Virus record (IMG/VR): IMGVR_UViG_3300031951_000003
Coordinates: 62,001-126,000 of that record
Reading direction: 5' to 3' (one strand)
DNA length: 64,000 nt
In this document: in pieces, positions 1 to 64,000 of the stretch
Numbering within the stretch: the first letter of the stretch is position 1
How the letters are laid out: each line of letters starts with the position of its first letter
Position numbers and translations under genes: made by a program
Notes under the pieces: generated by a model
What the model saw: only the letters and a program-made list of their open reading frames with translations
What the model was told of the DNA's origin: nothing
The model's database searches: none

Positions 1-2685
1 TAATTCATACATGTAATTAGGGTCAAGTCCACGTTTTTCCCAATAAGATAGTTCATCCGATGTTATATCTAAAACATCTTCTTGAAGTTTATCTTGGTCT
101 CCATCTTCGAATGGCATACCGTTGATTAGTTCACATTGTTCTCCCGTAAAAATTCCCCTTTCTTCAGGATTCGTAACAAGTAGTTGGTCACGAACGTCTT
201 GTTTATAAACAACAAGTAAAGGTTCAATTCTTTTGTTGAAAGTTACAATTGCTCTTGGAACATTATATTCACCTGTCAGATTGGGGTTATTTTCTAATAT
301 GTTTGCATCCAACATGTAACAATTAATCTGAACACTGTCTCCCTTTTTTTGGACATCACCATGAGAGGCTTTGACACCATTATTAACATACATAATAACA
401 TCTCCCAAGTTTACACCTATCCCCGTTTGAAGTGCAAGTTCCATGTGTGCCATACGGGACATTGTATTCCCTGCTTTAGTCTTTTGGGTTAATCTTTTTT
501 TATAATCCTCGAGTGTTAACTTAACTTTCGCTCTTTGTGCAATCTTTGAAAGGGGAATTTGTTGGTTGAATATTTTTTGAAGATACTCATAATAATATTC
601 CACGAAGTCTTTACCCTTACCCTCCAAAAGTAATTTGATACCTTTATCCAAAAACTCCTCGATATACAATGGAAGTTTTTTTGATTTGATGGAATTGCCA
701 GTCAATTTAATCTTTCCTTTGGCGTCCATGACCGCATAATTTTTTCTGGCAAGATTAATACATGAAGGCCACACACCATCAGTATCGAGAGCCATCTCAC
801 CCCTCATGAATATGTCATTGTATTCTGCAACGTCCGCTTCAGGACCTTTATAAACTTTTCCCGCCTTTACCTTCCAATTCAACCCACGACCAACATAGTG
901 ATGACTTTCCACATCATCGGGACTGGAGAAGTTTACACCGTCTGTATCCATTACAAGTGGGACATAACCCTTAGACATAAAAAATTTAATCATTTGTCTC
1001 AGATATTGTCTACCTGTGCAAGTAATCTGTTCCCCCATATACATGTCACCCCAAGCAAAAACTTGTGGAGCAGACAAAGCACCAAACATGGAGTTGATGA
1101 ATATTTTGATGGGCAATTGTTTGTTTGAATATGATGCGGACTTTTGTGGGTCAGACTTTTCAAACTCTTCCGCAAGTTGTTTGTAACGAATACGTGTGTC
1201 ACGGAAATACTTCAACATTCCTTTCATCGCACCTGTCACATCACAATCAGGAAATACATCATGCACAAGCTGAATAGAGGGGTATAGAGAGGAGAAGTCG
1301 AGCTTTAATACATTCTTACTATAACCAACCTTAAGTAGTCGAGAAAGACCTCCTACGAAGTCTGTCTTCGATTGTTTGGCAGGGATTGCCAGTCCGTGTT
1401 TGTATGACCAAGCAAGCATCAGCATTTTCCAAAGAGTCGCAGTTCCCATGGTTGATACTCTTTCGTAAGTCGTAGGAATCATAGATGCAAGTAGAAATGA
1501 CGCTTGGTTAAATTCTTTATCCACAGCCAAGGTTTCTTCCAAGTCATCATCAAGATATCTCTCAACAAGATTGTCACCAGTAGTTTTGATATAAATGTCA
1601 TTTCTTTTTTCACATACCTCATCAATCTTTGGGTCCAAACCAACCTTCTTGTAATTACCGTTTTTAATATTTAACCAATATTCTTCCTTAGCGGCATAAA
1701 ATTTTCCAATGTCCGTGTGTTCGATATAAACACGGTCAGGAGCCTCTTTATTAATAAACTTTGTGATATACTTCAAACCAGCCGCCTTGATATTTGAATT
1801 GATGGCTTGAGCTCTTCGAACAGCATGAATTATATCGATTACATTATATCCCCAAATTGATGTTTGAAGAAAATCTTCGACTTCATTTGCTAATTTGAGA
1901 ATCGTATCTTTTCTTGTGTATGAGTGTTGGGGATGTAAGGATTTAATCGCCTTCCTCATATCTAAACCAAGTCTTTGACCTCTTTCGAATATCCAGTGCC
2001 AGTCGAAGTTTGCCGAATTATATCCACCTATGATTGATGGTTTGAGTTGGTCAATCACATTGAAGAACTCCTGTATAGCACCCTTCTCTTGTGATTCATC
2101 CAAACATTCAATTACTCTATGATATCCTTTATTGGTCTTAATTCCTATCATGAATATTCTACCATCTTTGGGGTCTAACGCATTTGTTTCCAAGTCAAAT
2201 ACAAGACGTGTCACATCATCATAATCAGTAAACCCCTTGAATAATCTTTTTTCTTTAGAGACCAAATATTGTTCTACAGGTGGAAGGATTAATATTTTAT
2301 CTTTCGTTTTTTCTCCCCATGGGTCGCATCCACCATCTCTAAAAAACTGAATCAGTTCTCTGTATCCCTTGAGCGATTTTACCATATAGGTCAAACCGTT
2401 TTCTAATCTTTCATTATCCTTTGTATCTAATTTTTGTATTACAATTCCATATTTTGTCATGGCTTCTTTTTGAGCCATTTTGGAATCGTTGTAGAAATTT
2501 ACACCACGTAAATCACCGACCCATGCGAATGGGATAAAAGTGTCTTTACGTATTTCCTTACCTTTACCAGGTATTTCTTTTACCTTGAAAATTGAATTGG
2601 AGACGTAGTCAAATTCTATTGCTACAATAAATTCTTCGGGGTCGTTTCCTAATAGGAAAGACTCAATTGCTTCGTGACTGAACAT
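1..2685 (-). CDS. polB: Family B DNA polymerase with 3'-5' exonuclease (3' end runs off the window)
   Basis: Translated by hand; absent from the ORF track because there is no stop in the window. ATG at 2685 (MFSHEAIESFLLGNDPEEF). Motifs: ExoI FDLET, ExoII GYNSANFDW, Pol A KLDFSSLYPS, Pol B KIFINSMFG, Pol C MDTDG. No intein-sized insertion seen. Confidence 0.95.
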   Translation of the reverse strand, partial: MFSHEAIESFLLGNDPEEFIVAIEFDYVSNSIFKVKEIPGKGKEIRKDTFIPFAWVGDLRGVNFYNDSKMAQKEAMTKYGIVIQKLDTKDNERLENGLTYMVKSLKGYRELIQFFRDGGCDPWGEKTKDKILILPPVEQYLVSKEKRLFKGFTDYDDVTRLVFDLETNALDPKDGRIFMIGIKTNKGYHRVIECLDESQEKGAIQEFFNVIDQLKPSIIGGYNSANFDWHWIFERGQRLGLDMRKAIKSLHPQHSYTRKDTILKLANEVEDFLQTSIWGYNVIDIIHAVRRAQAINSNIKAAGLKYITKFINKEAPDRVYIEHTDIGKFYAAKEEYWLNIKNGNYKKVGLDPKIDEVCEKRNDIYIKTTGDNLVERYLDDDLEETLAVDKEFNQASFLLASMIPTTYERVSTMGTATLWKMLMLAWSYKHGLAIPAKQSKTDFVGGLSRLLKVGYSKNVLKLDFSSLYPSIQLVHDVFPDCDVTGAMKGMLKYFRDTRIRYKQLAEEFEKSDPQKSASYSNKQLPIKIFINSMFGALSAPQVFAWGDMYMGEQITCTGRQYLRQMIKFFMSKGYVPLVMDTDGVNFSSPDDVESHHYVGRGLNWKVKAGKVYKGPEADVAEYNDIFMRGEMALDTDGVWPSCINLARKNYAVMDAKGKIKLTGNSIKSKKLPLYIEEFLDKGIKLLLEGKGKDFVEYYYEYLQKIFNQQIPLSKIAQRAKVKLTLEDYKKRLTQKTKAGNTMSRMAHMELALQTGIGVNLGDVIMYVNNGVKASHGDVQKKGDSVQINCYMLDANILENNPNLTGEYNVPRAIVTFNKRIEPLLVVYKQDVRDQLLVTNPEERGIFTGEQCELINGMPFEDGDQDKLQEDVLDITSDELSYWEKRGLDPNYMYEL

Positions 2686-2696
2686 ATGATTAAGAC

Positions 2697-2741
2697 GAGT
2701 GGTTTATTGGCTTTCACACTATCGTGAAATTCACCTTACTC
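2697..2741 (-). promoter_or_regulatory. Structured 5' leader hairpin 11 nt upstream of the polB start
   Basis: mRNA sense reads GAGU aa GGU gaa UUUCAC gauagu GUGAAA gccaauaa ACC ACUC, giving nested stems GAGU/ACUC, GGU/ACC and UUUCAC/GUGAAA. Confidence 0.5.
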
Positions 2742-2781
2742 ATTCAATAATAAATATAAAAAAAATTAAGTCTTAATCAAA

Positions 2782-3159
2782 TCAACAACACGCAGTTTCG
2801 GAAATGAAACTTGGTTGAATATTAATATAAAGTTGTTCTCTGATTGGAAGAATTAAATTTCCTTCATCATTTTTGATTAAGAATTGTCCTTCGTATCTTC
2901 CTGGCGTATCAGTATCTCTCGAAGTAAATTTGAAATAAATGTAGTATTCTGCAGGAGCACCAGGGTCCAAAATGAGATTAACTATTTCACATGGGGCTGA
3001 AACTATTTTTGGAATCCCAGTCTCATAATCTATCATAGTGAAATATATTGTGGAAACCTCCAACGCTTCCATAAACTGAATATACCCCGCTCTACCGTCT
3101 TTTACGACTTGCATTTTCAAAACTGGTAACGTAGCATTTTGTTTGATATAAAATTCCAT
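2782..3159 (-). CDS. Putative BppU-like baseplate/virion protein
   Basis: N-terminal FYIKQNATLPVL and C-terminal DTDTPGRYEGQF pattern resemble BppU N-terminal domains; TATTTATT upstream. Confidence 0.5.
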   Translation of the reverse strand: MEFYIKQNATLPVLKMQVVKDGRAGYIQFMEALEVSTIYFTMIDYETGIPKIVSAPCEIVNLILDPGAPAEYYIYFKFTSRDTDTPGRYEGQFLIKNDEGNLILPIREQLYINIQPSFISETACC

Positions 3160-3175
3160 AACAATAAATATATTG

Positions 3176-4849
3176 TTAGGACTCTTTACGTAACTCTCTG
3201 TTGTAATGTTCGAAACGGTCGTGTTCAGTTGGTGTCATTAGAAGTAAACCAGGATTTAATTTTTCTTCTTTTGTCAGTTGATACATATGACTCATCCACG
3301 TTTGTTCAAATGGATGTGCCCAAGTAACATCCAAAAACATTTTTTTGTTACCTGGTCTTGAAATAATTTGAGGCCAGTTACAATAATATATGTCGCCTGT
3401 CGCATATGGAACTTTTCTGTGTGAAAGAACTTTTTTGAACTCTGTCTTTGGCGCATTCGGGTCCAATCCTATTTGTGGTAATCTTGGATTTAAGGGCCAA
3501 TACTTTGACCTAACATCTTGAGGAACATTATACCAAGACCATTGAGTCCCGTTATCTCCGTAGAATTCAGAATAATTCAATTTTAAGAAATCAAAGTTTT
3601 CCTTTTGCATTATTTGCATCGAGATTGAAAATAGATTTGGTTCGTATCTTGAAAAACCGTTTTTACATTTCGAACCTTCATTCGGATAAAAAAACATGTC
3701 ATCTTCAAAAAACAAATAATAATCCAAATCTGTTTCTTCAAAATGTTCTGCAATCCACTGCCTTCCTCCACAAATACCCAAGTTATCTTTTTTGATATGT
3801 TCAAAATTATATTCATCACAAAGTTGTTTATACTCTTCTGTTGTTGACAAATCACTTGAGTTATCAAGTAAGAATTTTTTTGTTTTAAGTATGAATTCTT
3901 TATCATACATTAACATTGAATTAATCAACGTTTTGAATTGGTTTGGACTATTGAAAGTTATAACATATAGACCAACTTTGTTAATATCCAAATTTGAAAC
4001 TTGTCTATGAACTGATTCTGTTTTTACTTTCAAATCATCGTTCTTCAAATCCTCAAAAAATTTACCTAACAAACCATTTGATTCTATTTCAAAATAATTT
4101 ATTAACTCGGAGTGTCTATAACACATTATGCTGAATAAAGATTCTTCAGTTCCCATATATCCCGAATCCAAGGTTTCTTTCATCAGAGAATAATATATTG
4201 AATTGATTTCTGATATTGAGTGTTTTGGTCCACCGAAGAACCCACCTCTAGCAACCCTCTCAACTTTAGCACCTGCCATAGAGTTCATCTTATCGAAATT
4301 GAACCCGTGGACTTCTGTATTAGCTTCATAAGGAAAACAAACGAAACTGAATTTGGAGATATATTTTACTAATTTATCCAAAACCTTGTCGTGTGTAAAG
4401 TAACCAGGATGCACAGTATTTGTCAACCCACCGTCAATCCAAAACAGATATTCTGAATCAAACCTATCCATTATTTTTGCATCATTCAAAAGATAAACTT
4501 TTGACATAACCAACGGGTTATAGTTTTCCAATCTCGATTGAGTTGAATCTTTTAACCAACCAACTTGATTATACCACTCAGGGTTATTTCTTATGTTTTG
4601 GATTTTATCAAAAAATTCATTATTCCTGAACCAAGACATGTCTCTTACAATAAATTGTGTATTTGACTTATCCCTTTTTGAAAAAACAAATTCCTCTAAA
4701 CTTTTATCACCATAGATAATCATATTGGTATTGACATCCAATAGTTTTTCAAATTTATCCAAATAATGTTGAAAAGGTCTTGACCAACCTTCACTTAAAT
4801 CACCTCTTCCGATGTCCCAAATTCCTGTTACAAGTGTTATATTACTCAT
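3176..4849 (-). CDS. Two-domain glycosyltransferase (WlaTC/HtrL-like N-terminal domain plus GT-A-like C-terminal domain)
   Basis: TLVTGIWDIGR...FWIDGG typical of the HtrL family; second half VGLYVITFNSP...YYLFFEDD carries a DxD-like motif. Confidence 0.7.
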   Translation of the reverse strand: MSNITLVTGIWDIGRGDLSEGWSRPFQHYLDKFEKLLDVNTNMIIYGDKSLEEFVFSKRDKSNTQFIVRDMSWFRNNEFFDKIQNIRNNPEWYNQVGWLKDSTQSRLENYNPLVMSKVYLLNDAKIMDRFDSEYLFWIDGGLTNTVHPGYFTHDKVLDKLVKYISKFSFVCFPYEANTEVHGFNFDKMNSMAGAKVERVARGGFFGGPKHSISEINSIYYSLMKETLDSGYMGTEESLFSIMCYRHSELINYFEIESNGLLGKFFEDLKNDDLKVKTESVHRQVSNLDINKVGLYVITFNSPNQFKTLINSMLMYDKEFILKTKKFLLDNSSDLSTTEEYKQLCDEYNFEHIKKDNLGICGGRQWIAEHFEETDLDYYLFFEDDMFFYPNEGSKCKNGFSRYEPNLFSISMQIMQKENFDFLKLNYSEFYGDNGTQWSWYNVPQDVRSKYWPLNPRLPQIGLDPNAPKTEFKKVLSHRKVPYATGDIYYCNWPQIISRPGNKKMFLDVTWAHPFEQTWMSHMYQLTKEEKLNPGLLLMTPTEHDRFEHYNRELRKES

Positions 4850-5726
4850 AAATTCTTTTAAATTCTTCTAATATTTTATAGAAACTTTTATTTTTCTGAA
4901 ATAACTCATCTGTTACACCTTGAGGTGCATTATCCCTGCACCACCAAATATCAAAATGTTTTCTCTCAAATAACTCAATATGATTGAAATACATAAGAGT
5001 CATTATTTGTTCTTCATGAGGTAAACCCTCATCGTTAGATAAAACTTCTTGGACATAGTTTTCGAATATATTGACTATATTATCCCACTTGTCCCTGTGA
5101 CCACCAAACAATCCTCCTATGATATGAATACTTCTATCATAATTTTTATACCATCTTGGACTTACAGTTCCTGACCAATAGTTTCTTTCATTTTCTTTTC
5201 CTAAAATTAAAAATTTGTCTTTAGTGTCTTCTATCAAATTTTTCAAAAAATCATTATCAAACAAATTGCTTTCATAAAATCTTCTTAAGGCATGTTTTGT
5301 TTCAGTCAAATACTTGAGAGGTATTAAACCACAATGGGATAATCCCGCGTCTATCCAATAATAGTTATCGTAGGATTTATCCTCATTCCACCACCATGAA
5401 AATTTAGAATATTGTATTTCGATACATCTATCCCCTCTTTTAATCTCATCGACATTTTTTCTCGAATCAATTAAATGTTTAAACTTGGAATTTGAAATAT
5501 CGTATGTTGTAAATTTCAACTTGGATTCTGGTATATTGTTTTCTTCATAGAAAAATTTCTTTAGGGAATCTATTTCTCTATCCGAGGTATAACATAAAAA
5601 ATCCGCATCGGTCATCTTCAATAATGACAATAAACTATATCTATAGTGGGCACCTCTGTTAGGTCTACCACCAAATTCAGTTCCATAAAGGTCACTATAA
5701 ATTGCGGTTATAAACTTAGTTGACAT
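4842..5726 (-). CDS. WlaTC/HtrL-like glycosyltransferase
   Basis: KFITAIYSDL...YYWIDAGL...IIGGLFGG...HEEQIMT parallels the N-terminal domain of the adjacent 557-aa protein. Confidence 0.65.
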   Translation of the reverse strand: MSTKFITAIYSDLYGTEFGGRPNRGAHYRYSLLSLLKMTDADFLCYTSDREIDSLKKFFYEENNIPESKLKFTTYDISNSKFKHLIDSRKNVDEIKRGDRCIEIQYSKFSWWWNEDKSYDNYYWIDAGLSHCGLIPLKYLTETKHALRRFYESNLFDNDFLKNLIEDTKDKFLILGKENERNYWSGTVSPRWYKNYDRSIHIIGGLFGGHRDKWDNIVNIFENYVQEVLSNDEGLPHEEQIMTLMYFNHIELFERKHFDIWWCRDNAPQGVTDELFQKNKSFYKILEEFKRIYE

Positions 5727-6459
5727 TATAAGGTAAATATTTTTTTTCTGTTTTCATTTTTTTATTTTCTGATTCATTCAAAAATCTGTGATTAATCTTG
5801 ATTGGTGAATAGACATTCCAATTGTATGTTTGGGCGTAGAAATTGTTATACATTCCCTGCGACACATCAGAATAAGAATTTTTCTGAGGGGCAATTGGTA
5901 AGATTGGTGCATATGATTGAATTGAAGGATACACATGTTTTACCAATTGTTCATCAATAGGAATGATAAAATCACCACTATAAAAACACTTATCTTTAAT
6001 TTTTTCTATTTTTTCGAAAGATGATTCATCGTATATCAGAATATTTGTTGCGAAAGTTTCGGTCAATCTTTCATGTGGTTTTGGAGGTAAGTTTGTCAAA
6101 TCCAAAAGCATACTGTATTTTTCACTGACGTTCATTGGACGATTGAGTGTTGGAGAAAGATTCAATACACCAAAATCAATTCCATTTATATTTCTCTCCA
6201 AATCCTCAATGAAATTTTTTGCATAAGGCATAAATACACAATCATCTTCTATCACCATTACTCTCTTGTAACCTCTTTCTTTAGCCATTTCAATTATTGA
6301 CAAATGAGAAAGAGCACAACCCATATAATCGTTACGTGGAACAGCCTTAAACAAATCGTAATCCCAACCGATGTAATTCATCTCGAACTTTATATCTTCA
6401 AGTCTGTCAGGTCTACTTTCCAAATTTATAACAAATTTTGGTATGTCTTTGAAAATCAT
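5716..6459 (-). CDS. Glycosyltransferase family 25
   Basis: FVINLESRPDR, GCALSH...AKERGYKRVMVIEDD signature. Confidence 0.85.
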   Translation of the reverse strand: MIFKDIPKFVINLESRPDRLEDIKFEMNYIGWDYDLFKAVPRNDYMGCALSHLSIIEMAKERGYKRVMVIEDDCVFMPYAKNFIEDLERNINGIDFGVLNLSPTLNRPMNVSEKYSMLLDLTNLPPKPHERLTETFATNILIYDESSFEKIEKIKDKCFYSGDFIIPIDEQLVKHVYPSIQSYAPILPIAPQKNSYSDVSQGMYNNFYAQTYNWNVYSPIKINHRFLNESENKKMKTEKKYLPYNVN

Positions 6460-7733
6460 TAGCTTACAACATTATGATTTAATTGTCCAGTGATTCTATC
6501 ACACCATCCTTTTGATACCGAGTGAGGCCAAACAACCCAATATGTGGGAGTAACGTCCGTTTGAAATTCTCTCCAAATCTTACAATATTTGTCAGGGTCT
6601 CTCATATAACCAGCAATTTCATTTTTGTCGGAGTCCTTTCTGAATAAAGTTTCGTCGTTAGGTCCGTGGAAAGCCACAACCCAAAAATCATAATCCGTTT
6701 CAGGAACCTGTGAGTATCCAATATCTATACAATGTTTGAATACCTTAGCAAAATCATTTTTCCAATCTTCCTCTGATGAATAGTTATATGGGTTTGGAGG
6801 ATAATTCTTATCGAGTGTATATTTTTGAACAGCTCTCTTTTCAAATAAAATACCAGCATACTTCTCATATTCTCTTAAAGTTCTCACAGGACCAAAACCA
6901 TAAGGTCCATCATGACCCTCTTGGGTTTCACCATCCATACCAAAAAGTTTTCTGTTGGTCAAATGGGATACTTTGTTTTTCTCACCCCAAGTTTTGTCAT
7001 CATCCCATTGTTTTGTCCTACCCTTACGTGTGTATTCATGATAGACAACAGGAATGTGAGGGTGAAATAAATCATAACCCCATGTGTAAGCTCTAGCTGC
7101 AATTGAGATTTCTTCTCCGTGGAAGTAATATTCAGGATTGTGTTGGACTTCTAGAGAAAACTGACCCAAAGTAAAACAAAAATGTGCAGAATAAAATCTC
7201 GCTGTTACGGGTTTTGTCATCTCTCTCCAACCAGGAATTGTTTCAGGGAGAAAAAACACAGCACCCTCAGGAATGAATCTATCAAATGCCATTCTCCAAG
7301 CATCTTGTGCCCTTCCCGCTGGGTCATTTTCAGGGTCAAAGGAGGGCACATAACCCGTAAGTAGAGGTTTTTCATACCCATCCTTTTGTAGACCCTTAAT
7401 CATTTTTATTAATATTTCATCCCAATCCTTTACAAATCTCATGTGGGAATCAATTTGCATTGTGTATCCTTCACCATCGTAAAGTTGTTGGGTTAAGTTT
7501 CTTGCCCAACAAACGCCTCTAGATTCTTGATAAGGTATATCTAAAATCTTGAATCTTTTATCTTCTCTAAACTCATCTAAGTTGTCAAATCCATCTGTTT
7601 CACTAAATTGTCTTGCGATTGAGAAAACCAAGTTCTTTGGTTTTTTAGCGTTTGCAATCATATCTTTGAGTGTTGGAACTAACTGTGGGTCCCTGTATGA
7701 TGCGATTTGAATAAAAATTTTACTGTTAGACAT
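6459..7733 (-). CDS. GT60-like polypeptide/hydroxyproline alpha-N-acetylglucosaminyltransferase (GlcNAc family)
   Basis: IFIQIASYRDP, SRGVCWARNL, YTMQIDSHMRF..DWD and FHGEEISIAARAYTWGYDLFHP match the Skp1 Gnt1 / GT60 pattern. Confidence 0.8.
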   Translation of the reverse strand: MSNSKIFIQIASYRDPQLVPTLKDMIANAKKPKNLVFSIARQFSETDGFDNLDEFREDKRFKILDIPYQESRGVCWARNLTQQLYDGEGYTMQIDSHMRFVKDWDEILIKMIKGLQKDGYEKPLLTGYVPSFDPENDPAGRAQDAWRMAFDRFIPEGAVFFLPETIPGWREMTKPVTARFYSAHFCFTLGQFSLEVQHNPEYYFHGEEISIAARAYTWGYDLFHPHIPVVYHEYTRKGRTKQWDDDKTWGEKNKVSHLTNRKLFGMDGETQEGHDGPYGFGPVRTLREYEKYAGILFEKRAVQKYTLDKNYPPNPYNYSSEEDWKNDFAKVFKHCIDIGYSQVPETDYDFWVVAFHGPNDETLFRKDSDKNEIAGYMRDPDKYCKIWREFQTDVTPTYWVVWPHSVSKGWCDRITGQLNHNVVS

Positions 7734-7754
7734 ATTATCTTTTTGTCTAAAAAT

Positions 7755-7784
7755 AAAAAACCCTCCACGAAAGTAGAGGGTTTT
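7755..7784 (-). terminator. Rho-independent terminator after the 672-aa Thr-Pro protein
   Basis: Minus strand AAAACCCTCTAC-TTTC-GTGGAGGGTTTTTT. Confidence 0.75.
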
Positions 7785-7803
7785 ATCTTTATTATTTTTA
7801 AAT

Positions 7804-9822
7804 TTAATCTGTAAGTGTGATTTTTGCTACATCTGTATCTTGTAAAGGAACTCCACCACTAGTTAATCCAATCATTGATGGTGGGATTGTTGACCCTGAA
7901 TATAAGAACGACCCATTAAGTTCAACTATAAAATTAACAGGAGTTCCTGTTATAGAAGCTCTTGGATTACCGAATGTTAGACCGTGTAGTGCTGTAAAAG
8001 TTTGACCTGATGTTACAGGTAAAGCTCCTGATAGATTGGTAAGTGTTATACTTCCACCATCATCAACAAAATCTATAATTTCCGCTCCACCTGTTGATTC
8101 GTTAACCGCTATGATTTCGGGACAAATAAGAGTTCCTGTTATTTCACCGTTAGTTAATTCCCATCCGCCACCGCCAAGTAAGTTAAGCCATCCTGATGGA
8201 TAAATATCTGAGAAAGATGCCCCACTAAATATGATATCATTCGGATATGACGGTTGATTATAGTAATAAGAAGTTGTCGAAGTTCCTCCTGAACAAGCGT
8301 CCAATCCAGACACTGTTGAAAATTTAGTTGCACCAATTAATGCGAAAGTTCCTGGTGTTTCAGTAGGTGTTGGTGTGTATGTTGCAGTTTGAGATGGTGT
8401 TTGAGTTGGAGTTTCTGTGTTGGTTGGTGTTTGAGTTGGAGTTTCTGTGTTGGTTGGTGTTTGAGTTGTTGTTGGTGTTGGTGATGATATTGGTGTAGAT
8501 GTTGAAGTCACTGTAGGTGTCGGTGTCGGTAAGTTCGAACATCCGTTAGGGTCGGAACTTGTAATCAATCCTGCTCCACCGCTAACAATAAACCAAGCAA
8601 TCCCATTAGAATAATAACCATCAATAACAGGAACTGTCAGAGCTGTATTTTGATAAAGTGACTCACCAACGTTTGGACCTACTCCACCCGCTACAGTTCC
8701 GTAGACAGGATTAGTTGAACCCAAACAAGCTTCATTCGGAGTTGAACCTGAACCTAAATTATATGTATAGTATCCAAATGTTGCTGTTGGTGTTGTAGTT
8801 GGAGTCGGTGTTGGTGTTTCAGTTGGAGATGCGGTTACAGTTGCTGTTGGTGTTGGAACAACCAAACAAGAACTGAATGCACCCACTTGAGCACCATTCG
8901 AATCTATTTCTGTTACAATATTTGAACTGTTATAAAAACCTGCCAACATTGTTGACGGACCAAAACTTTCAGGATAGAATTGTGTGCAGTTATCGAAAAG
9001 AACCGCATTACCCCAAATATTTCCAACTATTCCTGAAGAACATGCTTCATTCTCAGTTGAACCTGAACCTACTGAAAACTCAAATCTTACTGGTGTCGGT
9101 GTAGGTGTTGGAGTTTGAGTTGGTGTTTCTGTGTTAGTTGGAGTTGGTGTAGGTGTTTGACTTGAAGTAGGAGTTGGTGTTGGACCACAATTTCCATCAA
9201 CTGTAATTGTAGCTCCCGTAATACAACCTGGTCCACAACCAGAAGCAACTATGTAAATAATACCATCTTCAGTATAATAACCTTCCGGATTACCTGTATT
9301 TGGACCTGTAGCATCTGACCAAACTAATGTTGAATCCGCCAAACTTGTTCCATTTACAAATATGTTTGCTGTTTGAACACAATCACAAGTTAGTAATATA
9401 TCCGTCTCATCGTGACATCTCACAATAGCAGTTCTCTCAACGTTTGTAGGTGTTGGAGTTTGCGTTGGAGTTTCCGTGTTAGTCGGAGTCTGTGTGAACG
9501 TTGGAGTATTTGTCGGTGTTTCTGACGCAGTTGGTGTCTGAGTATTGGTTGGTGTTGTTGTAGGCGTTGCAGTGTTCGAAGGTGTTTGAGTCGGACTAGA
9601 TGTCGGAGTAGGTGTGGGTCCAGTTGGTGGGAACGCACCCATATTTTGGAGAACGATTGTTGTATTCGCCGTGGAATATGTTCCATCTATCAACCAAATG
9701 TTTTTTACCTGATTTGGTTCTAATTCTACTTGGTAATCCCACATTGAATCTTCGCATCTTCTATAGTTGAAAGTTGCTATTGTGGAACCTGTGTTTGTTA
9801 AAATATATTTACTACAAGCCAT
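7804..9822 (-). CDS. Mucin-like Thr/Pro-repeat putative virion protein (672 aa)
   Basis: Several TPTPT/TETPT tracts separate Cys-bracketed globular modules; no signal peptide; TATTTATA at 9836-9843 (minus strand). Confidence 0.75.
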   Translation of the reverse strand: MACSKYILTNTGSTIATFNYRRCEDSMWDYQVELEPNQVKNIWLIDGTYSTANTTIVLQNMGAFPPTGPTPTPTSSPTQTPSNTATPTTTPTNTQTPTASETPTNTPTFTQTPTNTETPTQTPTPTNVERTAIVRCHDETDILLTCDCVQTANIFVNGTSLADSTLVWSDATGPNTGNPEGYYTEDGIIYIVASGCGPGCITGATITVDGNCGPTPTPTSSQTPTPTPTNTETPTQTPTPTPTPVRFEFSVGSGSTENEACSSGIVGNIWGNAVLFDNCTQFYPESFGPSTMLAGFYNSSNIVTEIDSNGAQVGAFSSCLVVPTPTATVTASPTETPTPTPTTTPTATFGYYTYNLGSGSTPNEACLGSTNPVYGTVAGGVGPNVGESLYQNTALTVPVIDGYYSNGIAWFIVSGGAGLITSSDPNGCSNLPTPTPTVTSTSTPISSPTPTTTQTPTNTETPTQTPTNTETPTQTPSQTATYTPTPTETPGTFALIGATKFSTVSGLDACSGGTSTTSYYYNQPSYPNDIIFSGASFSDIYPSGWLNLLGGGGWELTNGEITGTLICPEIIAVNESTGGAEIIDFVDDGGSITLTNLSGALPVTSGQTFTALHGLTFGNPRASITGTPVNFIVELNGSFLYSGSTIPPSMIGLTSGGVPLQDTDVAKITLTD
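8401..8460. repeat. Perfect 30-bp tandem repeat x2 encoding [10 protein letters not shown]
   Basis: ttgagttggagtttctgtgttggttggtgt repeated twice. Confidence 0.9.
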
Positions 9823-9873
9823 TTTACTTTTTTTATATAAATACTGAGAACTCGCTCAATTTTATTTTCTTTT

Positions 9874-10509
9874 TTAATAAATCTTATTCAGAACAAAAAT
9901 ATCACTGAAAATTGAGTTCAAAGGACTATTAGAACTAAACTGAGCAGTCACATTCAGAGTATTCGGAATAGTTGTATCAAAGGTTGTATCGTTTACAGTA
10001 TTGAACGCAAAACCTGCAGGAACACCACTTGATTGTTTTGTTGTATGAAATACTCCAAGAGATACAATATCGGCAACTCCAGCAACACCAAGAGTTCTAA
10101 TTGTAAAATTTATTGAGAACTGCCAAACATCGTCTGTCGCTGAACTCATAGTTTGTACACCACTGTCCGCCAACACAACTGAACCCGCCTTCACACGGAT
10201 TTGAATTGTGTCTCCATTTTTTGAAGACAATAACCCACCAAAATCCGCTCTAAAAGAATCCCCAATTTGAAATTGATTCGCACCAACGGTAAGAGTTCCA
10301 ACACCCCCATTGATTAAAGTCCCTTCAACAGTTGTTGCACTAATTGATACGCTATTTGCCGTTTGGGAAAATAATCCATAAACAGTTGGAAATGGTGCTA
10401 ATGTGCTATTTTTAACACGATAAGTTACTCCTCCTTGAGCAACTGCGAATTCAGCGTTGGCAGTCATCGCGGTTAATTCTGGTAATGCAGATATTGGTAA
10501 ATTAGGCAT
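9874..10509 (-). CDS. Putative virion/tail-associated protein
   Basis: N-terminal MPNLPISALPELT, seen in phage fibre-type proteins; beta-rich composition. Confidence 0.55.
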   Translation of the reverse strand: MPNLPISALPELTAMTANAEFAVAQGGVTYRVKNSTLAPFPTVYGLFSQTANSVSISATTVEGTLINGGVGTLTVGANQFQIGDSFRADFGGLLSSKNGDTIQIRVKAGSVVLADSGVQTMSSATDDVWQFSINFTIRTLGVAGVADIVSLGVFHTTKQSSGVPAGFAFNTVNDTTFDTTIPNTLNVTAQFSSNSPLNSIFSDIFVLNKIY

Positions 10510-10510
10510 A

Positions 10511-10786
10511 TTATGTAATTAAAATTTTGTAATTATCCTCTTGGTCAAGGGTTGAATAATCTTCTTGTAATAAATAGTTTGTATCGGGGTTAGAAATATA
10601 GGTATAACATGTTTGGTCAAAAGCCCCAAAATAAAGTTCATAACTTCCATTAAAATATTCCAACTCAACCGTATATGGTAACACATTTGCACCCAAGCTC
10701 ACAGTTCCTCCCGTATCAGGATAAAAGGTAATATTGGCTATCTGACCATTAAAATTCGTGCTTGATATTTGTACTCCTGTAGTCAT
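10511..10786 (-). CDS. Small putative virion protein
   Basis: Lies in the operon between structural-type genes; C-terminal YLLQED motif. Confidence 0.55.
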   Translation of the reverse strand: MTTGVQISSTNFNGQIANITFYPDTGGTVSLGANVLPYTVELEYFNGSYELYFGAFDQTCYTYISNPDTNYLLQEDYSTLDQEDNYKILIT

Positions 10787-10787
10787 T

Positions 10788-13700
10788 TTATAATAGTGGT
10801 ATATTCCATTTATTTGATAGATATTGTTGGACAGATTGTAACTCCGATGGAGATAAAGCTCTACTGTAAGCTAACACATCAAACAAAAATCCATTATAGA
10901 AGAACTGTGTGGTTCCCGCGGGTGCTCCCGTATAGGATACTCCCAAGAACACATAATCAAGAAGTGCATTTGTTGTTGTTCCAACATTAGTTATATAGGT
11001 CAAGGTTTGTCCTGAACCATCAATATAAAACTTTAATTTATCTTGATTGGTCACACCTGTTCCACTAAACACATAAGATATAATGTGTGGATTTGTATTA
11101 ACAACACCACCCGTAGCAAAACCACCACCAGCCGCAATGTTGTATGTTGAACCACTTTGTCTTATGTATGTTGCATCCAACCCTGTATTTCCATCAGAAC
11201 CTCCCTGAATATATTGAGCCGTATTAGTTGAATTGAGTGTCTTAACAACCATAATGATTGTTTGTCCTGATTTTGATGATAAGTCAACAAGAGGGTTTAC
11301 ACTTAAACCATCTGAGGTTCCATTGAACCAAACTCCTCCTAAACCATTTTGAACACCGCTCCACCATTCAGGAGAAGGACCAGCTCCACCACCAATTGGG
11401 TTGGCATTGTGCGCACTTGCAGATGAATCTTCCCATTGTGTAAATGTCGAACCACTTGTTGCATTAGGGTTAAATTGGTCACCAGTCTGACCTTGATAAT
11501 AAATTTCAAGGGTTGGGTCACTTGGTACAATCGCTTGAGTTGGTGTAGGTGTTACATCTGGTGTGTTGGTTTGTGTTGGAGTACTTGTTACCTCAGGTGT
11601 TGGTGTTTGAGTTGGAGTTTCAGTAGGTGTTGGACTTGGTTCATTTGTTGGTGTTGGTGTCTGAGTTGACGAAGGAGTAGGTGTTGGTAGTAAGGTTATT
11701 TGAATATCACAAACAGGATTAGGTGTTACATCAGGTGTTGGTGTTTGAGTTGGAGTTTCAGTATTAGTAGGAGTATTAGTAGGTGTATCTGTGATTGTTG
11801 GAGTTGTAGTATTAGTAGGAGTATTAGTAGGTGTATCTGTAATTGTTGGAGTTGTAGTATTAGTAGGAGTATTAGTAGGTGTATCTGTAATTGTTGGAGT
11901 AGGCGTAGATGTAGAAGTATCGGTTATGGTTGGTGTTACAGTATTAGTAGGTGTTTGAGTTGGAGACTCAGTTGGCGTATTTGTAGGAGTTTCAGTTGGA
12001 GTGTTAGTAGGAGTTTCTGTTGGTGTTTGGGTTACGGTTTCTATCGGGGTTCCTGTTGGAGTGTTAGTAGGAGTTTCTGTTGGAGTCTCAGTTTGAGTTG
12101 GTGTCTCAGTCGGAGTGTTAGTAGGAGTCTCTGTAGGAGTTCCGGTGTTAGTTGGAGTTTGTGTTATGGTTTCTGTTGGAGTCTCAGTAGGAGTTTGTGT
12201 TGGTGTCTCAGTTTGAGTTGGGGTATTTGTTGGGGTTTCACTCGGAGTTTGTGTTGGCGTCTCACTCGGAGTCTGTGTAACCGTTGATGTTGGTGTTGTT
12301 GTAGGACATATTGAGAAACTACCAATTGTGAACCCCTCTGAATCAAGTTCAACCACAATGTTATTATATGAATAATATCCAGAAAGATTAACCGTGTTTG
12401 AACCCGTAGGAGAATCAAAGAATTGATTATTCTCATCGAAGTTCTCAAACTCACCATATATAATTCCATTATCAACACATTGACATGCATCAATCAAAGT
12501 AGTTCCCGAACAAACATTAAACGCGAATCTCAATTTCGTCGGTGTTGGAGTGTTGGTAGGTGTTTCGGTTGGAGTTTCAGTTGGTGTCTCCGAAGGTGTG
12601 GATGTAGGAGTTGATGTTTCTGTAGGAGTATTTGTTGGTGTCTCGGTAGGTGTAGGTGTTTGAGTTTCAGTTGCAGTTGGAGTTTGACCAGGACTTGCAG
12701 TAATTGAAGGTGTAGGAGTATTTGTTGGGGTTTCTGATGGCGTAACGGTTGGTGTTTCCGTACTTGTTGGTGTCAAGGTTGGTGTTTCCGAAGCGGTAAT
12801 CGAAGGTGTTGGTGTTACAGTAGGAGTTACTGTAGGTGAAGGTGTTGGTAAAATTAAAACTCTACAGTCAGGACACTTAGGGTCTAACAAATCATATTTG
12901 TCTTTTTGAATTTTGAAATTGTGCCAAATCTGTGAAGCATTTAAAGGCTCTGTATACATTCTAAATGCACTAATGTCCCCAATTAAACTGCCACCAAAAT
13001 ATTCTTCAAGTTTGATGTGTGTTGTTAAACCTGAATAGATTGTGTTGTCCAAATCATGTGTTGTTAAACACTCTGGGTCTTGTTGATAAACTATTTCGTC
13101 AACAGTTTCAGGACATCCTCCTGAGAATGTAAGGTTGTCGTGTAATCCCTGTGTTCCACCACCAACAGAAATGTTATAAGAAACGCCTATTTGTTTTTCT
13201 CTTGGTGTGTCTAAAAGTCTCGGAATAATCTCTTCAAAGTTTTCAACAACCATGAAAAGTCTACCATTTACGTATAACTTGAATTTACCCAAACGGTATA
13301 TTTGTTCAAGTGTCCAATTGTCATTAAAAGTTACAATTTCAGTTGTTGCCGGGTCATAATCTTTCTCATGGGTTAGAGGAGGTTCAATAAGACTAACACT
13401 ATTGTGAGCAGGAGTAGCGGTATAGATTGTTTCTGTTATCAAACCTAATCCCCCTTTTTCATATAAATCACAAGTATCAAACCATTCATTTCTTTCAAAA
13501 ACAGCATCTATTTGTACCCAATGCTCAAGCTTTGAATAATCAGTTTGTTCACAATCATGGAAGATACCCCTTGTTGAACACCATTCATTTACTGTAACAC
13601 CAGTAACATAAGTTAAACCCGACAGGCATGCACCTGTAAATTCACAATCCCCTGTAATTCTATATGTTTTAACACACAGTCTTGGATTACCAGTGTCCCC

Positions 13701-14717
13701 ACTCAATCTCAAAGAAAGTGCATTTGACACTCCGTCATATAGTGGGTCTAGCTCAGGATACTTGACAGTTGTTTCACAATTACACGGACAACCACAGGAG
13801 CAATTTGTTGATGTTCCTCCCGATTGTTGATAAACTTTCATACAAGAATGTTCAGCGGTAATTCCCGTCAGTAGACATTCGCAGGTATGCATACAAGTCA
13901 ACCCAGATGTAACTCTTGTGTAACCTGTATCTTGTTTTGGGTGTCCGTCCGCATAATGATAAAATTTGTTTTCGGCTCTCGCACCCATGTAGAAGAATGC
14001 CCCTTTATTTTCAGGGTATCTTTTATTCAAACCTACATTTGTATCACCAGTCCATCTATAACGTAACATAACCTCAGTTGTCCAACCCCAATGAGGTCTT
14101 TGAGGGAATACTTGATAGGTATAACCTGGTAACTTATAGAATCCTTGGTAAAATCCTCCATTCAATCTGGCAAAATTTCCTACTAAATCACCATAACTGT
14201 CATACGATAAATCGTAGGTATATGAATCATCATTCCAAAGACGGTTACTTGTTGTTGTAAAACCTGTGATAGGATGAAGTTTCATTCTCCTATCATATTT
14301 GTATCTTGAAAACTTGTCGGATATGTTTGTATATAGACCAGTCGTTATCTCAATTGTTTCACCCGACATTCTTTTTACTAAACCATTATCAATACCCGTA
14401 AGACCAACATCACAAAGAGTTTGTGCTGATGGACAAAAATTTGGGTCGAGGTTGTCTGGGTTCCAGTAGTTTTCGGATACTATGGTATCAAAATCAAATG
14501 TTACCGCAGAGACTGTCGCAACAGTTGTCCCTGTCGAATTAAATTCAAATTTAAAAGGCATTCTATTACCGTCATCATCACCAATTAATAATGGTGAAAA
14601 AATTACCTCTTGGTCAAAGGTTTTTTCGTCTGACGCAAGACAAATATCCGTTATTTCATTAACAGGTAATAGGCCTAACCTTCTAAAATTGTATTGATTA
14701 ATATTCTGATACGACAT
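10788..14717 (-). CDS. Large mucin-like putative virion protein (1309 aa) with LamG/ConA-like domains and long Thr-Pro tracts
   Basis: [22 protein letters not shown] and [28 protein letters not shown] are LamG-type C-terminal patterns; hundreds of residues of TP repeats in the middle; TATTTATC upstream. Confidence 0.8.
11761..11904. repeat. 48-bp tandem repeat x3 encoding [16 protein letters not shown]
   Basis: Unit gtattagtaggagtattagtaggtgtatctgt(g/a)attgttggagttgta starting at 11761, 11809 and 11857. Confidence 0.9.
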
Positions 14718-14725
14718 AAACTAAT

Positions 14726-14754
14726 GATAAATACCTTGTGTCATAGTATTTATA
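14726..14754. promoter_or_regulatory. Divergent pair of candidate late-promoter motifs
   Basis: TATTTATC on minus (14726-14733) before the 1309-aa gene and TATTTATA on plus (14747-14754) before the 272-aa gene. Confidence 0.65.
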
Positions 14755-14769
14755 GTTTAAAAAGAAGCG

Positions 14770-15588
14770 ATGATTACAACAGATAAAGAATTTTATTCTT
14801 CACCATATTATTTCTTTTTAAGAGATAAAGGAAAAGACTATTCATTATATTTCTCTGTAGAGCCAACTCTTGTGGAAGCAAGAAAAAAAGATGAAATGAT
14901 TAAGGTCCCTAAATCTAAGGTTAAACACGTCTTAAATTATTTGGAAAAATTATTGAAAAATAAATCAAATAAAAACACAAAAGACATGAAAGGGGAAATT
15001 GAGGAGCTAGTTGCAACCGATGGTTCAATGACAAACTCTAAAATCCCAATCTTAGACCCGAAACTTCACCCTAGAAAAACTATGGACCAAACTGTTGCAG
15101 CTTCCCGTATAACAAACGACCCAATTTCACGTGGTTACAGAACTTACTATGGCGAGTCAATCGAAGAAATGAGCGAAGAGGATATGTCTGCAGCTTTCGG
15201 ATATGAAGAAACAAAAGACCTCGACGGAAAAGAAACTTTCAAGTATTTCAAAGATGAATTAGAAATGGGTTCCGAAGAGGCCAAGGACCGAACAGAACAA
15301 CAAGGCAAAGACCCTTCAGGTAAAAGAGACAAAAAGTCAAAATACAGAAAAGACCCTAATTTTATTTCAAGACAAATTTTACCTGAAATCCAAAAACAAA
15401 AAGCAATAAAAATGTTAGAGGATATGTTGGCCAAGAAAAAGGATTCGTCGAACGCAGACATTTCAGAAAAAGAAAAAAATATAGAAGTTTCAAGTCTGCT
15501 TAAGAAAAATGCGAAATCTTTGTTGAAACAAATGGAAAAAGAAGGATTATCTAAAAAAGACTTTTTGAAATTACTAGACGGTGAATAA
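14770..15588 (+). CDS. Hypothetical protein (272 aa), possible head-associated
   Basis: Long ORF after a TATTTATA motif; highly charged. Confidence 0.7.
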   Translation: MITTDKEFYSSPYYFFLRDKGKDYSLYFSVEPTLVEARKKDEMIKVPKSKVKHVLNYLEKLLKNKSNKNTKDMKGEIEELVATDGSMTNSKIPILDPKLHPRKTMDQTVAASRITNDPISRGYRTYYGESIEEMSEEDMSAAFGYEETKDLDGKETFKYFKDELEMGSEEAKDRTEQQGKDPSGKRDKKSKYRKDPNFISRQILPEIQKQKAIKMLEDMLAKKKDSSNADISEKEKNIEVSSLLKKNAKSLLKQMEKEGLSKKDFLKLLDGE

Positions 15589-16048
15589 AGATTTATACGA
15601 TAAGGAAATTGAATTACCCGCACACATAAGAAAGCATCTAAAAAAATCTTTCAAATATGTGGGAGAAGTTGATGAAAACACTGAAGGACTTAAAAGAAAT
15701 AAAGAACTTCAAGACAAAAGATTTATTGGGTATAAACAATTGAAAAGAATAAAAAACTTTTTCGATAGTTTTAAGGGAAATCAAAACGAAAAGGAATTCA
15801 TTCTAAACGGTGGTCATCTGATGAAAAATTTTGTGAATGATGAGTTAAGAAAAATGAGGGAATTTGGTCACCTTACTAAAAGAAATAAGATGGATGCAGG
15901 AATGCAGAATCAATTTATAAAACCTCACGAAAAAAAGGATTTTACAAATGTGAGACCTTCAAAAGAACATTCGAAAACCGTGGACAAATATACTGCCGCG
16001 GTAACTGAAAGTCTGAAAAGGATAAACGAAATAATTTCAAAATTGTAA
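15581..16048 (+). CDS. Hypothetical protein (155 aa)
   Basis: Overlaps the upstream ORF as in an operon. Confidence 0.7.
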   Translation: MNKDLYDKEIELPAHIRKHLKKSFKYVGEVDENTEGLKRNKELQDKRFIGYKQLKRIKNFFDSFKGNQNEKEFILNGGHLMKNFVNDELRKMREFGHLTKRNKMDAGMQNQFIKPHEKKDFTNVRPSKEHSKTVDKYTAAVTESLKRINEIISKL

Positions 16049-16051
16049 TTT

Positions 16052-16345
16052 ATGTCAGAACAAATCAATGTTGATTTATCACAGAACATACCTAATACCC
16101 TTACCGCTATCGCAGACGCTGAGAGAGCAAAGTTAATTCCAAAAAACGATTTTAATGCGGTTGGGAATGAATACTCATCAGTTAATAGAGACGCTGTTGC
16201 CGACGGTGATTCAATGGGTAGAGGAACGGGAACATTTTTAGATGTTTACAATGTTAATGCAGGAACAATCACAGACATTGTTGAAAGAAAAAATGAAATA
16301 AAAATCAACAAATTCAATTCAAGTAAAACTTACCCTGATTTCTAA
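16052..16345 (+). CDS. Hypothetical protein (97 aa)
   Basis: Tightly coupled ORF in the same operon. Confidence 0.65.
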   Translation: MSEQINVDLSQNIPNTLTAIADAERAKLIPKNDFNAVGNEYSSVNRDAVADGDSMGRGTGTFLDVYNVNAGTITDIVERKNEIKINKFNSSKTYPDF

Positions 16346-16749
16346 TGAATCTAACGAACACACTAAAAGGTTTACTCACGGAGATTGCTTCCATACAAAC
16401 AGTTCAAGATGCTGTCAATGGGAGAAAAGTTTGTGTGATATACTACGATGGTGACGAGCCAGGTGGTAGAGGACTTCGTGAAATAGAGCCCGTGGCTTTA
16501 GGTAAAAGTAAGGCAGGTAATTTAGTCATGAGAGGTTGGGATAGAGAAGGAGCATCTCACACAGGATATAAGGGTGAACAACCTTTACCTGGATGGAGAT
16601 TATTTAGACTTGATAAAATCCTATCTATGAAACCAACAGGTGAAGTTTACAATACTCCGAAACCAAATTATAATTTTAACGGAGATAAGAGTATGGTATC
16701 AGTAATTACGATTGCTAAGTTTGATAATACTCAACCTCAAACAACATAA
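16345..16749 (+). CDS. Stand-alone WYL-domain protein
   Basis: VIYY...REIEPVALG...GNLVMRGWD...WRLFRLDKI matches the WYL pattern. Confidence 0.75.
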   Translation: MNLTNTLKGLLTEIASIQTVQDAVNGRKVCVIYYDGDEPGGRGLREIEPVALGKSKAGNLVMRGWDREGASHTGYKGEQPLPGWRLFRLDKILSMKPTGEVYNTPKPNYNFNGDKSMVSVITIAKFDNTQPQTT

Positions 16750-16753
16750 TTTT

Positions 16754-17359
16754 ATGAACGAGAACGATTTAATGAGTAGATTAGTGGCTTCAAAAGCCAT
16801 AATGGACAGTCCAAAATTCAACCAATCTAGAAATAGTATTAGTGGTGGATTGCCACCAACATCTTTACAAGACTTCGATGTCCCACAAGCAAAATACAAT
16901 ATTCCACAGGAGTATTTACAAGAACAACAATCTGCACCTCTTCTGAGTCAAATCCCAAGAGAAAATACTAAACCTGTTGGAGTTCCTAGTGTCGATGCAA
17001 TCAAGAACTCAAAATTACCTGACGAAATCAAAAGATTAATGATTGAACATCCGATTGCGCAAGCACAACAACAACAAGCAACTCTATCAAATGACTTAGT
17101 AGAAAAAGCTTCAAGATTAATGAAGAGAGAAGATAGTAACTACATTCCTGAATCTGCTAAGAACAAACAAACAACAAAAGTATCCTCAGGTATTGACTAC
17201 AACATGATTCAAAAAATGATTGAAGAGGCCGTAGAGAAAGCATTAGAAAAAAATGGACTTTTGGTTGAAAGTGCAGAAAAAACTAATGAGATTTTCTCTT
17301 TCAAGGTTGGTAAACATATTTTCGAAGGAAAGGTTACAAAGATTAAAAAGTTATCCTAA
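16754..17359 (+). CDS. Hypothetical protein (likely start MNEND at 16754)
   Basis: ATG directly after the WYL stop; Gln/Pro-rich. Confidence 0.65.
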   Translation: MNENDLMSRLVASKAIMDSPKFNQSRNSISGGLPPTSLQDFDVPQAKYNIPQEYLQEQQSAPLLSQIPRENTKPVGVPSVDAIKNSKLPDEIKRLMIEHPIAQAQQQQATLSNDLVEKASRLMKREDSNYIPESAKNKQTTKVSSGIDYNMIQKMIEEAVEKALEKNGLLVESAEKTNEIFSFKVGKHIFEGKVTKIKKLS

Positions 17360-17414
17360 CATATTTCTTTATTCAACATAGATTGTTATATTTCTCCAAT
17401 ATAACAATTTTTTT

Positions 17415-18626
17415 ATGCCCAAAATTAACGTATTAGTTGTCCCATCAGATAGAACAGGTGTTGGCAAATTTAGGTCTGTAGACCCTCACATTTTTCTACA
17501 AAATTTATATCCTGAAGAGTTTCATGTCGATATTATATATGAAGTTCCGTATAACGATGATTCTTTTTGGAAGAAATACCAAATAGTTGCGTTCCATAGA
17601 AGTTTAGGTGCTGATTTCGAAAAAGCCTATGAATTGATTCCGAGATTGAAATCAATGGGAATTAAAACAATATGTGACATCGATGACTATTGGATGCCAG
17701 GTAAGGAACACCCAATCCACGATGTAATAAGATTCAACAAAATAAATGAGAAAATTACAAACAATCTCAAAGTCGCCGAATTTGTTACAACAACTACCTC
17801 AATATTTGCAGACGAAATAAAAAAATTGAACAAAAACGTTTTCGTTTTTCCAAACGCAATTAACCCAACAGAATCACAATTTAAGGAACCAACACCTGAA
17901 TCAGACAGATTACGAGTAGGTTGGCTTGGAGGTTCTTCTCATCTACACGACCTACAGTTGTTAGACCAATCATTCAGTAAGTTATCTAAACTTTCAGACA
18001 AACTACAGTTTGTAATTTGTGGATTTGACACAAGAGGAACAATAACTGAAATCAACCAACAAACAGGAGAACATAAAAAAAGAAACATATTACCACACGA
18101 AACTGTTTGGGCTAATTACGAAAAAATATTCACACAAGATTTCTCTATTGTATCCGAAGAATATAAAAATTATCTTTTGAAATACTCTCAAGAATCTTAC
18201 CCTGAAGAAAACAAAGAATCATATATCAGAGTCTGGACCAAACCAGTTCAGTCATATGCAAAAAACTATTCAAAGTTCGACATATCTTTAGCACCAATTA
18301 AAAATCATATGTTCAACAGAATGAAATCTCAACTTAAAGTAATTGAGGCTGGTTTTTACAAAAAAGCAATAATTGCTTCTAACTTAGGTCCTTATACAAT
18401 AGATTTAAAACACGCTTTAAAAAATGGAGAATTTACAGACGGTAATGCTCTTTTAGTTGAAGAAAATAGAAATCATTCAGATTGGGCTAAGTTTATAGAA
18501 AAATTAGAAAAAAATAGAAATTGGGTTACCGATTTAGGTGAAAGGTTGTATGAAACCGTGAAGGACAAATATGATTTGAACATAGTCACCAAACATAGAG
18601 CAGAGTTTTATAAATCTATATTATGA
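17415..18626 (+). CDS. GT-B (GT4-like) glycosyltransferase
   Basis: DIDDYW, VGWLGGSSH and DISLAPI...KSQLKVIEAG...IIASNLGPY are typical of phage GT4-like enzymes. Confidence 0.8.
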   Translation: MPKINVLVVPSDRTGVGKFRSVDPHIFLQNLYPEEFHVDIIYEVPYNDDSFWKKYQIVAFHRSLGADFEKAYELIPRLKSMGIKTICDIDDYWMPGKEHPIHDVIRFNKINEKITNNLKVAEFVTTTTSIFADEIKKLNKNVFVFPNAINPTESQFKEPTPESDRLRVGWLGGSSHLHDLQLLDQSFSKLSKLSDKLQFVICGFDTRGTITEINQQTGEHKKRNILPHETVWANYEKIFTQDFSIVSEEYKNYLLKYSQESYPEENKESYIRVWTKPVQSYAKNYSKFDISLAPIKNHMFNRMKSQLKVIEAGFYKKAIIASNLGPYTIDLKHALKNGEFTDGNALLVEENRNHSDWAKFIEKLEKNRNWVTDLGERLYETVKDKYDLNIVTKHRAEFYKSIL

Positions 18627-19324
18627 TAAACATTCCACTTAGTAAGATTCTTTTTTTAGATATCGAAACCGTTGGAGTCCAACCCAATTGGGATTCCTTG
18701 GTAAAAAACCAACCAGCGTTGTCTTTCCAATTTGAAAACTATTTTGATTGGTTTCAAAAAAGATTCCCAGAAGATGCGGACAAACCAATCGGTGATATGT
18801 TCGTCAATAGAGCGGCACTTGTCCCTGAGTTTGCAAGAATTGCATGTATAAGTGTTGCATTTGTGACCGAACAAGGTAACACACGAATGCAATCTTTCAG
18901 TGACCCTGATGAGAAAAAGATATTATTTGAAGTTCAGAAACTTTTACAAAAAGTTGGGGAGTTAGGTTTTTTTCTTTGTGGACATAATGTAAAAGGTTTT
19001 GACATTCCAATGTTGGCTAAAAGAATGATTATAAACGGTTTTCAACCACCAAAGATATTACCAGGACACGATACGAAACCTTGGGAAATAAAGGCTTTTG
19101 ACACTAAGGAATTTTGGCAATACGGTGGCTATGGCTCAATTGCATCCTTGGAACTTATGTGTGTATGTTTGGGTGTAGAATCTTCGAAGACCATGGAAAT
19201 TACAGGTAATAAGGTTCATGACGCTTTTTGGGTAAAAAAAGATATTGAAGGTATTGTAAAATATTGTGAGAAAGATGTGTCTGTATTAATTGATGTAATT
19301 AAAAAAATTCAAAAACTTAAATAA
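18623..19324 (+). CDS. PolB-like 3'-5' exonuclease (DEDD)
   Basis: FLDIETV, GHNVKGFDIP and YCEKDV motifs. Confidence 0.85.
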   Translation: MINIPLSKILFLDIETVGVQPNWDSLVKNQPALSFQFENYFDWFQKRFPEDADKPIGDMFVNRAALVPEFARIACISVAFVTEQGNTRMQSFSDPDEKKILFEVQKLLQKVGELGFFLCGHNVKGFDIPMLAKRMIINGFQPPKILPGHDTKPWEIKAFDTKEFWQYGGYGSIASLELMCVCLGVESSKTMEITGNKVHDAFWVKKDIEGIVKYCEKDVSVLIDVIKKIQKLK

Positions 19325-19325
19325 C

Positions 19326-19931
19326 ATGCAAAAAAAAGATGAAGAACTTCTGAAAGAAATCATGGAACAATTCCAAAGGATAAAGGATGAGGTAGGTATG
19401 GAACCTGATGAGAATTACCAACGTGAGTTGGAAGATTTATTTGGGATGTCCATGGAACAAATGAATGCCGACGCAACAATTGCATTACAGACACAAACGG
19501 TTGAGATTGAACTAATTCATGAGGACGCAATCTTTCCATCATATAACTACCCAACTGATTCAGGATTTGATTTATATTCTGTTGATGAAATGACCTTAGA
19601 ACCATTTGGAAGAGGTTTGGTTTCTACTGGTCTAAAGTTCAATTTCGAAGAGGGATATGAAATACAAATAAGAACCAAAAGTGGATTAGCAGTTAATCAA
19701 GGTTTAATGGTCTTAAACTCGCCAGGCACCGTAGACCAAGGATACACAGGGGAAATAAAAGTGCCTGTTTTTAATGCAAACCCAACCAAATTTACAATCT
19801 CAAAAAACATGAAAGTTGCTCAAGCAGTTCTTTGTCCTGTGAAAAACGGAAGATTTGTCAATTTAGTTCCTGTTGATGAGATTGGTCAAAAAGACAGGGG
19901 AGACAATGGTTTTGGAAGCACAGGAATTTAA
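19326..19931 (+). CDS. dut: Trimeric dUTPase with an acidic N-terminal extension
   Basis: SGFDL, RTKSG, GTVDQGYTGEIKV and RGDNGFGSTG motifs. Confidence 0.95.
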   Translation: MQKKDEELLKEIMEQFQRIKDEVGMEPDENYQRELEDLFGMSMEQMNADATIALQTQTVEIELIHEDAIFPSYNYPTDSGFDLYSVDEMTLEPFGRGLVSTGLKFNFEEGYEIQIRTKSGLAVNQGLMVLNSPGTVDQGYTGEIKVPVFNANPTKFTISKNMKVAQAVLCPVKNGRFVNLVPVDEIGQKDRGDNGFGSTGI

Positions 19932-19941
19932 ATTTTTGATA

Positions 19942-20112
19942 ATGGGAAAATACTACGAAAATCTGGACACTTTGATTGAATTAATCAAAAAACTAGAGAG
20001 GAAACATTTGCTCGCTGAGTTTATTTTGGATTGCATCCAAATATCCAAAATTGACCCCAACAAAACACCACACGAAATTATAAAAGAAGCAAAGAAAAAA
20101 AGATTAGGATAA
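19942..20112 (+). CDS. Small hypothetical protein (likely start MGKYY)
   Basis: Fills the gap between dut and the next glycosyltransferase. Confidence 0.5.
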   Translation: MGKYYENLDTLIELIKKLERKHLLAEFILDCIQISKIDPNKTPHEIIKEAKKKRLG

Positions 20113-21740
20113 TGATAACAGTTGGTTATTCAAGCAGAGAACACAAGCCTGAATTTATAGAATATTTAAAAAAGTCATCAGGATACAAAAAAATTAACGT
20201 TATTGAAAAAATAAATAACGGAGAAAAATCATTGGCTCAAGTTTATAACGAAATTCTGAAAGAATCAGAAACTGATATTATCGTATTTTGTCATGATGAC
20301 ATTTATTTCGATACAAACTCCTGGTATTCCAAAATCACTAAACATTTCGAAAAAACCGACTATGGTATTATCGGTATGGCAGGAACAACATCTATGCCCG
20401 CGAGTGGAAAATGGTGGGAGGATAGAAGAAAAATGATAGGAATTGTTAATCACGAAAGTGGAGGAAAAAAATGGGAATCAAAATACTCGGAATCAATTGG
20501 TAGTTCGGTGACTCCTGTGATTGTCTTGGACGGTGTTTTCATTGCTGTCAGTAAAAGTCGAATTAAGAAAAACTTCAATGAAGAATTCGAAGGATTTCAT
20601 TTCTATGATATCCCATTTTGTTTTGAAAACTTTATGGAAGGTGTTAAGATTGGAGTAATCACAAATATAAGAATAACTCACAAATCAATCGGTGCCACCA
20701 ATGACCAATGGGAAAAAAATAGACAGTTATTCGAAACCAAATACAGCCAAAACCTACCTGTCAAAATACCATATGATACTCAAAGAAAAATTAGAGTTTT
20801 ATTGAGTTGTTTATTTTTTAAAACTTTTACCGGTTCTGAATTATACGTTTATGAATTAGCACAAAAATTACAAAAATTGGGTTGTGATGTTACAATCATG
20901 TCTCAAATAGGTGGAGTGTTAACCGATATGGCAAAAAGACAAGGTATCAAGGTTATAAGTTTCGAACAAGCGCCTGGTTTTAAATTGGGTGACGGGAAAT
21001 GGGGATTTACAACGGAAAAAGGATTTCAACCTTCTACACCAAATATGATGTATAGAGTTACAGAGGCGCCATTCGATATTATTCATATGCAACACAAACC
21101 TGTTGCGGAAAGGATGATTCAATTCTATCCTGAGGTTGAAAAAGTTTATTCGATACATTCTGAAGTCATTGAATTAGAAAATCCAATCAAACATGAATCT
21201 ATAAAAAAATACATTGCAATCAGACCTGAAATAAAAAATTATATGATTGAAAATTTTCAGATTTCTGAAAATGAGATTGAAGTGATTTATAACCCTATAG
21301 ATGAAAACAAATTTGTTACTAAGAATGTAAAAAAAGAAAACGCGATATTGTTTGTTGGGACTATAGATTATCTTAGAAGAGAAACAATAATGGATTTGAT
21401 TGACTACACAAAAGAAAATGAAAAGGAACTTTGGATTGTTGGAGAGGATAAATCGAATTATCTTCCACAAATTCTTTTGAATTCACACGTCAAGCATTTC
21501 CCACCAACTTGGAATGTTGAAAGTTTTATAAATAGATGTTCAGAGACAGCCGGAATACAATTGGGTAGAACAACAATAGAGGGTTGGTTATGCCAGAAAC
21601 CAGGTTGGATATATAAGGTAGATTCGAATGGATTTATTATTTCTAAAGAACTTTATCAAGTTCCCGATGACGTTGAGAAATACCACAGTAGTAAAGTAAG
21701 TGAAAAAATAAAAAATATATACAGAGAAGTTTTATCATGA
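20112..21740 (+). CDS. Fused glycosyltransferase (GT2-like N-terminal plus GT4-like C-terminal)
   Basis: DIIVFCHDDIYF and FHFYDIPFC in the N-terminal half; TGSELYVYELA and ILFVGTIDYLR in the C-terminal half. Confidence 0.8.
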   Translation: MITVGYSSREHKPEFIEYLKKSSGYKKINVIEKINNGEKSLAQVYNEILKESETDIIVFCHDDIYFDTNSWYSKITKHFEKTDYGIIGMAGTTSMPASGKWWEDRRKMIGIVNHESGGKKWESKYSESIGSSVTPVIVLDGVFIAVSKSRIKKNFNEEFEGFHFYDIPFCFENFMEGVKIGVITNIRITHKSIGATNDQWEKNRQLFETKYSQNLPVKIPYDTQRKIRVLLSCLFFKTFTGSELYVYELAQKLQKLGCDVTIMSQIGGVLTDMAKRQGIKVISFEQAPGFKLGDGKWGFTTEKGFQPSTPNMMYRVTEAPFDIIHMQHKPVAERMIQFYPEVEKVYSIHSEVIELENPIKHESIKKYIAIRPEIKNYMIENFQISENEIEVIYNPIDENKFVTKNVKKENAILFVGTIDYLRRETIMDLIDYTKENEKELWIVGEDKSNYLPQILLNSHVKHFPPTWNVESFINRCSETAGIQLGRTTIEGWLCQKPGWIYKVDSNGFIISKELYQVPDDVEKYHSSKVSEKIKNIYREVLS

Positions 21741-22447
21741 TTATTCTAACCACCACTTTTAACTGCGAACAATTCATTGAAAGGTGTTTGTTGAGTATAA
21801 TGGGTCAAAAATTCAAAGATTTTATATGTTACATAACTGATGATTTATCTACGGATAAAACTAGAGAAATCATCAAAAGGACTATATCTGACGACCCAAG
21901 GTTTATTCTTATTGAAAATCATATCAAGTTTTATCAACCAGGCAACTACGACCAAATAATAAGATGGAGAGGTATTGAAGGGGAAGAAATCTGTGTTGAG
22001 ATTGATGGAGACGATTGGTTACCAAACTCACAAGTTCTGTCCAATATTGCAAAAGTCTATGAAGATAAAAATGTTTGGATGACAAGTGGTTCGTTCAAGT
22101 ATCATGACGGAAGACCAGGTTTTGCAAATCCACCTACGACAAATGTAGATGTAAGAAAACAAGTTTTCACCCTTTCTCACATGAGAACATGGAAATCTTG
22201 GCTTTGGAAAAAAATTGACGAAAAAGACTTGAGAGACGACAAAGGTAACTATTGGGATGTTGCTGGTGACCTATCTTTTATGTTTCCGATGTTTGAAATG
22301 TCAGGTATGGAACATTATAGATTTTTGACCGACATAAATTATATTTACAATGAATCTAACCCACTCAATGACCATAAAGTCAATATGAACAAGGTTATTG
22401 AAACGGTCAATAAAATCAGAAACAAAACCCCCTACACAAAACTATGA
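21737..22447 (+). CDS. GT2 family glycosyltransferase
   Basis: ILTTTFNCEQFIERCL, DDLSTDKT and VEIDGDDW. Confidence 0.85.
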   Translation: MIILTTTFNCEQFIERCLLSIMGQKFKDFICYITDDLSTDKTREIIKRTISDDPRFILIENHIKFYQPGNYDQIIRWRGIEGEEICVEIDGDDWLPNSQVLSNIAKVYEDKNVWMTSGSFKYHDGRPGFANPPTTNVDVRKQVFTLSHMRTWKSWLWKKIDEKDLRDDKGNYWDVAGDLSFMFPMFEMSGMEHYRFLTDINYIYNESNPLNDHKVNMNKVIETVNKIRNKTPYTKL

Positions 22448-23091
22448 GTTTTGATTCAAGTATAGAAAACATTATTTTGGAAATTAACCAAACAAAAAAA
22501 ATAGACAACATCCTCCACATCGGAGCGTGTTTAGGTGAAGAAGTAACTTTTTACAACAGACTCAATCCAAAAAAAGTTTACTGGTTCGAACCAAACCCAA
22601 AACTATTGAGCCAATTAGAAAAAAACCTTGCAGGATATAATTTTGAAAACTCATTATTTCCCTATGCGGTAAGCAATAAGAAAGGAGTTGCTAGTTTCAA
22701 CATAATTGAAAACACATCGAAAACAAACCCAGGATGTTCATCCCTTCAGGATTTGAAAATCCACTTGGAACTTTATCAAGATATACAGAAAGTTGATACT
22801 TGCCAAGTTAATACAATCAACATAGATGAATTCATTTCTGAAAATAATTTAGAGTCTAATTTCGATTTAGTCAGTCTTGATACACAAGGACATGATTTTG
22901 AAATACTTAATTCGAGTGAATTAATTTTTAATGCGAATATAATAGTAATTGAGACGGCTAAAGTAGAATTATACGAAGGTCAGAAAATTGACACAGAAAT
23001 AGATTCATTAATGGAGTCCAAGGGATTTCATAAAAAATACTATCACCAATTTCATAGTGTTTGGGGTGATACTCTATATGTAAAAAATTAA
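22444..23091 (+). CDS. FkbM family SAM-dependent methyltransferase
   Basis: LHIGACLGEE, WFEPNP and LDTQGHDFEIL. Confidence 0.85.
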   Translation: MSFDSSIENIILEINQTKKIDNILHIGACLGEEVTFYNRLNPKKVYWFEPNPKLLSQLEKNLAGYNFENSLFPYAVSNKKGVASFNIIENTSKTNPGCSSLQDLKIHLELYQDIQKVDTCQVNTINIDEFISENNLESNFDLVSLDTQGHDFEILNSSELIFNANIIVIETAKVELYEGQKIDTEIDSLMESKGFHKKYYHQFHSVWGDTLYVKN

Positions 23092-23092
23092 A

Positions 23093-23923
23093 GTGATGTC
23101 GAATTTAATATCAGCACACCTTATGGGTGGATTAGGAAATCAATTGTTTGAGGCTGCACACGCTTTAGCTCAAGGCTGGAAACACAACAGAGAGGTAAAA
23201 TTCTTTCCTGATTCTTGGACACCAGGTCAAGGGAGAAATGCTAAAAATTACATCGATAACGTATTCAGAAACTTGGAATTTTCAGATAAGATTGAAGGTT
23301 TTACACACGTATATGAAGGACCTTTCGAGTATTCTGAAGTGAATCCACTGGAAACCAATACCTCATTCTATGGATACTATCAAAGTTCCAAAAATTGGTT
23401 TGGATACGATGAAAAAATAAGAGATATTTTTCAACCTAACCCTGAATTGGTCGAAGAAATGAAATTAAAATATCCTCAATTATCCCAACCAAATACTTTA
23501 TCTCTCCACGTCAGAAGAAGTGAATATCTTCAATTCCCTGAGATTCACCCAACAATTAGTTTAGAGTATATTCAAGAAGCTCTAAAAGTAATTGGGGAAT
23601 ACTCAACAGTATTTGTTTTCAGTGATGACCACGATTTTGTTAAACAAAATTTAAATTTTCCAAGTGTAGTTTATGTAAATGAGTCTGAGGATTGGAGAGA
23701 ATTATACTTAATGGGACTCTGTCAAAATCACATAATATCAAACTCCACTTTTTCATGGTGGGGTGTATTTTTGAACAAAAACTTAAATAAAAAAATTGTC
23801 GCCCCATCTCGTTGGTTCGGTCCTAAAGGTCCTAATGCAAAGGATATCTACGAATCTTACTGGCACACTATAAATTGTGATTGGGTTGAGGGTGGAAGAT
23901 TAATTCCTCTAAAAAATGATTAA
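23093..23923 (+). CDS. GT11 alpha-1,2-fucosyltransferase-like protein
   Basis: GGLGNQLF, LHVRRSEY and HIISNSTFSWW signature motifs. Confidence 0.9.
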   Translation: MMSNLISAHLMGGLGNQLFEAAHALAQGWKHNREVKFFPDSWTPGQGRNAKNYIDNVFRNLEFSDKIEGFTHVYEGPFEYSEVNPLETNTSFYGYYQSSKNWFGYDEKIRDIFQPNPELVEEMKLKYPQLSQPNTLSLHVRRSEYLQFPEIHPTISLEYIQEALKVIGEYSTVFVFSDDHDFVKQNLNFPSVVYVNESEDWRELYLMGLCQNHIISNSTFSWWGVFLNKNLNKKIVAPSRWFGPKGPNAKDIYESYWHTINCDWVEGGRLIPLKND

Positions 23924-24548
23924 TACAAGTCCAAACAGCGAATCTTGTCAAATATCTGACGTAAAAAAAATTGTTACATCTCGAAACTTCAAATTGGATG
24001 GTGATGTAATTGAATTTGGAACTTTCACAGGTGGGAGCACCAAAGTCCTTTCAGGTCTTTTCCCCGATAAAACCATCTTCACAATAGACCATTTTCAAGG
24101 GTTAGAAAAAACAAACAAAAACGTTCCTAAAGATAGTGATTGGATTGAGAGAGCATTTGCTTTGGACAATCCTTTGTATAAACATATTTCTAGTGTTCCA
24201 AAATCTATAGAAGAACTTAAAAATAGATTCAAAGGTCATAATAATATCGAAATGATTATATCGGATATCCATGACTTAACTGAACCTTCGGATTATAATA
24301 TCTCAAAAATTTCCATATGTAACCTTGATGTTGACATTTATGAACCAGCAGTTTCTTCATTAGAGTTTTTAACAAAATGCGAATGGTCCGAGATATTCAT
24401 CAGGTTTGACGATTGGCACGGAGGTGAATCCGAATACGACCAACATGAACGTTTAGCATTCGTAGAGTGGATTGAAAAATATAAATATGATTTCCAAATA
24501 ACTCACGGTGGTTATATAGGTGGGGTCCACGTAAAAAGAGCAAGATGA
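23916..24548 (+). CDS. TylF/MycF-like sugar O-methyltransferase (copy 1)
   Basis: VIEFGTFTGGS, DHFQGL, LDVDIYE and FDDW. Confidence 0.75.
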   Translation: MINTSPNSESCQISDVKKIVTSRNFKLDGDVIEFGTFTGGSTKVLSGLFPDKTIFTIDHFQGLEKTNKNVPKDSDWIERAFALDNPLYKHISSVPKSIEELKNRFKGHNNIEMIISDIHDLTEPSDYNISKISICNLDVDIYEPAVSSLEFLTKCEWSEIFIRFDDWHGGESEYDQHERLAFVEWIEKYKYDFQITHGGYIGGVHVKRAR

Positions 24549-25153
24549 ACAACTCAAACCTTTCATGTAAATTAGAAATTTTAAAAGAGATATCGAAAAA
24601 ATATTCTCTAATTGGTGATGTTTTGGAGTTTGGAACTTGCACTTGTCAAAGTGCAATCCAACTTGCCACAATGTTTCCTGACAAAACAGTATTCACAATT
24701 GACCATTTTCAAGGACTTGGAAAAAGTTCCAAACCATTACCATCCTCAAGTGATTGGAGGGAAGGTTCTTTTGCGTTGGGTGCATGGAACGCAAAAGGTT
24801 GCGAGTTTCCAAAAACAATAGATGAGGCCCTGCAAAAACTATCAAGTAAGCCAAATATAAAACCAATTATCTCAGATATTCACAAATTAACACATCCATC
24901 AGATTACGGAATCGGAAAAATTTCTATATGTAATGTTGATGTAGACATATATGAACCAACGGTATCATCACTCGAATTTTTGTTAAAATGTGAATGGTCA
25001 GAGGTTTTCATAAGATTTGATGATTGGCATGGTGGGAATTCTGAATATGACCATCACGAAAGGCAGGCCTTCAACGAATGGATAAATAAACATAATCTCC
25101 AATTTGAATTAACCCATAATGGGACTTATGGTGGAGCATATATTAAAAGATAA
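24545..25153 (+). CDS. TylF/MycF-like sugar O-methyltransferase (copy 2)
   Basis: VLEFGTCTCQS, DHFQGL, VDVDIYE and FDDW; close paralogue of the upstream gene. Confidence 0.75.
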   Translation: MNNSNLSCKLEILKEISKKYSLIGDVLEFGTCTCQSAIQLATMFPDKTVFTIDHFQGLGKSSKPLPSSSDWREGSFALGAWNAKGCEFPKTIDEALQKLSSKPNIKPIISDIHKLTHPSDYGIGKISICNVDVDIYEPTVSSLEFLLKCEWSEVFIRFDDWHGGNSEYDHHERQAFNEWINKHNLQFELTHNGTYGGAYIKR

Positions 25154-25156
25154 AAA

Positions 25157-25990
25157 ATGGAAAAAAAATTAATCAGGAAAGTATCAGATTGGTGGGGTGA
25201 ATATGATTGTTCATCAAACCGCAACATGCCAAAGTATATACAATGGCTATCTAGAGAAACTGAAACACCACACGAAGTTAGTGTATATGTTGATAACTAC
25301 ATTAAAGATTGGGGATTCAATGACCCATCAAGAGAAAAAATTGGATGGTTACTCGAATCACCACAGATGAATGAGCACACAATCAAATATCTCTTAGATA
25401 ATATTGACAAAACAAGGGAACATTATAAGTGGATATTCACTTGTATGGATAGTCTTGTCGAAATGGGTGCACCATTTGTTTACAATATATCAAATGCGGT
25501 TCCTTGGATTTGGGAAAGAAATAGAATGATACACCCAAAAACTAAACTTGTATCCATGATTGCATCCAATAAAGGATGGTTGAGGGGTCACCAAAACAGA
25601 CTACAATGGGTTGAGAGATTGAAAGATAAAGTGGACCTATTCGGTTCAGGCAGACCCCACCAAATAAACGATAAAGAGGATGGATTGAGAGATTATATGT
25701 TTTCAGTCTCAATTGAAAATGATAATTCTGACACATACTTCACAGAGAAACTTACAGATAATTTTGTTATGGGAACTGTCCCTGTATATTATGGTTCGAG
25801 GAAGGTCGTTGAGAAATACTTCGACCCAACAGGAGTAATATTCTTGGAGGATGACCCCGACTTGTCAAGTTTAACTGTAGAAAAATATCAGTCCATGATG
25901 CCCGCAATTGAAAGAAATTTCAAGAAAGCGTTGGAATTACCACTAGCAGAAGATTACATGTGGGAAAACTATCTTAAAAATTTATTCTAA
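25157..25990 (+). CDS. GT10 (alpha-1,3-fucosyltransferase)-like protein
   Basis: DYMFSVSIEN...YFTEKL...GTVPVYYG is the GT10 C-terminal motif. Confidence 0.75.
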   Translation: MEKKLIRKVSDWWGEYDCSSNRNMPKYIQWLSRETETPHEVSVYVDNYIKDWGFNDPSREKIGWLLESPQMNEHTIKYLLDNIDKTREHYKWIFTCMDSLVEMGAPFVYNISNAVPWIWERNRMIHPKTKLVSMIASNKGWLRGHQNRLQWVERLKDKVDLFGSGRPHQINDKEDGLRDYMFSVSIENDNSDTYFTEKLTDNFVMGTVPVYYGSRKVVEKYFDPTGVIFLEDDPDLSSLTVEKYQSMMPAIERNFKKALELPLAEDYMWENYLKNLF

Positions 25991-26805
25991 TGAAATATCT
26001 TGTTTTAGGCTCCGAAGGACAAATCGGAATGGAATTATGTAAATTCCTCAGAAACAAAGGGGAAACAGTAATAGAATTTGATAACGCTAAAATACCCAGT
26101 CAAGATTTAAGAATACCAAATATCATTGATGATTTGGTGATGGAATCTGATTTTGTGATGTTCTTGGCTTTTGATGTTGGTGGTTCAAGATATTTGAAAA
26201 AATATCAACACACATATGAATTTATTGAAAATAATACAAAGCTAACACTATACACTTTTGAAAGTTTGAAAAAACATAACAAACCTTTTATATTTGCATC
26301 ATCACAAATGGCAAATATGTCATATTCACCATATGGAGTTTGTAAAAGTTTAGGTGAGATTTTCTCAACTGCACTGAATGGAGTCACAGTCAAGTTTTGG
26401 AACGTGTATGGACCTGAACATGATTTGGAAAAATCACACGTTGTGACTGATTTCATATTAAAGGCTAAAAAAGGTCAAATTACAATGATGACCGATGGAA
26501 CAGAAGAAAGACAGTTTTTACATGCTGAGGATTGTTCAAATTGTTTGTATATTCTTTCACAAAAATATAATGAGATTGATAGGTCAAAAAACCTACACAT
26601 AACAAATTTTGAATGGAATACAATTTTAGAAGTTGCAAATATTATTCGTGAGACAATTCCTTGTGAAGTCATTCCTTCAACCGAAAAAGATTCTGTTCAA
26701 CTTAATAAAAAGAACGAACCCGACCCTTACATATTGAATTTTTGGAAACCTGAGATATCCTTGAAAGAGGGTATCAATAAAATTATAAATGAAATGACAA
26801 ATTAG
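25990..26805 (+). CDS. NAD-dependent epimerase/dehydratase (SDR)
   Basis: GSEGQIG Rossmann motif, ASS, YGVCK, FWNVYGP. Confidence 0.85.
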   Translation: MKYLVLGSEGQIGMELCKFLRNKGETVIEFDNAKIPSQDLRIPNIIDDLVMESDFVMFLAFDVGGSRYLKKYQHTYEFIENNTKLTLYTFESLKKHNKPFIFASSQMANMSYSPYGVCKSLGEIFSTALNGVTVKFWNVYGPEHDLEKSHVVTDFILKAKKGQITMMTDGTEERQFLHAEDCSNCLYILSQKYNEIDRSKNLHITNFEWNTILEVANIIRETIPCEVIPSTEKDSVQLNKKNEPDPYILNFWKPEISLKEGINKIINEMTN

Positions 26806-26806
26806 T

Positions 26807-27907
26807 ATGAAACAAAAAAAAGTAGTTGTTTTAGGTGGTGGAGGATTCATAGGGGGGCATTTGGCTAAAAGATTAAAAGAAGAAGGATGTCACGTTAGAA
26901 TATGTGATATAAAAAAACATGAATACTTTTTCCAAGATGAAATATGTGATGAATTTATTTTGGGTGATTTGACTGACCCAAAGGTTGTGGAATTGGTAAT
27001 CGAAGAAGGTGTTGACGAAATTTATCAGTTAGCTGCAGATATGGGGGGTGCTTTGTATATTTTCACAGGAGAACACGATGCAGATGTAATGTATAACTCA
27101 GCAATGATTAATCTCAATGTTGCAAGAGAATGTGTTAAGAAAAAAGTAGGAAAGGTTTTTTACTCTTCTTCTGCTTGTATGTATCCCGAGCACAATCAAT
27201 TAGACCCCAACAATCCAAATTGTGAAGAATCTTCAGCATATCCTGCAAATCCAGATTCGGAATACGGATGGGAAAAGTTATTCTCAGAGAGAGTATTCCT
27301 TTCATTTCATAGAAACTATGGACTCAATGTTAGAATAGCAAGATTTCATAATATTTTTGGACCTCAAGGAACTTGGAAAGGGGGTAGAGAAAAATCACCC
27401 GCAGCGATGTGTAGAAAAGCTGCAGAATCAAAAGACGGTGATGAGATAGAGGTTTGGGGAGAGGGTAATCAAACCCGTTCATTTCTTTATGTAGACGAAT
27501 GTGTAGAAGCTGTGTTAAGATTAATGAAGTCTGACTTTACCGGACCTGTCAACATAGGAAGTGAAGAAATGGTTTCAATCAACGAATTAGCAATTCTAGC
27601 AATCAATATTTCAGGTAAGAAATTAAAAGTCAAAAATATTGCAGGTCGAGAGTTTGAAAAAAAATACGGTTTCAAGTGTCCGTTGGGTGTTAAGGGAAGA
27701 AACTCAGACAACAAGTTATATAGAGAAAAAATTGGATGGGAAGTTAGTCAACCTTTAGAAGTTGGTATAAGAAAAACATATCAATGGATTAAATCTCAGG
27801 TTGATGACTATGAGACACAAACCCCTTGGATATATGAAACACCTGACAATGGTAAAACAGTTTATAGAAGAGAAATAAACAATCCAATTAGAAAAAAAAT
27901 TAAATAA
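26807..27907 (+). CDS. GDP-mannose 3,5-epimerase-like nucleotide-sugar epimerase
   Basis: GGGGFIGGH, LAADMGG, YSSSACMYP, YGWEK and REKSPAAMCRK are characteristic of the GME clade. Confidence 0.8.
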   Translation: MKQKKVVVLGGGGFIGGHLAKRLKEEGCHVRICDIKKHEYFFQDEICDEFILGDLTDPKVVELVIEEGVDEIYQLAADMGGALYIFTGEHDADVMYNSAMINLNVARECVKKKVGKVFYSSSACMYPEHNQLDPNNPNCEESSAYPANPDSEYGWEKLFSERVFLSFHRNYGLNVRIARFHNIFGPQGTWKGGREKSPAAMCRKAAESKDGDEIEVWGEGNQTRSFLYVDECVEAVLRLMKSDFTGPVNIGSEEMVSINELAILAINISGKKLKVKNIAGREFEKKYGFKCPLGVKGRNSDNKLYREKIGWEVSQPLEVGIRKTYQWIKSQVDDYETQTPWIYETPDNGKTVYRREINNPIRKKIK

Positions 27908-27908
27908 A

Positions 27909-28295
27909 ATGATAAATGTCCCTGTTAGTGTCGGAGAGTTAATTGATAAACTTTCCATCCTTCAAGTAAAAAAGACAAAAGTAAAAAATACAGAAAAACT
28001 TGAATACATCAAAAAGGAATTCGAGTTACTTTACAACTTGTCTTCAGAATATTTGAACGATATGACAATTGAAAATTTATACCACGATTTGGTAAACACA
28101 AACTCAAATCTGTGGGAAATTGAGGATAGACTCAGAGTTTTGGAACTTGAAAGTAAATTCGAGGGTGAGTTTATAGATTTGGCTAGAAAAGTGTATATCA
28201 CAAACGACAGAAGATTCGAATTGAAAAACGAAATCAATTCAATCACTTCATCTGAAATAAGAGAAGTAAAAGAATATGTGAACTACAAAAGATAA
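27909..28295 (+). CDS. DUF6165-like protein
   Basis: VPVSVGELIDKLSILQVK...LWEIED...VYITNDRR...K. Confidence 0.75.
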   Translation: MINVPVSVGELIDKLSILQVKKTKVKNTEKLEYIKKEFELLYNLSSEYLNDMTIENLYHDLVNTNSNLWEIEDRLRVLELESKFEGEFIDLARKVYITNDRRFELKNEINSITSSEIREVKEYVNYKR

Positions 28296-28311
28296 AAATT
28301 AAATTTATACA

Positions 28312-29046
28312 ATGGCAAAAACGACGAGAAAGTTGAGTGGAACGACCGCTCAGAGAGATGAGGCACAAATAAAAACAAAGAAAGACTTAATTTGTTCGAT
28401 AGTAAAAAAGAAAACCAAACAAAAATTTTTATCTGAAAATCAAAAAATATATTACGACACACTTTTAAATAATCAAATTACAATCTGTTCAGGACCAGCA
28501 GGTGTTGGTAAAAGTTATGTTGCAATGAAATGTGCAATAGACTTACTTTCTGACCCTCTAACTCCTTTCGAAAAGATTATCATCGTCAGACCGGCGGTGG
28601 AGGCAGAAGAAAAATTAGGTAGTTTACCTGGTGGCGTTGAAGAAAAGTTAGACCCATACATTTTTCCATCATACTATCTTTTGAATAAAATAATAGGTAA
28701 AGAGACGAGAGAAAAACTTAAGGAAGCTGAAGCTATTGAGGTCTTTGCATTAGCTTATATGAGAGGTATGAATATTGATAATTCAATACTCATTTTCGAA
28801 GAAGCTCAAAACTCAACTCCGAGTCAAATGAAATTATTATTGACAAGAATAGGATTCAATTCGAAATTTTTCATATCAGGGGATTTGGAACAATTTGACA
28901 GACATAAAGATAAAACACAAACAGGTTTATGGGACGTGATTAGAAGATTCGATGACATTGAAGATGTTGGCATTTTCGAATTCAAACCTTATGATGTAGT
29001 TAGAAATCCATTGATTTCGAAAATATTAAAAAAATACGAACAATGA
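28312..29046 (+). CDS. phoH: PhoH family ATPase
   Basis: GPAGVGKS P-loop, RPAVEAEEKLGSLPG, YMRG, EEAQN, LLTRIG and GDLEQ. Confidence 0.95.
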   Translation: MAKTTRKLSGTTAQRDEAQIKTKKDLICSIVKKKTKQKFLSENQKIYYDTLLNNQITICSGPAGVGKSYVAMKCAIDLLSDPLTPFEKIIIVRPAVEAEEKLGSLPGGVEEKLDPYIFPSYYLLNKIIGKETREKLKEAEAIEVFALAYMRGMNIDNSILIFEEAQNSTPSQMKLLLTRIGFNSKFFISGDLEQFDRHKDKTQTGLWDVIRRFDDIEDVGIFEFKPYDVVRNPLISKILKKYEQ

Positions 29047-29636
29047 GAATTGGAATCGAAATAAATGGAGTTTTAAGAGACACCTTAAAAAAGATTCAAG
29101 AAGTTTATGAGAAGTGGTTTATAGAAAATCGTTTCGATGATGACGAAGAACCTAAAGGTGAAGTTTTTTCAGAATTGAATTCCTTAGAAATTATGAAACA
29201 TCTTAAATTTAAAGATGAAGATGAATTATATAATTTCTTATACAAAGAGTATACTATGGAAATATTCGGTCATGCCGGTTCTAAGGAATATAACGGTATG
29301 AATGATTTTAATGATTTTTATTTGGACATGAGAGAAGAACATGATATTATTGTTGTTTCTGACGAAATAGGAAAATCGAAACCAGCTTCTTTATTTTTTC
29401 TATCCAAGTTCGGATGTCTTACAGAAAACGTCAAATTTTATAGTGAATCTACAATAAATTATCTTTGGGACAGCGTAGACGTTTTACTTACTGCAAATCC
29501 AAACCTATTATTAAATCATCCTTCTAATGTGGAAGTCATTAAATATGAAACGTCATACAATAAGGATATAAATACAAACCATTCAATTCAGTCGATAGGA
29601 GAATTGAAATCAAAATTGAACAAACTTTATGATTAG
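29043..29636 (+). CDS. HAD-fold 5'(3')-deoxyribonucleotidase-like protein with a degenerate catalytic motif
   Basis: MRIGIEINGVLRD in place of the canonical IGIDIDGVL. Confidence 0.55.
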   Translation: MRIGIEINGVLRDTLKKIQEVYEKWFIENRFDDDEEPKGEVFSELNSLEIMKHLKFKDEDELYNFLYKEYTMEIFGHAGSKEYNGMNDFNDFYLDMREEHDIIVVSDEIGKSKPASLFFLSKFGCLTENVKFYSESTINYLWDSVDVLLTANPNLLLNHPSNVEVIKYETSYNKDINTNHSIQSIGELKSKLNKLYD

Positions 29637-29910
29637 TGTTTTAGGTGAAACTTATTATATCGATTTGGATAAAGTCGAAAATTATTTAGACATGTCCAAT
29701 GATGAAAACTACGAGCCACTTTCAGGAACATCTGAAATGAGAATAAATGTTATTAAATTTGAACTCATAAAATTATTATTAGAAACTGTTCTATCAGAAC
29801 AGGAACCTCTCGAAGATAAGTTAGGTTTAAACAATCCGAAGAACGTTAGTATACCGTTCAAATTGGCATTTAATACCTTACTAAACAAAAAATTAATAAA
29901 TCATTATTGA
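29629..29910 (+). CDS. Hypothetical protein (93 aa)
   Basis: Coupled ORF in the operon. Confidence 0.65.
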   Translation: MISVLGETYYIDLDKVENYLDMSNDENYEPLSGTSEMRINVIKFELIKLLLETVLSEQEPLEDKLGLNNPKNVSIPFKLAFNTLLNKKLINHY

Positions 29911-29911
29911 T

Positions 29912-30961
29912 ATGCAGGCACCAGTAAAAGAAAAATTAGAAATTTCAATCAAAAATTTGGAAGACAAAAAAGCCAGAATTTATTTTTTGGTTCAAGATAC
30001 CAAAAACAACGCTAAAGCTTCTGTTAGATTTATCTATCAAGTTGCAAAAACCCTTTTGGATAATGGATTCAATCCAATCATTTTACATGAAAAGAAAGAT
30101 TACTTAGGTGTAAATTGGATGGGTGAGGAATACATGAAGATTCCTCATAAAACAATTGAAGGTGAGAATTTAGAAATTTCTCCCGAAGACTTTTTGGTAA
30201 TCCCCGAGATATTTGGATACGTTATGGAGCAAGTTAAACAATTGCCATGTGCTAAAATTGTTATAACTCAACAATATGCTCACATGTTAGAAACTCTCAA
30301 TCCAGGTCAATCGTGGTCACAGTTTGGATTTTACAAATGTATAACTACCAATTTCAAACAAAAAGAATATATCGAGAAGGTAATGAGACAATCCTCAATT
30401 GATGTTTTGAAACCTTATATAAATGATAAGTTCCAACCAAAAAATTTACCACCAATGCCGATTATTGGTATTCACACCAAAGAACAATCTGATGCGGTGA
30501 ACATAATCAAAACTTTTTATCTCAGGTTTCCACAATATAGATGGTTTACCTTCCGAGACTTAAGAGGGTTGTCGGAAACAGAATTTGCAAACTCTTTGAA
30601 AGAATGTTTTGTCAGCGTTTGGATTGACGATAAGAGTGGATTTGGAACATTTCCTTTAGAATCCATGAAATGTGGTGTTCCTTGTATTGGCAAAATTCCA
30701 GATTTGATGCCCGATTGGATGAACGAAGACAATGGGATATGGATTACAGACCAAACATTATTCCCTGATGTATTAGCAGATTTTGTTCAAAATTGGTTGG
30801 AGGATAACATCAAACCTGAACTTTACGAACAATTTCAAAAAACAGCAGAAACTTTCTCAAATAAACAAGAGTTTGAAGAGAACGCAGTTGAACTATTTCA
30901 ATCGTATCTAACCACAAGAGCAAACTCATTTAAAGAACAAATGTCAAAAACAGAAAACTAA
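29912..30961 (+). CDS. GT-B (GT4-like) glycosyltransferase
   Basis: DFLVIPEIFG; FVSVWID..SGFGTFPLESMKCGVPCIG C-terminal motif. Confidence 0.75.
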   Translation: MQAPVKEKLEISIKNLEDKKARIYFLVQDTKNNAKASVRFIYQVAKTLLDNGFNPIILHEKKDYLGVNWMGEEYMKIPHKTIEGENLEISPEDFLVIPEIFGYVMEQVKQLPCAKIVITQQYAHMLETLNPGQSWSQFGFYKCITTNFKQKEYIEKVMRQSSIDVLKPYINDKFQPKNLPPMPIIGIHTKEQSDAVNIIKTFYLRFPQYRWFTFRDLRGLSETEFANSLKECFVSVWIDDKSGFGTFPLESMKCGVPCIGKIPDLMPDWMNEDNGIWITDQTLFPDVLADFVQNWLEDNIKPELYEQFQKTAETFSNKQEFEENAVELFQSYLTTRANSFKEQMSKTEN

Positions 30962-30962
30962 T

Positions 30963-31769
30963 ATGGAAAACAAATTTTCAGTATCTGTAATATTACCTAT
31001 CAAATCTTCTAAAGCAAAAGACTTTGAAGAGTATTTTAATAAAGCAATCAATTCAATCAAAAATCAGTCTGTAGAGCTAGAGGAAATTCTAATCGTTCAT
31101 TCAATTGAAGAATCACTTCAAGAATTTTTGAAAAGTTATAATTTCGAAAATCTGAATGTAAAATTATTAGAGTGGAGTCAAAAACCTAATTACTGTTCTC
31201 AAGTCAACTTCGGAATTAAAAATGCGAAAGCAACTTGGATTTCTCTTTTTGAATTTGATGATGAATACTCAAATATTTGGTTCAAAAATGTAAAGAAATA
31301 CGCTGAATCATATCCTGATGTTCAGATGTTCTTACCAGTAGTTGTCGAAGTGGACGAAAAAGGGACCTTCGCTGGTTTCACAAATGAAGCAACGTTTGCG
31401 GCAAACTTTACACAAGAAATGGGATTCTTGACAAATGACACACTTCAAGATTATCAGAACTTCCAAACCGCAGGGTCAGTATTCAAAAAATCTTTGATTG
31501 ATGATTTTGGTGGTTTCAAACCCTCAATCAAACTCACTTTTATTTATGAGTTCCTTTTGAGACTTACGTATAATTCAGTTTCTATTATGACTATACCCAA
31601 ACTTGGTTACAAACACGTTAACCTTAGAGAGGGTTCAATATTTTGGAATTACAAAAATGGTGATTCGAAAATGTTAGAAGATGAAGTTAAGTTTTGGCTA
31701 CAGACAGCCAAGAAAGAATATTTCTTTACTGACGACAGAGTCATAAAATATGAATCACCAAATGCGTAA
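30963..31769 (+). CDS. GT2 family glycosyltransferase
   Basis: VSVILPI, VNFGIKNA and FEFDDEY. Confidence 0.8.
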   Translation: MENKFSVSVILPIKSSKAKDFEEYFNKAINSIKNQSVELEEILIVHSIEESLQEFLKSYNFENLNVKLLEWSQKPNYCSQVNFGIKNAKATWISLFEFDDEYSNIWFKNVKKYAESYPDVQMFLPVVVEVDEKGTFAGFTNEATFAANFTQEMGFLTNDTLQDYQNFQTAGSVFKKSLIDDFGGFKPSIKLTFIYEFLLRLTYNSVSIMTIPKLGYKHVNLREGSIFWNYKNGDSKMLEDEVKFWLQTAKKEYFFTDDRVIKYESPNA

Positions 31770-32515
31770 TGCAAGAAACCCTCTCCGCTTTAACAGAAGA
31801 TATATCATCGAAAAAAAGGGGTAGGAAAGCAGTTAAAGAAAATTATTTTGACGTAAGGGAAGAGACTGCGGTAAGAAACTTTTTGTTAGCCGAATCTTCA
31901 GAAGAAAAAAATAAAATCTATAACGAATTCCTAAGAGCTCCTTTGGATAAGATGATATCATCTATTATCCGAAGATACAAATTGTATCGTAAAGATATGG
32001 ATTTCATTGAAATACACACTGACACTCATTCTTTCCTGATGACAAAGGTGGATAAATTCAAACCCTCTAAAAACAAAAAAGCTTATTCTTATTTCGGCAC
32101 TATTTGTAAGAATTATTTGATGGGTCAAATAATTAAAGACCAAAAAGAGACGAACAGAAAAATATCTTATGAGGATATATCCTCAATGATTGAAGAGCGT
32201 CCAGATATGATTTACACAATTGATGATGACGTTTTGGAAACAGATGTATTGATTGTAGAATATCTCAAAGAATTGAAGGATTTTATTGAGGTAGAAAACT
32301 TGAATGAAAATGAAAAAAAGTTGGGTTATGCACTCATAGACTTGTTTGACAACTACGAAAGTATTTTCTCCGGCGCAGATAACAATAAATTCAATAAAAA
32401 TGTAATCTTATTGTCATTGAGAGAGATGACAAATCTAAGCACCAAAGAAATCAGAAGTTCAATCAAAAGATTCAAAAAGTTATACTTGGTTATTCAACAT
32501 AAATTAAAAAATTAA
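31769..32515 (+). CDS. Sigma-70-like factor, candidate late sigma (gp55 analogue)
   Basis: KFKPSKNKKAYSYFGTICKNYL resembles sigma region 2.3-2.4 (FDP...AFSY...I.N); C-terminal HTH-like segment LREMTNLSTKEIRSSIKRFK. Confidence 0.6.
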   Translation: MQETLSALTEDISSKKRGRKAVKENYFDVREETAVRNFLLAESSEEKNKIYNEFLRAPLDKMISSIIRRYKLYRKDMDFIEIHTDTHSFLMTKVDKFKPSKNKKAYSYFGTICKNYLMGQIIKDQKETNRKISYEDISSMIEERPDMIYTIDDDVLETDVLIVEYLKELKDFIEVENLNENEKKLGYALIDLFDNYESIFSGADNNKFNKNVILLSLREMTNLSTKEIRSSIKRFKKLYLVIQHKLKN

Positions 32516-32534
32516 TGAAAAAGTATTTATTGAT

Positions 32535-32900
32535 ATGCCAAGACCACAAAGAAAAGAAATTAATTTCACTAAGGACTCCATCCTTGCCTTGATGCAAGAG
32601 ATATACAACGAACTTGTAGAACAAAGACAAACCGCTATTCGTATCCAAAATAAAATGTTGTCAATGTTAAAGGACCCTGAAGACATGACAACCATAGGTC
32701 CCGTTATAGAGAAACAACAAAAAATTGTAAACGATTGTGTTGAGAAAAAAATAAGTCTTTCGAAACTACAGTCTAGTATTTGGGAAAAATCCAATAATTC
32801 ACAGGAAAGCTTCTCAATGGCTGATTTGGATGACGACCTACTTCAAAATCTCATTGAAAAGGATGTTTCTAATGACGAGGGAACATACAAAATGAGATAA
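32535..32900 (+). CDS. Hypothetical helical protein (121 aa)
   Basis: TATTTATT at 32524-32531 upstream. Confidence 0.7.
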   Translation: MPRPQRKEINFTKDSILALMQEIYNELVEQRQTAIRIQNKMLSMLKDPEDMTTIGPVIEKQQKIVNDCVEKKISLSKLQSSIWEKSNNSQESFSMADLDDDLLQNLIEKDVSNDEGTYKMR

Positions 32901-32901
32901 G

Positions 32902-35013
32902 ATGCAAGCTAACAATGTCATAGATTTAACAAGTGGGGAACAAAGAGTAAACTCAAGAATAAGCGCTCTCAAGGCCGCGGTGGAAACTCTTAAAGCTGAA
33001 AAAGATTTATCAAAGTCAGTTGCGAACTCATTTGCCGAATCAAAAAATTTTACAACAAGTCAACTCGATAAAGTAAAAGATTTACAAAAAAGGTATCAAA
33101 GAAATCCCCCTAATTCGTTAGACCAATTAATAGGATACATCTTTCAAACTAAAGGACAAGGTTCTGAAACATTAAAATATCTAAGAAAAAAACTTTTAGA
33201 GGTAGCTACTACCTTAGAGCCAAAAGCCGCCGCAATTCTCAAAGAAGAATCTATAAAAGCTTTAGGTTGTTCACAAGAACAAACCTATAAAGGTGTATCA
33301 CCTTCTTTACTTCAACTTCAACCACTCTCAACAATTCCTCAGGGACCTAATGATGGATTCCTTTACATACCCGTGCAATCAATCGATTTTTTAGAAAATT
33401 TAAAAAATGCACCCGATACTAAGATAGGAAAAGTTTATTACGAAAAACCAGAGCCATCCGCTGACCCAAAATTTAAACCATTTGGTGGGATTGATTATTA
33501 TCCAATGAATAAACAACTCTATCAACTCATGGAACCTTCAAATAGTGGTAGAAGTTTATCTCAAATCTTGGGAAAAAATTACCAAGGAAAATCAGGACAG
33601 AATTTATTTGATGTTCAATATACCACAACAAATGGATTGGGTATTACTGGTAACTTTTATCGTGTTGCGTTAATTGATAGGGAAAATAATGCTGGGTTAA
33701 CCTCTAACAAGGTTGGTGAATTTATCTCGGACTACTATAGCACAATAACCATAAATGACCCAGTGGATATTGGTGCACAGCTTGTTAACATAATTTCAGG
33801 TGCAATTGATATTGAAGCCAAAACAGGGTCAGGGCAAATCGATAATCAATCAAGATATGGAATCATATTACAGAGGATTTTGGGATTATGTTTTGATAAC
33901 AGAAGGGAGATTGATGTCAGTGGAATTGCAAAGATAGCCGAATTAGATGGGGTTGATGAAAGCTTTTTTGAATTCAATGAGATTGATTTAAGAAATATTG
34001 ATATACAAATTTCAAACATCAAAAATGGTGTGATGGAATTTGAAGACTGTGATAATATCAAACTCCCAGTAGACGCTACAAATTTAGTTGACCAATTAAT
34101 TGCTTTTAGGGATTTAACTGGTGCCACAGTAGAAGAAAAAGTTGGTGTTTTGGAACAAATTCTAGATTCAATAGTAGAAAATCCTGAATGGAAAGTTTAT
34201 GGAATCAATAATTTGAATTTGGATGTTTCTGTGAACAACAAAATTCTGAAAACTTTGCCATTAGCGGTTGTGGCAAATATTCTATCGCCAAAGGTTCTTT
34301 TACCAATATTCTCTGTGATGGCCATAACACAATCGGCTGCAACATTTACCTATAACCAAGCAGTTACAAGTGCCAACACTTACATAAATTCCGCGAATAC
34401 AATAATCAATTCAGGAAACACCATGGCTACTGAAATTGGTCGAGAGGGTAGTAACATCATCACAAGTGGAACTGATTTTACAAAAAAATGGAAACAATTT
34501 ATGATTTCCATGGTCACCAAAATCAATGCTGAATTTCTGAAAACACTTTATGATATTTTGAAAAGGGACATATTGAATTTAATTAGTATCATAATAAAAG
34601 ATGTCGAAAATTCCAAAAGATTAAAAAACTATGCAATCATACTTAGATTAATTGAACTTGTATTAATAGTATCTCAATTAGTAAATGATTTTGCAAGGTG
34701 TAAAGATTTGACAAAAAATATTTTATTACTATTGAACTCAATCAATGGAATTTCTAATAATGCAATCCCTTTGGCATTGTTACCCGCAGCAGCAATATTA
34801 CCAGGTTTTTCACCTCAAAGAGCAAACATTAACTTTTTGGAAAAATTACAGGCCTTGGGAATACCCACAGGTGTATTACCCGATGGCTCCCCCAATTTAA
34901 TGAATTTGTATAATTTACTAACCAATAGAGCAATTGACGAGGAAAGAGCAGCAAACGAAAAAGTGGAAATCGTATTAACAAGCCCAATTAGTGGAGTCGG
35001 AAAAGCAATATAA
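32902..35013 (+). CDS. Hypothetical protein, probable tail/baseplate component (703 aa)
   Basis: Long ORF in a late-type operon next to the gp5-like gene. Confidence 0.6.
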   Translation: MQANNVIDLTSGEQRVNSRISALKAAVETLKAEKDLSKSVANSFAESKNFTTSQLDKVKDLQKRYQRNPPNSLDQLIGYIFQTKGQGSETLKYLRKKLLEVATTLEPKAAAILKEESIKALGCSQEQTYKGVSPSLLQLQPLSTIPQGPNDGFLYIPVQSIDFLENLKNAPDTKIGKVYYEKPEPSADPKFKPFGGIDYYPMNKQLYQLMEPSNSGRSLSQILGKNYQGKSGQNLFDVQYTTTNGLGITGNFYRVALIDRENNAGLTSNKVGEFISDYYSTITINDPVDIGAQLVNIISGAIDIEAKTGSGQIDNQSRYGIILQRILGLCFDNRREIDVSGIAKIAELDGVDESFFEFNEIDLRNIDIQISNIKNGVMEFEDCDNIKLPVDATNLVDQLIAFRDLTGATVEEKVGVLEQILDSIVENPEWKVYGINNLNLDVSVNNKILKTLPLAVVANILSPKVLLPIFSVMAITQSAATFTYNQAVTSANTYINSANTIINSGNTMATEIGREGSNIITSGTDFTKKWKQFMISMVTKINAEFLKTLYDILKRDILNLISIIIKDVENSKRLKNYAIILRLIELVLIVSQLVNDFARCKDLTKNILLLLNSINGISNNAIPLALLPAAAILPGFSPQRANINFLEKLQALGIPTGVLPDGSPNLMNLYNLLTNRAIDEERAANEKVEIVLTSPISGVGKAI

Positions 35014-35016
35014 TTT

Positions 35017-35226
35017 ATGACAAAAGAACAACTTGACGAAATTGTAAAAGAACAACCAAATCTGAATAATTTACCAAACAACTTATTGGTCAAATACATG
35101 GATTTATTGACAGATGATTTCGAATCAACAAAGAAAAATATTATCGCAGGGACGATTTATTTAGATAAAGTTGAAATGTTATATAATAATATTTTGAAAA
35201 TTTACAACGATAGAGGAAATGGATAA
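35017..35226 (+). CDS. Small hypothetical protein
   Basis: Coupled ORF between two long genes. Confidence 0.55.
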   Translation: MTKEQLDEIVKEQPNLNNLPNNLLVKYMDLLTDDFESTKKNIIAGTIYLDKVEMLYNNILKIYNDRGNG

Positions 35227-36751
35227 CAATTCAATTTTTTTTCAGGTAAGAGTTATCGATAACAATGACCCAATGATGCTCGGTAGAATTAGAGGGTGTC
35301 TCGAAATTGATAACGTTGAGGACATTTTAAGAGCAGTGTCGGACCCACCGTGGAATCCAGAGAAAGACCCTTGGACATCCCGTGACCCATTGGTATTTAA
35401 TCCGCTCCTACCATACTTCTTATACCAAGTCCCCAAAAACGAGGAAATGGTTCAGGTTATATATTTGAACAAAGATTTCAAATATCAGAACCAATATTAT
35501 GTTCAAAACACATATTTTAGCCCAACTTCAACATTCAATCAATTCCAATTTGGCGCAAATAAATTTACAGGAACGGGTATGCAAATCAAAAGCCCAAAAC
35601 CTTTAAAAAACCAAGATGGAACTTATTCTGATAAGGCAATACATAAAGGTGTTTTTCCTGAACCTGGTGATAATGCTTTATTGGGTAGGGGTAGTGCTGA
35701 CGTAGTCATCAAACAGGACGACGTTTTATTAAGAGCGGGTAAATTCAAAGGGGAAACTTTACAACCTAATGTTGTCCCCGTCAATAATCCCCAAAGGAGT
35801 TTTCTTCAACTTTCAAGATTTCAATACATTAAAAGAAATCAGCCAGATAGAACGTTTTATCAGTTACAAGAAAATGTAGTTTTGGTAAAATATCTTATAG
35901 AATGGGTTCTCAACAATCCCGAAAATTCCCAAGACAAATTCAATGGTTCGGTTTTTCTTTATCAGTTGAAACCTGACGCAACCGTAAACTCTAAAAACTT
36001 AAAAGTTGATAGTGTAGTTAAGGAAAATCTTAAATTCTTGGTGACGAAACAAAGTTTCACAATGTTGTCAAAAGAGGATGCCATCAAATATATAAATAAT
36101 TTTATCAGGGACTGTAACAGTTCAGATAGAACCGTAGGTGGTAGAGTTGTTTTTCCGAATAACAACGCTGCCGAAAAGTTCCCAATATTTTATAGACCAA
36201 GTCGATTGATGAGTGAAAAACTAAATCTTACGACCCCGTCAGGTGTTAATGCAACATCAATTGAGGTCAAGAACATTTCGGATGTTTATAATAACATAAA
36301 ATTATTATCAGGAATAAAAGGTGGTTATGGTCTCATATATGCAAAAAATAAAGTTGGTGAACCTCAAACAATTAAAAAACTTAAAGTTCCTGACGTAAAA
36401 TATATAAACCAACAAAATACAGTTGGGGCTCTAGGTGGTGACAAATTATTCTTACTATCACATAATTCTCAAATTCCAGGTAAAGGAAAAATAAATTTTG
36501 ACAATACCTTGTATGGTATCGGTCCTGAAGAATTTGCAAACATAGAATCTAAAACATCTAGCACCGTTAGAGGTGAAGAGTTATTGGAACTTATAAATTT
36601 GATTGTAAGATATCTTATTACACACACTCACGCTTATCCTGGATTACCACCAATACCTGTGACAGAAGACGGTTCTACGTCTCAAGAAATACTTACTGAA
36701 CTACAAAATGCGGTAAACAAAATTCTGAACTCCAATATCCGAATTAATTGA
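35219..36751 (+). CDS. gp5-like baseplate hub/spike protein
   Basis: N-terminal FQVRVIDNNDPMMLGRIR matches the gp5/VgrG OB-fold start; C-terminal THTH resembles the HxH spike-apex motif. Confidence 0.65.
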   Translation: MDNNSIFFQVRVIDNNDPMMLGRIRGCLEIDNVEDILRAVSDPPWNPEKDPWTSRDPLVFNPLLPYFLYQVPKNEEMVQVIYLNKDFKYQNQYYVQNTYFSPTSTFNQFQFGANKFTGTGMQIKSPKPLKNQDGTYSDKAIHKGVFPEPGDNALLGRGSADVVIKQDDVLLRAGKFKGETLQPNVVPVNNPQRSFLQLSRFQYIKRNQPDRTFYQLQENVVLVKYLIEWVLNNPENSQDKFNGSVFLYQLKPDATVNSKNLKVDSVVKENLKFLVTKQSFTMLSKEDAIKYINNFIRDCNSSDRTVGGRVVFPNNNAAEKFPIFYRPSRLMSEKLNLTTPSGVNATSIEVKNISDVYNNIKLLSGIKGGYGLIYAKNKVGEPQTIKKLKVPDVKYINQQNTVGALGGDKLFLLSHNSQIPGKGKINFDNTLYGIGPEEFANIESKTSSTVRGEELLELINLIVRYLITHTHAYPGLPPIPVTEDGSTSQEILTELQNAVNKILNSNIRIN

Positions 36752-36770
36752 TATTTATAAAAAAAAGTGA

Positions 36771-38279
36771 ATGTCAATTTTAAGGTCATATTTCAGTAAA
36801 AATAACACAATTATTTCCAATTCATACGTGAACACAGGACGTAACCCTGTTGTTCAATTGAATTTTGGTGCGTCGGATTACATAGTTCCAAACTATGGAT
36901 ATACACGTTTCATTTTTGATTTAGACCTACAACAACTAAGAGATTCGATTGCAAACGGAACAATTTCGACAGGATGCACATCGGCGATGACACATACACT
37001 TAAGATGACAAACACGTCTTCTTTTGACAACGAGTTACTCAACACCTTTATGTCCGACTCAAGGAGAAGGGCGACCTCATTCGATTTAATATTATTCAGA
37101 ATCCCCAAAACCTCAGGCTCAACAGGTAACCCTCAAGAATGGGATGAAGGGGTTGGATACGATTATAACAATTTTAATTTAGCACAGAACAGTGCACAAG
37201 GTGGTCAATCCCCTTTGACATACGTTGACCCAAGAGCCTTTTCTACAAGACCATCCAATTGGTATCAGACTACCACAATTGATGATTGGTCACAAGCAGG
37301 AATTTACAATAACAAGAATGAGGGCAGTGTTAATTATACGGGTCTTACAGTCGTTTCTAGACAACATTTCGAGTTGGGTAATGAAGACCTCAACATGGAC
37401 ATGACAAACGAAATTAACGGTGTTTTAAACGGTTCTATAACGGGTGTAACAGGTTGGGGTTTAGCATATCTTCCTCAGATTGAAAATATAACAGGTTTGA
37501 CCGATAGTTACAGTGTTGCATTCTTCTCGAGACATACCCAAACTTTCTACCAACCATACCTTTTGACCAATTACGACGATTTGATTCAGGATGATAGAAA
37601 CCAATTTCTGAAGAACCAAGAGAATAGATTATATCTCTACATTTATCAGAATGGTGATTTGGTTAATCTTGATAGTGACCCGTTTGTGAGAATAGAAGAT
37701 AGAGTTGGTGTTGCTGTAACTGGTATGGAGGCATTGACAACTTGTTTAAGAACTAAAGGGGTTTATGAAGTAATTGTTCCGAATGGTTTTACAGGTGCTA
37801 CCCCATGTCAATACTACGATGTTTGGTCAGGATTAACAATTAATGGTCAATCACTTCCAAACGTATCGAATACCTTCACTCTTCAACAATATTCTGCAGG
37901 AATACAAATCGGAACTCTATCCAAAGAACCTCAAAAGTTTGGTTTCAATTTTTACGGGATTCTACAGAACGAACAAATTTTGAATACAGACATTAGAAAG
38001 GTTGGTGTCACAATTAAAAAAGCATACACCGGTCAACAAATGTTATTAGATGTATCAGCATTTTACAGGGTTTATGTCAAAGAAGGAACAACAGAAGTAT
38101 TAGTTCAAGATTGGACACCAATAAACAGAACGCCAAATGAGTATTATTTCATTTTCGATATGAGAGATAAAATTCCTAATCAATATTATGTTGACATTCA
38201 AGTTAACACTTCAGGTGAGAAAGATACTTATAAAAGACAATTAACGTTTAACATAGTAAATCAGAAACAAAATGGCTAA
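36771..38279 (+). CDS. Putative virion structural protein (502 aa)
   Basis: TATTTATA at 36752-36759; beta-rich; YTRFIFDLD motif. Confidence 0.6.
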   Translation: MSILRSYFSKNNTIISNSYVNTGRNPVVQLNFGASDYIVPNYGYTRFIFDLDLQQLRDSIANGTISTGCTSAMTHTLKMTNTSSFDNELLNTFMSDSRRRATSFDLILFRIPKTSGSTGNPQEWDEGVGYDYNNFNLAQNSAQGGQSPLTYVDPRAFSTRPSNWYQTTTIDDWSQAGIYNNKNEGSVNYTGLTVVSRQHFELGNEDLNMDMTNEINGVLNGSITGVTGWGLAYLPQIENITGLTDSYSVAFFSRHTQTFYQPYLLTNYDDLIQDDRNQFLKNQENRLYLYIYQNGDLVNLDSDPFVRIEDRVGVAVTGMEALTTCLRTKGVYEVIVPNGFTGATPCQYYDVWSGLTINGQSLPNVSNTFTLQQYSAGIQIGTLSKEPQKFGFNFYGILQNEQILNTDIRKVGVTIKKAYTGQQMLLDVSAFYRVYVKEGTTEVLVQDWTPINRTPNEYYFIFDMRDKIPNQYYVDIQVNTSGEKDTYKRQLTFNIVNQKQNG

Positions 38280-38742
38280 AGTTGTAAAATTAACCGAATC
38301 AGATATAACCAAGTTGGTTAACAAAGTTCTCAATGAATCATACCAAGAGCATGAAAATTACATGTTTTTTTCTAACCTCAAACAGATTATGAGACAATGT
38401 AAAATGTTGTTGGAGTTTGACCCACAGATGATAGATGAAATTTTACAAAACGGTCACGACTGGGCCGATGACCACGTTACTGAGGCTAAAACCAACATGG
38501 ACCAAGTTTTTGATTTTTTCATGAATGAAAAATCTAAAATGGGAGATTATTTAGATTTCGAAGATTTGAGTGAAGGTAGAAAAAAAACAGGAACTAAACT
38601 TTGTGCAAGAGGTAAGGCAGCGGCTAAGAGTAAATTCAAAGTTTACCCATCAGCTTATGCAAATGGATATGCCGTTCAGGTTTGTAAAGGAAAAATGCCA
38701 GGTTTAGATGGAAAAAAACAATGTTCAGGTGCATATTGTTAA
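38272..38742 (+). CDS. Hypothetical multi-module protein with an LTESD leader and a YPSAYANG module
   Basis: MAKVVKLTESDITKLVNKVLNE leader, HDWADDH segment and KFKVYPSAYANGYAVQVCK C-terminus. Confidence 0.65.
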   Translation: MAKVVKLTESDITKLVNKVLNESYQEHENYMFFSNLKQIMRQCKMLLEFDPQMIDEILQNGHDWADDHVTEAKTNMDQVFDFFMNEKSKMGDYLDFEDLSEGRKKTGTKLCARGKAAAKSKFKVYPSAYANGYAVQVCKGKMPGLDGKKQCSGAYC

Positions 38743-38769
38743 TTTGATTATTATTTTTATCTTTGATTA

Positions 38770-39180
38770 ATGGATAACAAAGTTGTTGGTTTCATCCCGA
38801 ATATATTATATAAGGTTTTTTTAGCACTCAAGGAAAAGTTCGACCCCAAAAAACCGTTGCCGGCTGACGAAAGAATCACCTACGAAATATGTAGAAAGGT
38901 CCTTGACGACTCAGATTCAAAATTAACTTTAGCCCCATTATCTAATAAAAGATTTATAAAAAACGAGTCCAAGGATATGTTTATTGTTTTACATGACCAT
39001 AGTGTAAAACTAATAAATCATATATACAGTTATTCCGTGTATATCTCAGACACAAGTCTTTACGTAGAGTTAGTCGAAAAATTTGACAAGAAATTGGATG
39101 ATGAAAGAATGAAACTTGAGATTGAAATCAATAATAATATCAATCATTCTTTAGAGGAAATTTTAAAAAAACTTGATTAG
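38770..39180 (+). CDS. Hypothetical protein (136 aa)
   Basis: TATCTTTG (Bacteroidota -7 type) at 38758-38765, directly upstream. Confidence 0.65.
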   Translation: MDNKVVGFIPNILYKVFLALKEKFDPKKPLPADERITYEICRKVLDDSDSKLTLAPLSNKRFIKNESKDMFIVLHDHSVKLINHIYSYSVYISDTSLYVELVEKFDKKLDDERMKLEIEINNNINHSLEEILKKLD

Positions 39181-40070
39181 TATCTCCCACTAAAATATAC
39201 GTATAATACCTCAGGTATTCTGAAACAACTTTTCTTTTCACCTTTATTGTTTACACAATCTATTGGTTTTAGATTTTTTACAAGTTTTCTCAGTTCATAT
39301 GGGGCTTTACTTGTCATTAGGTAAACCTGTTCAACAGGATATAACAAATTGGGACTATATTCTTCTTTTAAAACCCTCTTAATTAATCCCCTCAAAGATT
39401 CATTTTTTGGTTTATATGAAGTCATTGTTGGTTTGTTACCTGTTCCCATTTTAGGGTCTTTTTTCTCAGCTTTCCTTTTTTGAGCACATGCATTCTTTTT
39501 TTGAGAGTCACTCATTTTTGAAGCAACACCTGCCGCTCTACATTTTGGATATCCCTTACTATCTGCCTCGGGTCTTCCACACGGAGGATGTCCCCCACCT
39601 TCTTTTTTTCTACATATATTTACCCAAGGTCCTTTGGGTTGTTTACTACCTTTTGGTTTCTTTTTTGTCCCAAACCATACCGCTAAATCCTCTTTTAAAA
39701 CTGGTTCATATTCAGTTTTTGGTATATGTGCAATTCTTTTTACTTCTTTGGGTGTTCCAAGGGCATCACTTCCCATGGGTGAATACCCATTTATTGGATT
39801 TCCGTCATCATCGCTTTGTGAAAACATTTCTTTTGCTTTTTTAGCTCTTTTTATTGCCTTCGTTTCGTTTTTTCTTATTAACGTTTGGTCCCTTTCCATT
39901 TCACCATCATAACTATCGTAAGCATTCACCGCACTAACAAAGTTCGATACTGGTTTCGTGAAAGGTTCCAAGGGCTCTTTTTCCCATATTTGGGGTGCAA
40001 GAACTAATGGTATTTTCATTCTACCTGAACTACCTGAACCAGTGGCTTCATTAATGAATCTTTTTTTCAT
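39177..40070 (-). CDS. Hypothetical protein with an EDLAVWFG...YPKC module (likely start MKKRF at 40070)
   Basis: TATTTATA at 40082-40089 (minus) supports the later ATG. Confidence 0.65.
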   Translation of the reverse strand: MKKRFINEATGSGSSGRMKIPLVLAPQIWEKEPLEPFTKPVSNFVSAVNAYDSYDGEMERDQTLIRKNETKAIKRAKKAKEMFSQSDDDGNPINGYSPMGSDALGTPKEVKRIAHIPKTEYEPVLKEDLAVWFGTKKKPKGSKQPKGPWVNICRKKEGGGHPPCGRPEADSKGYPKCRAAGVASKMSDSQKKNACAQKRKAEKKDPKMGTGNKPTMTSYKPKNESLRGLIKRVLKEEYSPNLLYPVEQVYLMTSKAPYELRKLVKNLKPIDCVNNKGEKKSCFRIPEVLYVYFSGRY

Positions 40071-40098
40071 ATATTTCTTAATATAAATATCCTGTAAA

Positions 40099-40296
40099 AT
40101 GTTTGATAACAAGAATCAATTAATTTCTCGAATTATAGAAATTGAATATCACATTACCTCAGAAATCTCTAAAGGACATAAACCTTTTTTTGGTGACTAT
40201 TTAGAACCTCTCAGACAAGAAGTTGACACATTGAGATGTATTGTATTCGGTTACAATAGTCCATATTGTAAAAAAAAATTGGTGGATAAAAAATAA
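40099..40296 (+). CDS. Small hypothetical protein
   Basis: 65-aa ORF filling the gap. Confidence 0.5.
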   Translation: MFDNKNQLISRIIEIEYHITSEISKGHKPFFGDYLEPLRQEVDTLRCIVFGYNSPYCKKKLVDKK

Positions 40297-40315
40297 TCGA
40301 TTAATTTTGTGTGAT

Positions 40316-40705
40316 ATGAAAAAATATTATTTATTTATCTTGTTTGTTATATCTGTTTTTTCCACTTTCGGACAAAACCTCGGATTTAAAAATCCGAAAG
40401 ATTGTTATCAATTTTTATCACAATCAGAAAAAATCTTACTAAATGAATGTTTGGATTCTCTAAATGTTAAACTTGATTCAATCAAAGGAGTTGATGAAAT
40501 TTATGATTCACCAATTTTATTGAACTGTAATATAAAAGCTGTAGTTAAAAGTGATTACCTTTTCAAGGATTCTAGAACACAAACTTATACAAACTATTTA
40601 ATTGAAACACTATTTCGTAATGCAACACTGATGGAACCAAAATACATGGTTTTTGTTAATAGGGATACTAATGGTTCAAAAATAACGGTGCAACAATATT
40701 ATTAA
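40316..40705 (+). CDS. Putative secreted protein with a signal peptide (likely start MKKYY)
   Basis: MKKYYLFILFVISVFSTFG-Q looks like a Sec signal; TAATTTTG at 40302-40309 upstream. Confidence 0.6.
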   Translation: MKKYYLFILFVISVFSTFGQNLGFKNPKDCYQFLSQSEKILLNECLDSLNVKLDSIKGVDEIYDSPILLNCNIKAVVKSDYLFKDSRTQTYTNYLIETLFRNATLMEPKYMVFVNRDTNGSKITVQQYY

Positions 40706-41268
40706 ACTTCGTAGGGTTTTGCTTCTTCCACGTCTTTAACTTCTAAAGAACGACCCTTGTTTTGTTTTACAATGAAATAATCATTTGGGGTGTAGGATTC
40801 TCCAGTCTTAAGTTTCTTTCTATTTTTTTTGTATTTGTCTAAAATATCAAAATCATACACAGGACCCAAAGATAATTTTCCGATAGCAGGTAAACCATTT
40901 TCTTTTGTATAGACAACCCAATTACCCTGACTCCTTTCGAAGTTAGTTTTAATCAAAGAGGCAATCATATTCGCGGTTTCGGTTGTCTCATTATTTTCGA
41001 ATGTGGAACCATTCCACCTTAGCGATAACTCAGAAAGTTTCGGTAAACTAAATTCAGTTTTCTCAATGATGTTACTTTTAGGTCTTTTCGCAAAAACATC
41101 ATAGGTATCTCCATTTTTAACCAAATATATTTCCTCCGCCTTGGTAGGTTCCGTTAAGGATGTGTTTCTTGAAAAAATAAAATCATAGTTTTGCTGTTGT
41201 TCATTAATTACTCTATTAACAATTTCCACAAATTCCGATTCCGTTAATCTTATTATTTTCTTGGTCAT
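40702..41268 (-). CDS. Hypothetical protein with an LTESE leader (likely start MTKK at 41268)
   Basis: MTKKIIRLTESEFVEIVNRVINEQ; TATTTATT at 41272-41279 (minus). Confidence 0.65.
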   Translation of the reverse strand: MTKKIIRLTESEFVEIVNRVINEQQQNYDFIFSRNTSLTEPTKAEEIYLVKNGDTYDVFAKRPKSNIIEKTEFSLPKLSELSLRWNGSTFENNETTETANMIASLIKTNFERSQGNWVVYTKENGLPAIGKLSLGPVYDFDILDKYKKNRKKLKTGESYTPNDYFIVKQNKGRSLEVKDVEEAKPYEV

Positions 41269-41286
41269 ATAAATAAATATCATAAT

Positions 41287-41315
41287 AAAAAAAAAGGGTC
41301 CCGAAGGACCCTTTT
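41287..41315 (-). terminator. Rho-independent terminator after the major capsid gene, with a cUUCGg tetraloop
   Basis: Minus strand AAAAGGGTCC-TTCG-GGACCC followed by a T-tract. Confidence 0.9.
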
Positions 41316-41334
41316 ATATTTTGGTTAGACCATA

Positions 41335-43146
41335 TTATCTCAACTCTTTCAAATCGAATGTTCTAACACCATCAACTGTGATTCTACCGTAGAATCTGTT
41401 GTTCACCATTTTCTTAGCGTATCTAGTCATGATACCTTTGATTGGTGTGAAGTTGAATGGGTTATACATTGTTGGAGTAAGTTGTAAAGGTACATATGGT
41501 GCGTAAATGTAACCTGTATCAAGAAGCGAAGTTCCTTTGTGACCGATTAACACTTGGTTTGGTGGGAAGTAAGGGTCTCTATAAACTTGGTATCTACCAG
41601 CTAGAGTTCCTACTCTTTCAATACCCATGTTGTATTGGTCTTGCTCAGGAGCTGCGTTTGAAACGTGGAAATATTCTAAATCATCAAAAATCGCAGAGAT
41701 TTCAGAAGATACAACAATCCAGTTAGCACCGCCTCTTAAAGTTGATTTGTGAATTTGAGCTGACAATTGATTGATTGCAGTAATCAACGTTTGGTTCCAG
41801 TCTTTCTGAGTGTAAGAAACTGCGCCAGTTCCACCACCGAGTCTCTTCCAACCGTTGTAATCCCATCTCAAGTTCCATGCTGCACCTTTTCTAAGGTCTC
41901 TCAAGATTTCTCTATCGATTTCAGCCGCAACCTGCTCAGACAATAAAGCTGTCAATTCAGCTTCAGCGTCAATGTTGTGGAATGCTGCAACGTCTTGTGC
42001 CATTTCAGGTGACCATTGTGCTCTTAACTTTCTTTCTGTAACAGAAACAGTTACTGACATAAGGTCAAATGAAACCTCACCAATTTTATCTTCAAATTCT
42101 AAGTTCTTATACAATCTGTAAGTAGCTGAGAACGCTGAGTTTGCAGCTGTTGTTGAAGAGAATGTAGAACCTGTGTAACCGTCCATAGAACCTGTACATG
42201 TAATACATACTGGAACTTGAAGGTCGATTTCAAGATAGATATCACCATTTACATCACAGATGTTGTCATACTGACCACCATCAGTTAATGAACCTGGGAA
42301 ATCTAAAGTAGCGTTGTTGTTACCGTATTGAACGATACCTTTACCATATCTTTGAGTTACTACTCTGAAAAGGTAAGGACCACCACCCGCTGTTGTTGGG
42401 TTAGCAGATACACCGTAGATAGTCAAATCAGACAAGAATGATTCTGTGTCGATTGGGTTACCATCAGGACCGATTAATTTACCTGCTCCGTCAGATGCAA
42501 AACCTGACATGATAACTAATACTTTTCTATAGTTATCTGTTGCGTATGCCGCTGGTTCAAGATTCAAAGTTGTGTTGTTCCACTGAGCTGTTACAACTGA
42601 AGTTATTGCAGATGTTACAGAAGTGAAAGAACCCTTAGAATAATCGAATAAACCTGGTGGGTCTAACGCTGGTTCATTACCCTCATAAAATCTATCATAA
42701 AGGTCTCTACCATTGTTATAGTTGTATCCTGCATTTGGAGATGTTGGACCATCTGGTGCACCGTATGGTGAATAGTGTTGATTAAGACCTGCAGGTGCTG
42801 CTGGGTCATAGCTCTGAATGTTTGGTACAAAGTAGAACAATTTACCGATTGGTAAGTTCATTGCTTGTACTGAAACGATATCGTTAGCCAACAACTTAGA
42901 GAACACTCTTCTCACGATTGGAAATACAACAGTTTCAAATGCACCTGTATCAGATGTAGATGAAGCTTCGTTGATTAAGTGAGAAGCTTGGTTTTCATAA
43001 AGTTGAGCTACGTTTTCTCTCATGTGACCTTTAAGACCCTCTAAGAATCCTAATTTGTCCCATTTGTTGATTGTGTCTTCTTTGATAACTTTAAGGTGCT
43101 TAAGACCGATGTTACCAACAAGACCTGATTCTAATAATGCTCCCAT
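41335..43146 (-). CDS. gp23: Major capsid protein (T4 gp23-like)
   Basis: VSVQAMNLPIGKLFY, RKLRAQWSPEMAQDVAAFHNIDAEAEL, EIDREIL, YAPYVPL and GIMTRYA motifs. Confidence 0.95.
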   Translation of the reverse strand: MGALLESGLVGNIGLKHLKVIKEDTINKWDKLGFLEGLKGHMRENVAQLYENQASHLINEASSTSDTGAFETVVFPIVRRVFSKLLANDIVSVQAMNLPIGKLFYFVPNIQSYDPAAPAGLNQHYSPYGAPDGPTSPNAGYNYNNGRDLYDRFYEGNEPALDPPGLFDYSKGSFTSVTSAITSVVTAQWNNTTLNLEPAAYATDNYRKVLVIMSGFASDGAGKLIGPDGNPIDTESFLSDLTIYGVSANPTTAGGGPYLFRVVTQRYGKGIVQYGNNNATLDFPGSLTDGGQYDNICDVNGDIYLEIDLQVPVCITCTGSMDGYTGSTFSSTTAANSAFSATYRLYKNLEFEDKIGEVSFDLMSVTVSVTERKLRAQWSPEMAQDVAAFHNIDAEAELTALLSEQVAAEIDREILRDLRKGAAWNLRWDYNGWKRLGGGTGAVSYTQKDWNQTLITAINQLSAQIHKSTLRGGANWIVVSSEISAIFDDLEYFHVSNAAPEQDQYNMGIERVGTLAGRYQVYRDPYFPPNQVLIGHKGTSLLDTGYIYAPYVPLQLTPTMYNPFNFTPIKGIMTRYAKKMVNNRFYGRITVDGVRTFDLKELR

Positions 43147-43181
43147 TTTGAGTATTTTTTAGTTTTTATTTATTTTATTTT

Positions 43182-44759
43182 TTACCCCAACTTAGACATT
43201 AAGTCTTTCATTCTTAAGAATTGAGGATTTTCGTATGTTTTAGATTCAATCAAATTTGTCGCTGAACCTGATGAAACAGTATTGTTAATTTTCTTTTCAA
43301 CTGATTCGTTGATAGACTTTGATTCAGTCTTACCCAACTCATCTTTGATTGACTTATAAAGAGATTTCGATTCTTTCAATGATTCAACGTCGTCAAATCT
43401 TCTTAGAATATTAATTTTCTCTTTTTTAGTTGTTGAATGTTCTGTAAACAATCTTGTAGCATATGCTAAGTTTGAATTGAAGATTGCAACTTCGTTCAGT
43501 TTTTCTCTGAATACATTAAGCGCTTTTCTATACTCTTCATTTTTCTCTCTCAACATTGTTACTTCAGCTTCTGTAGATTCTACTTTCACACCATTTTTAC
43601 CATAAACAAAGTTTCTGTTTGGTGTAATTTTTCTTAGACCTCTACCTTCTTTTGAACCCATTCCGTAAGTTCTTGCAGCTTCTTTAGTTTCTGCCTTTTT
43701 AATAACTTTGGATTTTCCTTCCATATTTTCGCCTTTCTTGTAGTCGAATTTAGCTTTACCAGTGCCCATTGTTTTAGGACCTTCTTTTTTGTCCTCTTTG
43801 AATCCACCAGCTGCTTTGTCCTTGTATTTGAATTTAGGACCGCTACCAATTCCAACCCCTTTAGGTTTTACTGACATTTTTTTACCCTCTTTAGTCTCAG
43901 ACTTTTTCAAGCCCTTATGAGCTTTTTTGTGGTTGTATGCTTCGTCCAACATATCATCATCTTCTTCGATTTCTTCAGAATCATCCATGTCATCAGATTC
44001 GTCCATCATGTCTTCATCTTCTTCGTCCATTTCTTCAGATTCGTCCATCATGTCTTCATCCTCATCCATTTCTTCAGATTCGTCCATCATGTCTTCATCT
44101 TCTTCTAAAGATGACTCGATGTCAAGTTCAGTGTCCATGGGTTGTTCGTCCATTTCTTCCTCTTCTTCATCGAATTCGATTTCATACATAACTTCTTCTT
44201 CATCTTGGTCAACTTCAAAGTCGTTGCCGTCATTTGAGAAGATTGCGTCAATAACTTTTTGAGTATCAACGTCTTCCATTTCGTCCATTTCCATTTCTTC
44301 TAAGTTTTGGTCTTCTTCAGACTCACCAAGCTTTACAAGATATTCTGTGTCAGCATCGTTATCTTTAAGGTGAATGTCTTCACCATCTTTTTTAACAATA
44401 ATTCCGTCTTCTTCGCCCATAGCTTTGAAGACTCTTAGAATTTCCTCGTCAGAAGCGTCAGTTAAATCTATTGGAGTTTCATCAGAATCCATGTCCATGT
44501 CTAATTCTACATCCATGTCCATTTCATCATCATTATCAGTATCCATCTCGTCGTCTGACTCAACGTCTCCGACTTCCATGTCTACCTCTGCATCAACCTC
44601 TTCTTCATCGTCTTGCTCTGAAAGAGATTCTTTTACTAATTGATTGATTTCTTCCTTCATAGTAGAAGCAAGTATTCCTTTTGCATTTTGGGCAATAGCT
44701 TCTTCAACATTCTTCATTTGAAGAAGAGCCTCTTGTACTAAATTTTTATTTTCTTGCAT
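43182..44759 (-). CDS. Prohead core/scaffold protein
   Basis: Directly upstream of the capsid gene; extremely acidic centre, coiled C-terminus; TATTTATA at 44783-44790 (minus). Confidence 0.75.
   Translation of the reverse strand: MQENKNLVQEALLQMKNVEEAIAQNAKGILASTMKEEINQLVKESLSEQDDEEEVDAEVDMEVGDVESDDEMDTDNDDEMDMDVELDMDMDSDETPIDLTDASDEEILRVFKAMGEEDGIIVKKDGEDIHLKDNDADTEYLVKLGESEEDQNLEEMEMDEMEDVDTQKVIDAIFSNDGNDFEVDQDEEEVMYEIEFDEEEEEMDEQPMDTELDIESSLEEDEDMMDESEEMDEDEDMMDESEEMDEEDEDMMDESDDMDDSEEIEEDDDMLDEAYNHKKAHKGLKKSETKEGKKMSVKPKGVGIGSGPKFKYKDKAAGGFKEDKKEGPKTMGTGKAKFDYKKGENMEGKSKVIKKAETKEAARTYGMGSKEGRGLRKITPNRNFVYGKNGVKVESTEAEVTMLREKNEEYRKALNVFREKLNEVAIFNSNLAYATRLFTEHSTTKKEKINILRRFDDVESLKESKSLYKSIKDELGKTESKSINESVEKKINNTVSSGSATNLIESKTYENPQFLRMKDLMSKLG
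43990..44105. repeat. Three imperfect direct repeats encoding DEDMMDES(E/D) in the scaffold
   Basis: Core cagattcgtccatcatgtcttcatc occurs three times. Confidence 0.8.
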
Positions 44760-44813
44760 GAAAAAATATATTTATTTTACCTTATAAATAGTGTCAAAAG
44801 ATAAAAAGTTTAT

Positions 44814-45137
44814 TTAGGCTTGTATAAAAGCCCTATTTTGTTTTGATAAAGAATTCAATGTTTTGTCAGTCTGATTAGCAATCCAACTATTCACATTAGA
44901 TAATGTGTCATAAATCAAATATGATTGTTGTAGATTACTTTGGTTCAATAAAATCACACTGTAACAAACCTGTGACGATGGTTCATTGAGAATAACCTCC
45001 GTATCGAAATTTGAAATTGCCTGAGGTATAAAATTGTTTGAGTCACAATACAAAATTGCTGCGGACATACTACTACCACTTAAATTCACGAGGTGTAGAG
45101 TATTCTGAGAGTCTTTATAGGATAAATTGAATAGCAT
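44814..45137 (-). CDS. Hypothetical protein (107 aa)
   Basis: TATTTATA at 45150-45157 (minus) upstream. Confidence 0.6.
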   Translation of the reverse strand: MLFNLSYKDSQNTLHLVNLSGSSMSAAILYCDSNNFIPQAISNFDTEVILNEPSSQVCYSVILLNQSNLQQSYLIYDTLSNVNSWIANQTDKTLNSLSKQNRAFIQA

Positions 45138-45172
45138 ACTTATTTTCTTTATAAATATGTTATTACAAAAAA

Positions 45173-45196
45173 AAAGTGGTCAAATTTGACCACTTT
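45173..45196 (-). terminator. Rho-independent terminator after the DUF4494-like gene
   Basis: AAAGTGGTCAA-N-TTGACCACTTT inverted repeat with a T-tract on the minus strand. Confidence 0.75.
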
Positions 45197-45199
45197 GAA

Positions 45200-45412
45200 T
45201 TATTTTTCGATTACTTCATCGATTTTACTTTCGGAAACTGAGGTTATCCTCCAATCATATGAAAATGATTCATATCTTTTGGTAACTTTAGCTTCCACAT
45301 CGGTTACAGAAAAACCTTTTACTAATTTTTCCTCTCTAATTTTTTTGATTTTTCCTGTGCTATCGTCAGGTAATTCATATTGAATTTTTGCTACAAAATA
45401 CTTTTCGTCCAT
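45200..45412 (-). CDS. DUF4494-like small protein
   Basis: YFVAKIQYE...KIKKIREEKLVKGFSVTDVEAKV resembles the Bacteroidota DUF4494 N-terminal pattern. Confidence 0.6.
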   Translation of the reverse strand: MDEKYFVAKIQYELPDDSTGKIKKIREEKLVKGFSVTDVEAKVTKRYESFSYDWRITSVSESKIDEVIEK

Positions 45413-45416
45413 AAAT

Positions 45417-46133
45417 TTATTTTCCTAAATAATGAGTAAGTTTTTTCATTAAGTCAATAGACTTGTCCTTGGTATCAGTAACTTCTCTTGACTTTTTTTC
45501 CTCCTCCAAATTTTCTTCATATTTAATTCTGTCCTCAGGATTCGTGAACAAGTAAGCACCTGGTGTCGATGGTGATGAAACTAAATCAAAACAAATTAAT
45601 TCAAAATCGTCTTGAACTTCATTTCTTTCCCCTACTTTTTTTAATGAACCAACTCCACGAGATGATATACCCAAAGTAACTCCTTGTCTCATGAGATTTG
45701 CAGCTACGTCACCTTTGGATGATACTATACCTCTCTCATGAAAACCTGGTGTGGTAAGTAATTTTAACTTACCCATCAAAATATTTTTATCCCACCAAAT
45801 GTCTGTAATTAAATGTGATACTCTATCCAAATCAATTAGAGAGGATTCGGGATGGTTCAACTCAGAAGTAGACAAACCCTTAGAAATTATTTTTTTATAA
45901 TTGTCAGCTTCTCTTTTCAGAATTCTTTCAGGATAAAATCTACCGTTCCTATTTGGTGTGTCATACTTTTGTAAAACAGCATAAAACTCAAATGGGTTCT
46001 TATAATCTAATTTTGCAGATTCTTGTAGTATCTTAAAATTATTTTCATCTTTTGGTGAAACATATCCCGCATCCATTTCGATGAGAATACCATGACCGAG
46101 TTCACTTGCTTCTAATATACGTAAATTTTTCAT
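45417..46133 (-). CDS. gp21: Prohead core protease (T4 gp21-like)
   Basis: NRNGRFYP, SELNHPE, LDRVSH, GISSRGVGS and FDLVSSPS. Confidence 0.92.
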   Translation of the reverse strand: MKNLRILEASELGHGILIEMDAGYVSPKDENNFKILQESAKLDYKNPFEFYAVLQKYDTPNRNGRFYPERILKREADNYKKIISKGLSTSELNHPESSLIDLDRVSHLITDIWWDKNILMGKLKLLTTPGFHERGIVSSKGDVAANLMRQGVTLGISSRGVGSLKKVGERNEVQDDFELICFDLVSSPSTPGAYLFTNPEDRIKYEENLEEEKKSREVTDTKDKSIDLMKKLTHYLGK

Positions 46134-46158
46134 TAAGTCTTTTAGGATAAATATATTG

Positions 46159-46608
46159 TTAATCCAAGTTTGTTTGTTCAGCCTTCTTAGTAATCATAAA
46201 AATGAAATGATTATTATTTGAAATGTTATTTTTATAAATTGATTTTACAATTGATTTGATAGAATCTTTTAATTCTTTAGACTTAAAATCTAATGTGTTC
46301 TTTGTGAAAAGATTTACTTCTAAATTGAAGAATGATTTTTTTCCTGATGATATTCCACTTGTTCTTAAGTCTAAATCAACAATACTTTGTTCTCTGAATA
46401 TTTCAGTATCTATTGAATTAAATACTGAGTGTTTTATCTCTCGACTGAGGTTACATACAACTCTATTCCAATTATCATTTTCATTTTTTGGAGTTACCCA
46501 AGACTGTATGTTTATGTATAAAGATTTTAAGTTTTTAGAGTCTACTGTTCCATACATTGTTTTGATGGGTTGAAATAGCTTCAACTTGACACTTTTTCCT
46601 TTCTTCAT
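46159..46608 (-). CDS. Hypothetical protein (149 aa)
   Basis: ORF in the head module. Confidence 0.7.
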   Translation of the reverse strand: MKKGKSVKLKLFQPIKTMYGTVDSKNLKSLYINIQSWVTPKNENDNWNRVVCNLSREIKHSVFNSIDTEIFREQSIVDLDLRTSGISSGKKSFFNLEVNLFTKNTLDFKSKELKDSIKSIVKSIYKNNISNNNHFIFMITKKAEQTNLD

Positions 46609-46710
46609 TAAGTTTCATATTATATTAGTTTATTTTGTAAAAAAATACTATATATAATCAGTAATGTCAAAAAAATGAATTTTTGGAATAATTCCAAATA
46701 TATGTAATAT

Positions 46711-46896
46711 ATGTTGATTATTAATATAAAAGAAAACGAGAATATCGAAAAGGCACTCAAAACCCTTAAATCAAAAGTAATTAAAACCAAACAGAATCAA
46801 ATTTTGTTTGAAAGAAAAGAATATACCAAACCCTCAATTAAAAAAAGGTCAGAAATACTTAAAGCAATCTACATAGAAAAAAAGAGAAAATCTTAA
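46711..46896 (+). CDS. rpsU: Ribosomal protein bS21 (Bacteroidota-type)
   Basis: MLIINIKENENIEKALK..KSKVIKT...RKEYTKPSIKKR..ILKAIY matches Flavobacterium-type bS21; antisense to the head genes. Confidence 0.9.
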   Translation: MLIINIKENENIEKALKTLKSKVIKTKQNQILFERKEYTKPSIKKRSEILKAIYIEKKRKS

Positions 46897-47591
46897 ATAG
46901 AATTCTCTAAGTCTTTCAATTTCATAAAGTTAATTTGGTCAAATTTTTCATCTTTCAATTTAACAATTGTTTCATTGATTTTTTCTTTGACTTCATTTTC
47001 TTTTTCTTGTTCTAAAATGCTTTCTAATTTTACTATAGTTTTTGTCTTAAGTTCTTCAAACTTATTCTCCAAAGTTTTGTTGTCTTCAGAAATTATTTGA
47101 AAAAATTCCTTTTTGGAATTTTCGTCCATAGTTTCAATAAAATTCATTAAAGTTTGATTCGCAATTTTGACCATGGAACTTACAGGAATATTGATAGATT
47201 CTTTTATTGTATTCATCTCCTCTTTTAGAACTGAAACAATATTTTCTTTAGCCGTAATTCTTTCTTTCAAACTTATGTTTTTAGTATAAACCAAGGTATC
47301 AATATCTTTGTATTTGTTTTCAATACTTTCTTGTAATGACTTAGGCATTTTGATATTCGGTAATATTCTCTGTAGTAGAGAAACTCCTTCTTCCAAAAAT
47401 TCTTTAGCTTGAGATTCTGACAACCCTTGAGGTGAACTCAATTGGTCATAAATTGAGTAGGCTTTTGACAATGATTTATTATTCAAAACATTGTGTTTGA
47501 ATTCTCTAATGTTTTTCTTAAATTGTGCTTCATCTCTGTAAGATTCAAGCAAGTTTTTTTCAATGATTGATTTTACTTTACCGAAAGTCAT
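46893..47591 (-). CDS. Hypothetical head-module protein (232 aa)
   Basis: Follows the portal gene; TATTTATT at 47607-47614 (minus). Confidence 0.7.
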   Translation of the reverse strand: MTFGKVKSIIEKNLLESYRDEAQFKKNIREFKHNVLNNKSLSKAYSIYDQLSSPQGLSESQAKEFLEEGVSLLQRILPNIKMPKSLQESIENKYKDIDTLVYTKNISLKERITAKENIVSVLKEEMNTIKESINIPVSSMVKIANQTLMNFIETMDENSKKEFFQIISEDNKTLENKFEELKTKTIVKLESILEQEKENEVKEKINETIVKLKDEKFDQINFMKLKDLENSI

Positions 47592-47614
47592 CTTGGTGTA
47601 TTTTCAAATAAATA

Positions 47615-49453
47615 TTATGAGTTCAACAACTTATCCAATTCTTTTTCAATTTCACCCAAAGATTGTTGTGCAATACCAAGATTGAGGGAACTCTTCCCTT
47701 TAATCATGTCATTTTCCAATAAAATATTAAGTTCTTTCTCTTTCGATTCAGGAGTAATCTCACCCCCCTCAGTAGGTGGTGGTGGAGGAGGAGCAGCCCC
47801 TAACTCTTCACCTCCCCCTGGAGGAAGTGGTGGTGGAGGTGCAAGTTCTTCTTCTCCGCCTGGTGTTGTTGAAGCACCTGCGGAAGGTGTGCTACCTGAA
47901 GAGCTACCATATAATTTGTCAATATTATCAAATAACCCTGTTTTACTTATAACAGTAGGTGTTGCTTTCAATTCTTCACCAACTGCTCTTTCGATTCTTT
48001 GTTGTTGTAAATCGAGTCTGATTTCTTCATCAGACCAATTAAATATGTGTTTCTTAGCCCATGTTGCAGAAGTTGCCGCAATACCAAATCCAGTATCTGC
48101 AACCAAATCTTTATATAGAAGAACTTTTTCTTTCCAAACATCAACTTTCAATAAGTCAGCTTGAGTTGATGGGTTAGTTAGTCCTAAAGTAAAATTATTC
48201 AATTCATCTTCGAATCCTAATAAGAACAGATGAACAATTGCAATCTTATTAAGTTCCGCCAACATACTCTTCTGAATTCTGTTGATAGTTCTAGCAAATC
48301 TAATATCTTGTAAGGCTAAGTTTTTACCATCTCCAACTACTTCCTCGAAACCTAAAAACGCCTTTGGAACACGGAGTGCAGTGAGTAACTTTTTCTGAAT
48401 ATACTCTATATCGGCAATCTCTGATAGGTTCGTTGCACCTGGTAATGTATCGATTGGACTAGGTGCCGCAGGGTCACGAACAGGAACAAAGTAGTCTTGG
48501 TCAACCGCCATTTGATTGAATCTCATGTCTACATTACCTGTCTTACTATCAACAATTTGTTCTCTTTTGAATTTGTTGGCCACACGTTGAACATATGCTT
48601 CAACATCGTCATCGTTCATATTCCCTACGAACACCTTGAAAATTCTTCTTTCAGGTGCTCTTGAGGTTCTATAAATCAACATCGCATCTTCACAAAGAAG
48701 AAGTTGTTTCCAAGTTCTTCTCGCTTTCTCCAACATAGATGTTCCATAAGGAAGTTTTCTGTCATCACCTAATAATCTAAAGTGAGCCATTTCCCAAGAT
48801 TGGAATTCCATATTCTTGTTCTTCCATGTAAAATGAAGGGCTTTTTTGTCTTTATCTAATTCTTGTGTAATATCAACTGAGATTTTTGCACTAACTCCAA
48901 CCTCATGTCTTTCTATTTCAATTGTTGGTAGTTGTTGACAACCTACAACACCCTTTTCAGGGTCCAGTTTCAAATAAACAAAGTTATCACCATACTTACA
49001 AGTGTTTCTTGTCCACATTGGCAAGTTGGTGTTGATGTCTAAATTACTATTGAATAAATCCGCCAAAACTCCTTTGATTCTTTTTGACTCAGAATATATC
49101 TGAAGAATAAAACCATCCTCATTTGTAGTTGTCGACTCCTCTGCGTATATATCCAAAGCGGCTGAAATTTCGGGTGTATACTCCATTGACTCATAGTCAT
49201 ACTGAGCAGACAATCTTGTTGGTTCGTAGTAGATTGCTTGAGAATATAAATTATTCTCTACCTTAGCCCACTGATTAGCCAAGTAGTAAGTCTGTTGTGC
49301 TTGAAGTTTTTCAACCTCGTATTCCTCTCTACTTTTGGTGCGTAGTAATTCTTTTTTATCAAACTTGAATGTAGGATAATCTTGATTCAGTAAAGAATTA
49401 GGTCCAAAAGTTTTCGACAGTCGTTGCCAAACTGTCATTTTTTGTTCAGCCAT
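47615..49453 (-). CDS. gp20: Portal protein (T4 gp20-like)
   Basis: EDAMLIYRTSRAPERRIFKVFVGN, QDYFVPVR, TLPGATNL and ALRVPKAFL. Confidence 0.95.
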   Translation of the reverse strand: MAEQKMTVWQRLSKTFGPNSLLNQDYPTFKFDKKELLRTKSREEYEVEKLQAQQTYYLANQWAKVENNLYSQAIYYEPTRLSAQYDYESMEYTPEISAALDIYAEESTTTNEDGFILQIYSESKRIKGVLADLFNSNLDINTNLPMWTRNTCKYGDNFVYLKLDPEKGVVGCQQLPTIEIERHEVGVSAKISVDITQELDKDKKALHFTWKNKNMEFQSWEMAHFRLLGDDRKLPYGTSMLEKARRTWKQLLLCEDAMLIYRTSRAPERRIFKVFVGNMNDDDVEAYVQRVANKFKREQIVDSKTGNVDMRFNQMAVDQDYFVPVRDPAAPSPIDTLPGATNLSEIADIEYIQKKLLTALRVPKAFLGFEEVVGDGKNLALQDIRFARTINRIQKSMLAELNKIAIVHLFLLGFEDELNNFTLGLTNPSTQADLLKVDVWKEKVLLYKDLVADTGFGIAATSATWAKKHIFNWSDEEIRLDLQQQRIERAVGEELKATPTVISKTGLFDNIDKLYGSSSGSTPSAGASTTPGGEEELAPPPPLPPGGGEELGAAPPPPPPTEGGEITPESKEKELNILLENDMIKGKSSLNLGIAQQSLGEIEKELDKLLNS

Positions 49454-49490
49454 ATTACAATTTAACTTATTACGTCAATAATATAAATAG

Positions 49491-51248
49491 TTATTTGGCA
49501 CCAAATAACCACCCATATTTTTGATAATCCTGTTTAGAAGGACCCTGATTATTTGGGTGTTGCCTTCCCATTTGTGGCACGAAAGGATTGAAAAATTCTG
49601 AAGTATTTTTGTTTTCATTTACAACTGATGTCCATGAATTCAACATTGCCTTAGTATGATTTACGACTTTCTGTAATGATTGAAATGATTTTTCCGCAAC
49701 ATAAATTGCCATTGACATCCCCATAATACAGTCGTCGTGATGTCCCTTTTGATGGTCGGGTCTACCATTTACATAAATGAACGTATTCATTTCGTTGTAT
49801 AATCTATGTGAATATATTTTGAATTTGTGTCTAACCGCTTCCTCAAATGATGAAATAATTTGAACTCTCTTGGAATTGAAATTTATTCCTGGAATTTTTT
49901 CATTCAGTTTGGGGTCCCATTTCCATTTGTTGGTTGTATCTACATTATCAACATATAGTCCTGCAGGATAAGACATCTCTTGCATTTTTCTTGCAGTTGA
50001 AACCCCCATCCCTCCTGTTATATCTATAACACAATATGCATTATACATTGAACCCCATTTGAATGCTATTTCTGCAATTACATCAGGTGGGACTTTACCA
50101 ACATATTCTAATACCTGTTCTCTTTCATCAAAATCGATTATTTGTATACACGAAAAATCCTCAGAATCTCCACGTGATACGTCAACACCCATAACATATT
50201 TGTGATTATTTTCGGGTTCCTTGAATATCCATAACGCACCCCCCATTAGTTTTGCTGATGGTTCCCTTAGAGTGTTATGTGAGATTTCTTGCATCAAATC
50301 AGATTCGAAAACGTTATCACCTGAACCCAAGAAGTTACATTCCAATTCCTGAGCAACTTTTCTTCTATCGAATTTGAGTTTCTTTACCATACCCTCAAAC
50401 CAAGCAGAACAAGGTTTGTATCCTTTAGCAATATAATCTGTTGTTGTTGTATGGTCCCTTTCATAAGGGTTTTCTACAGATAAATCTAAAACTGTATCGG
50501 CAGGATAATCCTCCCTATTCAACAGAAAATGAACTAAGTCATTCGTTTTCACCATATACAGGTCTTTAGTATATCTTGGGTCTCTATACCAAAACATCTC
50601 AGAGATTTTGAATTCATTCATTCCTCTCAAGGCTTGGTCATAGATATCATAATAAATTGGGTCATAACCGTTTGGAGTTGATATTACAATCACCTTACCA
50701 CCCGTGGAGAGTGATGCCATACAAGCGGACCAAAAGTCGTTGTCGGCTTCAATGAACGCCGCTTCATCAAATACAAGTATAGTAGGGGTATAACCTCTCA
50801 GGGCATCTCTTGATGTTGCAACCGCTTTTACTTCACAATCATTTGTGAGTTTGAAATGTCGTTGAGAATTTTTTTCAGCGGAAAATCCAACACCAACCCA
50901 TGATGGCCATTGTTCAGTGAATCCCCTGATTTTGTTTGCCATCTCGACAGATGTATCGAGTTTGTTAGCGATAATGAGAATTTTTTCTGGCTTATTCTTT
51001 TTTGCAAATACTAATTTTTTTGATGCCCAAGCAGCAGTCACTGTTGATACTCCAGCCTGACGATACTTTAAGGCAATATTTTCATTATACTTATCGTAAT
51101 CTTCTATCAGTGAGACTTGGTCAGGGAATAAATCTAATGGAACATACTTCTGAACAGTGTTGTCGTATGTTTGTAAATAAGTTCGAAGTGCATAAGGAGT
51201 GCTCCTAACACACTTCGTAACCTCTATAATTAATTGTTCTTTAGTCAC
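49491..51248 (-). CDS. gp17: Terminase large subunit (T4 gp17-like)
   Basis: KYRQAGVST (Walker A variant), LVFDEAAF (Walker B), ISTPNG, GVDVSRG and HDDCIM nuclease motifs. Confidence 0.95.
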   Translation of the reverse strand: MTKEQLIIEVTKCVRSTPYALRTYLQTYDNTVQKYVPLDLFPDQVSLIEDYDKYNENIALKYRQAGVSTVTAAWASKKLVFAKKNKPEKILIIANKLDTSVEMANKIRGFTEQWPSWVGVGFSAEKNSQRHFKLTNDCEVKAVATSRDALRGYTPTILVFDEAAFIEADNDFWSACMASLSTGGKVIVISTPNGYDPIYYDIYDQALRGMNEFKISEMFWYRDPRYTKDLYMVKTNDLVHFLLNREDYPADTVLDLSVENPYERDHTTTTDYIAKGYKPCSAWFEGMVKKLKFDRRKVAQELECNFLGSGDNVFESDLMQEISHNTLREPSAKLMGGALWIFKEPENNHKYVMGVDVSRGDSEDFSCIQIIDFDEREQVLEYVGKVPPDVIAEIAFKWGSMYNAYCVIDITGGMGVSTARKMQEMSYPAGLYVDNVDTTNKWKWDPKLNEKIPGINFNSKRVQIISSFEEAVRHKFKIYSHRLYNEMNTFIYVNGRPDHQKGHHDDCIMGMSMAIYVAEKSFQSLQKVVNHTKAMLNSWTSVVNENKNTSEFFNPFVPQMGRQHPNNQGPSKQDYQKYGWLFGAK

Positions 51249-51256
51249 AGGTAAGG

Positions 51257-52564
51257 TTATTTAGGTCTTGATATACCTAAACTACCTAAGAAATCATCTA
51301 AGTCATCTTCGTCATCCTCATCTTCAGAGTCTGACCCAGTTTCTTCCTTGTAGTCATCAAACTCTCTTTTGAGTTCTTTAGCTTCTTTCATGATTTCATC
51401 GAATCTTTGAGTTGCTTTTTTCACTTTTGATTGGTCTTCGGAAATAGCGTTTCCGATAATCTCCAAAAATTCTTCGGCAGGTATTTGGTATAACTGAATG
51501 TGGAACCAGTTTATTAGACCCTTGTTTTCCTCTTCAAACATTTCATCGGGTAATGCGAATCTGATTTTTTCTACGATTTCAGGACCTATTCTTAATTGCA
51601 TAGGTTCGTTAGATAAAATATCAACTTGACCTTGAACCTTTTGTCTCATGTCCGGGTCTTCAGGTAGACCATATCTACCTTTAGCTTCTTCTATACCTTT
51701 TATAATTTCATGACACAAGATTGGGAAAATCATACCAAAGGCGTTTATTACAGTATCTGGTTTTTCTTCAGATTCTCCTTCTTCATCTCCTTCTTCATCA
51801 TCATTGTCAGAGTTTCCTAATTCGACCTTTCCAGCTACGCCTTGACCTGTTTGGCTCATCATCTCAATCATTTGTTCCATAGTGAAATACATGAAATCAT
51901 TGATTGCCATTATACCCAAGTAATCCCTATATAGAGATGGGTCAATTGCATCCAACCTTTCTTTAATTTCAGGTTTTTGAAAAACGTAGTGTCCTTTTTT
52001 TGCCGCCCCTTGAATTATAGCATTAATGATGTTTCTTTTGTGTTTTTCAAGTTCTAATTGTTCTTCATCTGTCAAATCTTCAACATCAAAAGAAATTTGT
52101 GGCATTTGAGGTTTTTTTTCCTTTTCTTCTTCTTCGTCTTCTTCAGGTTCATATCTGAAGTTAGAAACATCGATTGGTTCCCTATTAAGATATGGCTTTA
52201 TAGTAAACCAACCAGCAGGAATTTCGGTCTCATCTAAAGACGCCTCAACAGCTAACTGCTCTAACTCATCCCTGTGTTGAGATTCGATTCTCATTATGTT
52301 AGGTAAACGACTCATCATTTCCTGATAAATCATGCCTTGAACCTGTTTTGAACTTATATTTCTATTTCCAGTAACTTCTCTCAACTTATCGGCTACTTTT
52401 CCGAAACGGGAACTCACTAACCTTTGAACATCTTCAGTCCCCTTTTTCAGTGCAGGATTTTTTGCATAAAGACCTTCAGGGTCTTTCAATTTTCTTTCAA
52501 GACTAGGGTCCATTCTTTCGCTTCTCCCACCGTAATTGATTTGTTCTTTAATTCTCTTTGCCAT
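51257..52564 (-). CDS. Hypothetical protein (435 aa)
   Basis: Long acidic ORF adjacent to the terminase. Confidence 0.7.
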   Translation of the reverse strand: MAKRIKEQINYGGRSERMDPSLERKLKDPEGLYAKNPALKKGTEDVQRLVSSRFGKVADKLREVTGNRNISSKQVQGMIYQEMMSRLPNIMRIESQHRDELEQLAVEASLDETEIPAGWFTIKPYLNREPIDVSNFRYEPEEDEEEEKEKKPQMPQISFDVEDLTDEEQLELEKHKRNIINAIIQGAAKKGHYVFQKPEIKERLDAIDPSLYRDYLGIMAINDFMYFTMEQMIEMMSQTGQGVAGKVELGNSDNDDEEGDEEGESEEKPDTVINAFGMIFPILCHEIIKGIEEAKGRYGLPEDPDMRQKVQGQVDILSNEPMQLRIGPEIVEKIRFALPDEMFEEENKGLINWFHIQLYQIPAEEFLEIIGNAISEDQSKVKKATQRFDEIMKEAKELKREFDDYKEETGSDSEDEDDEDDLDDFLGSLGISRPK

Positions 52565-52565
52565 G

Positions 52566-53444
52566 TTATTTTTCTAATAGATTCATAATTAAGTCAATCA
52601 CCTCATCTTTAGCAGACTTAGCGGAAACCTTTTTAGCTTTAGGTGCTGGATTTTCACCAGGGTTAGGATTTTGTCCAGGGTGTTTTGGTCTTGGTCTCGG
52701 GGCAGGTTTTCCAGGTTTCGTGCCAGGTTGTGTTTTTGGTTTGGTAGGAGCTGTTGAAGGTCCTTGTTCCGAGATATATTTAACTAAATCACCTTTAGTT
52801 ATTCTTGGAGGCAAGTTTTTTTCTACTATCTTCATAATTTCGTTTTCTAAGAATAAAGATACAGGATTTTTTCCTTCCTTCAAAGACTTTTTTACATCCT
52901 TTACACATCTTTCGTATTTGTTTTTTTCTTTAGCACTCCAAAGATGTCTTTCCTTTGTTCCAAATTCTTTTCCTAATTGTGCAGTGCAGATAGCCCATGG
53001 ATTTTTCTTTGTCTTCTCTTCCGACATCCCCATCATTTTTCTATTATTATCAGAATCATTATCCATTCCGTCAGGAGCCATATCATTTGCATCATGAGGT
53101 GCCTCTTGACCTGTAAGTGATTGTAACGCATCCGCACCCAAGGCGTTTTGGTCAGTTACATCATCTGTTTCAGTCTCATCTAATTCTCCTTCGGTTGTTT
53201 GAGATGCAACCACATTACCCGCAGCATCCATCTTTATAGATACTCCATCAACATTAGCACCCGTAGTCCTTGCAGTTGCCGCAGGTATAGTTGTCTTTGT
53301 GATTTGTTTTTTTTCTTGTTTAACTTGTTCACTAATTACAAATCTATCAACAAGAATATCAATTTGGCTTTCGCTCAATTTAGAAAGTGTCTTTTCAGTA
53401 AGACCCTTCTCTATCAGTTTTTTAATCTTTATTTCAGTTTTCAT
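52566..53444 (-). CDS. Hypothetical protein (292 aa), possible head internal protein
   Basis: Multiple (L/I)xE sites; Pro-rich C-terminal linker. Confidence 0.65.
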   Translation of the reverse strand: MKTEIKIKKLIEKGLTEKTLSKLSESQIDILVDRFVISEQVKQEKKQITKTTIPAATARTTGANVDGVSIKMDAAGNVVASQTTEGELDETETDDVTDQNALGADALQSLTGQEAPHDANDMAPDGMDNDSDNNRKMMGMSEEKTKKNPWAICTAQLGKEFGTKERHLWSAKEKNKYERCVKDVKKSLKEGKNPVSLFLENEIMKIVEKNLPPRITKGDLVKYISEQGPSTAPTKPKTQPGTKPGKPAPRPRPKHPGQNPNPGENPAPKAKKVSAKSAKDEVIDLIMNLLEK

Positions 53445-53826
53445 AAACTACTTTCTTTTCAAATTCTAAAATCAAATCTCTTTCGTAGAGTTTGTCTTTT
53501 ATTTGTTGTTCTGTTTCACCAAATCTGAAGACTAATCTTTTTTTATTTTCATCATCAGACTCCCAAGCTAACGAGACTACGTCATCAATTGCATCTACCA
53601 TAGAAAAAAAATCGGAGTTCTGAATCAAATCCAATTTTATCTCGGTATTTCTCAGAACTCCTACTTTCTTTATATATTTTAACTCAGGTGGTGTCGGGTA
53701 TCCATTAGATGGTTTACTCTCCCAATATTCTCCCCACACATCCAAAGTATCTGAGAAAATGAATTCGTAAAGGTTGTCTCCTTTATAGTTGGGACCTAAT
53801 CCGTTTACAAATATCAATTGACTCAT
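53434..53826 (-). CDS. Hypothetical protein (130 aa)
   Basis: Coupled ORF. Confidence 0.65.
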   Translation of the reverse strand: MSQLIFVNGLGPNYKGDNLYEFIFSDTLDVWGEYWESKPSNGYPTPPELKYIKKVGVLRNTEIKLDLIQNSDFFSMVDAIDDVVSLAWESDDENKKRLVFRFGETEQQIKDKLYERDLILEFEKKVVYEN

Positions 53827-55148
53827 ACTAATAATCCTTCAGGTGAAATTTTAACTTGTTTTCCTTTATTTTCAAAAACTAAGTTTTTTTTGTTACTTTT
53901 ACCTATGATGGTTGCGTTAATGTTTTCTTCTAAAAACTTTTTTGCTGCCATTTTTTGTTCGATAGATTCACCAAGTCTTTTGACTTCGGTCATCTGTCTT
54001 TTCAAAGAAATCATAGATTGTTTTTTTCTCTCACCAAATTTTTCTCTATTCTCCAATATTTCTTTTTTACTAATCTCGAAATATTTCGAAATAACTTTGT
54101 CGATTTTGGATTCACCAAAAATACTGTCAAAAATTGCTCCATTAGTAGATTTCTTTTCTTGCTCGTCTGATTGTGTTAGTTTCGAAGTTACATAAGATGC
54201 TACTACAGGTGCCGCTGCTCTTGCAATTGTATCCCATTGTTCACCTACCTCACCTTCAACTGGAATGTCCATATCTGTTTGGATATCTTCTACTTCAGTA
54301 TCATAAGTAATATCTTCCTCTGCTGATGGTTCTTCCATACCCATTTCTTCATCTTCACCTTCAACCTCTTCAAATTTAGATAAAATATCTTCTTTATCTT
54401 CTTCACTTAAAACACCTAAATCCAATGAAGATAAAACCATGTTGATAACGTATTTCACGTTTTCAGATGTCATACCTTCTTCACTATCAAGAGTTCTTAT
54501 TTTTTGTGTGAGTTTACCAGTAAGTTTTTGTATTGTTTTGAATGTAACTTTCTCTTCTCCACCAATTTCTACTTCAGCATCCATTTCAACTTCACCTTCA
54601 GGTGCACCCATTTCATCAGCCCCCATGTCTTCCATTCCCATTTCTTCACCGCCAATTGCATCTGGTGCATCTGCGGCAGAAACTTCAGCATCAGGTGATG
54701 GTGGTAATTCAGGAGATGGAACTGCAGGTGGTTCAGCTGGTGGAACATCCTGTGGTTCAGCAACGGGTTTTGGAGTCTTTAAAACGATTTTTTTTTGCTC
54801 ACCATAAAGTGAGACACCTTCTTCGTTTTCGTTAATTCTATTCAACTCTCCCGCCAATAAATTCAATCTTTTGAATGCTTGAGAATATGATGAATAATAT
54901 TTTCTATTCTTCATCGGCTCGATGTAATCTGTCTGACCTTCAGATACCATTTTCTTAATGATGTAACCTTGTCTTTCTTTTACAATCTCATAAGAATTAC
55001 CGTCAGCTAGACCGATAGAATATTCGCTTCTACTTGTCTCATTAATTTGATTAGGAATAGACTCATTGAAACGAGCTATTTCCATAATTCTTTTAATTTT
55101 TTCTTGGCCTGTGAGCTTTTCACTTCCAATTGGTTTTAAGTCTGCCAT
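53823..55148 (-). CDS. Hypothetical acidic protein (441 aa), possible prohead core component
   Basis: Acidic, Pro/Met/Glu-rich low-complexity centre. Confidence 0.65.
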   Translation of the reverse strand: MADLKPIGSEKLTGQEKIKRIMEIARFNESIPNQINETSRSEYSIGLADGNSYEIVKERQGYIIKKMVSEGQTDYIEPMKNRKYYSSYSQAFKRLNLLAGELNRINENEEGVSLYGEQKKIVLKTPKPVAEPQDVPPAEPPAVPSPELPPSPDAEVSAADAPDAIGGEEMGMEDMGADEMGAPEGEVEMDAEVEIGGEEKVTFKTIQKLTGKLTQKIRTLDSEEGMTSENVKYVINMVLSSLDLGVLSEEDKEDILSKFEEVEGEDEEMGMEEPSAEEDITYDTEVEDIQTDMDIPVEGEVGEQWDTIARAAAPVVASYVTSKLTQSDEQEKKSTNGAIFDSIFGESKIDKVISKYFEISKKEILENREKFGERKKQSMISLKRQMTEVKRLGESIEQKMAAKKFLEENINATIIGKSNKKNLVFENKGKQVKISPEGLLV

Positions 55149-55167
55149 ATCTTAAATTATAATTTTT

Positions 55168-56178
55168 TTAGTTGTTTAATCCGTTAAACCCTCCTAAGGT
55201 TATTGCGTTTAGTTGTATCGCAATGCCATTCTCGGTTGCGTATGCTGGATGAGGTACTTGTGTTCCTGCAGGTAATGTCCCGCCACTGAACGAACCTAAC
55301 ATTTCAGCAGTATATTCATAATTTTGGTTTACAGAAGTTCCAGTATAAACCACACCACAATCTGCACAATCAACAAATGGACCGTCTACAAATGTTGCAG
55401 TTGCAACGATTGGACCATAACTTGTATCAGTTATGAAATAACAGTTATAATCTAAATTGTTGTTATCAAACGTGAATAAATACATTTCACCAATAGTTGG
55501 TGAAACTCCTGAAATCTCTACACTCCATGTTGTTCCAATACAATCCGTAATTAACCAGAATCCTGGAGGTGTTGGAGTTGGAGTTCTTGTTGGCGTAGGT
55601 GTTGTTGTGTTTGTTGGTGTCACAGGTGGTGTTCCTGTTGGCGTTGATGTTACAGTCGGAGACACAGTAGGTGTAGTTGTTGTTGTCGGTGTAACCGCTG
55701 GAGTTCCTGTGTTTGTTGGTGTTTGAGTTAATGTTGCCGATACTGATGGTGTAGGTGTTGATGTTTGAGCAGGTGTTCCTGTATTGGTATTCGTTGGTGT
55801 GTTTGTTGCCGTTACCGACGGAGTTGGTGTTGACGTAACTGAAGGAGTTCTTGTTGGAGTAGGTGTTTGAGTTCCTGTTACAGGAGGTGTTGATGTTACC
55901 GTAGGAGTTTGAGTTGTGGTAACTGATGGTGTAGGCGTTGGGGTGACAACCGCTTGACATGTTGCACAATCACCATAATCAGATGACATGAAACTAACCA
56001 CATCCAAACCTGTTGTAGGCTCAGCATTATCGATAATGTCATAACAACCCTCAGCTGTAGCTCCTGTGAATCTTAAAAAGTAATTCCCGTTTACCGCAGG
56101 GAGATTTGAACTATCAAAATCGACTAGTATCGCTGGACCGCCACTACAAGCACCAATAAGATATGTAACTAAAGCCAT
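55168..56178 (-). CDS. Third mucin-like Thr/Pro protein (336 aa)
   Basis: A TP tract of over 100 aa lies between two related modules that each end in DCxxC; TATTTATA at 56191-56198 (minus). Confidence 0.75.
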   Translation of the reverse strand: MALVTYLIGACSGGPAILVDFDSSNLPAVNGNYFLRFTGATAEGCYDIIDNAEPTTGLDVVSFMSSDYGDCATCQAVVTPTPTPSVTTTQTPTVTSTPPVTGTQTPTPTRTPSVTSTPTPSVTATNTPTNTNTGTPAQTSTPTPSVSATLTQTPTNTGTPAVTPTTTTTPTVSPTVTSTPTGTPPVTPTNTTTPTPTRTPTPTPPGFWLITDCIGTTWSVEISGVSPTIGEMYLFTFDNNNLDYNCYFITDTSYGPIVATATFVDGPFVDCADCGVVYTGTSVNQNYEYTAEMLGSFSGGTLPAGTQVPHPAYATENGIAIQLNAITLGGFNGLNN

Positions 56179-56227
56179 CTAATTTTTCTTTATAAATATA
56201 CGATTTATATAAAATAACTAATTATTA

Positions 56228-56971
56228 TCAATCAAGAGACTTAATTTCAATTGAAAGTTCTTTGTCTTTGATTTTCGTTTTTTCATCGAATAATTTTCCA
56301 ATGTGTCCTGACCTTCTCAAAAATTTGAAAACTAAATTTTCATATGAGAATTCACCGTCTTTATTTAAACCTGATTGTCTGTAGTCTTTGAGTTTTTCTT
56401 TCAATTTTTTCAACTCTTCAGTTTTACCTGTTGATTTAGCGTCTTCAACAGCATCGTCAATTTTTTCAGTCCAACATTTGATTTTATTTTTCAAAACTGA
56501 CATATTAAGCTTCAATTCCTTTTTTTCAGGTTTATGAATCCATTCGTCATTCATTATTGAAAATACACCATCACTGTGGTGTTCGTCAGATTCACCCTGC
56601 GCATAGACTTCCACATCATATCCATAAATTTTGATATTGTGTTTGGAATTGAATATTTTCTTTTTTAAGTCAAATAGTTCTACGTAAAGTTCTTTTTCTT
56701 TTCCGTATCTCTCAAAATCTATAATAACGTGTAAATCAAAGTCTGAAAACTCAGACCAATTGTAGTTTGCCAAAGAACCCATTAGAAACACGTCTTCAAC
56801 AAAAACATCATCACCTAAATCATCCACAAATTCTTCAGCAATCTTCATTAACCCTTTTCTGATTTTAGGTTTCAAAGTTGCCTCCTTTGGGTCATTTGGA
56901 TTTTCCCAAATTTTTGGATTCAAAGTATCACGAACCGAAAAACTACTTATAATTTTTTGAAAATTACTCAT
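56228..56971 (-). CDS. Pol-beta superfamily nucleotidyltransferase
   Basis: GSLANYNWSEFSDFDLH (GS...SDxD) plus a downstream YDVEVY. Confidence 0.8.
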   Translation of the reverse strand: MSNFQKIISSFSVRDTLNPKIWENPNDPKEATLKPKIRKGLMKIAEEFVDDLGDDVFVEDVFLMGSLANYNWSEFSDFDLHVIIDFERYGKEKELYVELFDLKKKIFNSKHNIKIYGYDVEVYAQGESDEHHSDGVFSIMNDEWIHKPEKKELKLNMSVLKNKIKCWTEKIDDAVEDAKSTGKTEELKKLKEKLKDYRQSGLNKDGEFSYENLVFKFLRRSGHIGKLFDEKTKIKDKELSIEIKSLD

Positions 56972-56992
56972 CCTAAATAAATAGTCAGAGTG

Positions 56993-57235
56993 TTATAGTT
57001 TTTTATATTTGAATTTTTTTGAAATATCAGTTGTGAAAAACTTTCCTTGTGATTCTGATTTTCTGAACTTTGTGTAAATCTGATGTGGAACTTCATCGTA
57101 TTCATATCGAAACCCGTTGTTAAATTCAACAATCATTTTTTTAGTTTCAGTATCATATTCGCTTTTTTTGATATTTGAAGATTTTATTTCATTCAAAATC
57201 TTTGTTCCTTTAATTTCTTCTTTAATTATTGCCAT
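56993..57235 (-). CDS. KTSC domain protein
   Basis: SSNIKKSEYD...LIVEF-like MIVEFNNG..YEYDEVP...SQGKFF. Confidence 0.85.
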   Translation of the reverse strand: MAIIKEEIKGTKILNEIKSSNIKKSEYDTETKKMIVEFNNGFRYEYDEVPHQIYTKFRKSESQGKFFTTDISKKFKYKKL

Positions 57236-57524
57236 TTTCGAGTGGGGTTAATGAATCAATTTTAGATAATTTAGGTTTTAAATAAAGTATGAAATCATCA
57301 TGAGAAACATCAAACCCATAATTTTTTAATTGTTTTTGAAGATTGTCTGCAAGCATGGATATTTCTGCTCTGATTTCAAAAATTCGGATTGGACCAGACG
57401 ATACACTTTCAAGAGACTTATCAGAATAACCTTGTTCTTGAAATATAATTCTAAGTTCCAAGTATTTTTCTAAGATTTCTTGGAAGGAGGAATTATCCTC
57501 AACAAATTTTTTCCATAGTTCCAT
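57222..57524 (-). CDS. Hypothetical protein (100 aa)
   Basis: Coupled to the KTSC gene. Confidence 0.55.
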   Translation of the reverse strand: MELWKKFVEDNSSFQEILEKYLELRIIFQEQGYSDKSLESVSSGPIRIFEIRAEISMLADNLQKQLKNYGFDVSHDDFILYLKPKLSKIDSLTPLENGNN

Positions 57525-57566
57525 ATTGTTAAATAGTTCTGATGATTATTACTATTTACTAATATC

Positions 57567-58148
57567 GTGTCATCTTTAGAAAAAATAATAAAAAAAGTTT
57601 TAATTGAGGTAAGAACCCAAAAAAAAGACGAATTCAATCGTGGTATGGAACATAGAATATATGCATCCAAATCTAACCCCGATAGACTATTCAAAGTGGG
57701 AGATGAGGGTGTAGGATATTGGGTCGAAGTATTCCGTTCAAATCCTGATATTTTTGCACAAGTTTACAGAACAGGAAAATTGGATAAATGGAATTATTAC
57801 GCCGAGATAGAAAAATTGGAAACAAATAGGGTTTTAAACGAATGGCAACAAATTGAAGAAAAATTAGAAGAAATTGGAATTATCGATTCTGAAGATGGTT
57901 CATACGGAAGAGATATTACCGACATATACACCAATCATGGGCATGACCAAAAAACAATAACAGAAATTTCAGAGAAACTGAGAGATTACGACAAACAAAC
58001 CTATAGTCTTTTTATCAAATATTTTAAACTTTTCAAAGATTGTGAAAGAGCTATTGAAAAAATTGTTGGTCATGAGACACTTGTTGATGCACATCGTTAC
58101 AATTTTGGTTATAGTAAGGATGGTAAATTGAAATGTTTGGACATATAA
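57567..58148 (+). CDS. Minimal protein-kinase-like protein
   Basis: RGMEHRIY (Gly loop-like), LFKV (catalytic Lys), DAHRYNFG (catalytic loop) and CLDI (metal-binding Asp) at the C-terminus; GTG start. Confidence 0.6.
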   Translation: MSSLEKIIKKVLIEVRTQKKDEFNRGMEHRIYASKSNPDRLFKVGDEGVGYWVEVFRSNPDIFAQVYRTGKLDKWNYYAEIEKLETNRVLNEWQQIEEKLEEIGIIDSEDGSYGRDITDIYTNHGHDQKTITEISEKLRDYDKQTYSLFIKYFKLFKDCERAIEKIVGHETLVDAHRYNFGYSKDGKLKCLDI

Positions 58149-58177
58149 AAAACCCCCGCCATTGATAACGAGGGTTA
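58147..58177. terminator. Possible terminator between the convergent kinase and hsp20 genes
   Basis: AAAAACCCCCG...CGAGGGTTAT imperfect hairpin with a T-tract on the minus strand. Confidence 0.5.
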
Positions 58178-58197
58178 TGGATGTTCCTTTTCAGAGC

Positions 58198-58596
58198 CTA
58201 TAGAATACTAATTCTTTTCTTTTCTTGTTTTATATAATTGGGAACAAAAACTGTTAACATGCCGTCTTCAATTGTTGCTTCGATTGATGAAGGATTGTAA
58301 CCTTCACCAATTTTAAATTCCTTAGAAATTTTCTTGGTTTTTTCTTCACCATTCAGTTTATAGTTTCTCATTCCGTCAATATGTAAAACACCATCTTCCA
58401 TTTCTACTTTCAAATTTGTTTTGTTGAATCCTGGTGCTTCGAAAAAAAGATAAGCACCGTCTTTGGTGTGGTTTATTTCATAATTTTCTTCAGAATTATT
58501 TTTTAACACTGAGGTGGTGAAATTGTAATTTCCCCTTTTGTTGTTAAAGAATGAATCCATAAGGTCTTCAAAATTTGAGAAATTTGAGTAATACAT
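58198..58596 (-). CDS. Small heat shock protein Hsp20 (likely start MYYSN at 58596)
   Basis: FEAPGFNKTNLKVEMEDGVLHIDG and ATIEDGMLTVFVP alpha-crystallin motifs. Confidence 0.9.
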   Translation of the reverse strand: MYYSNFSNFEDLMDSFFNNKRGNYNFTTSVLKNNSEENYEINHTKDGAYLFFEAPGFNKTNLKVEMEDGVLHIDGMRNYKLNGEEKTKKISKEFKIGEGYNPSSIEATIEDGMLTVFVPNYIKQEKKRISIL

Positions 58597-58669
58597 AATT
58601 TTTAATTTTTGTTTTATAAATTTATTATTTATTTTTGAGTAGTCAACTTTGATACCAAACCACCACAAA

Positions 58670-58743
58670 TGACAATTTGTAAGTGGAATTATAGATAATA
58701 TGACAAAGTGTCAATAAAAAAAATAAATCCTGTCAATTTGTCA
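58670..58743. promoter_or_regulatory. Array of three TGACA-N3-TGTCA near-palindromes between the divergent hsp20 and clpC genes
   Basis: TGACAattTGTAA (58670), TGACAaagTGTCA (58701, perfect) and TGTCAattTGTCA (58731). Confidence 0.65.
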
Positions 58744-58794
58744 AAACATTTGTTTGTGTCTCAAATTTGATGTTAATTTGTAAAAATATCTACT

Positions 58795-60810
58795 ATGAAT
58801 GATTTAATGGATGACGACGAAAAAATGATGAGCAAGAAACAAAAACAATCATCAGACAGTCCAACCCCTGTGTTGGATAATTTTAGTCGAGACTTAAATA
58901 AGCTCGCAGAACAAGGTAAGTTGGACCCAGTTATAGGTCGCGACAGAGAAATCTTGAGAATTGCACAAATTCTTTCAAGAAGAAAAAAGAACAATCCAAT
59001 TATTATCGGAGAACCAGGTTGTGGTAAAACCGCAATTGTTGAGGGACTGGCAATGAAAATTGTAAGTGGTGATTGTCCCCGTAACTTAGTTGACAAACGT
59101 ATCGTAAACTTAGACCTTACCTCTGTTGTCGCAGGAACAAAATATCGCGGCCAATTTGAGGAAAGAATGAAAGTTATCATCGAAGAACTACAATCCAATC
59201 CGAACGTTGTTGTATTCATTGATGAAGTACACACATTGGTTGGTTCTGGTAACTCGGCGGGGTCTATGGATGGTTCCAATATTTTCAAACCCGCTCTTTC
59301 ACGCGGTGAGATTCAAATTATCGGTGCTACAACCCTCGATGAATTCCGAAAGAATATAGAAAAAGACGGGGCACTAGAGCGTAGATTCCAAAAAGTTGTT
59401 GTTGACCCATCAACAGTTGTTGAAACAATCCAAATTCTCAAAAACATCCGTGAGAAATATGAAAGTTATCACAAGGTTTCATATTCGGATGAGGTCATCG
59501 AATCATGTGTTAAACTTGCAGACCGATACATCACCGACCGTGAATTCCCTGATAAAGCATTCGACATCTTGGATGAAGTAGGTGCAAGAATGCAGACAGA
59601 ACTCAAGGTCCCTGAATCAATCGAAGAATTGAAAAAGAAGGCGGCTGAAATACGTCAGTTAAAAGTTGATGTAGTAAAAAAACAGAACTACGAACAAGCG
59701 GCACAGTTACGCGATAAGGAAAAGAAATTGTTGGACAAATTGGATACTGAGAAGAAGAAATTCGAAGAAGAAATGATTAACAACAAACAACAAATTTCCG
59801 TTGAGGATGTGTATGATGTGGTTTCTTCTATGACCAAAATCCCTGTGAATAAAATGAGTGTTGATGACACTAAAGCTCTTGTCAATTTGGATAAGGAATT
59901 AATAGGTAAAGTCATTGGACAAGACGATGCTGTTAGGAAAATTGCTAAGGCAATCAAAAGAAACAGACTTGGTATCAAAGACCCAAATCGTCCCATCGGT
60001 TCATTTGTTTTCTTGGGTTCGACAGGTGTGGGTAAAACTCACTTAGCTAAACAATTGGCAAAAGAAATGTTTGGAAGTGAAGACTCCCTAATCAGAGTTG
60101 ATATGAGTGAATATCAAGAAAAACATACCGTATCTAAATTAGTAGGTGCTCCTCCAGGTTACGTAGGTTACGAAGAAGGTGGACAGTTGACTGAAAAGGT
60201 AAAAAATAAACCATACTCAGTTATTCTTTTCGACGAAGTTGAAAAGGCGCACAAAGATGTGTTCACAATTCTTCTTCAAATTTTAGATGATGGACATGTA
60301 ACTGACAGCTTAGGTCGTAAAATCAATTTCAAAAATACCTTGATTATTTTGACATCAAACCTCGGTGTAAAGAAATTACAAGATTTTGGAACAGGTATTG
60401 GGTTTGGTTCTAGCACTTATAGTAATGAAGAGGCCAAGAAACAAGTATTGATGAAGGAAATGAAAAATTTCTTCTCTCCTGAGTTTTTGAATCGTATTGA
60501 CGATACAATTGTATTCAACTCTCTTAGTCAAGATGATATTAAAAAAATCACTAAGATTGAACTTGATAAGTTAATCTCACGTCTCAACGAAATGAATTAT
60601 AAAATCACATACGATGAGACCTTGACTGAACATCTCGCAAAAGTTGGATTCGATGAACTATATGGTGCAAGACCTCTCAAACGAGCAATCCAAGATAAAG
60701 TCGAGGATTTGATTTCAGAAGAAGTTTTGACCGACAAATTAGTAGAAGGAAAAAACTATATTGTCAAAGTAGAAGAAGATACTGTTAAGGTTGTTAAGAA
60801 AGGAAGATAA
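58795..60810 (+). CDS. clpC: ClpC-type AAA+ chaperone/protease subunit lacking the N-terminal Clp-repeat domain
   Basis: Two AAA+ modules (GEPGCGKT, GSTGVGKT), UVR-like KKQNYEQAAQLRDKE middle domain, GIGFG ClpP-docking loop; starts directly at TPVLDNFSRDL. Confidence 0.88.
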   Translation: MNDLMDDDEKMMSKKQKQSSDSPTPVLDNFSRDLNKLAEQGKLDPVIGRDREILRIAQILSRRKKNNPIIIGEPGCGKTAIVEGLAMKIVSGDCPRNLVDKRIVNLDLTSVVAGTKYRGQFEERMKVIIEELQSNPNVVVFIDEVHTLVGSGNSAGSMDGSNIFKPALSRGEIQIIGATTLDEFRKNIEKDGALERRFQKVVVDPSTVVETIQILKNIREKYESYHKVSYSDEVIESCVKLADRYITDREFPDKAFDILDEVGARMQTELKVPESIEELKKKAAEIRQLKVDVVKKQNYEQAAQLRDKEKKLLDKLDTEKKKFEEEMINNKQQISVEDVYDVVSSMTKIPVNKMSVDDTKALVNLDKELIGKVIGQDDAVRKIAKAIKRNRLGIKDPNRPIGSFVFLGSTGVGKTHLAKQLAKEMFGSEDSLIRVDMSEYQEKHTVSKLVGAPPGYVGYEEGGQLTEKVKNKPYSVILFDEVEKAHKDVFTILLQILDDGHVTDSLGRKINFKNTLIILTSNLGVKKLQDFGTGIGFGSSTYSNEEAKKQVLMKEMKNFFSPEFLNRIDDTIVFNSLSQDDIKKITKIELDKLISRLNEMNYKITYDETLTEHLAKVGFDELYGARPLKRAIQDKVEDLISEEVLTDKLVEGKNYIVKVEEDTVKVVKKGR

Positions 60811-60813
60811 TAG

Positions 60814-60839
60814 AAAAGGGGGATATTCCCCCTTTTTTT
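60814..60839 (+). terminator. Rho-independent terminator after clpC
   Basis: AAAAGGGGGA-TAT-TCCCCCTTTTTTT. Confidence 0.85.
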
Positions 60840-60851
60840 GTATTTATAAGT

Positions 60852-61460
60852 ATGAGTAATTTTTCAAGATTATTAGGTCAGTTCAAAGAACAGTTTCCTG
60901 ATGAATTTAAATCAAAAGTTGACATTATCGAAAAATTTGTTGTTGATTATATTAATAAAAACAAAATCACAATCAAGTTTTTGAATTCATGTGGAACCGG
61001 TTTCAGTGGGGTAAGAACCAAAGAACAAGTAATCATTTGTTCGCCAATGAACATGAGAACAATTGGTGATTTTCTTTATACCATATTTCACGAAATACGT
61101 CACGAAAAACAAATCCGAGATATTAAGATGGATAATCCCTTAACCGATTATGATTTGGAGGATTTTGAAAAACTATATAATCAATACTGGGAAATGGAAC
61201 TGGATGCAGACCAGTTTGCAAAAAATATGATTGCCAAATTAGTTATTAAATTAGAAATACCCATTTGGTTTGCCAAAGGGCAGTTCAATTTATCACACTA
61301 TATCGAACAATATCCATCGATGTCAAAAAGTGTTCAGATGTCCCTCAGGTCAATTGTAGACACAATTCGACATATAAAAAAATCGGGTGGTGAATTTAAT
61401 GATATTCAAGACCACCCGATGGTTAAAACACATATTGAAAGATTAGAAAACTTTATCTAA
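60852..61460 (+). CDS. Putative zincin metalloprotease-like protein (HExxH)
   Basis: IFHEIRHEKQ and a downstream E-x-DA (EMELDADQFA); TATTTATA at 60841-60848. Confidence 0.55.
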   Translation: MSNFSRLLGQFKEQFPDEFKSKVDIIEKFVVDYINKNKITIKFLNSCGTGFSGVRTKEQVIICSPMNMRTIGDFLYTIFHEIRHEKQIRDIKMDNPLTDYDLEDFEKLYNQYWEMELDADQFAKNMIAKLVIKLEIPIWFAKGQFNLSHYIEQYPSMSKSVQMSLRSIVDTIRHIKKSGGEFNDIQDHPMVKTHIERLENFI

Positions 61461-62302
61461 ACCTTATAAGGGTTTTGGTTGTAACTATATTCCTTAGCCT
61501 TTTTAAAATGTAGTTTGTACCCAAGTTCTTCAATCATTTTTCTTCCCATATCGATTCCATTGTAAACATCTTCCACAACAACGTATTCATTTTTTGTGTG
61601 GTAATCATAGTACCCTATTGAGAAATTAATACAAGAAAAATCAAACTTTCCTCTCAAGGCATAAACATCTGTATATGGATGGACCATATATTCCATATCC
61701 GTTGGGACCATACCTTCAGTTAGTACTTTGTCACACGCCTTAAAAAAGTCCGTATCTCTATCGAATAGAATTTGACCGAAACATTTTTCAGTAATCATCC
61801 AGTTTTCAGGTGCGTCAAACTGAATTCCATATCCAACATTTTCGAAAAATTCAGGGTCTGCGTTTCTTGAACCGTGACAACCTGTTTCTTCAGAAACGAA
61901 AAACGCTGCTTTCAAATATGGAAGTTCTTTGAGTAATGTAAGACATGCAAACACTCCGCATTTATCATCTCCACCTATACCAGTGGGATTACCTTGGTCG
62001 TTATATGCCTTTAAAGATAATTTGAGTGCTCCTTGAGCATTTGGAAGATTTTCTTCAACAACGTTAATCGTGTCAAGTTTGTGTACAGTGTCTGTGTGAG
62101 ATATTACACAAGGGAAATAAAAACCTTCAGGTAAATCCCCAACCGGTTTCTTTGTTGCATACACATTATTTTTTTCATCGAGATAATATTCGATTTGATT
62201 TTCTTCCAACCATTTGGTTAGATAAAGAACCATTAAATCTTCTTTGTATGTGTGTGTTGGAACACTTAAAACTTCTTTGAGTAACTCTAAACTTTTTGTC
62301 AT
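61457..62302 (-). CDS. M20/M28 family zinc peptidase (likely start MTKSL at 62302)
   Basis: SHTDTVH, GGDDKCG, EETGCHGS and YHT; TATATTTG at 62307-62314 (minus) upstream. Confidence 0.8.
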   Translation of the reverse strand: MTKSLELLKEVLSVPTHTYKEDLMVLYLTKWLEENQIEYYLDEKNNVYATKKPVGDLPEGFYFPCVISHTDTVHKLDTINVVEENLPNAQGALKLSLKAYNDQGNPTGIGGDDKCGVFACLTLLKELPYLKAAFFVSEETGCHGSRNADPEFFENVGYGIQFDAPENWMITEKCFGQILFDRDTDFFKACDKVLTEGMVPTDMEYMVHPYTDVYALRGKFDFSCINFSIGYYDYHTKNEYVVVEDVYNGIDMGRKMIEELGYKLHFKKAKEYSYNQNPYKV

Positions 62303-62322
62303 ACTGCAAATATATGACAAAA

Positions 62323-63369
62323 TTACAATTCAACCAAATTAAATAATTCTGGTTGATAAAGTAATTTGTTGAAACCGTCTTCAGAAATTTTGAATTTATT
62401 TATACCCGACATCCCTTTCTTCTTTTTCAAAGATATGTCAATTTTTTTTGTTTCCCTATCAAAACCATCGATTCTAAAAATTAAATCCGACCCTTTTGGT
62501 ATTTCATACCATATACCGATTTTATGTTTTTTTGTAACCCTATCAATCATATCCATAAAGGTGTTAGAATCACCTGATTCATAATCTTCTTCAATTCTCT
62601 CCAAAATTTTTTCCAACGACCTATTTGCTTCTTTATTAAAACTTTCATTGTCGAATACATCATCATCTTGATATTCAAACCTATCTTCATCCCATCCACC
62701 AATTGTTCTATTGGAATCTTGGAATATAGTTTTCAGTAATTTTTTGATTGACACGTGTGGAACATTATATTGAATGAAATTTGATATTAAATCACCCACA
62801 GTTGTTTTGATTCCATCTCCATGTCTCTGAAAACCAAAATCCCCTAAAAAATTATTCAATTCCGAATTTACATGTTCAGATGCAACGTGTCTTATTTCAA
62901 TATTTTTTTCGTGGGTCCAATCAATCACTATTGAGCCAATCTCTCGGGGATAATACTTTTCTAAAAACACTGCAAAACCAGCTCTGTCTTCTTCATCCTC
63001 GTAGTCAAATTTTTTACTATATATAAGTTTGGATATTCTTTGTAAAAGTTCTTTATTATCTGAATCGAAATTGTACCAAGGACCATACCCGTCTAAAAAA
63101 TCTTGTTCGGATGCACTTGAATCTTGAATATCGTAAGTATTGTACGGATTGTTAATTGCCTGTTCGAACCAAATATCATCATCATCCAAACCAATAATTT
63201 TTCCAAACTCATTCATGTCTGTGAATTCTATAATAACTTTTGACAAAGCAGGATTTTCCCTACTCGCAATAACTCTTCCAATGGACTTATCCGCCCCTTC
63301 CAATTCATACTGATTAATTTTTCCTTTTACAAATTTTCTTAAAGCAAAAAAACTATCTCCTGGTTCCAT
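62323..63369 (-). CDS. Hypothetical acidic protein (348 aa)
   Basis: TATTTATA at 63374-63381 (minus) upstream. Confidence 0.7.
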   Translation of the reverse strand: MEPGDSFFALRKFVKGKINQYELEGADKSIGRVIASRENPALSKVIIEFTDMNEFGKIIGLDDDDIWFEQAINNPYNTYDIQDSSASEQDFLDGYGPWYNFDSDNKELLQRISKLIYSKKFDYEDEEDRAGFAVFLEKYYPREIGSIVIDWTHEKNIEIRHVASEHVNSELNNFLGDFGFQRHGDGIKTTVGDLISNFIQYNVPHVSIKKLLKTIFQDSNRTIGGWDEDRFEYQDDDVFDNESFNKEANRSLEKILERIEEDYESGDSNTFMDMIDRVTKKHKIGIWYEIPKGSDLIFRIDGFDRETKKIDISLKKKKGMSGINKFKISEDGFNKLLYQPELFNLVEL

Positions 63370-63441
63370 ATCGTATAAATAGACTTTTAATTTGGAAATT
63401 TAATATTTATGTATATCTTTGTTGTGTTCTTTGAAAATATT

Positions 63442-63834
63442 GGGGAAGTCATGGCAATTGATTGGCGTGTGTAGTTATAGGTGGCACGTAGGAGCTGAGT
63501 TAACTCCTTTATCAACTGATTTGAAAAAACAAATGGCAATACTTTTGCTAAGATGGCTGCTATCGGTTTAATCGCTGAAGAAGCTACTGTTGTTGCTTAA
63601 TTTAAGTCACGACACTCGGGTCGGTTAGGACATTAACCTAGGAACAGAAGTCCAATATACGGGTCACAGGTCAGAGCTCGTTTAAAATAATTCTGAGACC
63701 AAGTTGTTTGTAGGTGGGTTTCTCACATATATCAAACCTAATATTTCGGAACATTGAGAAACAATGTTGTAATAAACGTGTAGTCACTTATAGTTGTCGC
63801 GAACAAGACACGGGTTCGACTCCCGTCTTCTCCA
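63442..63834 (+). ncRNA. ssrA: tmRNA (phage-encoded)
   Basis: 5' GGGGAAG pairs with 3' CTTCTCC-A including the G3:U alanine identity pair; T-arm ACGGG-TTCGACT-CCCGT; internal tag ORF 63535-63600. CCA is not encoded (ends CCACAG). Confidence 0.92.
63535..63600 (+). other. Predicted tmRNA tag reading frame (A)GNTFAKMAAIGLIAEEATVVA*
   Basis: Resume codon GGC after AAAT, by analogy to Gly-starting Bacteroidota tags; Ala-rich frame ending in TAA. Confidence 0.7.
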
Positions 63835-63843
63835 CAGCAGATT

Positions 63844-63870
63844 AACCCCGAGAAACTCTCGGGGTTTTTT
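63844..63870 (+). terminator. Rho-independent terminator after the tmRNA
   Basis: AACCCCGAGA-AAC-TCTCGGGGTTTTTT. Confidence 0.9.
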
Positions 63871-63954
63871 ATTTGACTTGTTAAAGATTTATTAATATTA
63901 TTTAGACGACTTTGGAAATTAAGACCATACTTATTTTAGTCGGAGAGCAATTTT

Positions 63955-64000
63955 ATGAAATATTATTTACTGACGAACTTCAAAACTTGTAATATCGGAA
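63955..64000 (+). CDS. Start of an ORF running off the window (MKYYLLTNFKTCNIG...)
   Basis: ATG after an AT-rich promoter-like region; too short to assign. Confidence 0.35.
   Translation, partial: MKYYLLTNFKTCNIG

What the first reader, a model, noticed from the sequence alone, without database searches (positions are those of the whole stretch)
17415..31769. Second ~14-kb glycan-building cluster with about 7 glycosyltransferase genes, epimerases and methyltransferases
Seen: GT4-like x2, a GT2+GT4 fusion, GT2 x2, GT11, GT10-like, FkbM, TylF x2, an SDR epimerase and a GME-like epimerase, interleaved with exonuclease, dUTPase, PhoH and a HAD-like gene. No flippase, polymerase, undecaprenyl-phosphate initiator or membrane protein is visible. 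Together with the left cluster this gives 11 GT genes. Inference: the lack of a lipid-carrier pathway argues for a cytoplasmic acceptor, either the virion mucin-like proteins or phage DNA, rather than host capsule or O-antigen conversion.
Basis: partly seen in the sequence, partly recalled or inferred. Interest (0 to 1): 0.75.

Follow-up and report, generated by a model that had tools for sequence, protein, structure and literature searches.

The report
Jumbo-phage glycan-building gene island
A complete 321-kb freshwater jumbo phage carries a real 14-kb block of soluble sugar-building enzymes whose middle part is swapped between relatives like a bacterial serotype locus. It most likely coats the phage's own threonine/proline-rich fibre proteins with sugars, but this has not been shown experimentally.

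Summary
Window 17415-31769 holds 19 co-directional genes: 7 glycosyltransferase (GT) genes, 3 sugar-type methyltransferases, a short SDR and a true GDP-mannose 3,5-epimerase (GME). Exonuclease, dUTPase, PhoH and a weak nucleotidase-like gene are interleaved.

The genome is a complete 321-kb T4-like freshwater phage, probably of Bacteroidota. It has about 14 GT genes in four loci and 9 Thr/Pro-rich proteins. No Wzx, Wzy, WecA, Bac_transf or GtrA was found, and no protein has more than 4 hydrophobic segments.

The cluster is a conserved backbone with a recombination hot spot between dUTPase and PhoH. In relatives this island is 3.4 to over 9.6 kb and holds other GTs, methyltransferases and sugar-nucleotide enzymes. 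It never holds membrane machinery.

Best reading (about 0.5): cytoplasmic O-glycosylation of the phage's fibre-like Thr/Pro-rich proteins. Support:
- a GT60-like gene follows such a protein gene in 69 of 80 related loci;
- a core GT resembles Agt/AmGGT, whose Agt homologues extend peptide-linked glycans;
- cultured phage XacN1 has homologues of the left cluster and Schiff-positive virion proteins.

DNA glycosylation is unlikely: ThyA is canonical and there is no TET/JBP. Host-envelope remodelling remains a serious rival. The closest known kind is the cyanomyovirus "LPS" clusters.

The parts
14747..14754 (+). Promoter-like motif TATTTATA 16 nt before the first gene (14770) of the + strand block that runs into the cluster
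   Evidence: In sense orientation it lies within 60 nt upstream of 45 genes, which is 45 of its 81 occurrences in the genome. These genes include the portal gene and three Thr/Pro-rich genes. There is none inside 17415-31769.
17415..18626 (+). GT-B (GT4-like) glycosyltransferase candidate, 403 aa
   Evidence: Sub-threshold Pfam Glyco_trans_1_4 hit. Foldseek on a low-confidence model finds only GT4 enzymes.
18623..19324 (+). PolB-exo-like 3'-5' exonuclease (backbone gene)
   Evidence: PF10108, 48 bits.
19326..19931 (+). dUTPase (backbone gene; left anchor of the variable island)
   Evidence: PF00692, 82 bits. Used as anchor in 39 related loci.
20112..21740 (+). Two-domain glycosyltransferase: Glyco_tranf_2_5 plus GT4 N-domain, 542 aa
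   Evidence: PF13712-type GTs are the commonest island element in relatives, 11 of 90 proteins.
21737..22447 (+). GT2 glycosyltransferase
   Evidence: PF00535, 59.6 bits.
22444..23091 (+). FkbM-family methyltransferase
   Evidence: PF05050, 71 bits.
23093..23923 (+). GT11 (alpha-1,2-fucosyltransferase family) enzyme
   Evidence: PF01531, 73 bits. GT11 motifs are present.
23916..25153 (+). Tandem pair of TylF-like O-methyltransferases (23916-24548 and 24545-25153)
   Evidence: PF05711, 26 bits, for the first. The two are 59% identical.
25157..25990 (+). GT10-like (alpha-1,3-fucosyltransferase family) enzyme
   Evidence: PF00852, 48.7 bits. ENxxxxxYxTEK motif present.
25990..26805 (+). Short (271 aa) SDR nucleotide-sugar epimerase/reductase of a virus-typical kind
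   Evidence: PF01370, 86 bits. Nearest clusters in the Atlas are viral.
26807..27907 (+). GDP-mannose 3,5-epimerase (would make GDP-L-galactose / GDP-L-gulose)
   Evidence: PDB 2c59, E 2e-97, catalytic segments conserved. 56-59% identical to genes in large cyanomyoviruses. 82-84% identical to Kaistella/Chryseobacterium.
27909..28295 (+). DUF6165 protein, last gene of the variable island
   Evidence: PF19662, 39.6 bits.
28312..29046 (+). PhoH (backbone gene; right anchor of the island)
   Evidence: PF02562, 210 bits.
29043..29910 (+). Nucleotidase/HAD-like gene (weak hit) and a 93-aa unknown gene, both backbone
   Evidence: NT5C at 16.6 bits, below cut-off. Present in 79-80 of 80 PhoH-centred loci.
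29912..30961 (+). Core GT-B glycosyltransferase related to Agt/AmGGT
   Evidence: Profile against PDB 8xsg, E 1.9e-16 (PMC12159676). Present in 79 of 80 PhoH-centred loci.
30963..31769 (+). Core GT2 glycosyltransferase
   Evidence: PF00535, 38.8 bits. Present in 79 of 80 PhoH-centred loci.
3176..7733 (-). Left cluster: HtrL_YibB-like 557 aa, HtrL-like 294 aa, GT25, and a PF11397 (GT60-like GlcNAc-transferase family) gene at 6459-7733
   Evidence: Three of the four are conserved as a block in XacN1 and Xoo-sp13.
7804..9822 (-). Thr/Pro-rich 672-aa protein directly upstream of the GT60-like gene; proposed acceptor
   Evidence: 39 [TS]P[TS] motifs. A gene of this kind sits in the same place in 69 of 80 related loci. 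It has the TATTTATA motif upstream.
10788..14717 (-). Thr/Pro-rich 1309-aa modular protein: conserved N-terminal lectin-like domain, Thr/Pro linkers, C-terminal LamG-like end. Proposed fibre/adhesin and acceptor.
55168..56178 (-). Thr/Pro-rich 336-aa protein inside the head/packaging gene block
   Evidence: 23 motifs. Shares the promoter-like motif with the portal gene.

Best explanation
The region is the largest of four glycan-synthesis loci of a complete 321-kb T4-like freshwater jumbo phage, probably of a Bacteroidota host.

Structure. It is not one uniform operon-like cluster. It has a conserved backbone: exonuclease, dUTPase, PhoH, a nucleotidase-like gene, and an Agt-like GT-B plus GT2 pair. 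A recombination hot spot sits between dUTPase and PhoH. In this phage the hot spot carries a GT2_5-GT4 fusion, GT2, FkbM, GT11, two TylF-like methyltransferases, GT10, a short SDR, GDP-mannose 3,5-epimerase and DUF6165. All products are soluble.

Proposed mechanism (inferred):
1. The epimerase converts host GDP-mannose to GDP-L-galactose.
2. The fucosyltransferase-family GT10 and GT11 enzymes and the GT2/GT4 enzymes build a short, partly O-methylated oligosaccharide in the cytoplasm.
3. The acceptor is the phage's own Thr/Pro-rich 'mucin-like' tracts. Nine proteins have them, and several look like fibres or adhesins.
4. These tracts are probably primed by the conserved GT60-like GlcNAc-transferase of the left cluster and extended by the conserved core GTs.
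5. The variable island supplies a strain-specific outer part, giving the virion a glycan coat that differs between relatives.

Shown here: the genes, their families, their solubility, the island's variability, and the absence of lipid-carrier and hydroxymethyl-pyrimidine machinery. Inferred: the sugars, the order of steps, the acceptor and the biological role.
For: Gene families and solubility.

Genome-wide absences: Bac_transf, WecA-type, Wzx, Wzy, GtrA and polytopic membrane proteins.

Thr/Pro-rich proteins:
- There are nine, with 13-87 [TS]P[TS] motifs each and no signal or membrane segments.
- A Thr/Pro-rich gene of very variable length (207-946 aa) lies directly upstream, on the same strand, of the 85-100% conserved GT60-like gene in 69 of 80 related contigs. 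None lies downstream.
- The family that Pfam describes for PF11397 carries out cytoplasmic GlcNAc transfer to a protein, Skp1 (224 bits).

Core GT 29912-30961 matches AmGGT. Its Agt homologues extend sugars on glycopeptides (PMC12159676).

Cultured jumbo phage XacN1 shares the GT60-like gene (49% identity), the HtrL-like gene (41%) and the 294-aa gene (31%). It has at least two Schiff-positive virion proteins, and its DNA is cut by BssHII, NaeI and SpeI (PMC5852040).

The 1309-aa protein:
- Its N-terminal 625 aa are 76-92% conserved in the 120 best of 1090 homologues (E <= 1e-5), while the rest varies in length and domains.
- It folds as lectin-like jelly rolls that resemble S-PM2 virion structural proteins.

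Three Thr/Pro-rich genes, the portal gene and the head of the cluster's gene block share the TATTTATA promoter-like motif.

Island turnover:
- The island is 3.4 to over 9.6 kb in 39 loci.
- 90 island proteins fall into 60 families, dominated by GTs, methyltransferases and sugar-nucleotide enzymes.
- Backbones that are 99.3-99.4% identical share only 41% of island DNA.
Against: No glycan has been observed on any protein of this phage, and the phage is uncultured.

Within this genome, the adjacency of Thr/Pro-rich genes to GT genes is not beyond chance (2 of 6 units, p about 0.13).

The conserved pairing in relatives could be inherited synteny, because those relatives are close. In XacN1 and Xoo-sp13 none of the genes annotated within 8 kb is large or fibre-like, but their Thr/Pro content was not examined.

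GT9, GT25, HtrL, GT10 and GT11 are classical LPS/O-antigen families.

The epimerase is 82-84% identical to one in a bacterial Wzx/EpsG/Bac_transf polysaccharide locus.

The homologous cyanophage clusters are conventionally read as host-surface genes (PMC12801897).

The core GT 29912-30961 found no relative in cultured-phage records. The epimerase's cultured-phage relatives are cyanomyoviruses with no reported virion glycoproteins, and the other focal GT genes were not searched. The XacN1 evidence therefore bears on the left cluster only.

Virion membership of the Thr/Pro-rich proteins rests on weak fold matches (TM 0.2-0.3) and on domain architecture.
Confidence: 0.5

Rival explanations
1. Host-envelope remodelling. 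The soluble phage GTs and sugar-nucleotide enzymes act during infection on the host's own lipid-linked intermediates (Und-PP-linked O-units, capsule units or lipid A-core). They rely on the host's initiator, flippase and polymerase. The effect would be to change the infected cell's surface, for example for superinfection exclusion or to avoid trapping of progeny.
For: - GT9, GT25, HtrL_YibB, GT10, GT11, GT2 and GT4 are typical LPS/O-antigen families.
- The epimerase is 82-84% identical to the gene inside a Kaistella locus with Wzc-like kinase, Wzx, EpsG, GT2, GT4, DegT and Bac_transf. This shows gene flow with host polysaccharide loci.
- The closest cultured-phage relatives of the epimerase lie in cyanomyovirus clusters that are interpreted as cell-wall modification genes (PMC12801897).
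- Cytoplasmic-face GTs need no membrane segments, so the absence of phage-encoded carriers does not exclude this reading.
Against: - No initiator, flippase or polymerase occurs in this genome or in 12 alternative islands, whereas the bacterial locus has all of them within 6 kb.
- A host flippase and polymerase would have to accept many different foreign units.
- It does not explain the nine Thr/Pro-rich proteins, the pairing of the GT60-like gene with a Thr/Pro-rich gene, or the Agt-like core GT.
- XacN1 shows virion glycoproteins.
Confidence: 0.25
2. Split targets. The conserved left cluster (GT60-like, GT25, HtrL-like) glycosylates virion proteins. The variable island of the focal cluster serves something else: host glycans, a free oligosaccharide, or another phage product.
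For: - Only left-cluster genes are shared with XacN1, the phage with Schiff-positive virions.
- The focal island's gene flow is with bacterial polysaccharide loci and cyanophage clusters.
- The two clusters are on opposite strands.
Against: - The core Agt-like GT and the GT2 lie in the focal cluster and are as conserved as the left cluster (79 of 80 loci).
- The + strand block holding the focal cluster is headed by the same promoter-like motif as the portal and Thr/Pro-rich genes.
- One shared acceptor is the more economical reading.
Confidence: 0.12
3. DNA hypermodification. The GTs glycosylate modified bases in phage DNA, as in T4 glucosyl-hmC, TET-associated GTs or the oligosaccharide-like thymidine adduct of YerA41. 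This would protect the DNA from host nucleases.
For: - The clusters sit among DNA and nucleotide genes: PolB, exonuclease, dUTPase, PhoH and a nucleotidase-like gene.
- There is a weak, sub-threshold TAGT hit (E 0.0068) in the 557-aa HtrL-like protein.
- A precedent exists for bulky sugar-like DNA adducts in a large-capsid, jumbo-like phage (YerA41; PMC9023294).
Against: - The only thymidylate-synthase-family gene is a canonical ThyA. It scores 236 bits against bacterial ThyA and has Asn in the PFNIASY motif.
- There is no TET/JBP.
- Seven to fourteen GTs, an epimerase and three O-methyltransferases far exceed known DNA-glycosylation sets.
- The exact genome is recovered at even depth by ordinary Illumina metagenomes in more than 20 samples.
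- DNA of XacN1, which has the homologous left cluster, is cut by three restriction enzymes.
Confidence: 0.06

Closest known systems
'LPS / cell-wall' gene clusters of large T4-like cyanomyoviruses (P-SSM2, S-SSM7, S-SCSM1, S-SCSM2R)
   Same: Both are clusters of soluble GT2, GT10, GT11, GT25 and GT1 enzymes plus nucleotide-sugar epimerases and methyltransferases in T4-like phages of about 200 kb or more. The epimerase here is 56-59% identical to theirs. S-SCSM2R has 13 GTs (PMC12801897) and this phage has about 14. The function is unproven in both.
   Different: This phage is a distant freshwater lineage, probably of Bacteroidota. The cyanophage gene is annotated as a UDP-glucose 4-epimerase or generic epimerase, whereas here it is shown to be GME-like. 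This work also shows a fixed hot spot with gene-content turnover, nine Thr/Pro-rich proteins, and a conserved pairing of a GT60-like gene with a Thr/Pro-rich gene. The papers read here do not describe these features.
Virion glycosylation in cultured phages: Xanthomonas jumbo phage XacN1 (Schiff-positive virion proteins) and mycobacteriophages (Freeman et al. 2023, as cited in PMC12619734)
   Same: Phage-encoded soluble GTs are proposed or shown to glycosylate structural proteins in the cytoplasm. XacN1 shares three left-cluster genes at 31-49% identity.
   Different: XacN1 was credited with only two GTs, and the mycobacteriophages with a few. The mycobacteriophage sites are the C-termini of capsid and tail-tube proteins, not long Thr/Pro tracts. 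No nucleotide-sugar pathway, variable island or comparable scale is known there. The core GT 29912-30961 has no relative in cultured-phage records.
Giant-virus glycosylation machinery (chlorovirus capsid glycans; Megavirinae fibril glycosylation clusters)
   Same: These are virus-encoded, host-independent cytoplasmic glycosylation systems. They use sugar-nucleotide enzymes, multi-domain GT and GT-methyltransferase proteins, and clade-specific gene clusters that decorate surface fibrils (PMC10117803, PMC9614988). HtrL_YibB-like proteins are common in Nucleocytoviricota. The 1229-aa FkbM+GT1+GT9 fusion elsewhere in this genome recalls the multi-domain chlorovirus enzymes (from my own knowledge).
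   Different: Those are eukaryotic viruses with no demonstrated common descent with this cluster. This is a tailed phage, and its glycans have not been observed.
Bacterial cytoplasmic O/N-glycosylation of repeat adhesins (NGT/Agt system; serine-rich-repeat protein GtfA/B loci)
   Same: Soluble GTs modify Ser/Thr- or Asn-rich repetitive surface proteins before export. A priming enzyme is followed by variable extending GTs. Core GT 29912-30961 is homologous to AmGGT/Agt (PMC12159676).
   Different: No NGT or GtfA/B homologue was identified here. The proposed priming enzyme belongs to a different family (PF11397). The products would leave the cell by lysis as virion parts, not by secretion.
Wzx/Wzy-dependent O-antigen or capsule loci of Bacteroidota
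   Same: The enzyme families are the same, and gene content is hypervariable between conserved flanks. The epimerase is 82-84% identical.
   Different: The defining lipid-carrier steps (initiating phosphoglycosyl transferase, flippase, polymerase, chain-length regulator) are all absent from the phage.

Membership tests
Wzx/Wzy-dependent polysaccharide (O-antigen/capsule) locus | Initiating phosphoglycosyl transferase (Bac_transf or WecA/MraY type) | tested here: not met
   PF02397 and PF00953 have no match in the complete genome at E <= 1, while the control genomes match.
Wzx/Wzy-dependent polysaccharide (O-antigen/capsule) locus | Flippase (Wzx) and polymerase (Wzy/EpsG), both polytopic membrane proteins | tested here: not met
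   PF01943 and PF04932 are absent. No predicted protein has more than 4 hydrophobic segments. EpsG was not searched by its family model.
Wzx/Wzy-dependent polysaccharide (O-antigen/capsule) locus | Clustered GTs with nucleotide-sugar synthesis genes, variable between conserved flanks | tested here: met
Serotype-converting phage Gtr system (GtrA/GtrB/GtrC) | GtrA-type small flippase and a membrane-anchored GT2 acting on bactoprenol phosphate | tested here: not met
   PF04138 is absent. The focal cluster's GT2-type proteins lack a terminal membrane anchor: the only hydrophobic stretch is one internal, borderline segment in the 542-aa fusion. The fourth GT2, at genome 234050-235297, has fewer than two segments.
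Phage DNA glycosylation (T4 alpha/beta-GT on hmC; TET-associated GTs) | A pathway that makes a hydroxymethyl-pyrimidine acceptor (dCMP/dUMP hydroxymethylase, or TET/JBP dioxygenase) | tested here: not met
   The single TS-family gene is ThyA-like with Asn in PFNIASY. Tet_JBP is absent. Other routes to modified bases were not searched.
Phage DNA glycosylation (T4 alpha/beta-GT on hmC; TET-associated GTs) | A GT of a DNA-glycosylating family (TAGT, T4 AGT/BGT) | tested here: inconclusive
   There is only a sub-threshold TAGT hit (16.8 bits against a 27.5 cut-off, E 0.0068) in the 557-aa HtrL-like protein. The T4 AGT and BGT families were not searched separately.
Phage/virus-encoded virion protein glycosylation | Virus-encoded soluble GTs with no dependence on lipid carriers | tested here: met
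Phage/virus-encoded virion protein glycosylation | Glycans demonstrated on virion proteins | not testable with these tools
   The phage is uncultured. The only evidence is indirect, through XacN1, which shares three left-cluster genes and has Schiff-positive virion bands.
Phage/virus-encoded virion protein glycosylation | Plausible acceptor proteins that are virion components | tested here: inconclusive
   - Nine Thr/Pro-rich proteins have no export signals.
- One lies in the head gene block.
- Three share a promoter-like motif with the portal gene.
- The N-terminal domain of the 1309-aa protein gives weak fold matches to S-PM2 virion proteins.
- No proteome is available.
Cyanomyovirus-type 'LPS' gene clusters | Clustered GT2/GT10/GT11/GT25 and sugar-nucleotide epimerase genes in a large T4-like phage, with homologous members | tested here: met
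   T4-like MCP, portal and TerL. The epimerase is 56-59% identical to S-SSM7, P-TIM68 and S-SCSM2R. The gene families match Table 1 of PMC12801897.
GDP-mannose 3,5-epimerase (gene 26807-27907) | Full-length similarity to characterised GME with the catalytic Cys, Tyr-x-x-x-Lys and Lys segments | tested here: met
   E 2e-97 to Arabidopsis GME over residues 4-335. The SSAC, YGxEK and GGREK segments are conserved. The residue roles are recalled from the GME literature. Activity was not tested.
'Moraphages' (PMC12619734) | Heat-shock genes (DnaK/DnaJ) reported in all members; freshwater jumbo phages with predicted Bacteroidota hosts and several core GTs | tested here: inconclusive
   There is no HSP70 match in the genome, which argues against membership. 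Habitat, probable host phylum and GT richness agree. No moraphage sequences were available for comparison.

The most novel reading that the evidence does not exclude
A widespread family of freshwater jumbo phages builds mucin-type O-glycan coats on its own Thr/Pro-rich fibre proteins entirely in the host cytoplasm. A conserved GT60-like GlcNAc-transferase would prime the proteins. A 'serotype island' would diversify the coat by swapping GT, methyltransferase and sugar-nucleotide genes, some exchanged with the capsule or O-antigen loci of Bacteroidota hosts. Phages would then have glyco-serotypes, perhaps mimicking host surface glycans, in parallel with giant viruses.
Probability: 0.3. Interest if true: 0.8.

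Novelty: new variant of a known kind. Interest (0 to 1): 0.55.

Why it matters
Large phages are known to carry many glycosyltransferases, but what they glycosylate is largely unknown. The default label 'LPS/cell-wall genes' has not been tested.

This phage family is abundant: hundreds of IMG/VR contigs, and the exact genotype in more than 20 lake metagenomes from 2019 to 2025. It offers a concrete, testable alternative, with named candidate acceptors, a candidate priming enzyme, a defined sugar pathway (GDP-mannose to GDP-L-galactose), and a hot spot whose turnover can be followed in natural populations.

If virion glycosylation is confirmed:
- Glycan coats would extend from giant viruses and a few mycobacteriophages to environmental jumbo phages.
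- This would bear on adsorption, stability, protease resistance and recognition by hosts and grazers.
- It would caution against annotating such genes as host-surface auxiliary metabolic genes.

Tried and rejected
- Megablast of the cluster against cultured and deposited phage records found nothing. tblastn of the core GT 29912-30961 found nothing either.
- PHROGs gave no function for the unknown backbone genes 29043-38279 or for the 294-aa gene.
- phmmer of the GT60-like protein against the PDB found nothing. The same was true for the 403-aa GT candidate.
- The AF2 model of the 403-aa protein is poor (pLDDT 56), so its GT-B assignment is tentative.
- A permutation test of adjacency between Thr/Pro-rich genes and GT genes inside this one genome was not significant, p 0.13-0.22. 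I therefore do not use single-genome adjacency as evidence.
- RNA evidence is negligible: one 169-nt contig at depth 2 in one metatranscriptome, inside the DUF6165 gene, and it could be DNA carry-over. No statement about expression is made.
- The T4 late-promoter word TATAAATA is enriched (16 against 5.8 expected). Most matches turned out to be the reverse complement of a sense-oriented TATTTATA motif, so calling it a T4-type late promoter was dropped.
- Membership of the 'moraphage' lineage could not be settled.
- Giant-virus origin was considered, given the 321-kb size and the GT clusters. It was rejected because of the HK97/T4-type capsid, portal and terminase genes.
- No complex prediction was run, because transient enzyme-substrate contacts on disordered tracts are outside what that test can judge.

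Full report
**What the window is**

The window is bases 62001-126000 of a single 321,139-bp IMG/VR virus record. The record has terminal repeats and is rated 100% complete. GC is 35%, and the genome carries 24 tRNAs and a tmRNA.

The window itself holds a T4/HK97-type major capsid gene (41335-43146), a portal gene (47615-49453) and a large terminase gene (49491-51248). Their nearest deposited relatives are all below 46% identity: a 484-kb uncultured huge phage, Microcystis phage Mel-JY01, Flavobacterium phage 'immuto' and Rhodothermus phage RM378. This is therefore a tailed jumbo phage, not a giant eukaryotic virus.

Hundreds of related contigs exist in IMG/VR. The exact genotype, at 99% or more of sampled words, is held by more than 20 freshwater or lake metagenome runs from 2019 to 2025.

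**Check of the observation**

Positions 17415-31769 hold 19 co-directional, mostly overlapping genes.

- GT2_5 plus GT4-N fusion
- two GT2 genes
- GT11 and GT10
- FkbM and TylF
- two SDR genes
- PolB-exo-like exonuclease, dUTPase, PhoH and DUF6165

The second TylF-like gene has no Pfam hit but is 59% identical to the first.

Two 'GT4-like' genes are sub-threshold in Pfam:
- 29912-30961 is rescued by a profile match to the solved glucosyltransferase AmGGT, PDB 8xsg, E 1.9e-16.
- 17415-18626 is supported only tentatively, by GT4 fold matches to a poor model.

The 366-aa 'GME-like' gene is a genuine GDP-mannose 3,5-epimerase homologue, E 2e-97 to the Arabidopsis enzyme, with its catalytic segments conserved. 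The GT11 and GT10 proteins keep their family motifs.

No cluster protein has a convincing membrane segment.

**The rest of the genome**

Two further glycan loci lie outside the window:
- Genome 314422-319717: a GT9 gene, a 1229-aa FkbM+GT1+GT9 fusion and another FkbM. They are divergent from three giant Thr/Pro-rich proteins, one of which has SprB repeats.
- Genome 231800-235297: UDP-galactopyranose mutase, a TPR protein and a GT2.

That makes about 14 GT genes in all. Nine proteins carry long Thr/Pro-rich tracts with 13-87 [TS]P[TS] motifs.

The following are absent from the complete genome, while control genomes match:
- Bac_transf, WecA/MraY-type, Wzx, Wzy_C and GtrA families
- any protein with more than 4 hydrophobic segments

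**Anatomy from comparison with relatives**

Among 80 PhoH-centred related loci, the genes downstream of PhoH are present in 78-80. These are the nucleotidase-like gene, a 93-aa gene, the Agt-like GT, a GT2 and unknown genes out to 38279. Only the 69-aa ORF at 35017-35226 is found in fewer, 74 of 80. The genes between dUTPase and PhoH are present in only 9-39.

In 39 loci with both anchors, that interval ranges from 3.4 to over 9.6 kb and carries different gene sets.

Ninety island proteins from 12 loci fall into 60 sequence clusters. Their Pfam census is dominated by these families:
- GT2, GT2_5, GT31, GT47 and RXYLT1-like glycosyltransferases
- three kinds of methyltransferase
- GDP-mannose dehydratase and epimerases
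- UDP-glucose dehydrogenase
- DegT aminotransferases and hexapeptide acyltransferases

Only 3 of the 90 have even one hydrophobic segment.

Island DNA turns over faster than the backbone. Pairs with a 99.3-99.4% identical 4.5-kb backbone share as little as 41% of the island. At 85-92% backbone identity the median shared fraction is 41%.

In one lake sample the exact phage sits at about 31-35x word depth. Related phages add depth only over the epimerase and PhoH, and one low-depth contig skips GT10 through the epimerase.

**Evidence on the acceptor: virion proteins**

- The left-cluster gene 6459-7733 scores 224 bits for PF11397. Pfam describes that family through the cytoplasmic Skp1 GlcNAc-transferase.
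- The gene is 85-100% conserved in 80 related contigs. In 69 of them a Thr/Pro-rich gene lies directly upstream on the same strand, and in none downstream. That gene varies from 207 to 946 aa. Most exceptions are contigs that end within 1 kb, which suggests assemblies break in the repeats.
- The core GT 29912-30961 is homologous to AmGGT. Its Agt homologues extend glucose chains on glycopeptides made by a cytoplasmic protein-glycosylation system (PMC12159676).
- Three left-cluster genes are conserved as a block in cultured jumbo phages XacN1, Xoo-sp13 and Stenotrophomonas CM1/RAS14. They are the GT60-like gene (49% identity), the HtrL-like gene (41%) and the 294-aa gene (31%).
- XacN1 virions show at least two Schiff-positive protein bands, and its DNA is cut by BssHII, NaeI and SpeI (PMC5852040).
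- The N-terminal 625 residues of the 1309-aa Thr/Pro-rich protein are 76-92% conserved in the 120 best of 1090 homologues (E <= 1e-5). The remainder varies in length and in its lectin-type end domains, which is a receptor-binding-fibre architecture.
- Its model (pLDDT 79) gives weak matches to ConA-like lectin folds, to S-PM2 virion structural proteins and to toxin receptor-binding domains.
- A sense-oriented TATTTATA motif precedes 45 genes, accounting for 45 of its 81 genomic occurrences. These include the portal gene, three Thr/Pro-rich genes and the first gene (14770) of the block that contains the focal cluster.

**Evidence against DNA as the acceptor**

- The only thymidylate-synthase-family gene is a canonical ThyA.
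- There is no TET/JBP.
- The TAGT hint is sub-threshold.
- Ordinary Illumina libraries recover the genome evenly.

**Evidence that keeps the host-envelope rival alive**

- The phage epimerase is 82-84% identical to genes of Kaistella and Chryseobacterium, and 74-76% identical to those of Sediminibacterium and Flavobacterium MAGs.
- In Kaistella the gene sits in a textbook locus with a Wzc-like kinase, Wzx, EpsG, GT2, GT4, DegT and Bac_transf.
- This points to a Bacteroidota host, consistent with the SprB repeats. It also shows gene flow with host polysaccharide loci.
- Soluble O-unit and core GTs could use host carriers.
- The within-genome adjacency of Thr/Pro-rich genes and GT genes is not significant.
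- The conserved pairing could be inherited synteny among close relatives.

**Comparison with what is known**

The closest known kind is the 'LPS/cell-wall' clusters of large cyanomyoviruses. They share the family set and a 56-59% identical epimerase, and their function is also unproven.

Functionally, the best analogues are:
- phage virion glycosylation in XacN1 and in mycobacteriophages (the latter as cited in PMC12619734)
- clade-specific fibril glycosylation clusters of giant viruses (PMC10117803, PMC9614988)
- bacterial cytoplasmic glycosylation of repeat adhesins

The cluster fails the defining tests for a Wzx/Wzy locus, a Gtr system and known DNA-glycosylation systems.

**Verdict**

- The feature is real.
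- Virion-protein glycosylation is the best explanation at about 0.5. Host-envelope remodelling stands at about 0.25, split targets at about 0.12 and DNA at about 0.06.
- It is a new variant of a known kind, of moderate to high interest.

Noticed in passing
whole genome; in the window for example 14747-14754, 9836-9843, 49482-49489, 56191-56198, 63374-63381: A sense-oriented TATTTATA motif lies 5-40 nt before the start codon of 45 genes, which is 45 of its 81 genomic occurrences. It often follows a GC hairpin and T-run. It looks like a phage promoter class shared by the portal gene and several Thr/Pro-rich genes. It differs from the T4 late consensus TATAAATA.
   Followed up: partly
genome 305338-319717 (outside the window; L161, L162): A third glycan locus holds a GT9 gene, a 1229-aa FkbM+GT1+GT9 fusion and a second FkbM. 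It is divergent from three giant Thr/Pro-rich proteins (949, 456 and 1433 aa), one with SprB repeats typical of Bacteroidota adhesins.
   Followed up: partly
genome 231800-235297 (outside the window; L164): A fourth locus holds UDP-galactopyranose mutase (255 bits), a TPR protein and a 415-aa GT2. This suggests galactofuranose is among the sugars used.
   Followed up: no
window 31769-32515: This 248-aa protein is highly conserved (median 83% identity in relatives), basic at its N-terminus, and has no family match. Its profile gives only a non-significant hit (E 0.62) to T4 late sigma factor gp55. It is worth testing as the factor that reads the TATTTATA motif.
   Followed up: partly
window 41335-43146: Relatives align to the major capsid protein in two pieces that cover only 53-59% of it. 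It therefore seems to carry an insertion of roughly 250 residues, rich in Gly/Ser/Thr/Asn, which could be a surface domain.
   Followed up: no
genome 1-344 and 320796-321139: The terminal repeat that marks the record as complete lies inside a gene made of tandem 144-bp repeats encoding acidic Pro/Val/Glu/Asp-rich units. The 'direct terminal repeat' may therefore be an assembly overlap within a repeat rather than a true end.
   Followed up: no
window 63442-63835; genome 134989-140972: The phage encodes a tmRNA (tag AEEATVVA by ARAGORN). A block of 23 tRNA genes lies just beyond the window.
   Followed up: no
genome 143465-146729 (window coordinates 81465-84729, outside the window): Two tandem paralogues resemble the carbamoyltransferase that sits next to the GT60-like gene in XacN1 and Xoo-sp13 (30-33% identity). 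This may mean carbamoylated sugars.
   Followed up: no
window 58795-60810 and 16345-16749: There is a Lon-like ATP-dependent protease (phrog_4871, 819 bits). A small WYL-domain protein lies upstream of the cluster.
   Followed up: no
L252 (Kaistella rhinocerotis contig), 87-11726: A bacterial polysaccharide locus (Wzc-like kinase, Wzx, EpsG, GT2, GT4, GNAT, DegT, Bac_transf) carries an epimerase 82% identical to the phage's. This suggests recent exchange between the phage island and Bacteroidota capsule or O-antigen loci. Several short 'MAG' contigs with 74-76% matches (Sediminibacterium and others) may be mis-binned phage fragments.
   Followed up: partly
window 25166-27892, in lake metagenome run X3: One low-depth contig (depth about 2, against about 32 for the main genotype) joins 25166 to 27892 with 30 other letters in between. 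It therefore skips GT10, the short SDR and the epimerase. This is a co-occurring island variant.
   Followed up: no

What the first reader, a model, noticed from the sequence alone, without database searches (positions are those of the whole stretch)
23093..27907. GDP-mannose 3,5-epimerase-like enzyme paired with GT11 and GT10 fucosyltransferase folds: possible L-galactose glycan
Seen: GME-clade motifs at 26807-27907 next to GT11 and GT10-like genes; no Gmd or Fcl (GDP-L-fucose synthesis) in the window. Known: GME converts GDP-D-mannose to GDP-L-galactose/L-gulose, and L-galactose is the 6-hydroxy form of L-fucose that fucosyltransferases can accept. Inference: the phage may cap its glycans with L-galactose or L-gulose, a rare sugar that host glycosidases may handle poorly.
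Basis: partly seen in the sequence, partly recalled or inferred. Interest (0 to 1): 0.6.

Follow-up and report, generated by a model that had tools for sequence, protein, structure and literature searches.

The report
Phage GDP-L-sugar glycan gene module
[quoted passage not shown] The enzyme itself has already been annotated in phages, and the sugar has never been measured.

Summary
ORF 26807-27907 is a true GDP-mannose 3,5-epimerase (GME) homologue: 330 bits to Arabidopsis GME against 94 bits for the next family, with all eight diagnostic residues kept. ORF 23093-23923 is GT11 and ORF 25157-25990 is GT10-like. The complete 321-kb genome has no Gmd, Fcl or sugar nucleotidyltransferase.

- two TylF-like methyltransferases (23916-25153);
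- a second, 271-aa NAD-type SDR (25990-26805) between GT10 and GME.

GT11-GT10-SDR is contiguous, with GME within 3.7 kb, in 31 of 32 related viral contigs. GME also lies beside a GT10-like gene in six Kyanoviridae genomes that lack Gmd and Fcl. The one isolate with the GT10-like gene but no GME (S-SRM01) carries Gmd and Fcl instead. This either/or pattern supports the GME product (GDP-L-galactose or GDP-L-gulose, possibly 4-epimerised) as the donor for the fucosyltransferase-fold enzymes.

This is inference from gene context. Host GDP-fucose is not excluded and the acceptor is unknown. GME was already annotated in cyanophage S-SCSM1, so this is a new member of a known kind, of moderate interest.

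The parts
26807..27907 (+). GDP-mannose 3,5-epimerase (GME/GM35E) homologue, 366 aa. Predicted catalytic set: S122, C124, Y153, K157, N182, K196, R224, R298. It has an 11-aa insertion (about residues 281-291) and a 30-aa C-terminal tail relative to plant GME.
   Evidence: PDB 2c59 at 2e-97 (330 bits) against 94 bits for the next family. Residues were mapped from the alignment and the sequence. All eight are invariant in 150 distinct viral and bacterial homologues, while an Fcl outgroup shows His and Lys at the two diagnostic sites.
25990..26805 (+). Short extended SDR ('SDR271', 271 aa). It has the glycine motif GSEGQIG, D31 after beta2 (NAD-type), S104/S105 and Y115xxxK119. It has no Cys, His or Glu acid/base residue. 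Predicted to be an NDP-sugar C4-epimerase-like enzyme of unknown substrate.
   Evidence: Pfam Epimerase 2.8e-24. Fcl model 33.8 bits against a cut-off of 500. Sequence. AF2 pLDDT 86. Foldseek finds only generic NDP-sugar SDRs. With the first 224 aa as query, the best PDB sequence matches are the archaeal GDP-sugar 4-epimerases 3icp/3aw9/8rdi and the UDP-GlcA 4-epimerase 6zl6; with the full-length protein or its profile, UDP-xylose synthase ranks first through the C-terminal half. Always adjacent to GT10 in relatives.
25157..25990 (+). GT10-like (alpha-1,3/4-fucosyltransferase fold) glycosyltransferase, 277 aa. It carries the alpha-1,3-FucT motif (F..IEN....Y.TEK) and the conserved Arg in the NRLQ region.
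   Evidence: Pfam PF00852 at 8.8e-13. PDB matches to AtFucTA 9s6a (1.3e-7), H. pylori FucT 2nzw (6.6e-7) and human FUT9 (7.7e-6), with the motif aligned. It is the only GT10 in the genome.
24545..25153 (+). Paralogue of the TylF-like methyltransferase (202 aa), a tandem duplicate.
   Evidence: No Pfam hit. It shares long near-identical stretches with ORF 23916-24548. It is 40% identical to S-SCSM2R ORF239, which sits between the SDR and GT10 in that phage.
23916..24548 (+). TylF-family (macrocin/sugar O-methyltransferase-like) methyltransferase, 210 aa.
   Evidence: Pfam PF05711 at 6.1e-6, 26.1 bits against a cut-off of 23. Present in 15 of 32 GT10-centred relatives.
23093..23923 (+). GT11 (alpha-1,2-fucosyltransferase family) glycosyltransferase, likely starting at 23096. 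Motifs: GGLGNQLF, HVRRSEY (a variant of HxRRGDY) and SNSTFSWWG.
   Evidence: Pfam PF01531 at 3e-20. 33% identity over 247 aa to the S-SCSM1 alpha-1,2-fucosyltransferase. It is the only GT11 in the genome. Motifs read.
22444..23091 (+). FkbM-family methyltransferase, 215 aa.
   Evidence: Pfam PF05050 at 1.3e-19. Present upstream of GT11 in 23 of 32 relatives.
27909..28295 (+). DUF6165/DUF4254-like small protein that frequently accompanies GME. Role unknown.
   Evidence: Pfam PF19662 at 5.2e-10. Found near GME in 24 of 80 and 19 of 32 related loci.
17415..22447 (+). Upstream part of the same + strand glycan island. It holds a GT1/GT4-like gene (17415-18626), a GT2+GT4 fusion (20112-21740) and a GT2 gene (21737-22447). 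An exonuclease gene and a dUTPase gene are interspersed.
   Evidence: Pfam. The GT2_GT4 and GT2 genes are conserved upstream in 28 of 32 relatives.
29912..31769 (+). Downstream glycosyltransferases of the island, after phoH: a GT1-like gene (29912-30961) and a GT2 gene (30963-31769).
   Evidence: Pfam.

Best explanation
The interval is the core of a phage-encoded glycan-building island. Shown: the 366-aa protein has every sequence hallmark of a GDP-mannose 3,5-epimerase. Inferred: it converts host GDP-D-mannose into GDP-beta-L-galactose and GDP-beta-L-gulose. The phage has no ManC, Gmd or Fcl, so GDP-mannose must come from the host. The single GT10-like enzyme, and probably the single GT11 enzyme, are inverting GT-B enzymes built to bind GDP-beta-L-fucose. 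They are inferred to use the GME product, which is the 6-hydroxy analogue of GDP-fucose, as donor and to lay down alpha-L-galactosyl or alpha-L-gulosyl residues. The 271-aa SDR wedged between GT10 and GME is inferred to be an NAD+-retaining C4-epimerase-type enzyme. It may widen or shift the GDP-L-hexose pool, for example GDP-L-Gal to GDP-L-Glc, as the archaeal GDP-sugar 4-epimerases do. The two TylF-like methyltransferases and the FkbM methyltransferase are inferred to O-methylate the L-sugar residues. The GT2, GT4 and GT1-like enzymes of the island would build the rest of the oligosaccharide. All of these enzymes are predicted to be soluble, and the phage encodes no flippase, polymerase or initiating transferase. 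Assembly would therefore be cytoplasmic, either on phage (virion) proteins or on host lipid-linked precursors. Which of these is the acceptor remains open.
For: GME identity:
- 330 bits to solved plant GME against 94 bits for the next family.
- S122, C124, Y153, K157, N182, K196, R224 and R298 correspond to At S143, C145, Y174, K178, N203, K217, R243 and R306, the set listed as diagnostic in PMC8787198.
- All eight are invariant in 150 distinct homologues, while Fcl shows the expected His and Lys.

No alternative GDP-sugar route in the phage:
- There is no Gmd, Fcl or NTP_transferase in the complete genome.
- There is only one GT11 and one GT10 in the genome, both in this island.

Linkage:
- GT11-GT10-SDR271 is contiguous, with GME no more than 3.7 kb away, in 31 of 32 GT10-centred IMG/VR loci. 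This holds despite insertions, losses and rearrangements of the methyltransferase genes. Only 1 of the 32 has Gmd/Fcl.
- The GME-(MT)-SDR-(MT)-GT10 set recurs at 40-59% identity in the distant Kyanoviridae S-SSM7 and S-SCSM2R.
- GME directly abuts the GT10-like gene in S-SM2, S-T4 and Sf-CH8, without the SDR.
- S-SSM7, S-SCSM2R, S-SM2, S-T4, Sf-CH8 and Sf-FS3 lack Gmd and Fcl genome-wide.
- S-SRM01 has the GT10-like gene and no GME. It carries Gmd (540 bits) and Fcl (473 bits) 5-7 kb upstream instead.

Chemistry from the literature:
- Alpha-1,3-, alpha-1,2- and alpha-1,6-fucosyltransferases accept GDP-L-Gal (the review PMC8787198, citing Stangier 1997, Duffels 2000, Ohashi 2017 and 2019).

SDR271:
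- D31 indicates NAD+ binding and there is no acid/base residue.
- Over the first 224 aa its nearest solved relatives are 4-epimerases, including the GDP-sugar 4-epimerase subgroup (PMC12171764); the full-length protein and its profile instead rank UDP-xylose synthase first.

Methyltransferases:
- Pfam hits.
- Relatives insert RMNT_CmcI-like (rhamnosyl O-methyltransferase) and FkbM genes between the SDR and GME.

Soluble machinery:
- No protein has more than 4 predicted TM segments among the 378 predicted proteins.
Against: - No biochemical or glycan data exist for any of these phage proteins. Donor specificity cannot be read from sequence.
- The host is unknown, and many bacteria make GDP-L-fucose, so the GT10 and GT11 enzymes could simply use host GDP-Fuc.
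- A close relative (G001, 317 kb) and S-SCSM1 carry Gmd and Fcl together with GME. The two routes are therefore not strictly exclusive.
- The 31 linked loci are close relatives (67-100% identity) and are not independent observations. The number of independent lineages is about seven.
- In the S-B05-type cyanophages the SDR271 homologue lies 11 kb from GME, so its tie to GME is not universal.
- Bacterial GME loci showed no similar GT10 or GT11 genes within 8 kb.
- The role of SDR271 rests on weak similarity (E 1e-6 to 1e-11) and on the absence of certain residues.
Confidence: 0.5

Rival explanations
1. The GT10 and GT11 enzymes are ordinary fucosyltransferases that draw on host-made GDP-L-fucose. 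The GME product goes to another transferase of the island, or GME mainly drains the host GDP-mannose pool.
For: Both proteins keep the canonical fucosyltransferase motifs. Relatives exist in which Gmd and Fcl sit in the same cluster (G001/L008, L044, S-SCSM1). Many bacteria, including Bacteroidota that hold the closest GME genes, have Gmd/Fcl next to GME.
Against: Next to the GT10-like gene, phage genomes carry either GME or Gmd/Fcl: seven genomes have GME only, one has Gmd/Fcl only and one has both. This suggests the phage supplies the donor itself. GME abuts the GT10-like gene directly in S-SM2, S-T4 and Sf-CH8. No other GT family in the island is known to take GDP-beta-L-hexoses (general knowledge of CAZy families).
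Confidence: 0.2
2. The true donor of the GT10-like enzyme is not GDP-L-galactose. It is a further-converted GDP-L-hexose made by SDR271 from the GME product, for example GDP-L-glucose from GDP-L-Gal, or the 4-epimer of GDP-L-gulose.
For: SDR271 is immediately downstream of GT10 in all 31 informative relatives. It sits between GME and GT10 in S-SSM7, S-SCSM2R and Sf-FS3. It has NAD-type and 4-epimerase-like features. Among its nearest solved relatives is the P. horikoshii enzyme, which is reported to act on GDP-L-Gal and GDP-L-Fuc (PMC12171764).
Against: S-SM2, S-T4 and Sf-CH5/8 have GME plus GT10-like without any SDR271 homologue, so the SDR is dispensable for the GME-GT10 pairing. P-SSM2 and P-SSM5 have the SDR without GME. 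Similarity to the GDP-4-epimerase subgroup is weak and no better than to UDP-GlcA 4-epimerase or UXS.
Confidence: 0.15
3. The island remodels the host cell envelope (LPS, capsule or S-layer glycan) during infection, for example to block superinfection, rather than glycosylating virions. This concerns the acceptor and is compatible with any of the donor hypotheses.
For: This is the reading given for the homologous cyanophage islands in PMC9602691 and PMC12801897. DUF4254/DUF6165-like proteins and GT2/GT4 enzymes are typical of envelope glycan loci.
Against: The phage encodes no flippase, polymerase, ligase or initiating phosphoglycosyltransferase-like polytopic membrane protein. The island lies next to the head gene module: major capsid protein at 41335-43146, portal at 47615-49453. 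Virion glycosylation by phage GTs is documented in mycobacteriophages (Freeman 2023, cited in PMC12801897).
Confidence: 0.35
4. The GME homologue has a narrowed or shifted activity. It might act only as a C5 epimerase giving GDP-L-gulose, or use another GDP-sugar such as GDP-glucose or a GDP-heptose. In that case L-galactose is not made.
For: There is an 11-residue insertion and a 30-residue C-terminal tail relative to plant GME. The enzyme is only about 55% identical to characterised enzymes.
Against: All catalytic and substrate-contacting residues named for GME are invariant. The bacterial M. fumariolicum enzyme, of similar divergence, is reported to be a bona fide GME (Gevaert 2019, cited).
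Confidence: 0.08

Closest known systems
GDP-mannose 3,5-epimerase (GM35E/GME) of Arabidopsis (PDB 2c59) and Methylacidiphilum fumariolicum
   Same: Extended-SDR fold and about 55% identity over 332 residues. The catalytic triad, Cys/Lys acid-base pair, acidifying Arg, diphosphate Arg and orange-wall Asn are identical.
   Different: It is encoded by a phage. It has an 11-aa insertion and a C-terminal tail. It sits in a glycosyltransferase and methyltransferase island rather than an ascorbate pathway. Its activity has not been measured.
Cell-wall/LPS gene island of cyanophage S-SCSM1 (PMC9602691), and those of S-SSM7, S-SCSM2R, S-SM2, S-T4 and Sf-FS3
   Same: A phage island with GME (52-59% identical), GT11-type fucosyltransferases, GT2 enzymes and methyltransferases. 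S-SSM7, S-SCSM2R and Sf-FS3 also share the SDR271 and GT10-like genes.
   Different: S-SCSM1 also has Gmd and Fcl, which this phage lacks. This phage is a 321-kb freshwater phage with a distant gp23-like capsid and is not a member of Kyanoviridae. Its GME is closest to Bacteroidota genes, at 82-84% identity.
GT10 alpha-1,3/4-fucosyltransferases (H. pylori FucT 2nzw, Arabidopsis FucTA, human FUT9)
   Same: The C-terminal GDP-binding domain and the alpha-1,3-FucT motif are aligned, and the N-terminal WWG region also aligns with the H. pylori enzyme.
   Different: It is much shorter (277 aa) and the similarity is low (E 1e-7). Its genomic partner is GME rather than Gmd/Fcl. Donor and acceptor are unknown.
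Archaeal GDP-sugar 4-epimerase subgroup (PhGal4E_1, PDB 8rdg/8rdh; P. calidifontis 3aw9/3icp)
   Same: With the first 224 aa as query these are the best-scoring solved relatives of SDR271. SDR271 shares the NAD-type Rossmann fold, the S...YxxxK triad, the conserved Asn in the N-V-x-G-P motif and a nearby invariant His (PMC12171764).
   Different: It is about 20% identical and 40-55 residues shorter. The Ser-to-Tyr spacing is unusually short, at 10 residues. The His is offset by one position. Membership is not established.
Chlorovirus PBCV-1 GDP-sugar enzymes (Gmd/GMER) and virus-encoded capsid glycosylation; mycobacteriophage virion glycosylation
   Same: A virus encodes both nucleotide-sugar-modifying enzymes and soluble glycosyltransferases and methyltransferases. 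In those systems they build unusual, partly O-methylated glycans in the cytoplasm (own knowledge; Freeman 2023 as cited).
   Different: Those systems use the Gmd/GMER route (L-fucose, D-rhamnose) or host sugars. GME-derived L-sugars have not been shown in them. Virion glycosylation is untested here.

Membership tests
GDP-mannose 3,5-epimerase (GM35E, EC 5.1.3.18) | Extended-SDR glycine motif and the [ST]xnYx3K triad (At S143, Y174, K178) | tested here: met
   GGGGFIG at residues 10-16; S122, Y153 and K157 align with the At residues. Invariant in 150 homologues.
GDP-mannose 3,5-epimerase (GM35E, EC 5.1.3.18) | Cys/Lys acid-base pair (At C145, K217). A Lys at the base position separates GME from GMER/Fcl, which has His. 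| tested here: met
   C124 and K196 are present. The Fcl outgroup has His at that column. Criterion taken from PMC8787198.
GDP-mannose 3,5-epimerase (GM35E, EC 5.1.3.18) | Cys-acidifying Arg (At R306; Lys in GMER), diphosphate Arg (R243), orange-wall Asn (N203) | tested here: met
   R298, R224 and N182 are conserved. Fcl has Lys at the R298 column.
GDP-mannose 3,5-epimerase (GM35E, EC 5.1.3.18) | Closer to characterised GMEs than to any other NDP-sugar SDR family | tested here: met
   330 and 314 bits to two plant GME structures, against 94 bits (UXS) and 75 bits (Fcl). Below cut-off for every NCBIfam equivalog tested, and NCBIfam returned no GME model.
GDP-mannose 3,5-epimerase (GM35E, EC 5.1.3.18) | [quoted passage not shown] | not testable with these tools
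   Needs an enzyme assay.
GT10 (alpha-1,3/4-fucosyltransferases) | Pfam Glyco_transf_10 C-terminal domain above the gathering score | tested here: met
   48.7 bits against a cut-off of 23.9.
GT10 (alpha-1,3/4-fucosyltransferases) | Alpha-1,3-FucT motif FxLxFENxxxxxYxTEK and the upstream GDP-contacting Arg | tested here: met
   The motif (FSVSIEN....YFTEK) aligns with H. pylori FucT and AtFucTA. The Arg of the NRLQ region aligns with the Arg of FRLQ in AtFucTA.
GT10 (alpha-1,3/4-fucosyltransferases) | N-terminal catalytic base Glu (E95 in H. pylori FucT) | tested here: inconclusive
   The N-terminal WWG region aligns weakly, and an E-S-P motif at residues 67-69 resembles the Hp GENESP region. 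The numbering is recalled from memory and no alignment covers this stretch.
GT10 (alpha-1,3/4-fucosyltransferases) | Uses GDP-beta-L-fucose as donor | not testable with these tools
   Gene context suggests a GME-derived donor instead.
GT11 (alpha-1,2-fucosyltransferases) | Pfam Glyco_transf_11 above the gathering score, plus the family motifs (N-terminal GGLGNQ, HxRRGDY, STFSWW) | tested here: met
   73.1 bits against a cut-off of 23.9, although only profile positions 118-297 match. GGLGNQLF and SNSTFSWWG are present. Motif I is the variant HVRRSEY, with Gly changed to Ser and Asp to Glu. 33% identity to the S-SCSM1 alpha-1,2-FucT from residue 11.
GDP-L-fucose synthase (Fcl/GMER), considered for the 271-aa SDR | Equivalog score, the Ser-x-Cys acid and the His base | tested here: not met
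   33.8 bits against a cut-off of 500. Gln or Met occupies the Cys position. D31 indicates NAD rather than NADPH binding. There is no Gmd to supply the 4-keto-6-deoxy substrate.
GDP-mannose 4,6-dehydratase (Gmd) anywhere in the genome | TIGR01472 at or above 415 bits | tested here: not met
   The only hit is the GME gene, at 30 bits. The positive controls S-SCSM1 (569 bits), G001 (416 bits) and S-SRM01 (540 bits) were detected by the same search.
GDP-sugar 4-epimerase subgroup (PhGal4E_1-like), considered for the 271-aa SDR | Sequence grouping with the subgroup, and the key residues P80, R83, N174, H182 and the guanine-stacking Trp | tested here: inconclusive
   Subgroup members are the top PDB hits for the first 224 aa, but with E of only 4e-6 to 4e-5 and tied with UDP-GlcA 4-epimerase; UXS ranks first for the full-length protein. 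The Asn is conserved and the His is offset by one position. P80, R83 and the Trp could not be mapped.
TylF/MycF-type sugar O-methyltransferases | Pfam TylF above the gathering score | tested here: met
   26.1 bits against a cut-off of 23 for ORF 23916-24548, which is marginal. The paralogue 24545-25153 is below detection by Pfam.

The most novel reading that the evidence does not exclude
A widespread lineage of roughly 320-kb freshwater phages, and several marine cyanophages, replace the fucose pathway with a GME-based pathway. They would build O-methylated alpha-L-galactose/L-gulose residues on their virions or on the infected cell surface. With the extra 4-epimerase-like SDR, the sugars could even be L-glucose-type. 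These sugars are almost unknown in bacterial or viral glycans and would be poorly recognised by host and environmental glycosidases and lectins.
Probability: 0.3. Interest if true: 0.7.

Novelty: new member of a known kind. Interest (0 to 1): 0.45.

Why it matters
If the inference holds, phages would be a natural source of GDP-L-galactose/L-gulose pathways coupled to compact (about 275-aa) fucosyltransferase-fold enzymes that prefer 6-hydroxy L-sugars. Such enzymes would be useful for making rare L-glycosides. It would also add a new sugar chemistry to virus-encoded glycosylation.

The either/or pattern of GME versus Gmd/Fcl next to the GT10-like gene gives a clean, testable prediction about donor choice.

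On the annotation side, dozens of phage genes labelled 'UDP-glucose 4-epimerase' or 'nucleotide-sugar epimerase' are in fact GME orthologues.

The enzyme family and the idea that fucosyltransferases accept GDP-L-Gal are both established, and GME has already been named in one cyanophage genome. The advance is therefore incremental until a glycan is measured.

Tried and rejected
- **Gmd/Fcl elsewhere in the genome:** searched, none found.
- **Phage-encoded GDP-mannose synthesis:** no NTP_transferase.
- **The 271-aa SDR as a cryptic Fcl or Gmd:** rejected. It scores 34 bits against a cut-off of 500, has no Cys/His or Asp/Glu acid-base residues, has an NAD-type Asp, and lacks a 4-keto-6-deoxy substrate source.
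- **Fold search to pin down the SDR's specificity:** uninformative. At least 500 NDP-sugar SDR chains matched with similar scores, including GalE, UXS, Rmd, GMER and heptose reductases.
- **wcaG RNA motif,** as annotated upstream of the homologous cyanophage clusters: not found in this window. Rfam at gathering threshold gave only a tmRNA.
- **Cyanophage identity of the window:** not supported. The capsid protein is only distantly gp23-like, with best matches to Microcystis phage Mel-JY01, Flavobacterium phages and uncultured huge phages. The DNA occurs in freshwater and lake metagenomes. The GME gene groups with Bacteroidota. The host remains unknown.
- **Similar GT10, GT11 or SDR genes beside bacterial GME genes:** GT10 and GT11 were absent within 8 kb in 80 genomes. 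The SDR was adjacent in only 3 MAG contigs.
- **PDB sequence search for the GT11:** no solved relative found.
- **DNA glycosylation as the target:** considered because dUTPase, exonuclease and PhoH genes are interspersed. Nothing supports fucosyltransferase-fold enzymes acting on DNA.

Full report
**Setting**

The window is bases 62001-126000 of a 321,139-bp virus record with direct terminal repeats, rated 100% complete. Near-identical DNA occurs in freshwater and lake metagenomes from at least 14 studies. The capsid, portal and terminase genes lie at 41-51 kb on the minus strand. The capsid protein is only distantly gp23-like. Its best matches are Microcystis phage Mel-JY01, Flavobacterium phages and uncultured huge phages. 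This is therefore a freshwater jumbo phage of unknown host, not a known cyanophage.

The finding lies inside a long + strand gene array at about 14-38 kb. That array holds at least eight glycosyltransferase domains: GT1/GT4-like, a GT2+GT4 fusion, three GT2, GT11, GT10 and a further GT1-like. It also holds several methyltransferases, interspersed with dUTPase, an exonuclease and PhoH.

**The observation**

ORF 26807-27907 (366 aa) matches the solved Arabidopsis GDP-mannose 3,5-epimerase at E 2e-97 (330 bits) and another plant GME at 1.5e-92. The next families score far lower: UDP-xylose synthase 94 bits and GDP-fucose synthase 75 bits.

The GME review lists the residues that separate GME from GalE and from GMER/Fcl:
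- the S/Y/K triad;
- the Cys145/Lys217 acid-base pair (GMER has His at the base position);
- the Cys-acidifying Arg306 (GMER has Lys);
- Arg243 and Asn203.

From the alignment and the sequence these correspond to S122, Y153, K157, C124, K196, R298, R224 and N182 of the phage protein. I extracted 150 distinct homologues from 80 viral and 80 bacterial loci and three cyanophages. All eight positions are invariant in them. A cyanophage Fcl used as outgroup shows His and Lys at the two diagnostic columns, exactly as the review describes.

ORF 23093-23923 is GT11 (Pfam 3e-20). It carries the GGLGNQLF, HVRRSEY and SNSTFSWWG motifs. ORF 25157-25990 is GT10-like (Pfam 8.8e-13). Its alpha-1,3-fucosyltransferase motif and the upstream Arg align with H. 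pylori FucT, Arabidopsis FucTA and human FUT9. These are the only GT11 and GT10 genes in the genome.

The gmd and Fcl models find nothing in the whole genome except weak hits on GME and its SDR neighbour. There is no sugar nucleotidyltransferase.

Between GT11 and GT10 lie two tandem paralogues of a TylF-type sugar O-methyltransferase (23916-24548 and 24545-25153). Upstream of GT11 is an FkbM methyltransferase.

Directly between GT10 and GME lies a second SDR of 271 aa (25990-26805):
- It has a glycine motif, an Asp at the end of beta2 (typical of enzymes that keep NAD+ bound) and a Ser...YxxxK triad with an unusually short 10-residue spacing.
- It has no Cys, His or Glu that could serve 3,5-epimerisation, dehydration or decarboxylation.
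- It scores 34 bits on the Fcl model against a cut-off of 500, so it is not a hidden fucose synthase.
- The AlphaFold model is confident (pLDDT 86), but Foldseek returns the whole NDP-sugar SDR superfamily without discrimination.
- By sequence, the full-length protein and its profile rank UDP-xylose synthase first, through the C-terminal half. With the first 224 residues as query, the nearest solved proteins are 4-epimerases: the P. calidifontis and P. horikoshii members of the recently described GDP-sugar 4-epimerase subgroup, and a UDP-GlcA 4-epimerase.

I therefore read SDR271 as a C4-epimerase-type enzyme, possibly acting on GDP-L-hexoses. Confidence in this reading is low.

**Gene linkage**

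At least 599 IMG/VR contigs encode GME relatives. In 80 of them, with 10-kb flanks, GME usually sits just upstream of phoH (57 of 80). It lies at the edge of a variable glycosyltransferase island. GT11-like or GT10-like genes are common there, and true Gmd/Fcl genes are rare.

Searching from the GT10 side gave 32 loci. In 31 of them GT11, GT10 and SDR271 are contiguous and GME lies within 3.7 kb. The 32nd is cut at a contig end. Only one locus carries Gmd and Fcl, inserted between SDR271 and GME. Methyltransferase genes come and go around these four genes. Where relatives have insertions between SDR271 and GME, the inserted genes include a rhamnosyl-O-methyltransferase/CmcI-like gene and an FkbM gene. 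These loci are close relatives, so they count as one lineage.

Independent support comes from cultured Kyanoviridae:
- S-SSM7 and S-SCSM2R carry GME, a methyltransferase-like gene, an SDR271 homologue and a GT10-like gene in a row, at 57-59%, 51% and 41-44% identity respectively. S-SCSM2R also has a TylF-like gene. Sf-FS3 has the same layout.
- In S-SM2, S-T4 and Sf-CH8, GME abuts the GT10-like gene directly, with no SDR.
- None of these six genomes contains Gmd or Fcl.
- S-SRM01 has the GT10-like gene and no GME; its best match to the GME query is its own Fcl, at 28% identity. It carries Gmd (540 bits) and Fcl (473 bits) 5-7 kb upstream instead.
- A 317-kb relative of the window's phage, and S-SCSM1, carry both routes.

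Across about seven lineages, the GT10-like gene is therefore always accompanied by a phage-encoded route to a GDP-beta-L-hexose, and most often that route is GME alone.

**Mechanism**

Shown:
- the identities of the protein families;
- the catalytic residues of GME;
- the absence of a fucose route in the phage;
- the gene linkage.

From the literature: alpha-1,3-, alpha-1,2- and alpha-1,6-fucosyltransferases accept GDP-L-galactose in vitro and in fucose-deficient plants (PMC8787198).

Inferred:
- GME converts host GDP-mannose to GDP-L-Gal/GDP-L-Gul.
- The GT10-like enzyme, and probably the GT11 enzyme, transfer that sugar with inversion to give alpha-L-linked residues.
- SDR271 may interconvert C4 epimers of the donor.
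- The TylF-like and FkbM methyltransferases O-methylate the product.

A hydropathy scan of 378 predicted proteins finds nothing with more than four TM segments. The phage therefore brings no flippase, polymerase or initiating transferase, and assembly is cytoplasmic. The acceptor could be virion proteins or host lipid-linked precursors. The island adjoins the head genes, which fits virion proteins. The cyanophage papers assume host lipid-linked precursors. The acceptor question is open.

**Limits**

- There is no chemistry. Host GDP-fucose remains a live alternative.
- The co-occurrence counts are few once relatedness is taken into account.
- The SDR's role rests on weak similarity.
- SDR271 homologues are not always next to GME. 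In S-B05-type phages they lie 11 kb apart, and P-SSM2 and P-SSM5 have the SDR without GME.
- Bacterial GME genes, mostly from Bacteroidota, are up to 84% identical to the phage gene and form the sister group of its viral clade. They lack similar GT10 or GT11 neighbours and often sit beside Fcl-like genes.

**Novelty**

GME next to fucosyltransferases was annotated in cyanophage S-SCSM1 in 2022 (PMC9602691), and JGI already labels many of the viral homologues as GDP-D-mannose 3',5'-epimerase. New here are:
- recognition that a fixed GT11-GT10-SDR-GME (plus methyltransferase) module exists in a widespread freshwater jumbo-phage lineage;
- recognition that the GME-GT10 pairing spans distant phage families;
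- the observation that it substitutes for, rather than accompanies, the Gmd/Fcl route in most genomes.

This makes the L-galactose/L-gulose hypothesis specific and testable, but it remains a hypothesis. I rate it a new member of a known kind, of moderate interest.

No alternative genetic code was used. No reads were laid. 

Noticed in passing
window 63442-63837 (+): A full-length tmRNA gene (Rfam RF00023, 76 bits; ARAGORN tag peptide AEEATVVA*) is encoded by the phage. It could help in guessing the host.
   Followed up: no
window 26807-27907; loci L087-L096, L106, L154: The phage GME is 80-84% identical to GME genes of Chryseobacterium and Kaistella. Its viral clade (support 0.995) is sister to them in the tree, while cyanophage GMEs are only 52-59% identical. 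This hints at gene exchange with, or a host among, freshwater Bacteroidota.
   Followed up: partly
L008 / G001 (317,259-bp relative), about G001:84047-88383: A close relative has Fcl-like (231 bits) and Gmd (416 bits) genes inserted exactly between SDR271 and GME. This gives a block of four consecutive GDP-sugar-type enzymes.
   Followed up: partly
window 23916-25153: There is a tandem duplication of the TylF-like methyltransferase. The second copy has diverged enough to escape Pfam. Only 8 of 32 relatives keep both copies.
   Followed up: partly
phage records listed (S-SSM7, S-SM2, S-CAM9, S-T4, S-B05, P-TIM68, Bellamy and others): About 25 isolate cyanophages carry GME orthologues annotated as 'UDP-glucose 4-epimerase', 'nucleotide-sugar epimerase' or 'NAD-dependent dehydratase'. 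These look like systematic under-annotations.
   Followed up: partly
window 41335-43146 (-): The major capsid protein is 603 aa, and only residues about 288-580 match the gp23-type head-protein profile. It therefore has an N-terminal extension of roughly 280 aa with no recognised family.
   Followed up: no
window 7804-9822 (-) and 10788-14717 (-): Two large proteins (672 and 1309 aa) share repeats matching phrog_15511 (unknown function), just upstream of the glycan island on the opposite strand.
   Followed up: no
window 16345-16749 (+): A small WYL-domain protein (Pfam 1.3e-4, just above cut-off) sits at the head of the + strand array. It could be a regulator.
   Followed up: no
L126, L127 (Marinimicrobia MAG contigs), L130 (Kaiserbacteria MAG contig): An SDR271 homologue (55-60% identity) is directly adjacent to GME on short MAG contigs. 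These may be binned viral fragments or genuine cellular copies of the pair.
   Followed up: no
L095, L116, L117, L136, L151, L152, L159, L164, L165 (bacterial loci): In several bacteria an Fcl-like gene (47-57% identical to the S-SCSM1 Fcl) lies beside GME with no Gmd within 8 kb. This recurrent pairing is unexplained.
   Followed up: no

What the first reader, a model, noticed from the sequence alone, without database searches (positions are those of the whole stretch)
58670..58743. Phased triple palindromic operator between divergent hsp20 and clpC
Seen: TGACA-N3-TGTCA-type 13-mers at 58670, 58701 and 58731, spaced 31 and 30 bp apart (about three helical turns each), in the intergenic region of two chaperone genes. 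It does not match the CIRCE, HAIR or CtsR boxes as I recall them. Inference: a binding array for an unidentified heat-shock or phage regulator that places the phage chaperones under stress control.
Basis: partly seen in the sequence, partly recalled or inferred. Interest (0 to 1): 0.6.

Follow-up and report, generated by a model that had tools for sequence, protein, structure and literature searches.

The report
Phage hsp20 wired to host heat-shock enhancer
The three 13-mers are real and conserved: together with a sigma-54-type promoter they form the control module that Bacteroidota place before their own hsp20, dnaK and htpG genes, and a 321-kb jumbo phage carries a copy before its own small heat-shock gene, so that this gene probably answers the host's protein-stress signal.

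Summary
Three TGWCA-N3-TGWCA-type 13-mers lie at 58670, 58701 and 58731, spaced 31 and 30 bp, between divergent hsp20 and a Clp/Hsp100 ATPase gene. Only the middle one is a perfect palindrome.

The window lies in a 321-kb jumbo phage. Three results change the reading.

- In 70 related phage loci the sites appear only when a stress gene (hsp20, a two-UVR-motif protein or dnaK) lies divergent to clp: 49/56 against 0/14. They belong to that gene, not to clp.
- On the hsp20 strand, 13 nt after the nearest site, lies a conserved GG-N8-TTG element (TGGTAT-N5-TTGAC). It has the spacing of a sigma-54 -24/-12 promoter.
- The same composite (palindrome, 13 nt, TGGYAY-N5-TTG) sits before host hsp20, dnaK, htpG and clpB in Bacteroidota: 51 hits against 2 control hits in 301 genomes. 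In Flavobacterium psychrophilum these genes have mapped sigma-54 promoters.

The sites are phased by whole helical turns with each other and with the promoter. I conclude the array is most likely an enhancer (upstream activating sites) for a host sigma-54 activator, not a repressor operator. The likely binder, inferred only, is a sensor-less AAA+/HTH_8 enhancer-binding protein. The phage encodes neither sigma-54 nor such an activator.

No paper found names this site. No expression data were obtained.

The parts
58670..58682 (.). Site 1, promoter-proximal 13-mer (TGACAATTTGTAA; one mismatch to TGACA-N3-TGTCA). It ends 13 nt upstream of the GG of the hsp20 promoter. Its centre is about -46 from the predicted hsp20 start.
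   Evidence: The same 12-14 nt gap is seen in 26 phage relatives and 40 of 41 host promoters.
58701..58713 (.). Site 2, a perfect palindrome TGACAAAGTGTCA. Its centre is about -77 from the predicted hsp20 start.
   Evidence: It is the only perfect TGACA-N3-TGTCA in the 321-kb genome.
58731..58743 (.). Site 3, TGTCAATTTGTCA (a direct repeat of TGTCA; the perfect palindrome TGACAATTTGTCA in most relatives). Its centre is about -107 from the predicted hsp20 start. It also lies 5 nt upstream of the -33 TTTG of clp.
58652..58657 (-). TGGTAT, the -24-type element of the predicted sigma-54 promoter of hsp20 (GG at 58656/58655).
   Evidence: GG-N8-TTG is conserved in relatives (T 44/46, T 35/46, G 39/46 at the -12 positions, anchored on GG). 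The same element is found in host chaperone promoters and in TSS-mapped F. psychrophilum promoters.
58642..58646 (-). TTGAC, the -12-type element. The spacing from GG is exactly that of TGGCAC-N5-TTGC. The base after TTG is A, not the canonical C.
   Evidence: TTGA also stands at -12 in the mapped clpB, lon and skp promoters of F. psychrophilum.
58630..58630 (-). Predicted hsp20 transcription start (plus or minus 2 nt), giving a leader of about 34 nt. This is inferred, not observed.
   Evidence: GG lies at -26/-25 from mapped starts in the F. psychrophilum promoter table. No reads could be laid here.
58198..58596 (-). hsp20 (132 aa, alpha-crystallin family), the gene driven by the module.
58151..58176 (-). 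Terminator-like hairpin with a T-run just after the hsp20 stop codon. It makes hsp20 a one-gene unit.
58749..58780 (+). clp's own Bacteroidota-type promoter: -33 TTTG (58749-58752), a 20-nt spacer, and -7 box TTAATTTG (58773-58780). The predicted start is near 58783.
   Evidence: Sequence. The TTTG(G)-N19/20-nnnnTTTG-TAAAA arrangement is conserved in relatives. The box-to-start geometry comes from the sigma-A rows.
58795..60810 (+). Clp/Hsp100-type double-AAA+ ATPase without an N-domain (671 aa), divergent neighbour of hsp20.

Best explanation
The three 13-mers, together with a -24/-12 element 13 nt downstream of site 1 on the minus strand, form one control module for the phage hsp20 gene. The module copies the one that Bacteroidota use for their own heat-shock genes.

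Proposed mechanism:
- Host RNA polymerase with sigma-54 binds TGGTAT-N5-TTGAC (58657-58642, minus strand) as a closed complex.
- Dimers of a host enhancer-binding AAA+ activator bind the TGWCA-N3-TGWCA sites, centred near -46, -77 and -107. All three lie on one face of the helix.
- The activator assembles there and uses ATP to open the promoter when the host senses protein damage.
- Phage hsp20 is therefore switched on by the host's own proteotoxic-stress signal, which infection with a jumbo phage is likely to raise.

The likeliest binder is the sensor-less bEBP found in the host genomes examined: the Sigma54_activat domain starts at residue 13, followed by an acidic linker and a C-terminal HTH_8 domain, an architecture like PspF.

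Shown: the sites, their conservation, their linkage to the stress gene, their phasing, and the shared module in host chaperone genes.
Inferred: sigma-54 dependence in the phage, activation rather than repression, the identity of the binder, and induction during infection.
For: (1) Among 70 non-redundant related phage intergenic regions, 49/56 with a divergent hsp20, UVR-motif or dnaK gene carry at least one exact TGWCA-N3-TGWCA. None of the 14 with another neighbour does (Fisher p = 6e-10). Those 14 loci have no composite anywhere.
(2) GG-N8-TTG is conserved 50-61 nt before the stress-gene ATG.
(3) Phasing: site-to-site spacings cluster at 20-23, 29-32 (35 of 56 pairs) and 41-43 bp. Gaps from site to GG cluster at 12-14, 34-36, 44-45 and 55 nt.
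(4) Hosts: 5 of 7 Bacteroidota hits of a double-palindrome scan lie before hsp20, with the same palindrome, 13 nt, TGGYAY-N5-TTG layout. All 12 composite hits in five genomes are before hsp20, dnaK or htpG, against 0 control hits. In 301 sampled Bacteroidota genomes there are 51 hits against 2 control hits; of 29 loci read, 25 have htpG, dnaK or clpB downstream by their N-terminal sequence. The gap is 13 nt in 26/41 although 8-20 (five-genome scan) or 10-15 (301-genome scan) was allowed.
(5) In F. psychrophilum, groESL, dnaK, grpE-dnaJ, htpG, clpB and lon start from TSS-mapped sigma-54-type promoters (PMC9723704). Its groS and clpB promoters show the TGTCA/TGTCC half-site 13 nt before GG. Sigma-54 promoters of other clusters (remF, skp) do not.
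(6) Sigma-54 promoters are enriched before GroEL/ES, IbpA, GrpE and DnaJ/K in Bacteroidota (PMC12316311).
(7) The phage has no sigma-54, no bEBP and no TetR. The composite occurs once in its 321 kb.
(8) A bEBP with HTH_8 and no sensor domain is present in 4 of 5 host genomes and is the only bEBP found in one of them. The other conserved bEBP has no DNA-binding domain.
(9) A 5-N3-5 palindrome is a known bEBP site geometry: LuxO binds TTGCA-W3-TGCAA.
Against: - No expression or binding data.
- The phage promoter matches the enterobacterial consensus TGGCAC-N5-TTGCW at only 7 of 11 specified positions. The -12 'GC' is 'GA', although mapped Flavobacterium promoters share this.
- A site centred at -46 is much closer to the promoter than classical enhancers, which lie at -80 to -150 (from memory).
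- Half-site centres 8 bp apart are tight for an HTH dimer.
- The host of this phage is unknown. Bacteroidota is inferred from promoter style, from 3% Shine-Dalgarno use and from the shared module.
- The closest relative, L003, has only degenerate sites (GACA-N3/4-GTC).
- Nothing ties the HTH_8 bEBP to the motif except elimination. One of the five host assemblies shows no copy, though it is a 1.4-Mb MAG.
Confidence: 0.7

Rival explanations
1. The 13-mers are operators of a host heat-shock repressor, in the manner of HrcA/CIRCE, HspR/HAIR or CtsR. The repressor would keep the promoter shut until stress releases it.
For: The sites are palindromic and come in phased arrays, as cooperative repressors use. 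The nearest site lies right next to the promoter, at about -46, closer than classical enhancers. Chaperone-titrated repressors are the usual logic outside the Proteobacteria (established knowledge).
Against: The sites never overlap the -24/-12 core; they keep a fixed 13-nt gap upstream of it. Sigma-54 promoters are silent without an activator and need an upstream activator site. In the single-site dnaK and htpG promoters the palindrome is the only conserved upstream element. Non-heat-shock sigma-54 promoters lack it, as expected for a regulon-specific activator site. There is no match to CIRCE, HAIR or CtsR.
Confidence: 0.15
2. The array is bifunctional. Besides driving hsp20, the protein bound at site 3 also modulates the divergent clp promoter, so that both chaperone genes are co-regulated.
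For: Site 3 ends 5 nt upstream of clp's -33 TTTG, a juxtaposition kept in many relatives. Its centre is about -46 from the predicted clp start, mirroring site 1 at hsp20.
Against: Host hsp20 genes have the same two-site array with no divergent gene. Relatives with another gene upstream of clp lack the sites altogether, and close relatives that have lost the exact palindromes keep the clp promoter. The conserved 5-nt gap may only reflect shared descent within one clade.
Confidence: 0.2
3. The sites bind a phage-encoded regulator, for example a TetR- or Xre-like repressor that times the expression of the chaperone genes during infection.
For: In Bacillota the same paired 13-mers flank the promoters of TetR-family (TetR_N + TetR_C_19) genes, apparently as autoregulatory operators. 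So TGACA-N3-TGTCA can be a repressor site.
Against: The motif stands before host chaperone genes in many Bacteroidota that carry no such phage. The phage has no TetR_N and no bEBP. The composite occurs once in the phage genome, whereas a phage timing regulator would be expected at several promoters.
Confidence: 0.05
4. The sites are chance or compositional: AT-rich intergenic DNA rich in TTTG promoter pieces happens to give three look-alike 13-mers.
For: Only one of the three sites is a perfect palindrome. Sites 1 and 3 contain TTTG, the Bacteroidota -33/-7 core. The pattern was defined after seeing the sequence.
Against: The sites are conserved across phages whose Clp protein is only 69-91% identical, and they track the stress gene. 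They are phased. In hosts they are about 25-fold enriched over the reversed control and lie almost only before chaperone genes.
Confidence: 0.02

Closest known systems
Sigma-54 (SM4) promoters of the protein-quality-control genes of Flavobacterium psychrophilum (Guerin et al. 2021, PMC9723704)
   Same: A -24/-12 element of the TGGYAY-N5-TTGA type before groES, dnaK, htpG, clpB and lon, with mapped starts. The groS and clpB promoters show the TGTCA/TGTCC half-site 13 nt before GG, the same layout as the phage hsp20.
   Different: That work named neither the upstream palindrome nor the activator. Here the module sits in a phage genome before a phage gene, and carries three sites instead of one or two.
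PspF and the pspA promoter of E. coli (phage-shock response)
   Same: A sigma-54 promoter for a stress gene, driven by a bEBP that has no N-terminal sensor domain. The NCBIfam PspF model aligns from its position 1 to residue 13 of the host bEBP. Control in trans by a partner protein is the expected logic.
   Different: The host protein reaches no PspF equivalog cut-off. PspF sites lie further upstream and have another sequence (from memory). The regulon here is made of cytoplasmic chaperones.
LuxO sites before the qrr genes of Vibrio (TTGCA-W3-TGCAA)
   Same: A 13-bp 5-N3-5 palindrome bound by an HTH_8 bEBP upstream of sigma-54 promoters (PMC11443567).
   Different: The half-site sequence differs: 3 mismatches at best in the phage region. 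The regulon is quorum sensing, and the sites lie further from the promoter (from memory).
NorR at norV and NtrC at glnAp2: multi-site enhancers (from memory)
   Same: Two or three sites on one face of the helix nucleate the active AAA+ oligomer.
   Different: The sequences and distances differ. No homology is claimed and none was tested here.
HrcA/CIRCE, HspR/HAIR and CtsR heat-shock operators
   Same: Inverted or direct repeats before hsp20, clp, dnaK and groE genes that couple them to stress.
   Different: Those are repressor sites on sigma-70-type promoters. No sequence match is found here.
TetR_C_19-family autoregulators of Bacilli and Clostridia
   Same: The identical paired TGACA-N3-TGTCA 13-mers, 16-19 nt apart.
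   Different: There the sites flank a TTGACA-type promoter of the regulator's own gene. No sigma-54 element or chaperone gene is involved. This looks like convergence on a simple palindrome.

Membership tests
Sigma-54 (-24/-12) promoter | GG and a TTG(C) element with GG-N8-TTG spacing (TGGCAC-N5-TTGC) | tested here: met
   The phage has TGGTAT-N5-TTGAC at 58657-58642 (-). The spacing is exact in relatives and hosts.
Sigma-54 (-24/-12) promoter | The canonical GC dinucleotide at -12 | tested here: not met
   The phage has GA, and so do 29/46 relatives and 25/41 host promoters. TSS-mapped sigma-54 promoters of F. psychrophilum (clpB, lon, skp) also read TTGA, so this looks like a lineage variant. 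It still lowers certainty.
Sigma-54 (-24/-12) promoter | The transcript starts about 12 nt after the -12 element and needs rpoN | not testable with these tools
The start near 58630 is extrapolated.
Sigma-54 (-24/-12) promoter | Sigma-54 is available in the cell | tested here: inconclusive
   The phage lacks PF04552. The control genome Bacteroides thetaiotaomicron has it. The phage's actual host is unknown.
bEBP enhancer (upstream activating sequence) | Repeats upstream of a -24/-12 promoter, specific to one regulon | tested here: met
   The sites are found before hsp20, dnaK, htpG, clpB and groS, but not before remF or skp.
bEBP enhancer (upstream activating sequence) | Face-of-helix relation to the promoter and between sites | tested here: met
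   Spacings and gaps fall in steps of about 10.5 bp.
bEBP enhancer (upstream activating sequence) | Usual position of 80-150 bp upstream | tested here: not met
   The nearest site is centred at about -46, and single-site host promoters have only that one. Sites 2 and 3, at -77 and -107, are in or near the usual range.
bEBP enhancer (upstream activating sequence) | Bound by a bEBP through its HTH domain | not testable with these tools
   A candidate was identified by domain content only.
CIRCE / HAIR / CtsR operators | Match to the consensus repeat | tested here: not met
   The best matches are 9/18, 7/14 and 6/15 mismatches.
TetR-family operator (as in Bacillota) | A cognate TetR gene next to the sites or in the genome | tested here: not met
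   There is no TetR_N in the phage. The Bacteroidota sites adjoin chaperone genes, not TetR genes.

The most novel reading that the evidence does not exclude
TGWCA-N3-TGWCA, placed 13 nt upstream of TGGYAY-N5-TTG, is the so far unnamed enhancer of the Bacteroidota heat-shock regulon. It is read by a sensor-less, PspF-like HTH_8 bEBP from an unusually close position (-46). Jumbo phages have captured this whole module, swapping hsp20, a UVR-motif protein or dnaK behind it, to make their own chaperone genes obey the host's stress sensor. That would be an enhancer-dependent sigma-54 promoter working inside a phage genome without any phage-encoded activator.
Probability: 0.5. Interest if true: 0.7.

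Novelty: new variant of a known kind. Interest (0 to 1): 0.62.

Why it matters
It is known that Bacteroidota, which lack RpoH, run chaperone genes from sigma-54 promoters. In the literature I could search, the activator and its DNA site are not named.

This phage locus, read together with its relatives and with host genomes, yields three things:
- a precise, testable site (TGWCA-N3-TGWCA, fixed 13 nt before the -24 GG);
- a short list of one candidate activator;
- a core regulon of hsp20, dnaK, htpG and clpB.

It also shows a phage borrowing a complete host stress-response switch rather than only a chaperone gene. That predicts the phage sHSP is made on demand, when infection overloads protein folding. 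The swap of cargo genes behind a conserved switch is a clean example of modular promoter capture.

For annotation, the composite is a simple marker of heat-shock genes in Bacteroidota and their phages.

Tried and rejected
- Sigma-70 reading: TTGACA-like hexamers inside the sites, with a TATAAT 15 nt away on the minus strand, were considered. I rejected this because of the spacing, because the generic scan found no more promoter-like sites than in shuffles, and because the genome shows Bacteroidota-style signals.
- A first HMM for Hsp20 was too narrow and gave a false 'no association'. Pfam then showed that most unrecognised neighbours are two-UVR-motif proteins, and the table was redone.
It therefore gives no enrichment figure. 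Enrichment comes, which have their built-in reversed control.
- A half-site-only pattern was too noisy (23 hits against 7 control hits).
- No palindrome lies before the candidate bEBP gene itself, so there is no sign of autoregulation.
- Literature searches for the motif strings and for a Bacteroidota heat-shock bEBP found nothing relevant. This covers only the held library.

Full report
**Where the window lies.** It is bases 62001-126000 of a 321,139-bp virus record with direct terminal repeats and 35% G+C, a jumbo phage. Only 9 of 299 crude gene calls have a Shine-Dalgarno-like sequence. The promoters look like the Bacteroidota -33 TTTG / -7 TAnnTTTG type. The host is not known; Bacteroidota is inferred.

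**The observation.** Only the middle one is a perfect palindrome. The first has one mismatch and the third is a direct repeat of TGTCA. All matches to the loose pattern in the 64-kb window fall here, against 1.15 expected. The perfect palindrome is unique in the 321-kb genome.

The neighbours are an Hsp20-family gene (58198-58596, minus strand, 132 aa) and a 671-aa double-AAA+ Clp/Hsp100 ATPase without an N-domain (58795-60810, plus strand). The ATPase reaches no ClpB, ClpA or ClpK equivalog cut-off. There is no CIRCE, HAIR or CtsR box.

**To which gene the sites belong.** A scan of viral contigs with the Clp protein gave 80 loci at 69-100% identity. In most of them, TGACA-N3-TGTCA sites stand upstream of clp, usually two sites 30-31 bp apart.

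The gene divergent to clp varies:
- an Hsp20 in 20 loci;
- a 120-157-aa protein with two UVR motifs in 42 loci;
- DnaK in one locus (L073);
- an unrelated gene elsewhere (a KTSC-domain protein or others).

Among 70 non-redundant intergenic regions, 49 of 56 with a stress-type neighbour carry at least one exact TGWCA-N3-TGWCA. None of the 14 with another neighbour does (Fisher p = 6e-10). Those 14 loci contain no such element anywhere in about 8 kb. Most of the 7 exceptions have sites with one or two mismatches. The sites therefore go with the stress gene, not with clp.

clp keeps its own TTTG-N19/20-nnnnTTTG promoter in the close relatives, including those where the exact palindromes have decayed. 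The loci whose clp has another neighbour are more distant, and their promoters were not analysed.

**The promoter next to the sites.** Read on the hsp20 strand, every such region has a conserved GG(C/T)A(C/T)-N5-TTG 50-61 nt before the ATG. In the window this is TGGTAT (58657-58652), caaag, TTGAC (58646-58642). The spacing is exactly that of the sigma-54 consensus TGGCAC-N5-TTGC. The base after TTG is mostly A instead of C.

The gap from the end of the nearest site to GG is 12-14 nt in 26 regions, and otherwise 34-36, 44-45 or 55 nt. Site-to-site spacings cluster at 20-23, 29-32 (35 of 56 pairs) and 41-43 bp. Everything is thus offset by whole helical turns, on one face of the DNA.

In the whole phage genome this composite occurs once, here. 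A related complete phage has it once, at the same locus. Another complete relative, with no stress gene next to clp, has none. A terminator-like hairpin follows hsp20, so the unit is a single gene.

**The same module in hosts.** There the sites flank the promoters of TetR_N + TetR_C_19 regulator genes. That is a different system using the same simple palindrome.

Of the 7 Bacteroidota hits, 5 lie directly before a host hsp20. Their layout is palindrome, 18-19 nt, palindrome, 13 nt, TGGYAY-N5-TTG.

In those five genomes the composite pattern gave 12 hits against 0 for the reversed control. All 12 lie before hsp20 (5), dnaK (4) or htpG (3).

In 301 Bacteroidota genomes drawn evenly, 41 genomes gave 51 hits against 2 control hits. 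Of 29 loci read, by N-terminal sequence 19 have htpG downstream, 5 dnaK and 1 clpB (25 in all). One short mis-called frame may be a twentieth htpG, and the other three are different or unclear.

The gap was 13 nt in 26 of 41 although 8-20 (five-genome scan) or 10-15 (301-genome scan) was allowed. A T precedes GG in 39 of 41. The base after TTG is A in 25 of 41, as in the phage.

**What is known.** In Flavobacterium psychrophilum, 5'-end mapping placed a sigma-54-type motif (SM4) before groESL, lon, dnaK, grpE-dnaJ, htpG and clpB. Three proteins there have a sigma-54 interaction domain, and no activator or upstream site was assigned (PMC9723704).

Its promoter table shows GG at -26/-25 from the mapped start. 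The groS and clpB promoters carry TGTCA or TGTCC ending 13 nt before GG. The sigma-54 promoters of remF, skp and another gene, which belong to other co-expression clusters, have no such half-site. TTGA at -12 is common.

A survey of sigma-54 regulons also finds chaperone genes, IbpA-type sHSPs included, enriched in Bacteroidota and Planctomycetota (PMC12316311). Searches for the motif strings, or for a named Bacteroidota heat-shock activator, found nothing in the held library.

**Who binds.** The phage encodes no sigma-54, no bEBP (only the Clp D2 module gives a weak hit) and no TetR.

The five host genomes share two bEBP types:
- a 387-aa receiver + AAA+ protein without any DNA-binding domain;
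- a 402-425-aa protein whose Sigma54_activat domain starts at residue 13, followed by an acidic linker and a C-terminal HTH_8.

The second type has no sensor domain, as in PspF. It is the only bEBP found in one of the genomes, and it lies in a conserved miaB-bEBP-lipoprotein neighbourhood. By elimination it is the candidate binder.

A 13-bp 5-N3-5 palindrome is a known site geometry for an HTH_8 bEBP: LuxO binds TTGCA-W3-TGCAA. The link between protein and site is inference.

**Model.** Taking GG at -26/-25, the hsp20 start is predicted near 58630 (minus strand). The site centres then fall near -46, -77 and -107. Host sigma-54 polymerase would sit on the -24/-12 element. Dimers of the host activator on the phased sites would assemble and open the promoter when the host signals protein damage.

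The close -46 position, the GA at -12 and the lack of any expression data are the weak points. A repressor reading cannot be excluded, and I give it about 0.15.

Site 3 also ends 5 nt before clp's -33 TTTG, about -46 from the predicted clp start. Some cross-talk to clp therefore remains possible.

**Limits.** Earlier searches had included them.

Noticed in passing
window 63442-63835 (+): ARAGORN calls a tmRNA gene with tag peptide AEEATVVA in the phage genome.
   Followed up: no
L004:2460-2828 (-), and 41 other related loci: In most relatives the gene behind the heat-shock module is not hsp20. It is a 120-157-aa protein with two UVR motifs and a weak likeness to the C-terminal part of McsA. 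It may be an adaptor for the neighbouring Clp ATPase.
   Followed up: partly
L073:940-2799 (-): One relative has a phage-encoded DnaK divergent to clp, behind the same palindrome + TGGCAT-N5-TGG element.
   Followed up: partly
L085-L157, many Bacillota loci (e.g. L121:206-247): Paired TGACA-N3-TGTCA sites flank a TTGACA-type promoter of genes for 200-220-aa TetR_N + TetR_C_19 regulators in Bacilli and Clostridia. This looks like an autoregulatory operator pair that happens to share the 13-mer.
   Followed up: partly
L148:2969-3060: A Muribaculaceae contig carries a tight cluster of at least five overlapping TGACATGATGTCA-type repeats with no chaperone gene recognised beside it.
   Followed up: no
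window 58731-58752: Site 3 ends 5 nt before the -33 TTTG of clp, a gap kept in many relatives. Its centre is about -46 from the predicted clp start, mirroring site 1 at hsp20. Whether this matters for clp is unexplained.
   Followed up: partly
window 58795-60810 (+): The Clp ATPase lacks the N-domain. In the phage collection its best matches are uncultured phages of 635-642 kb (LR745206, LR756502; 59% identity) and human-faecal phage contigs.
   Followed up: no
L250:1465-2724, L251, L254, L248: The sensor-less HTH_8 bEBP of Bacteroidota sits in a conserved miaB-bEBP-small lipoprotein neighbourhood and has no palindrome before its own gene.
   Followed up: partly
L003:2832-3000: The closest relative (Clp 91% identical) has only degenerate sites (GACA-N3/4-GTC cores) although it keeps GGCAC-N5-TTGAC. 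The array is therefore decaying or drifting in some lineages.
   Followed up: no
L052, L060, L068-L070, L078-L080 (clp upstream): In the more distant clade the clp promoter looks like TTGAAA-N17-TATAAT rather than the Bacteroidota -33/-7 type, while the stress-gene side keeps the palindrome + TGGYAT element. The host range of that clade is unclear.
   Followed up: no
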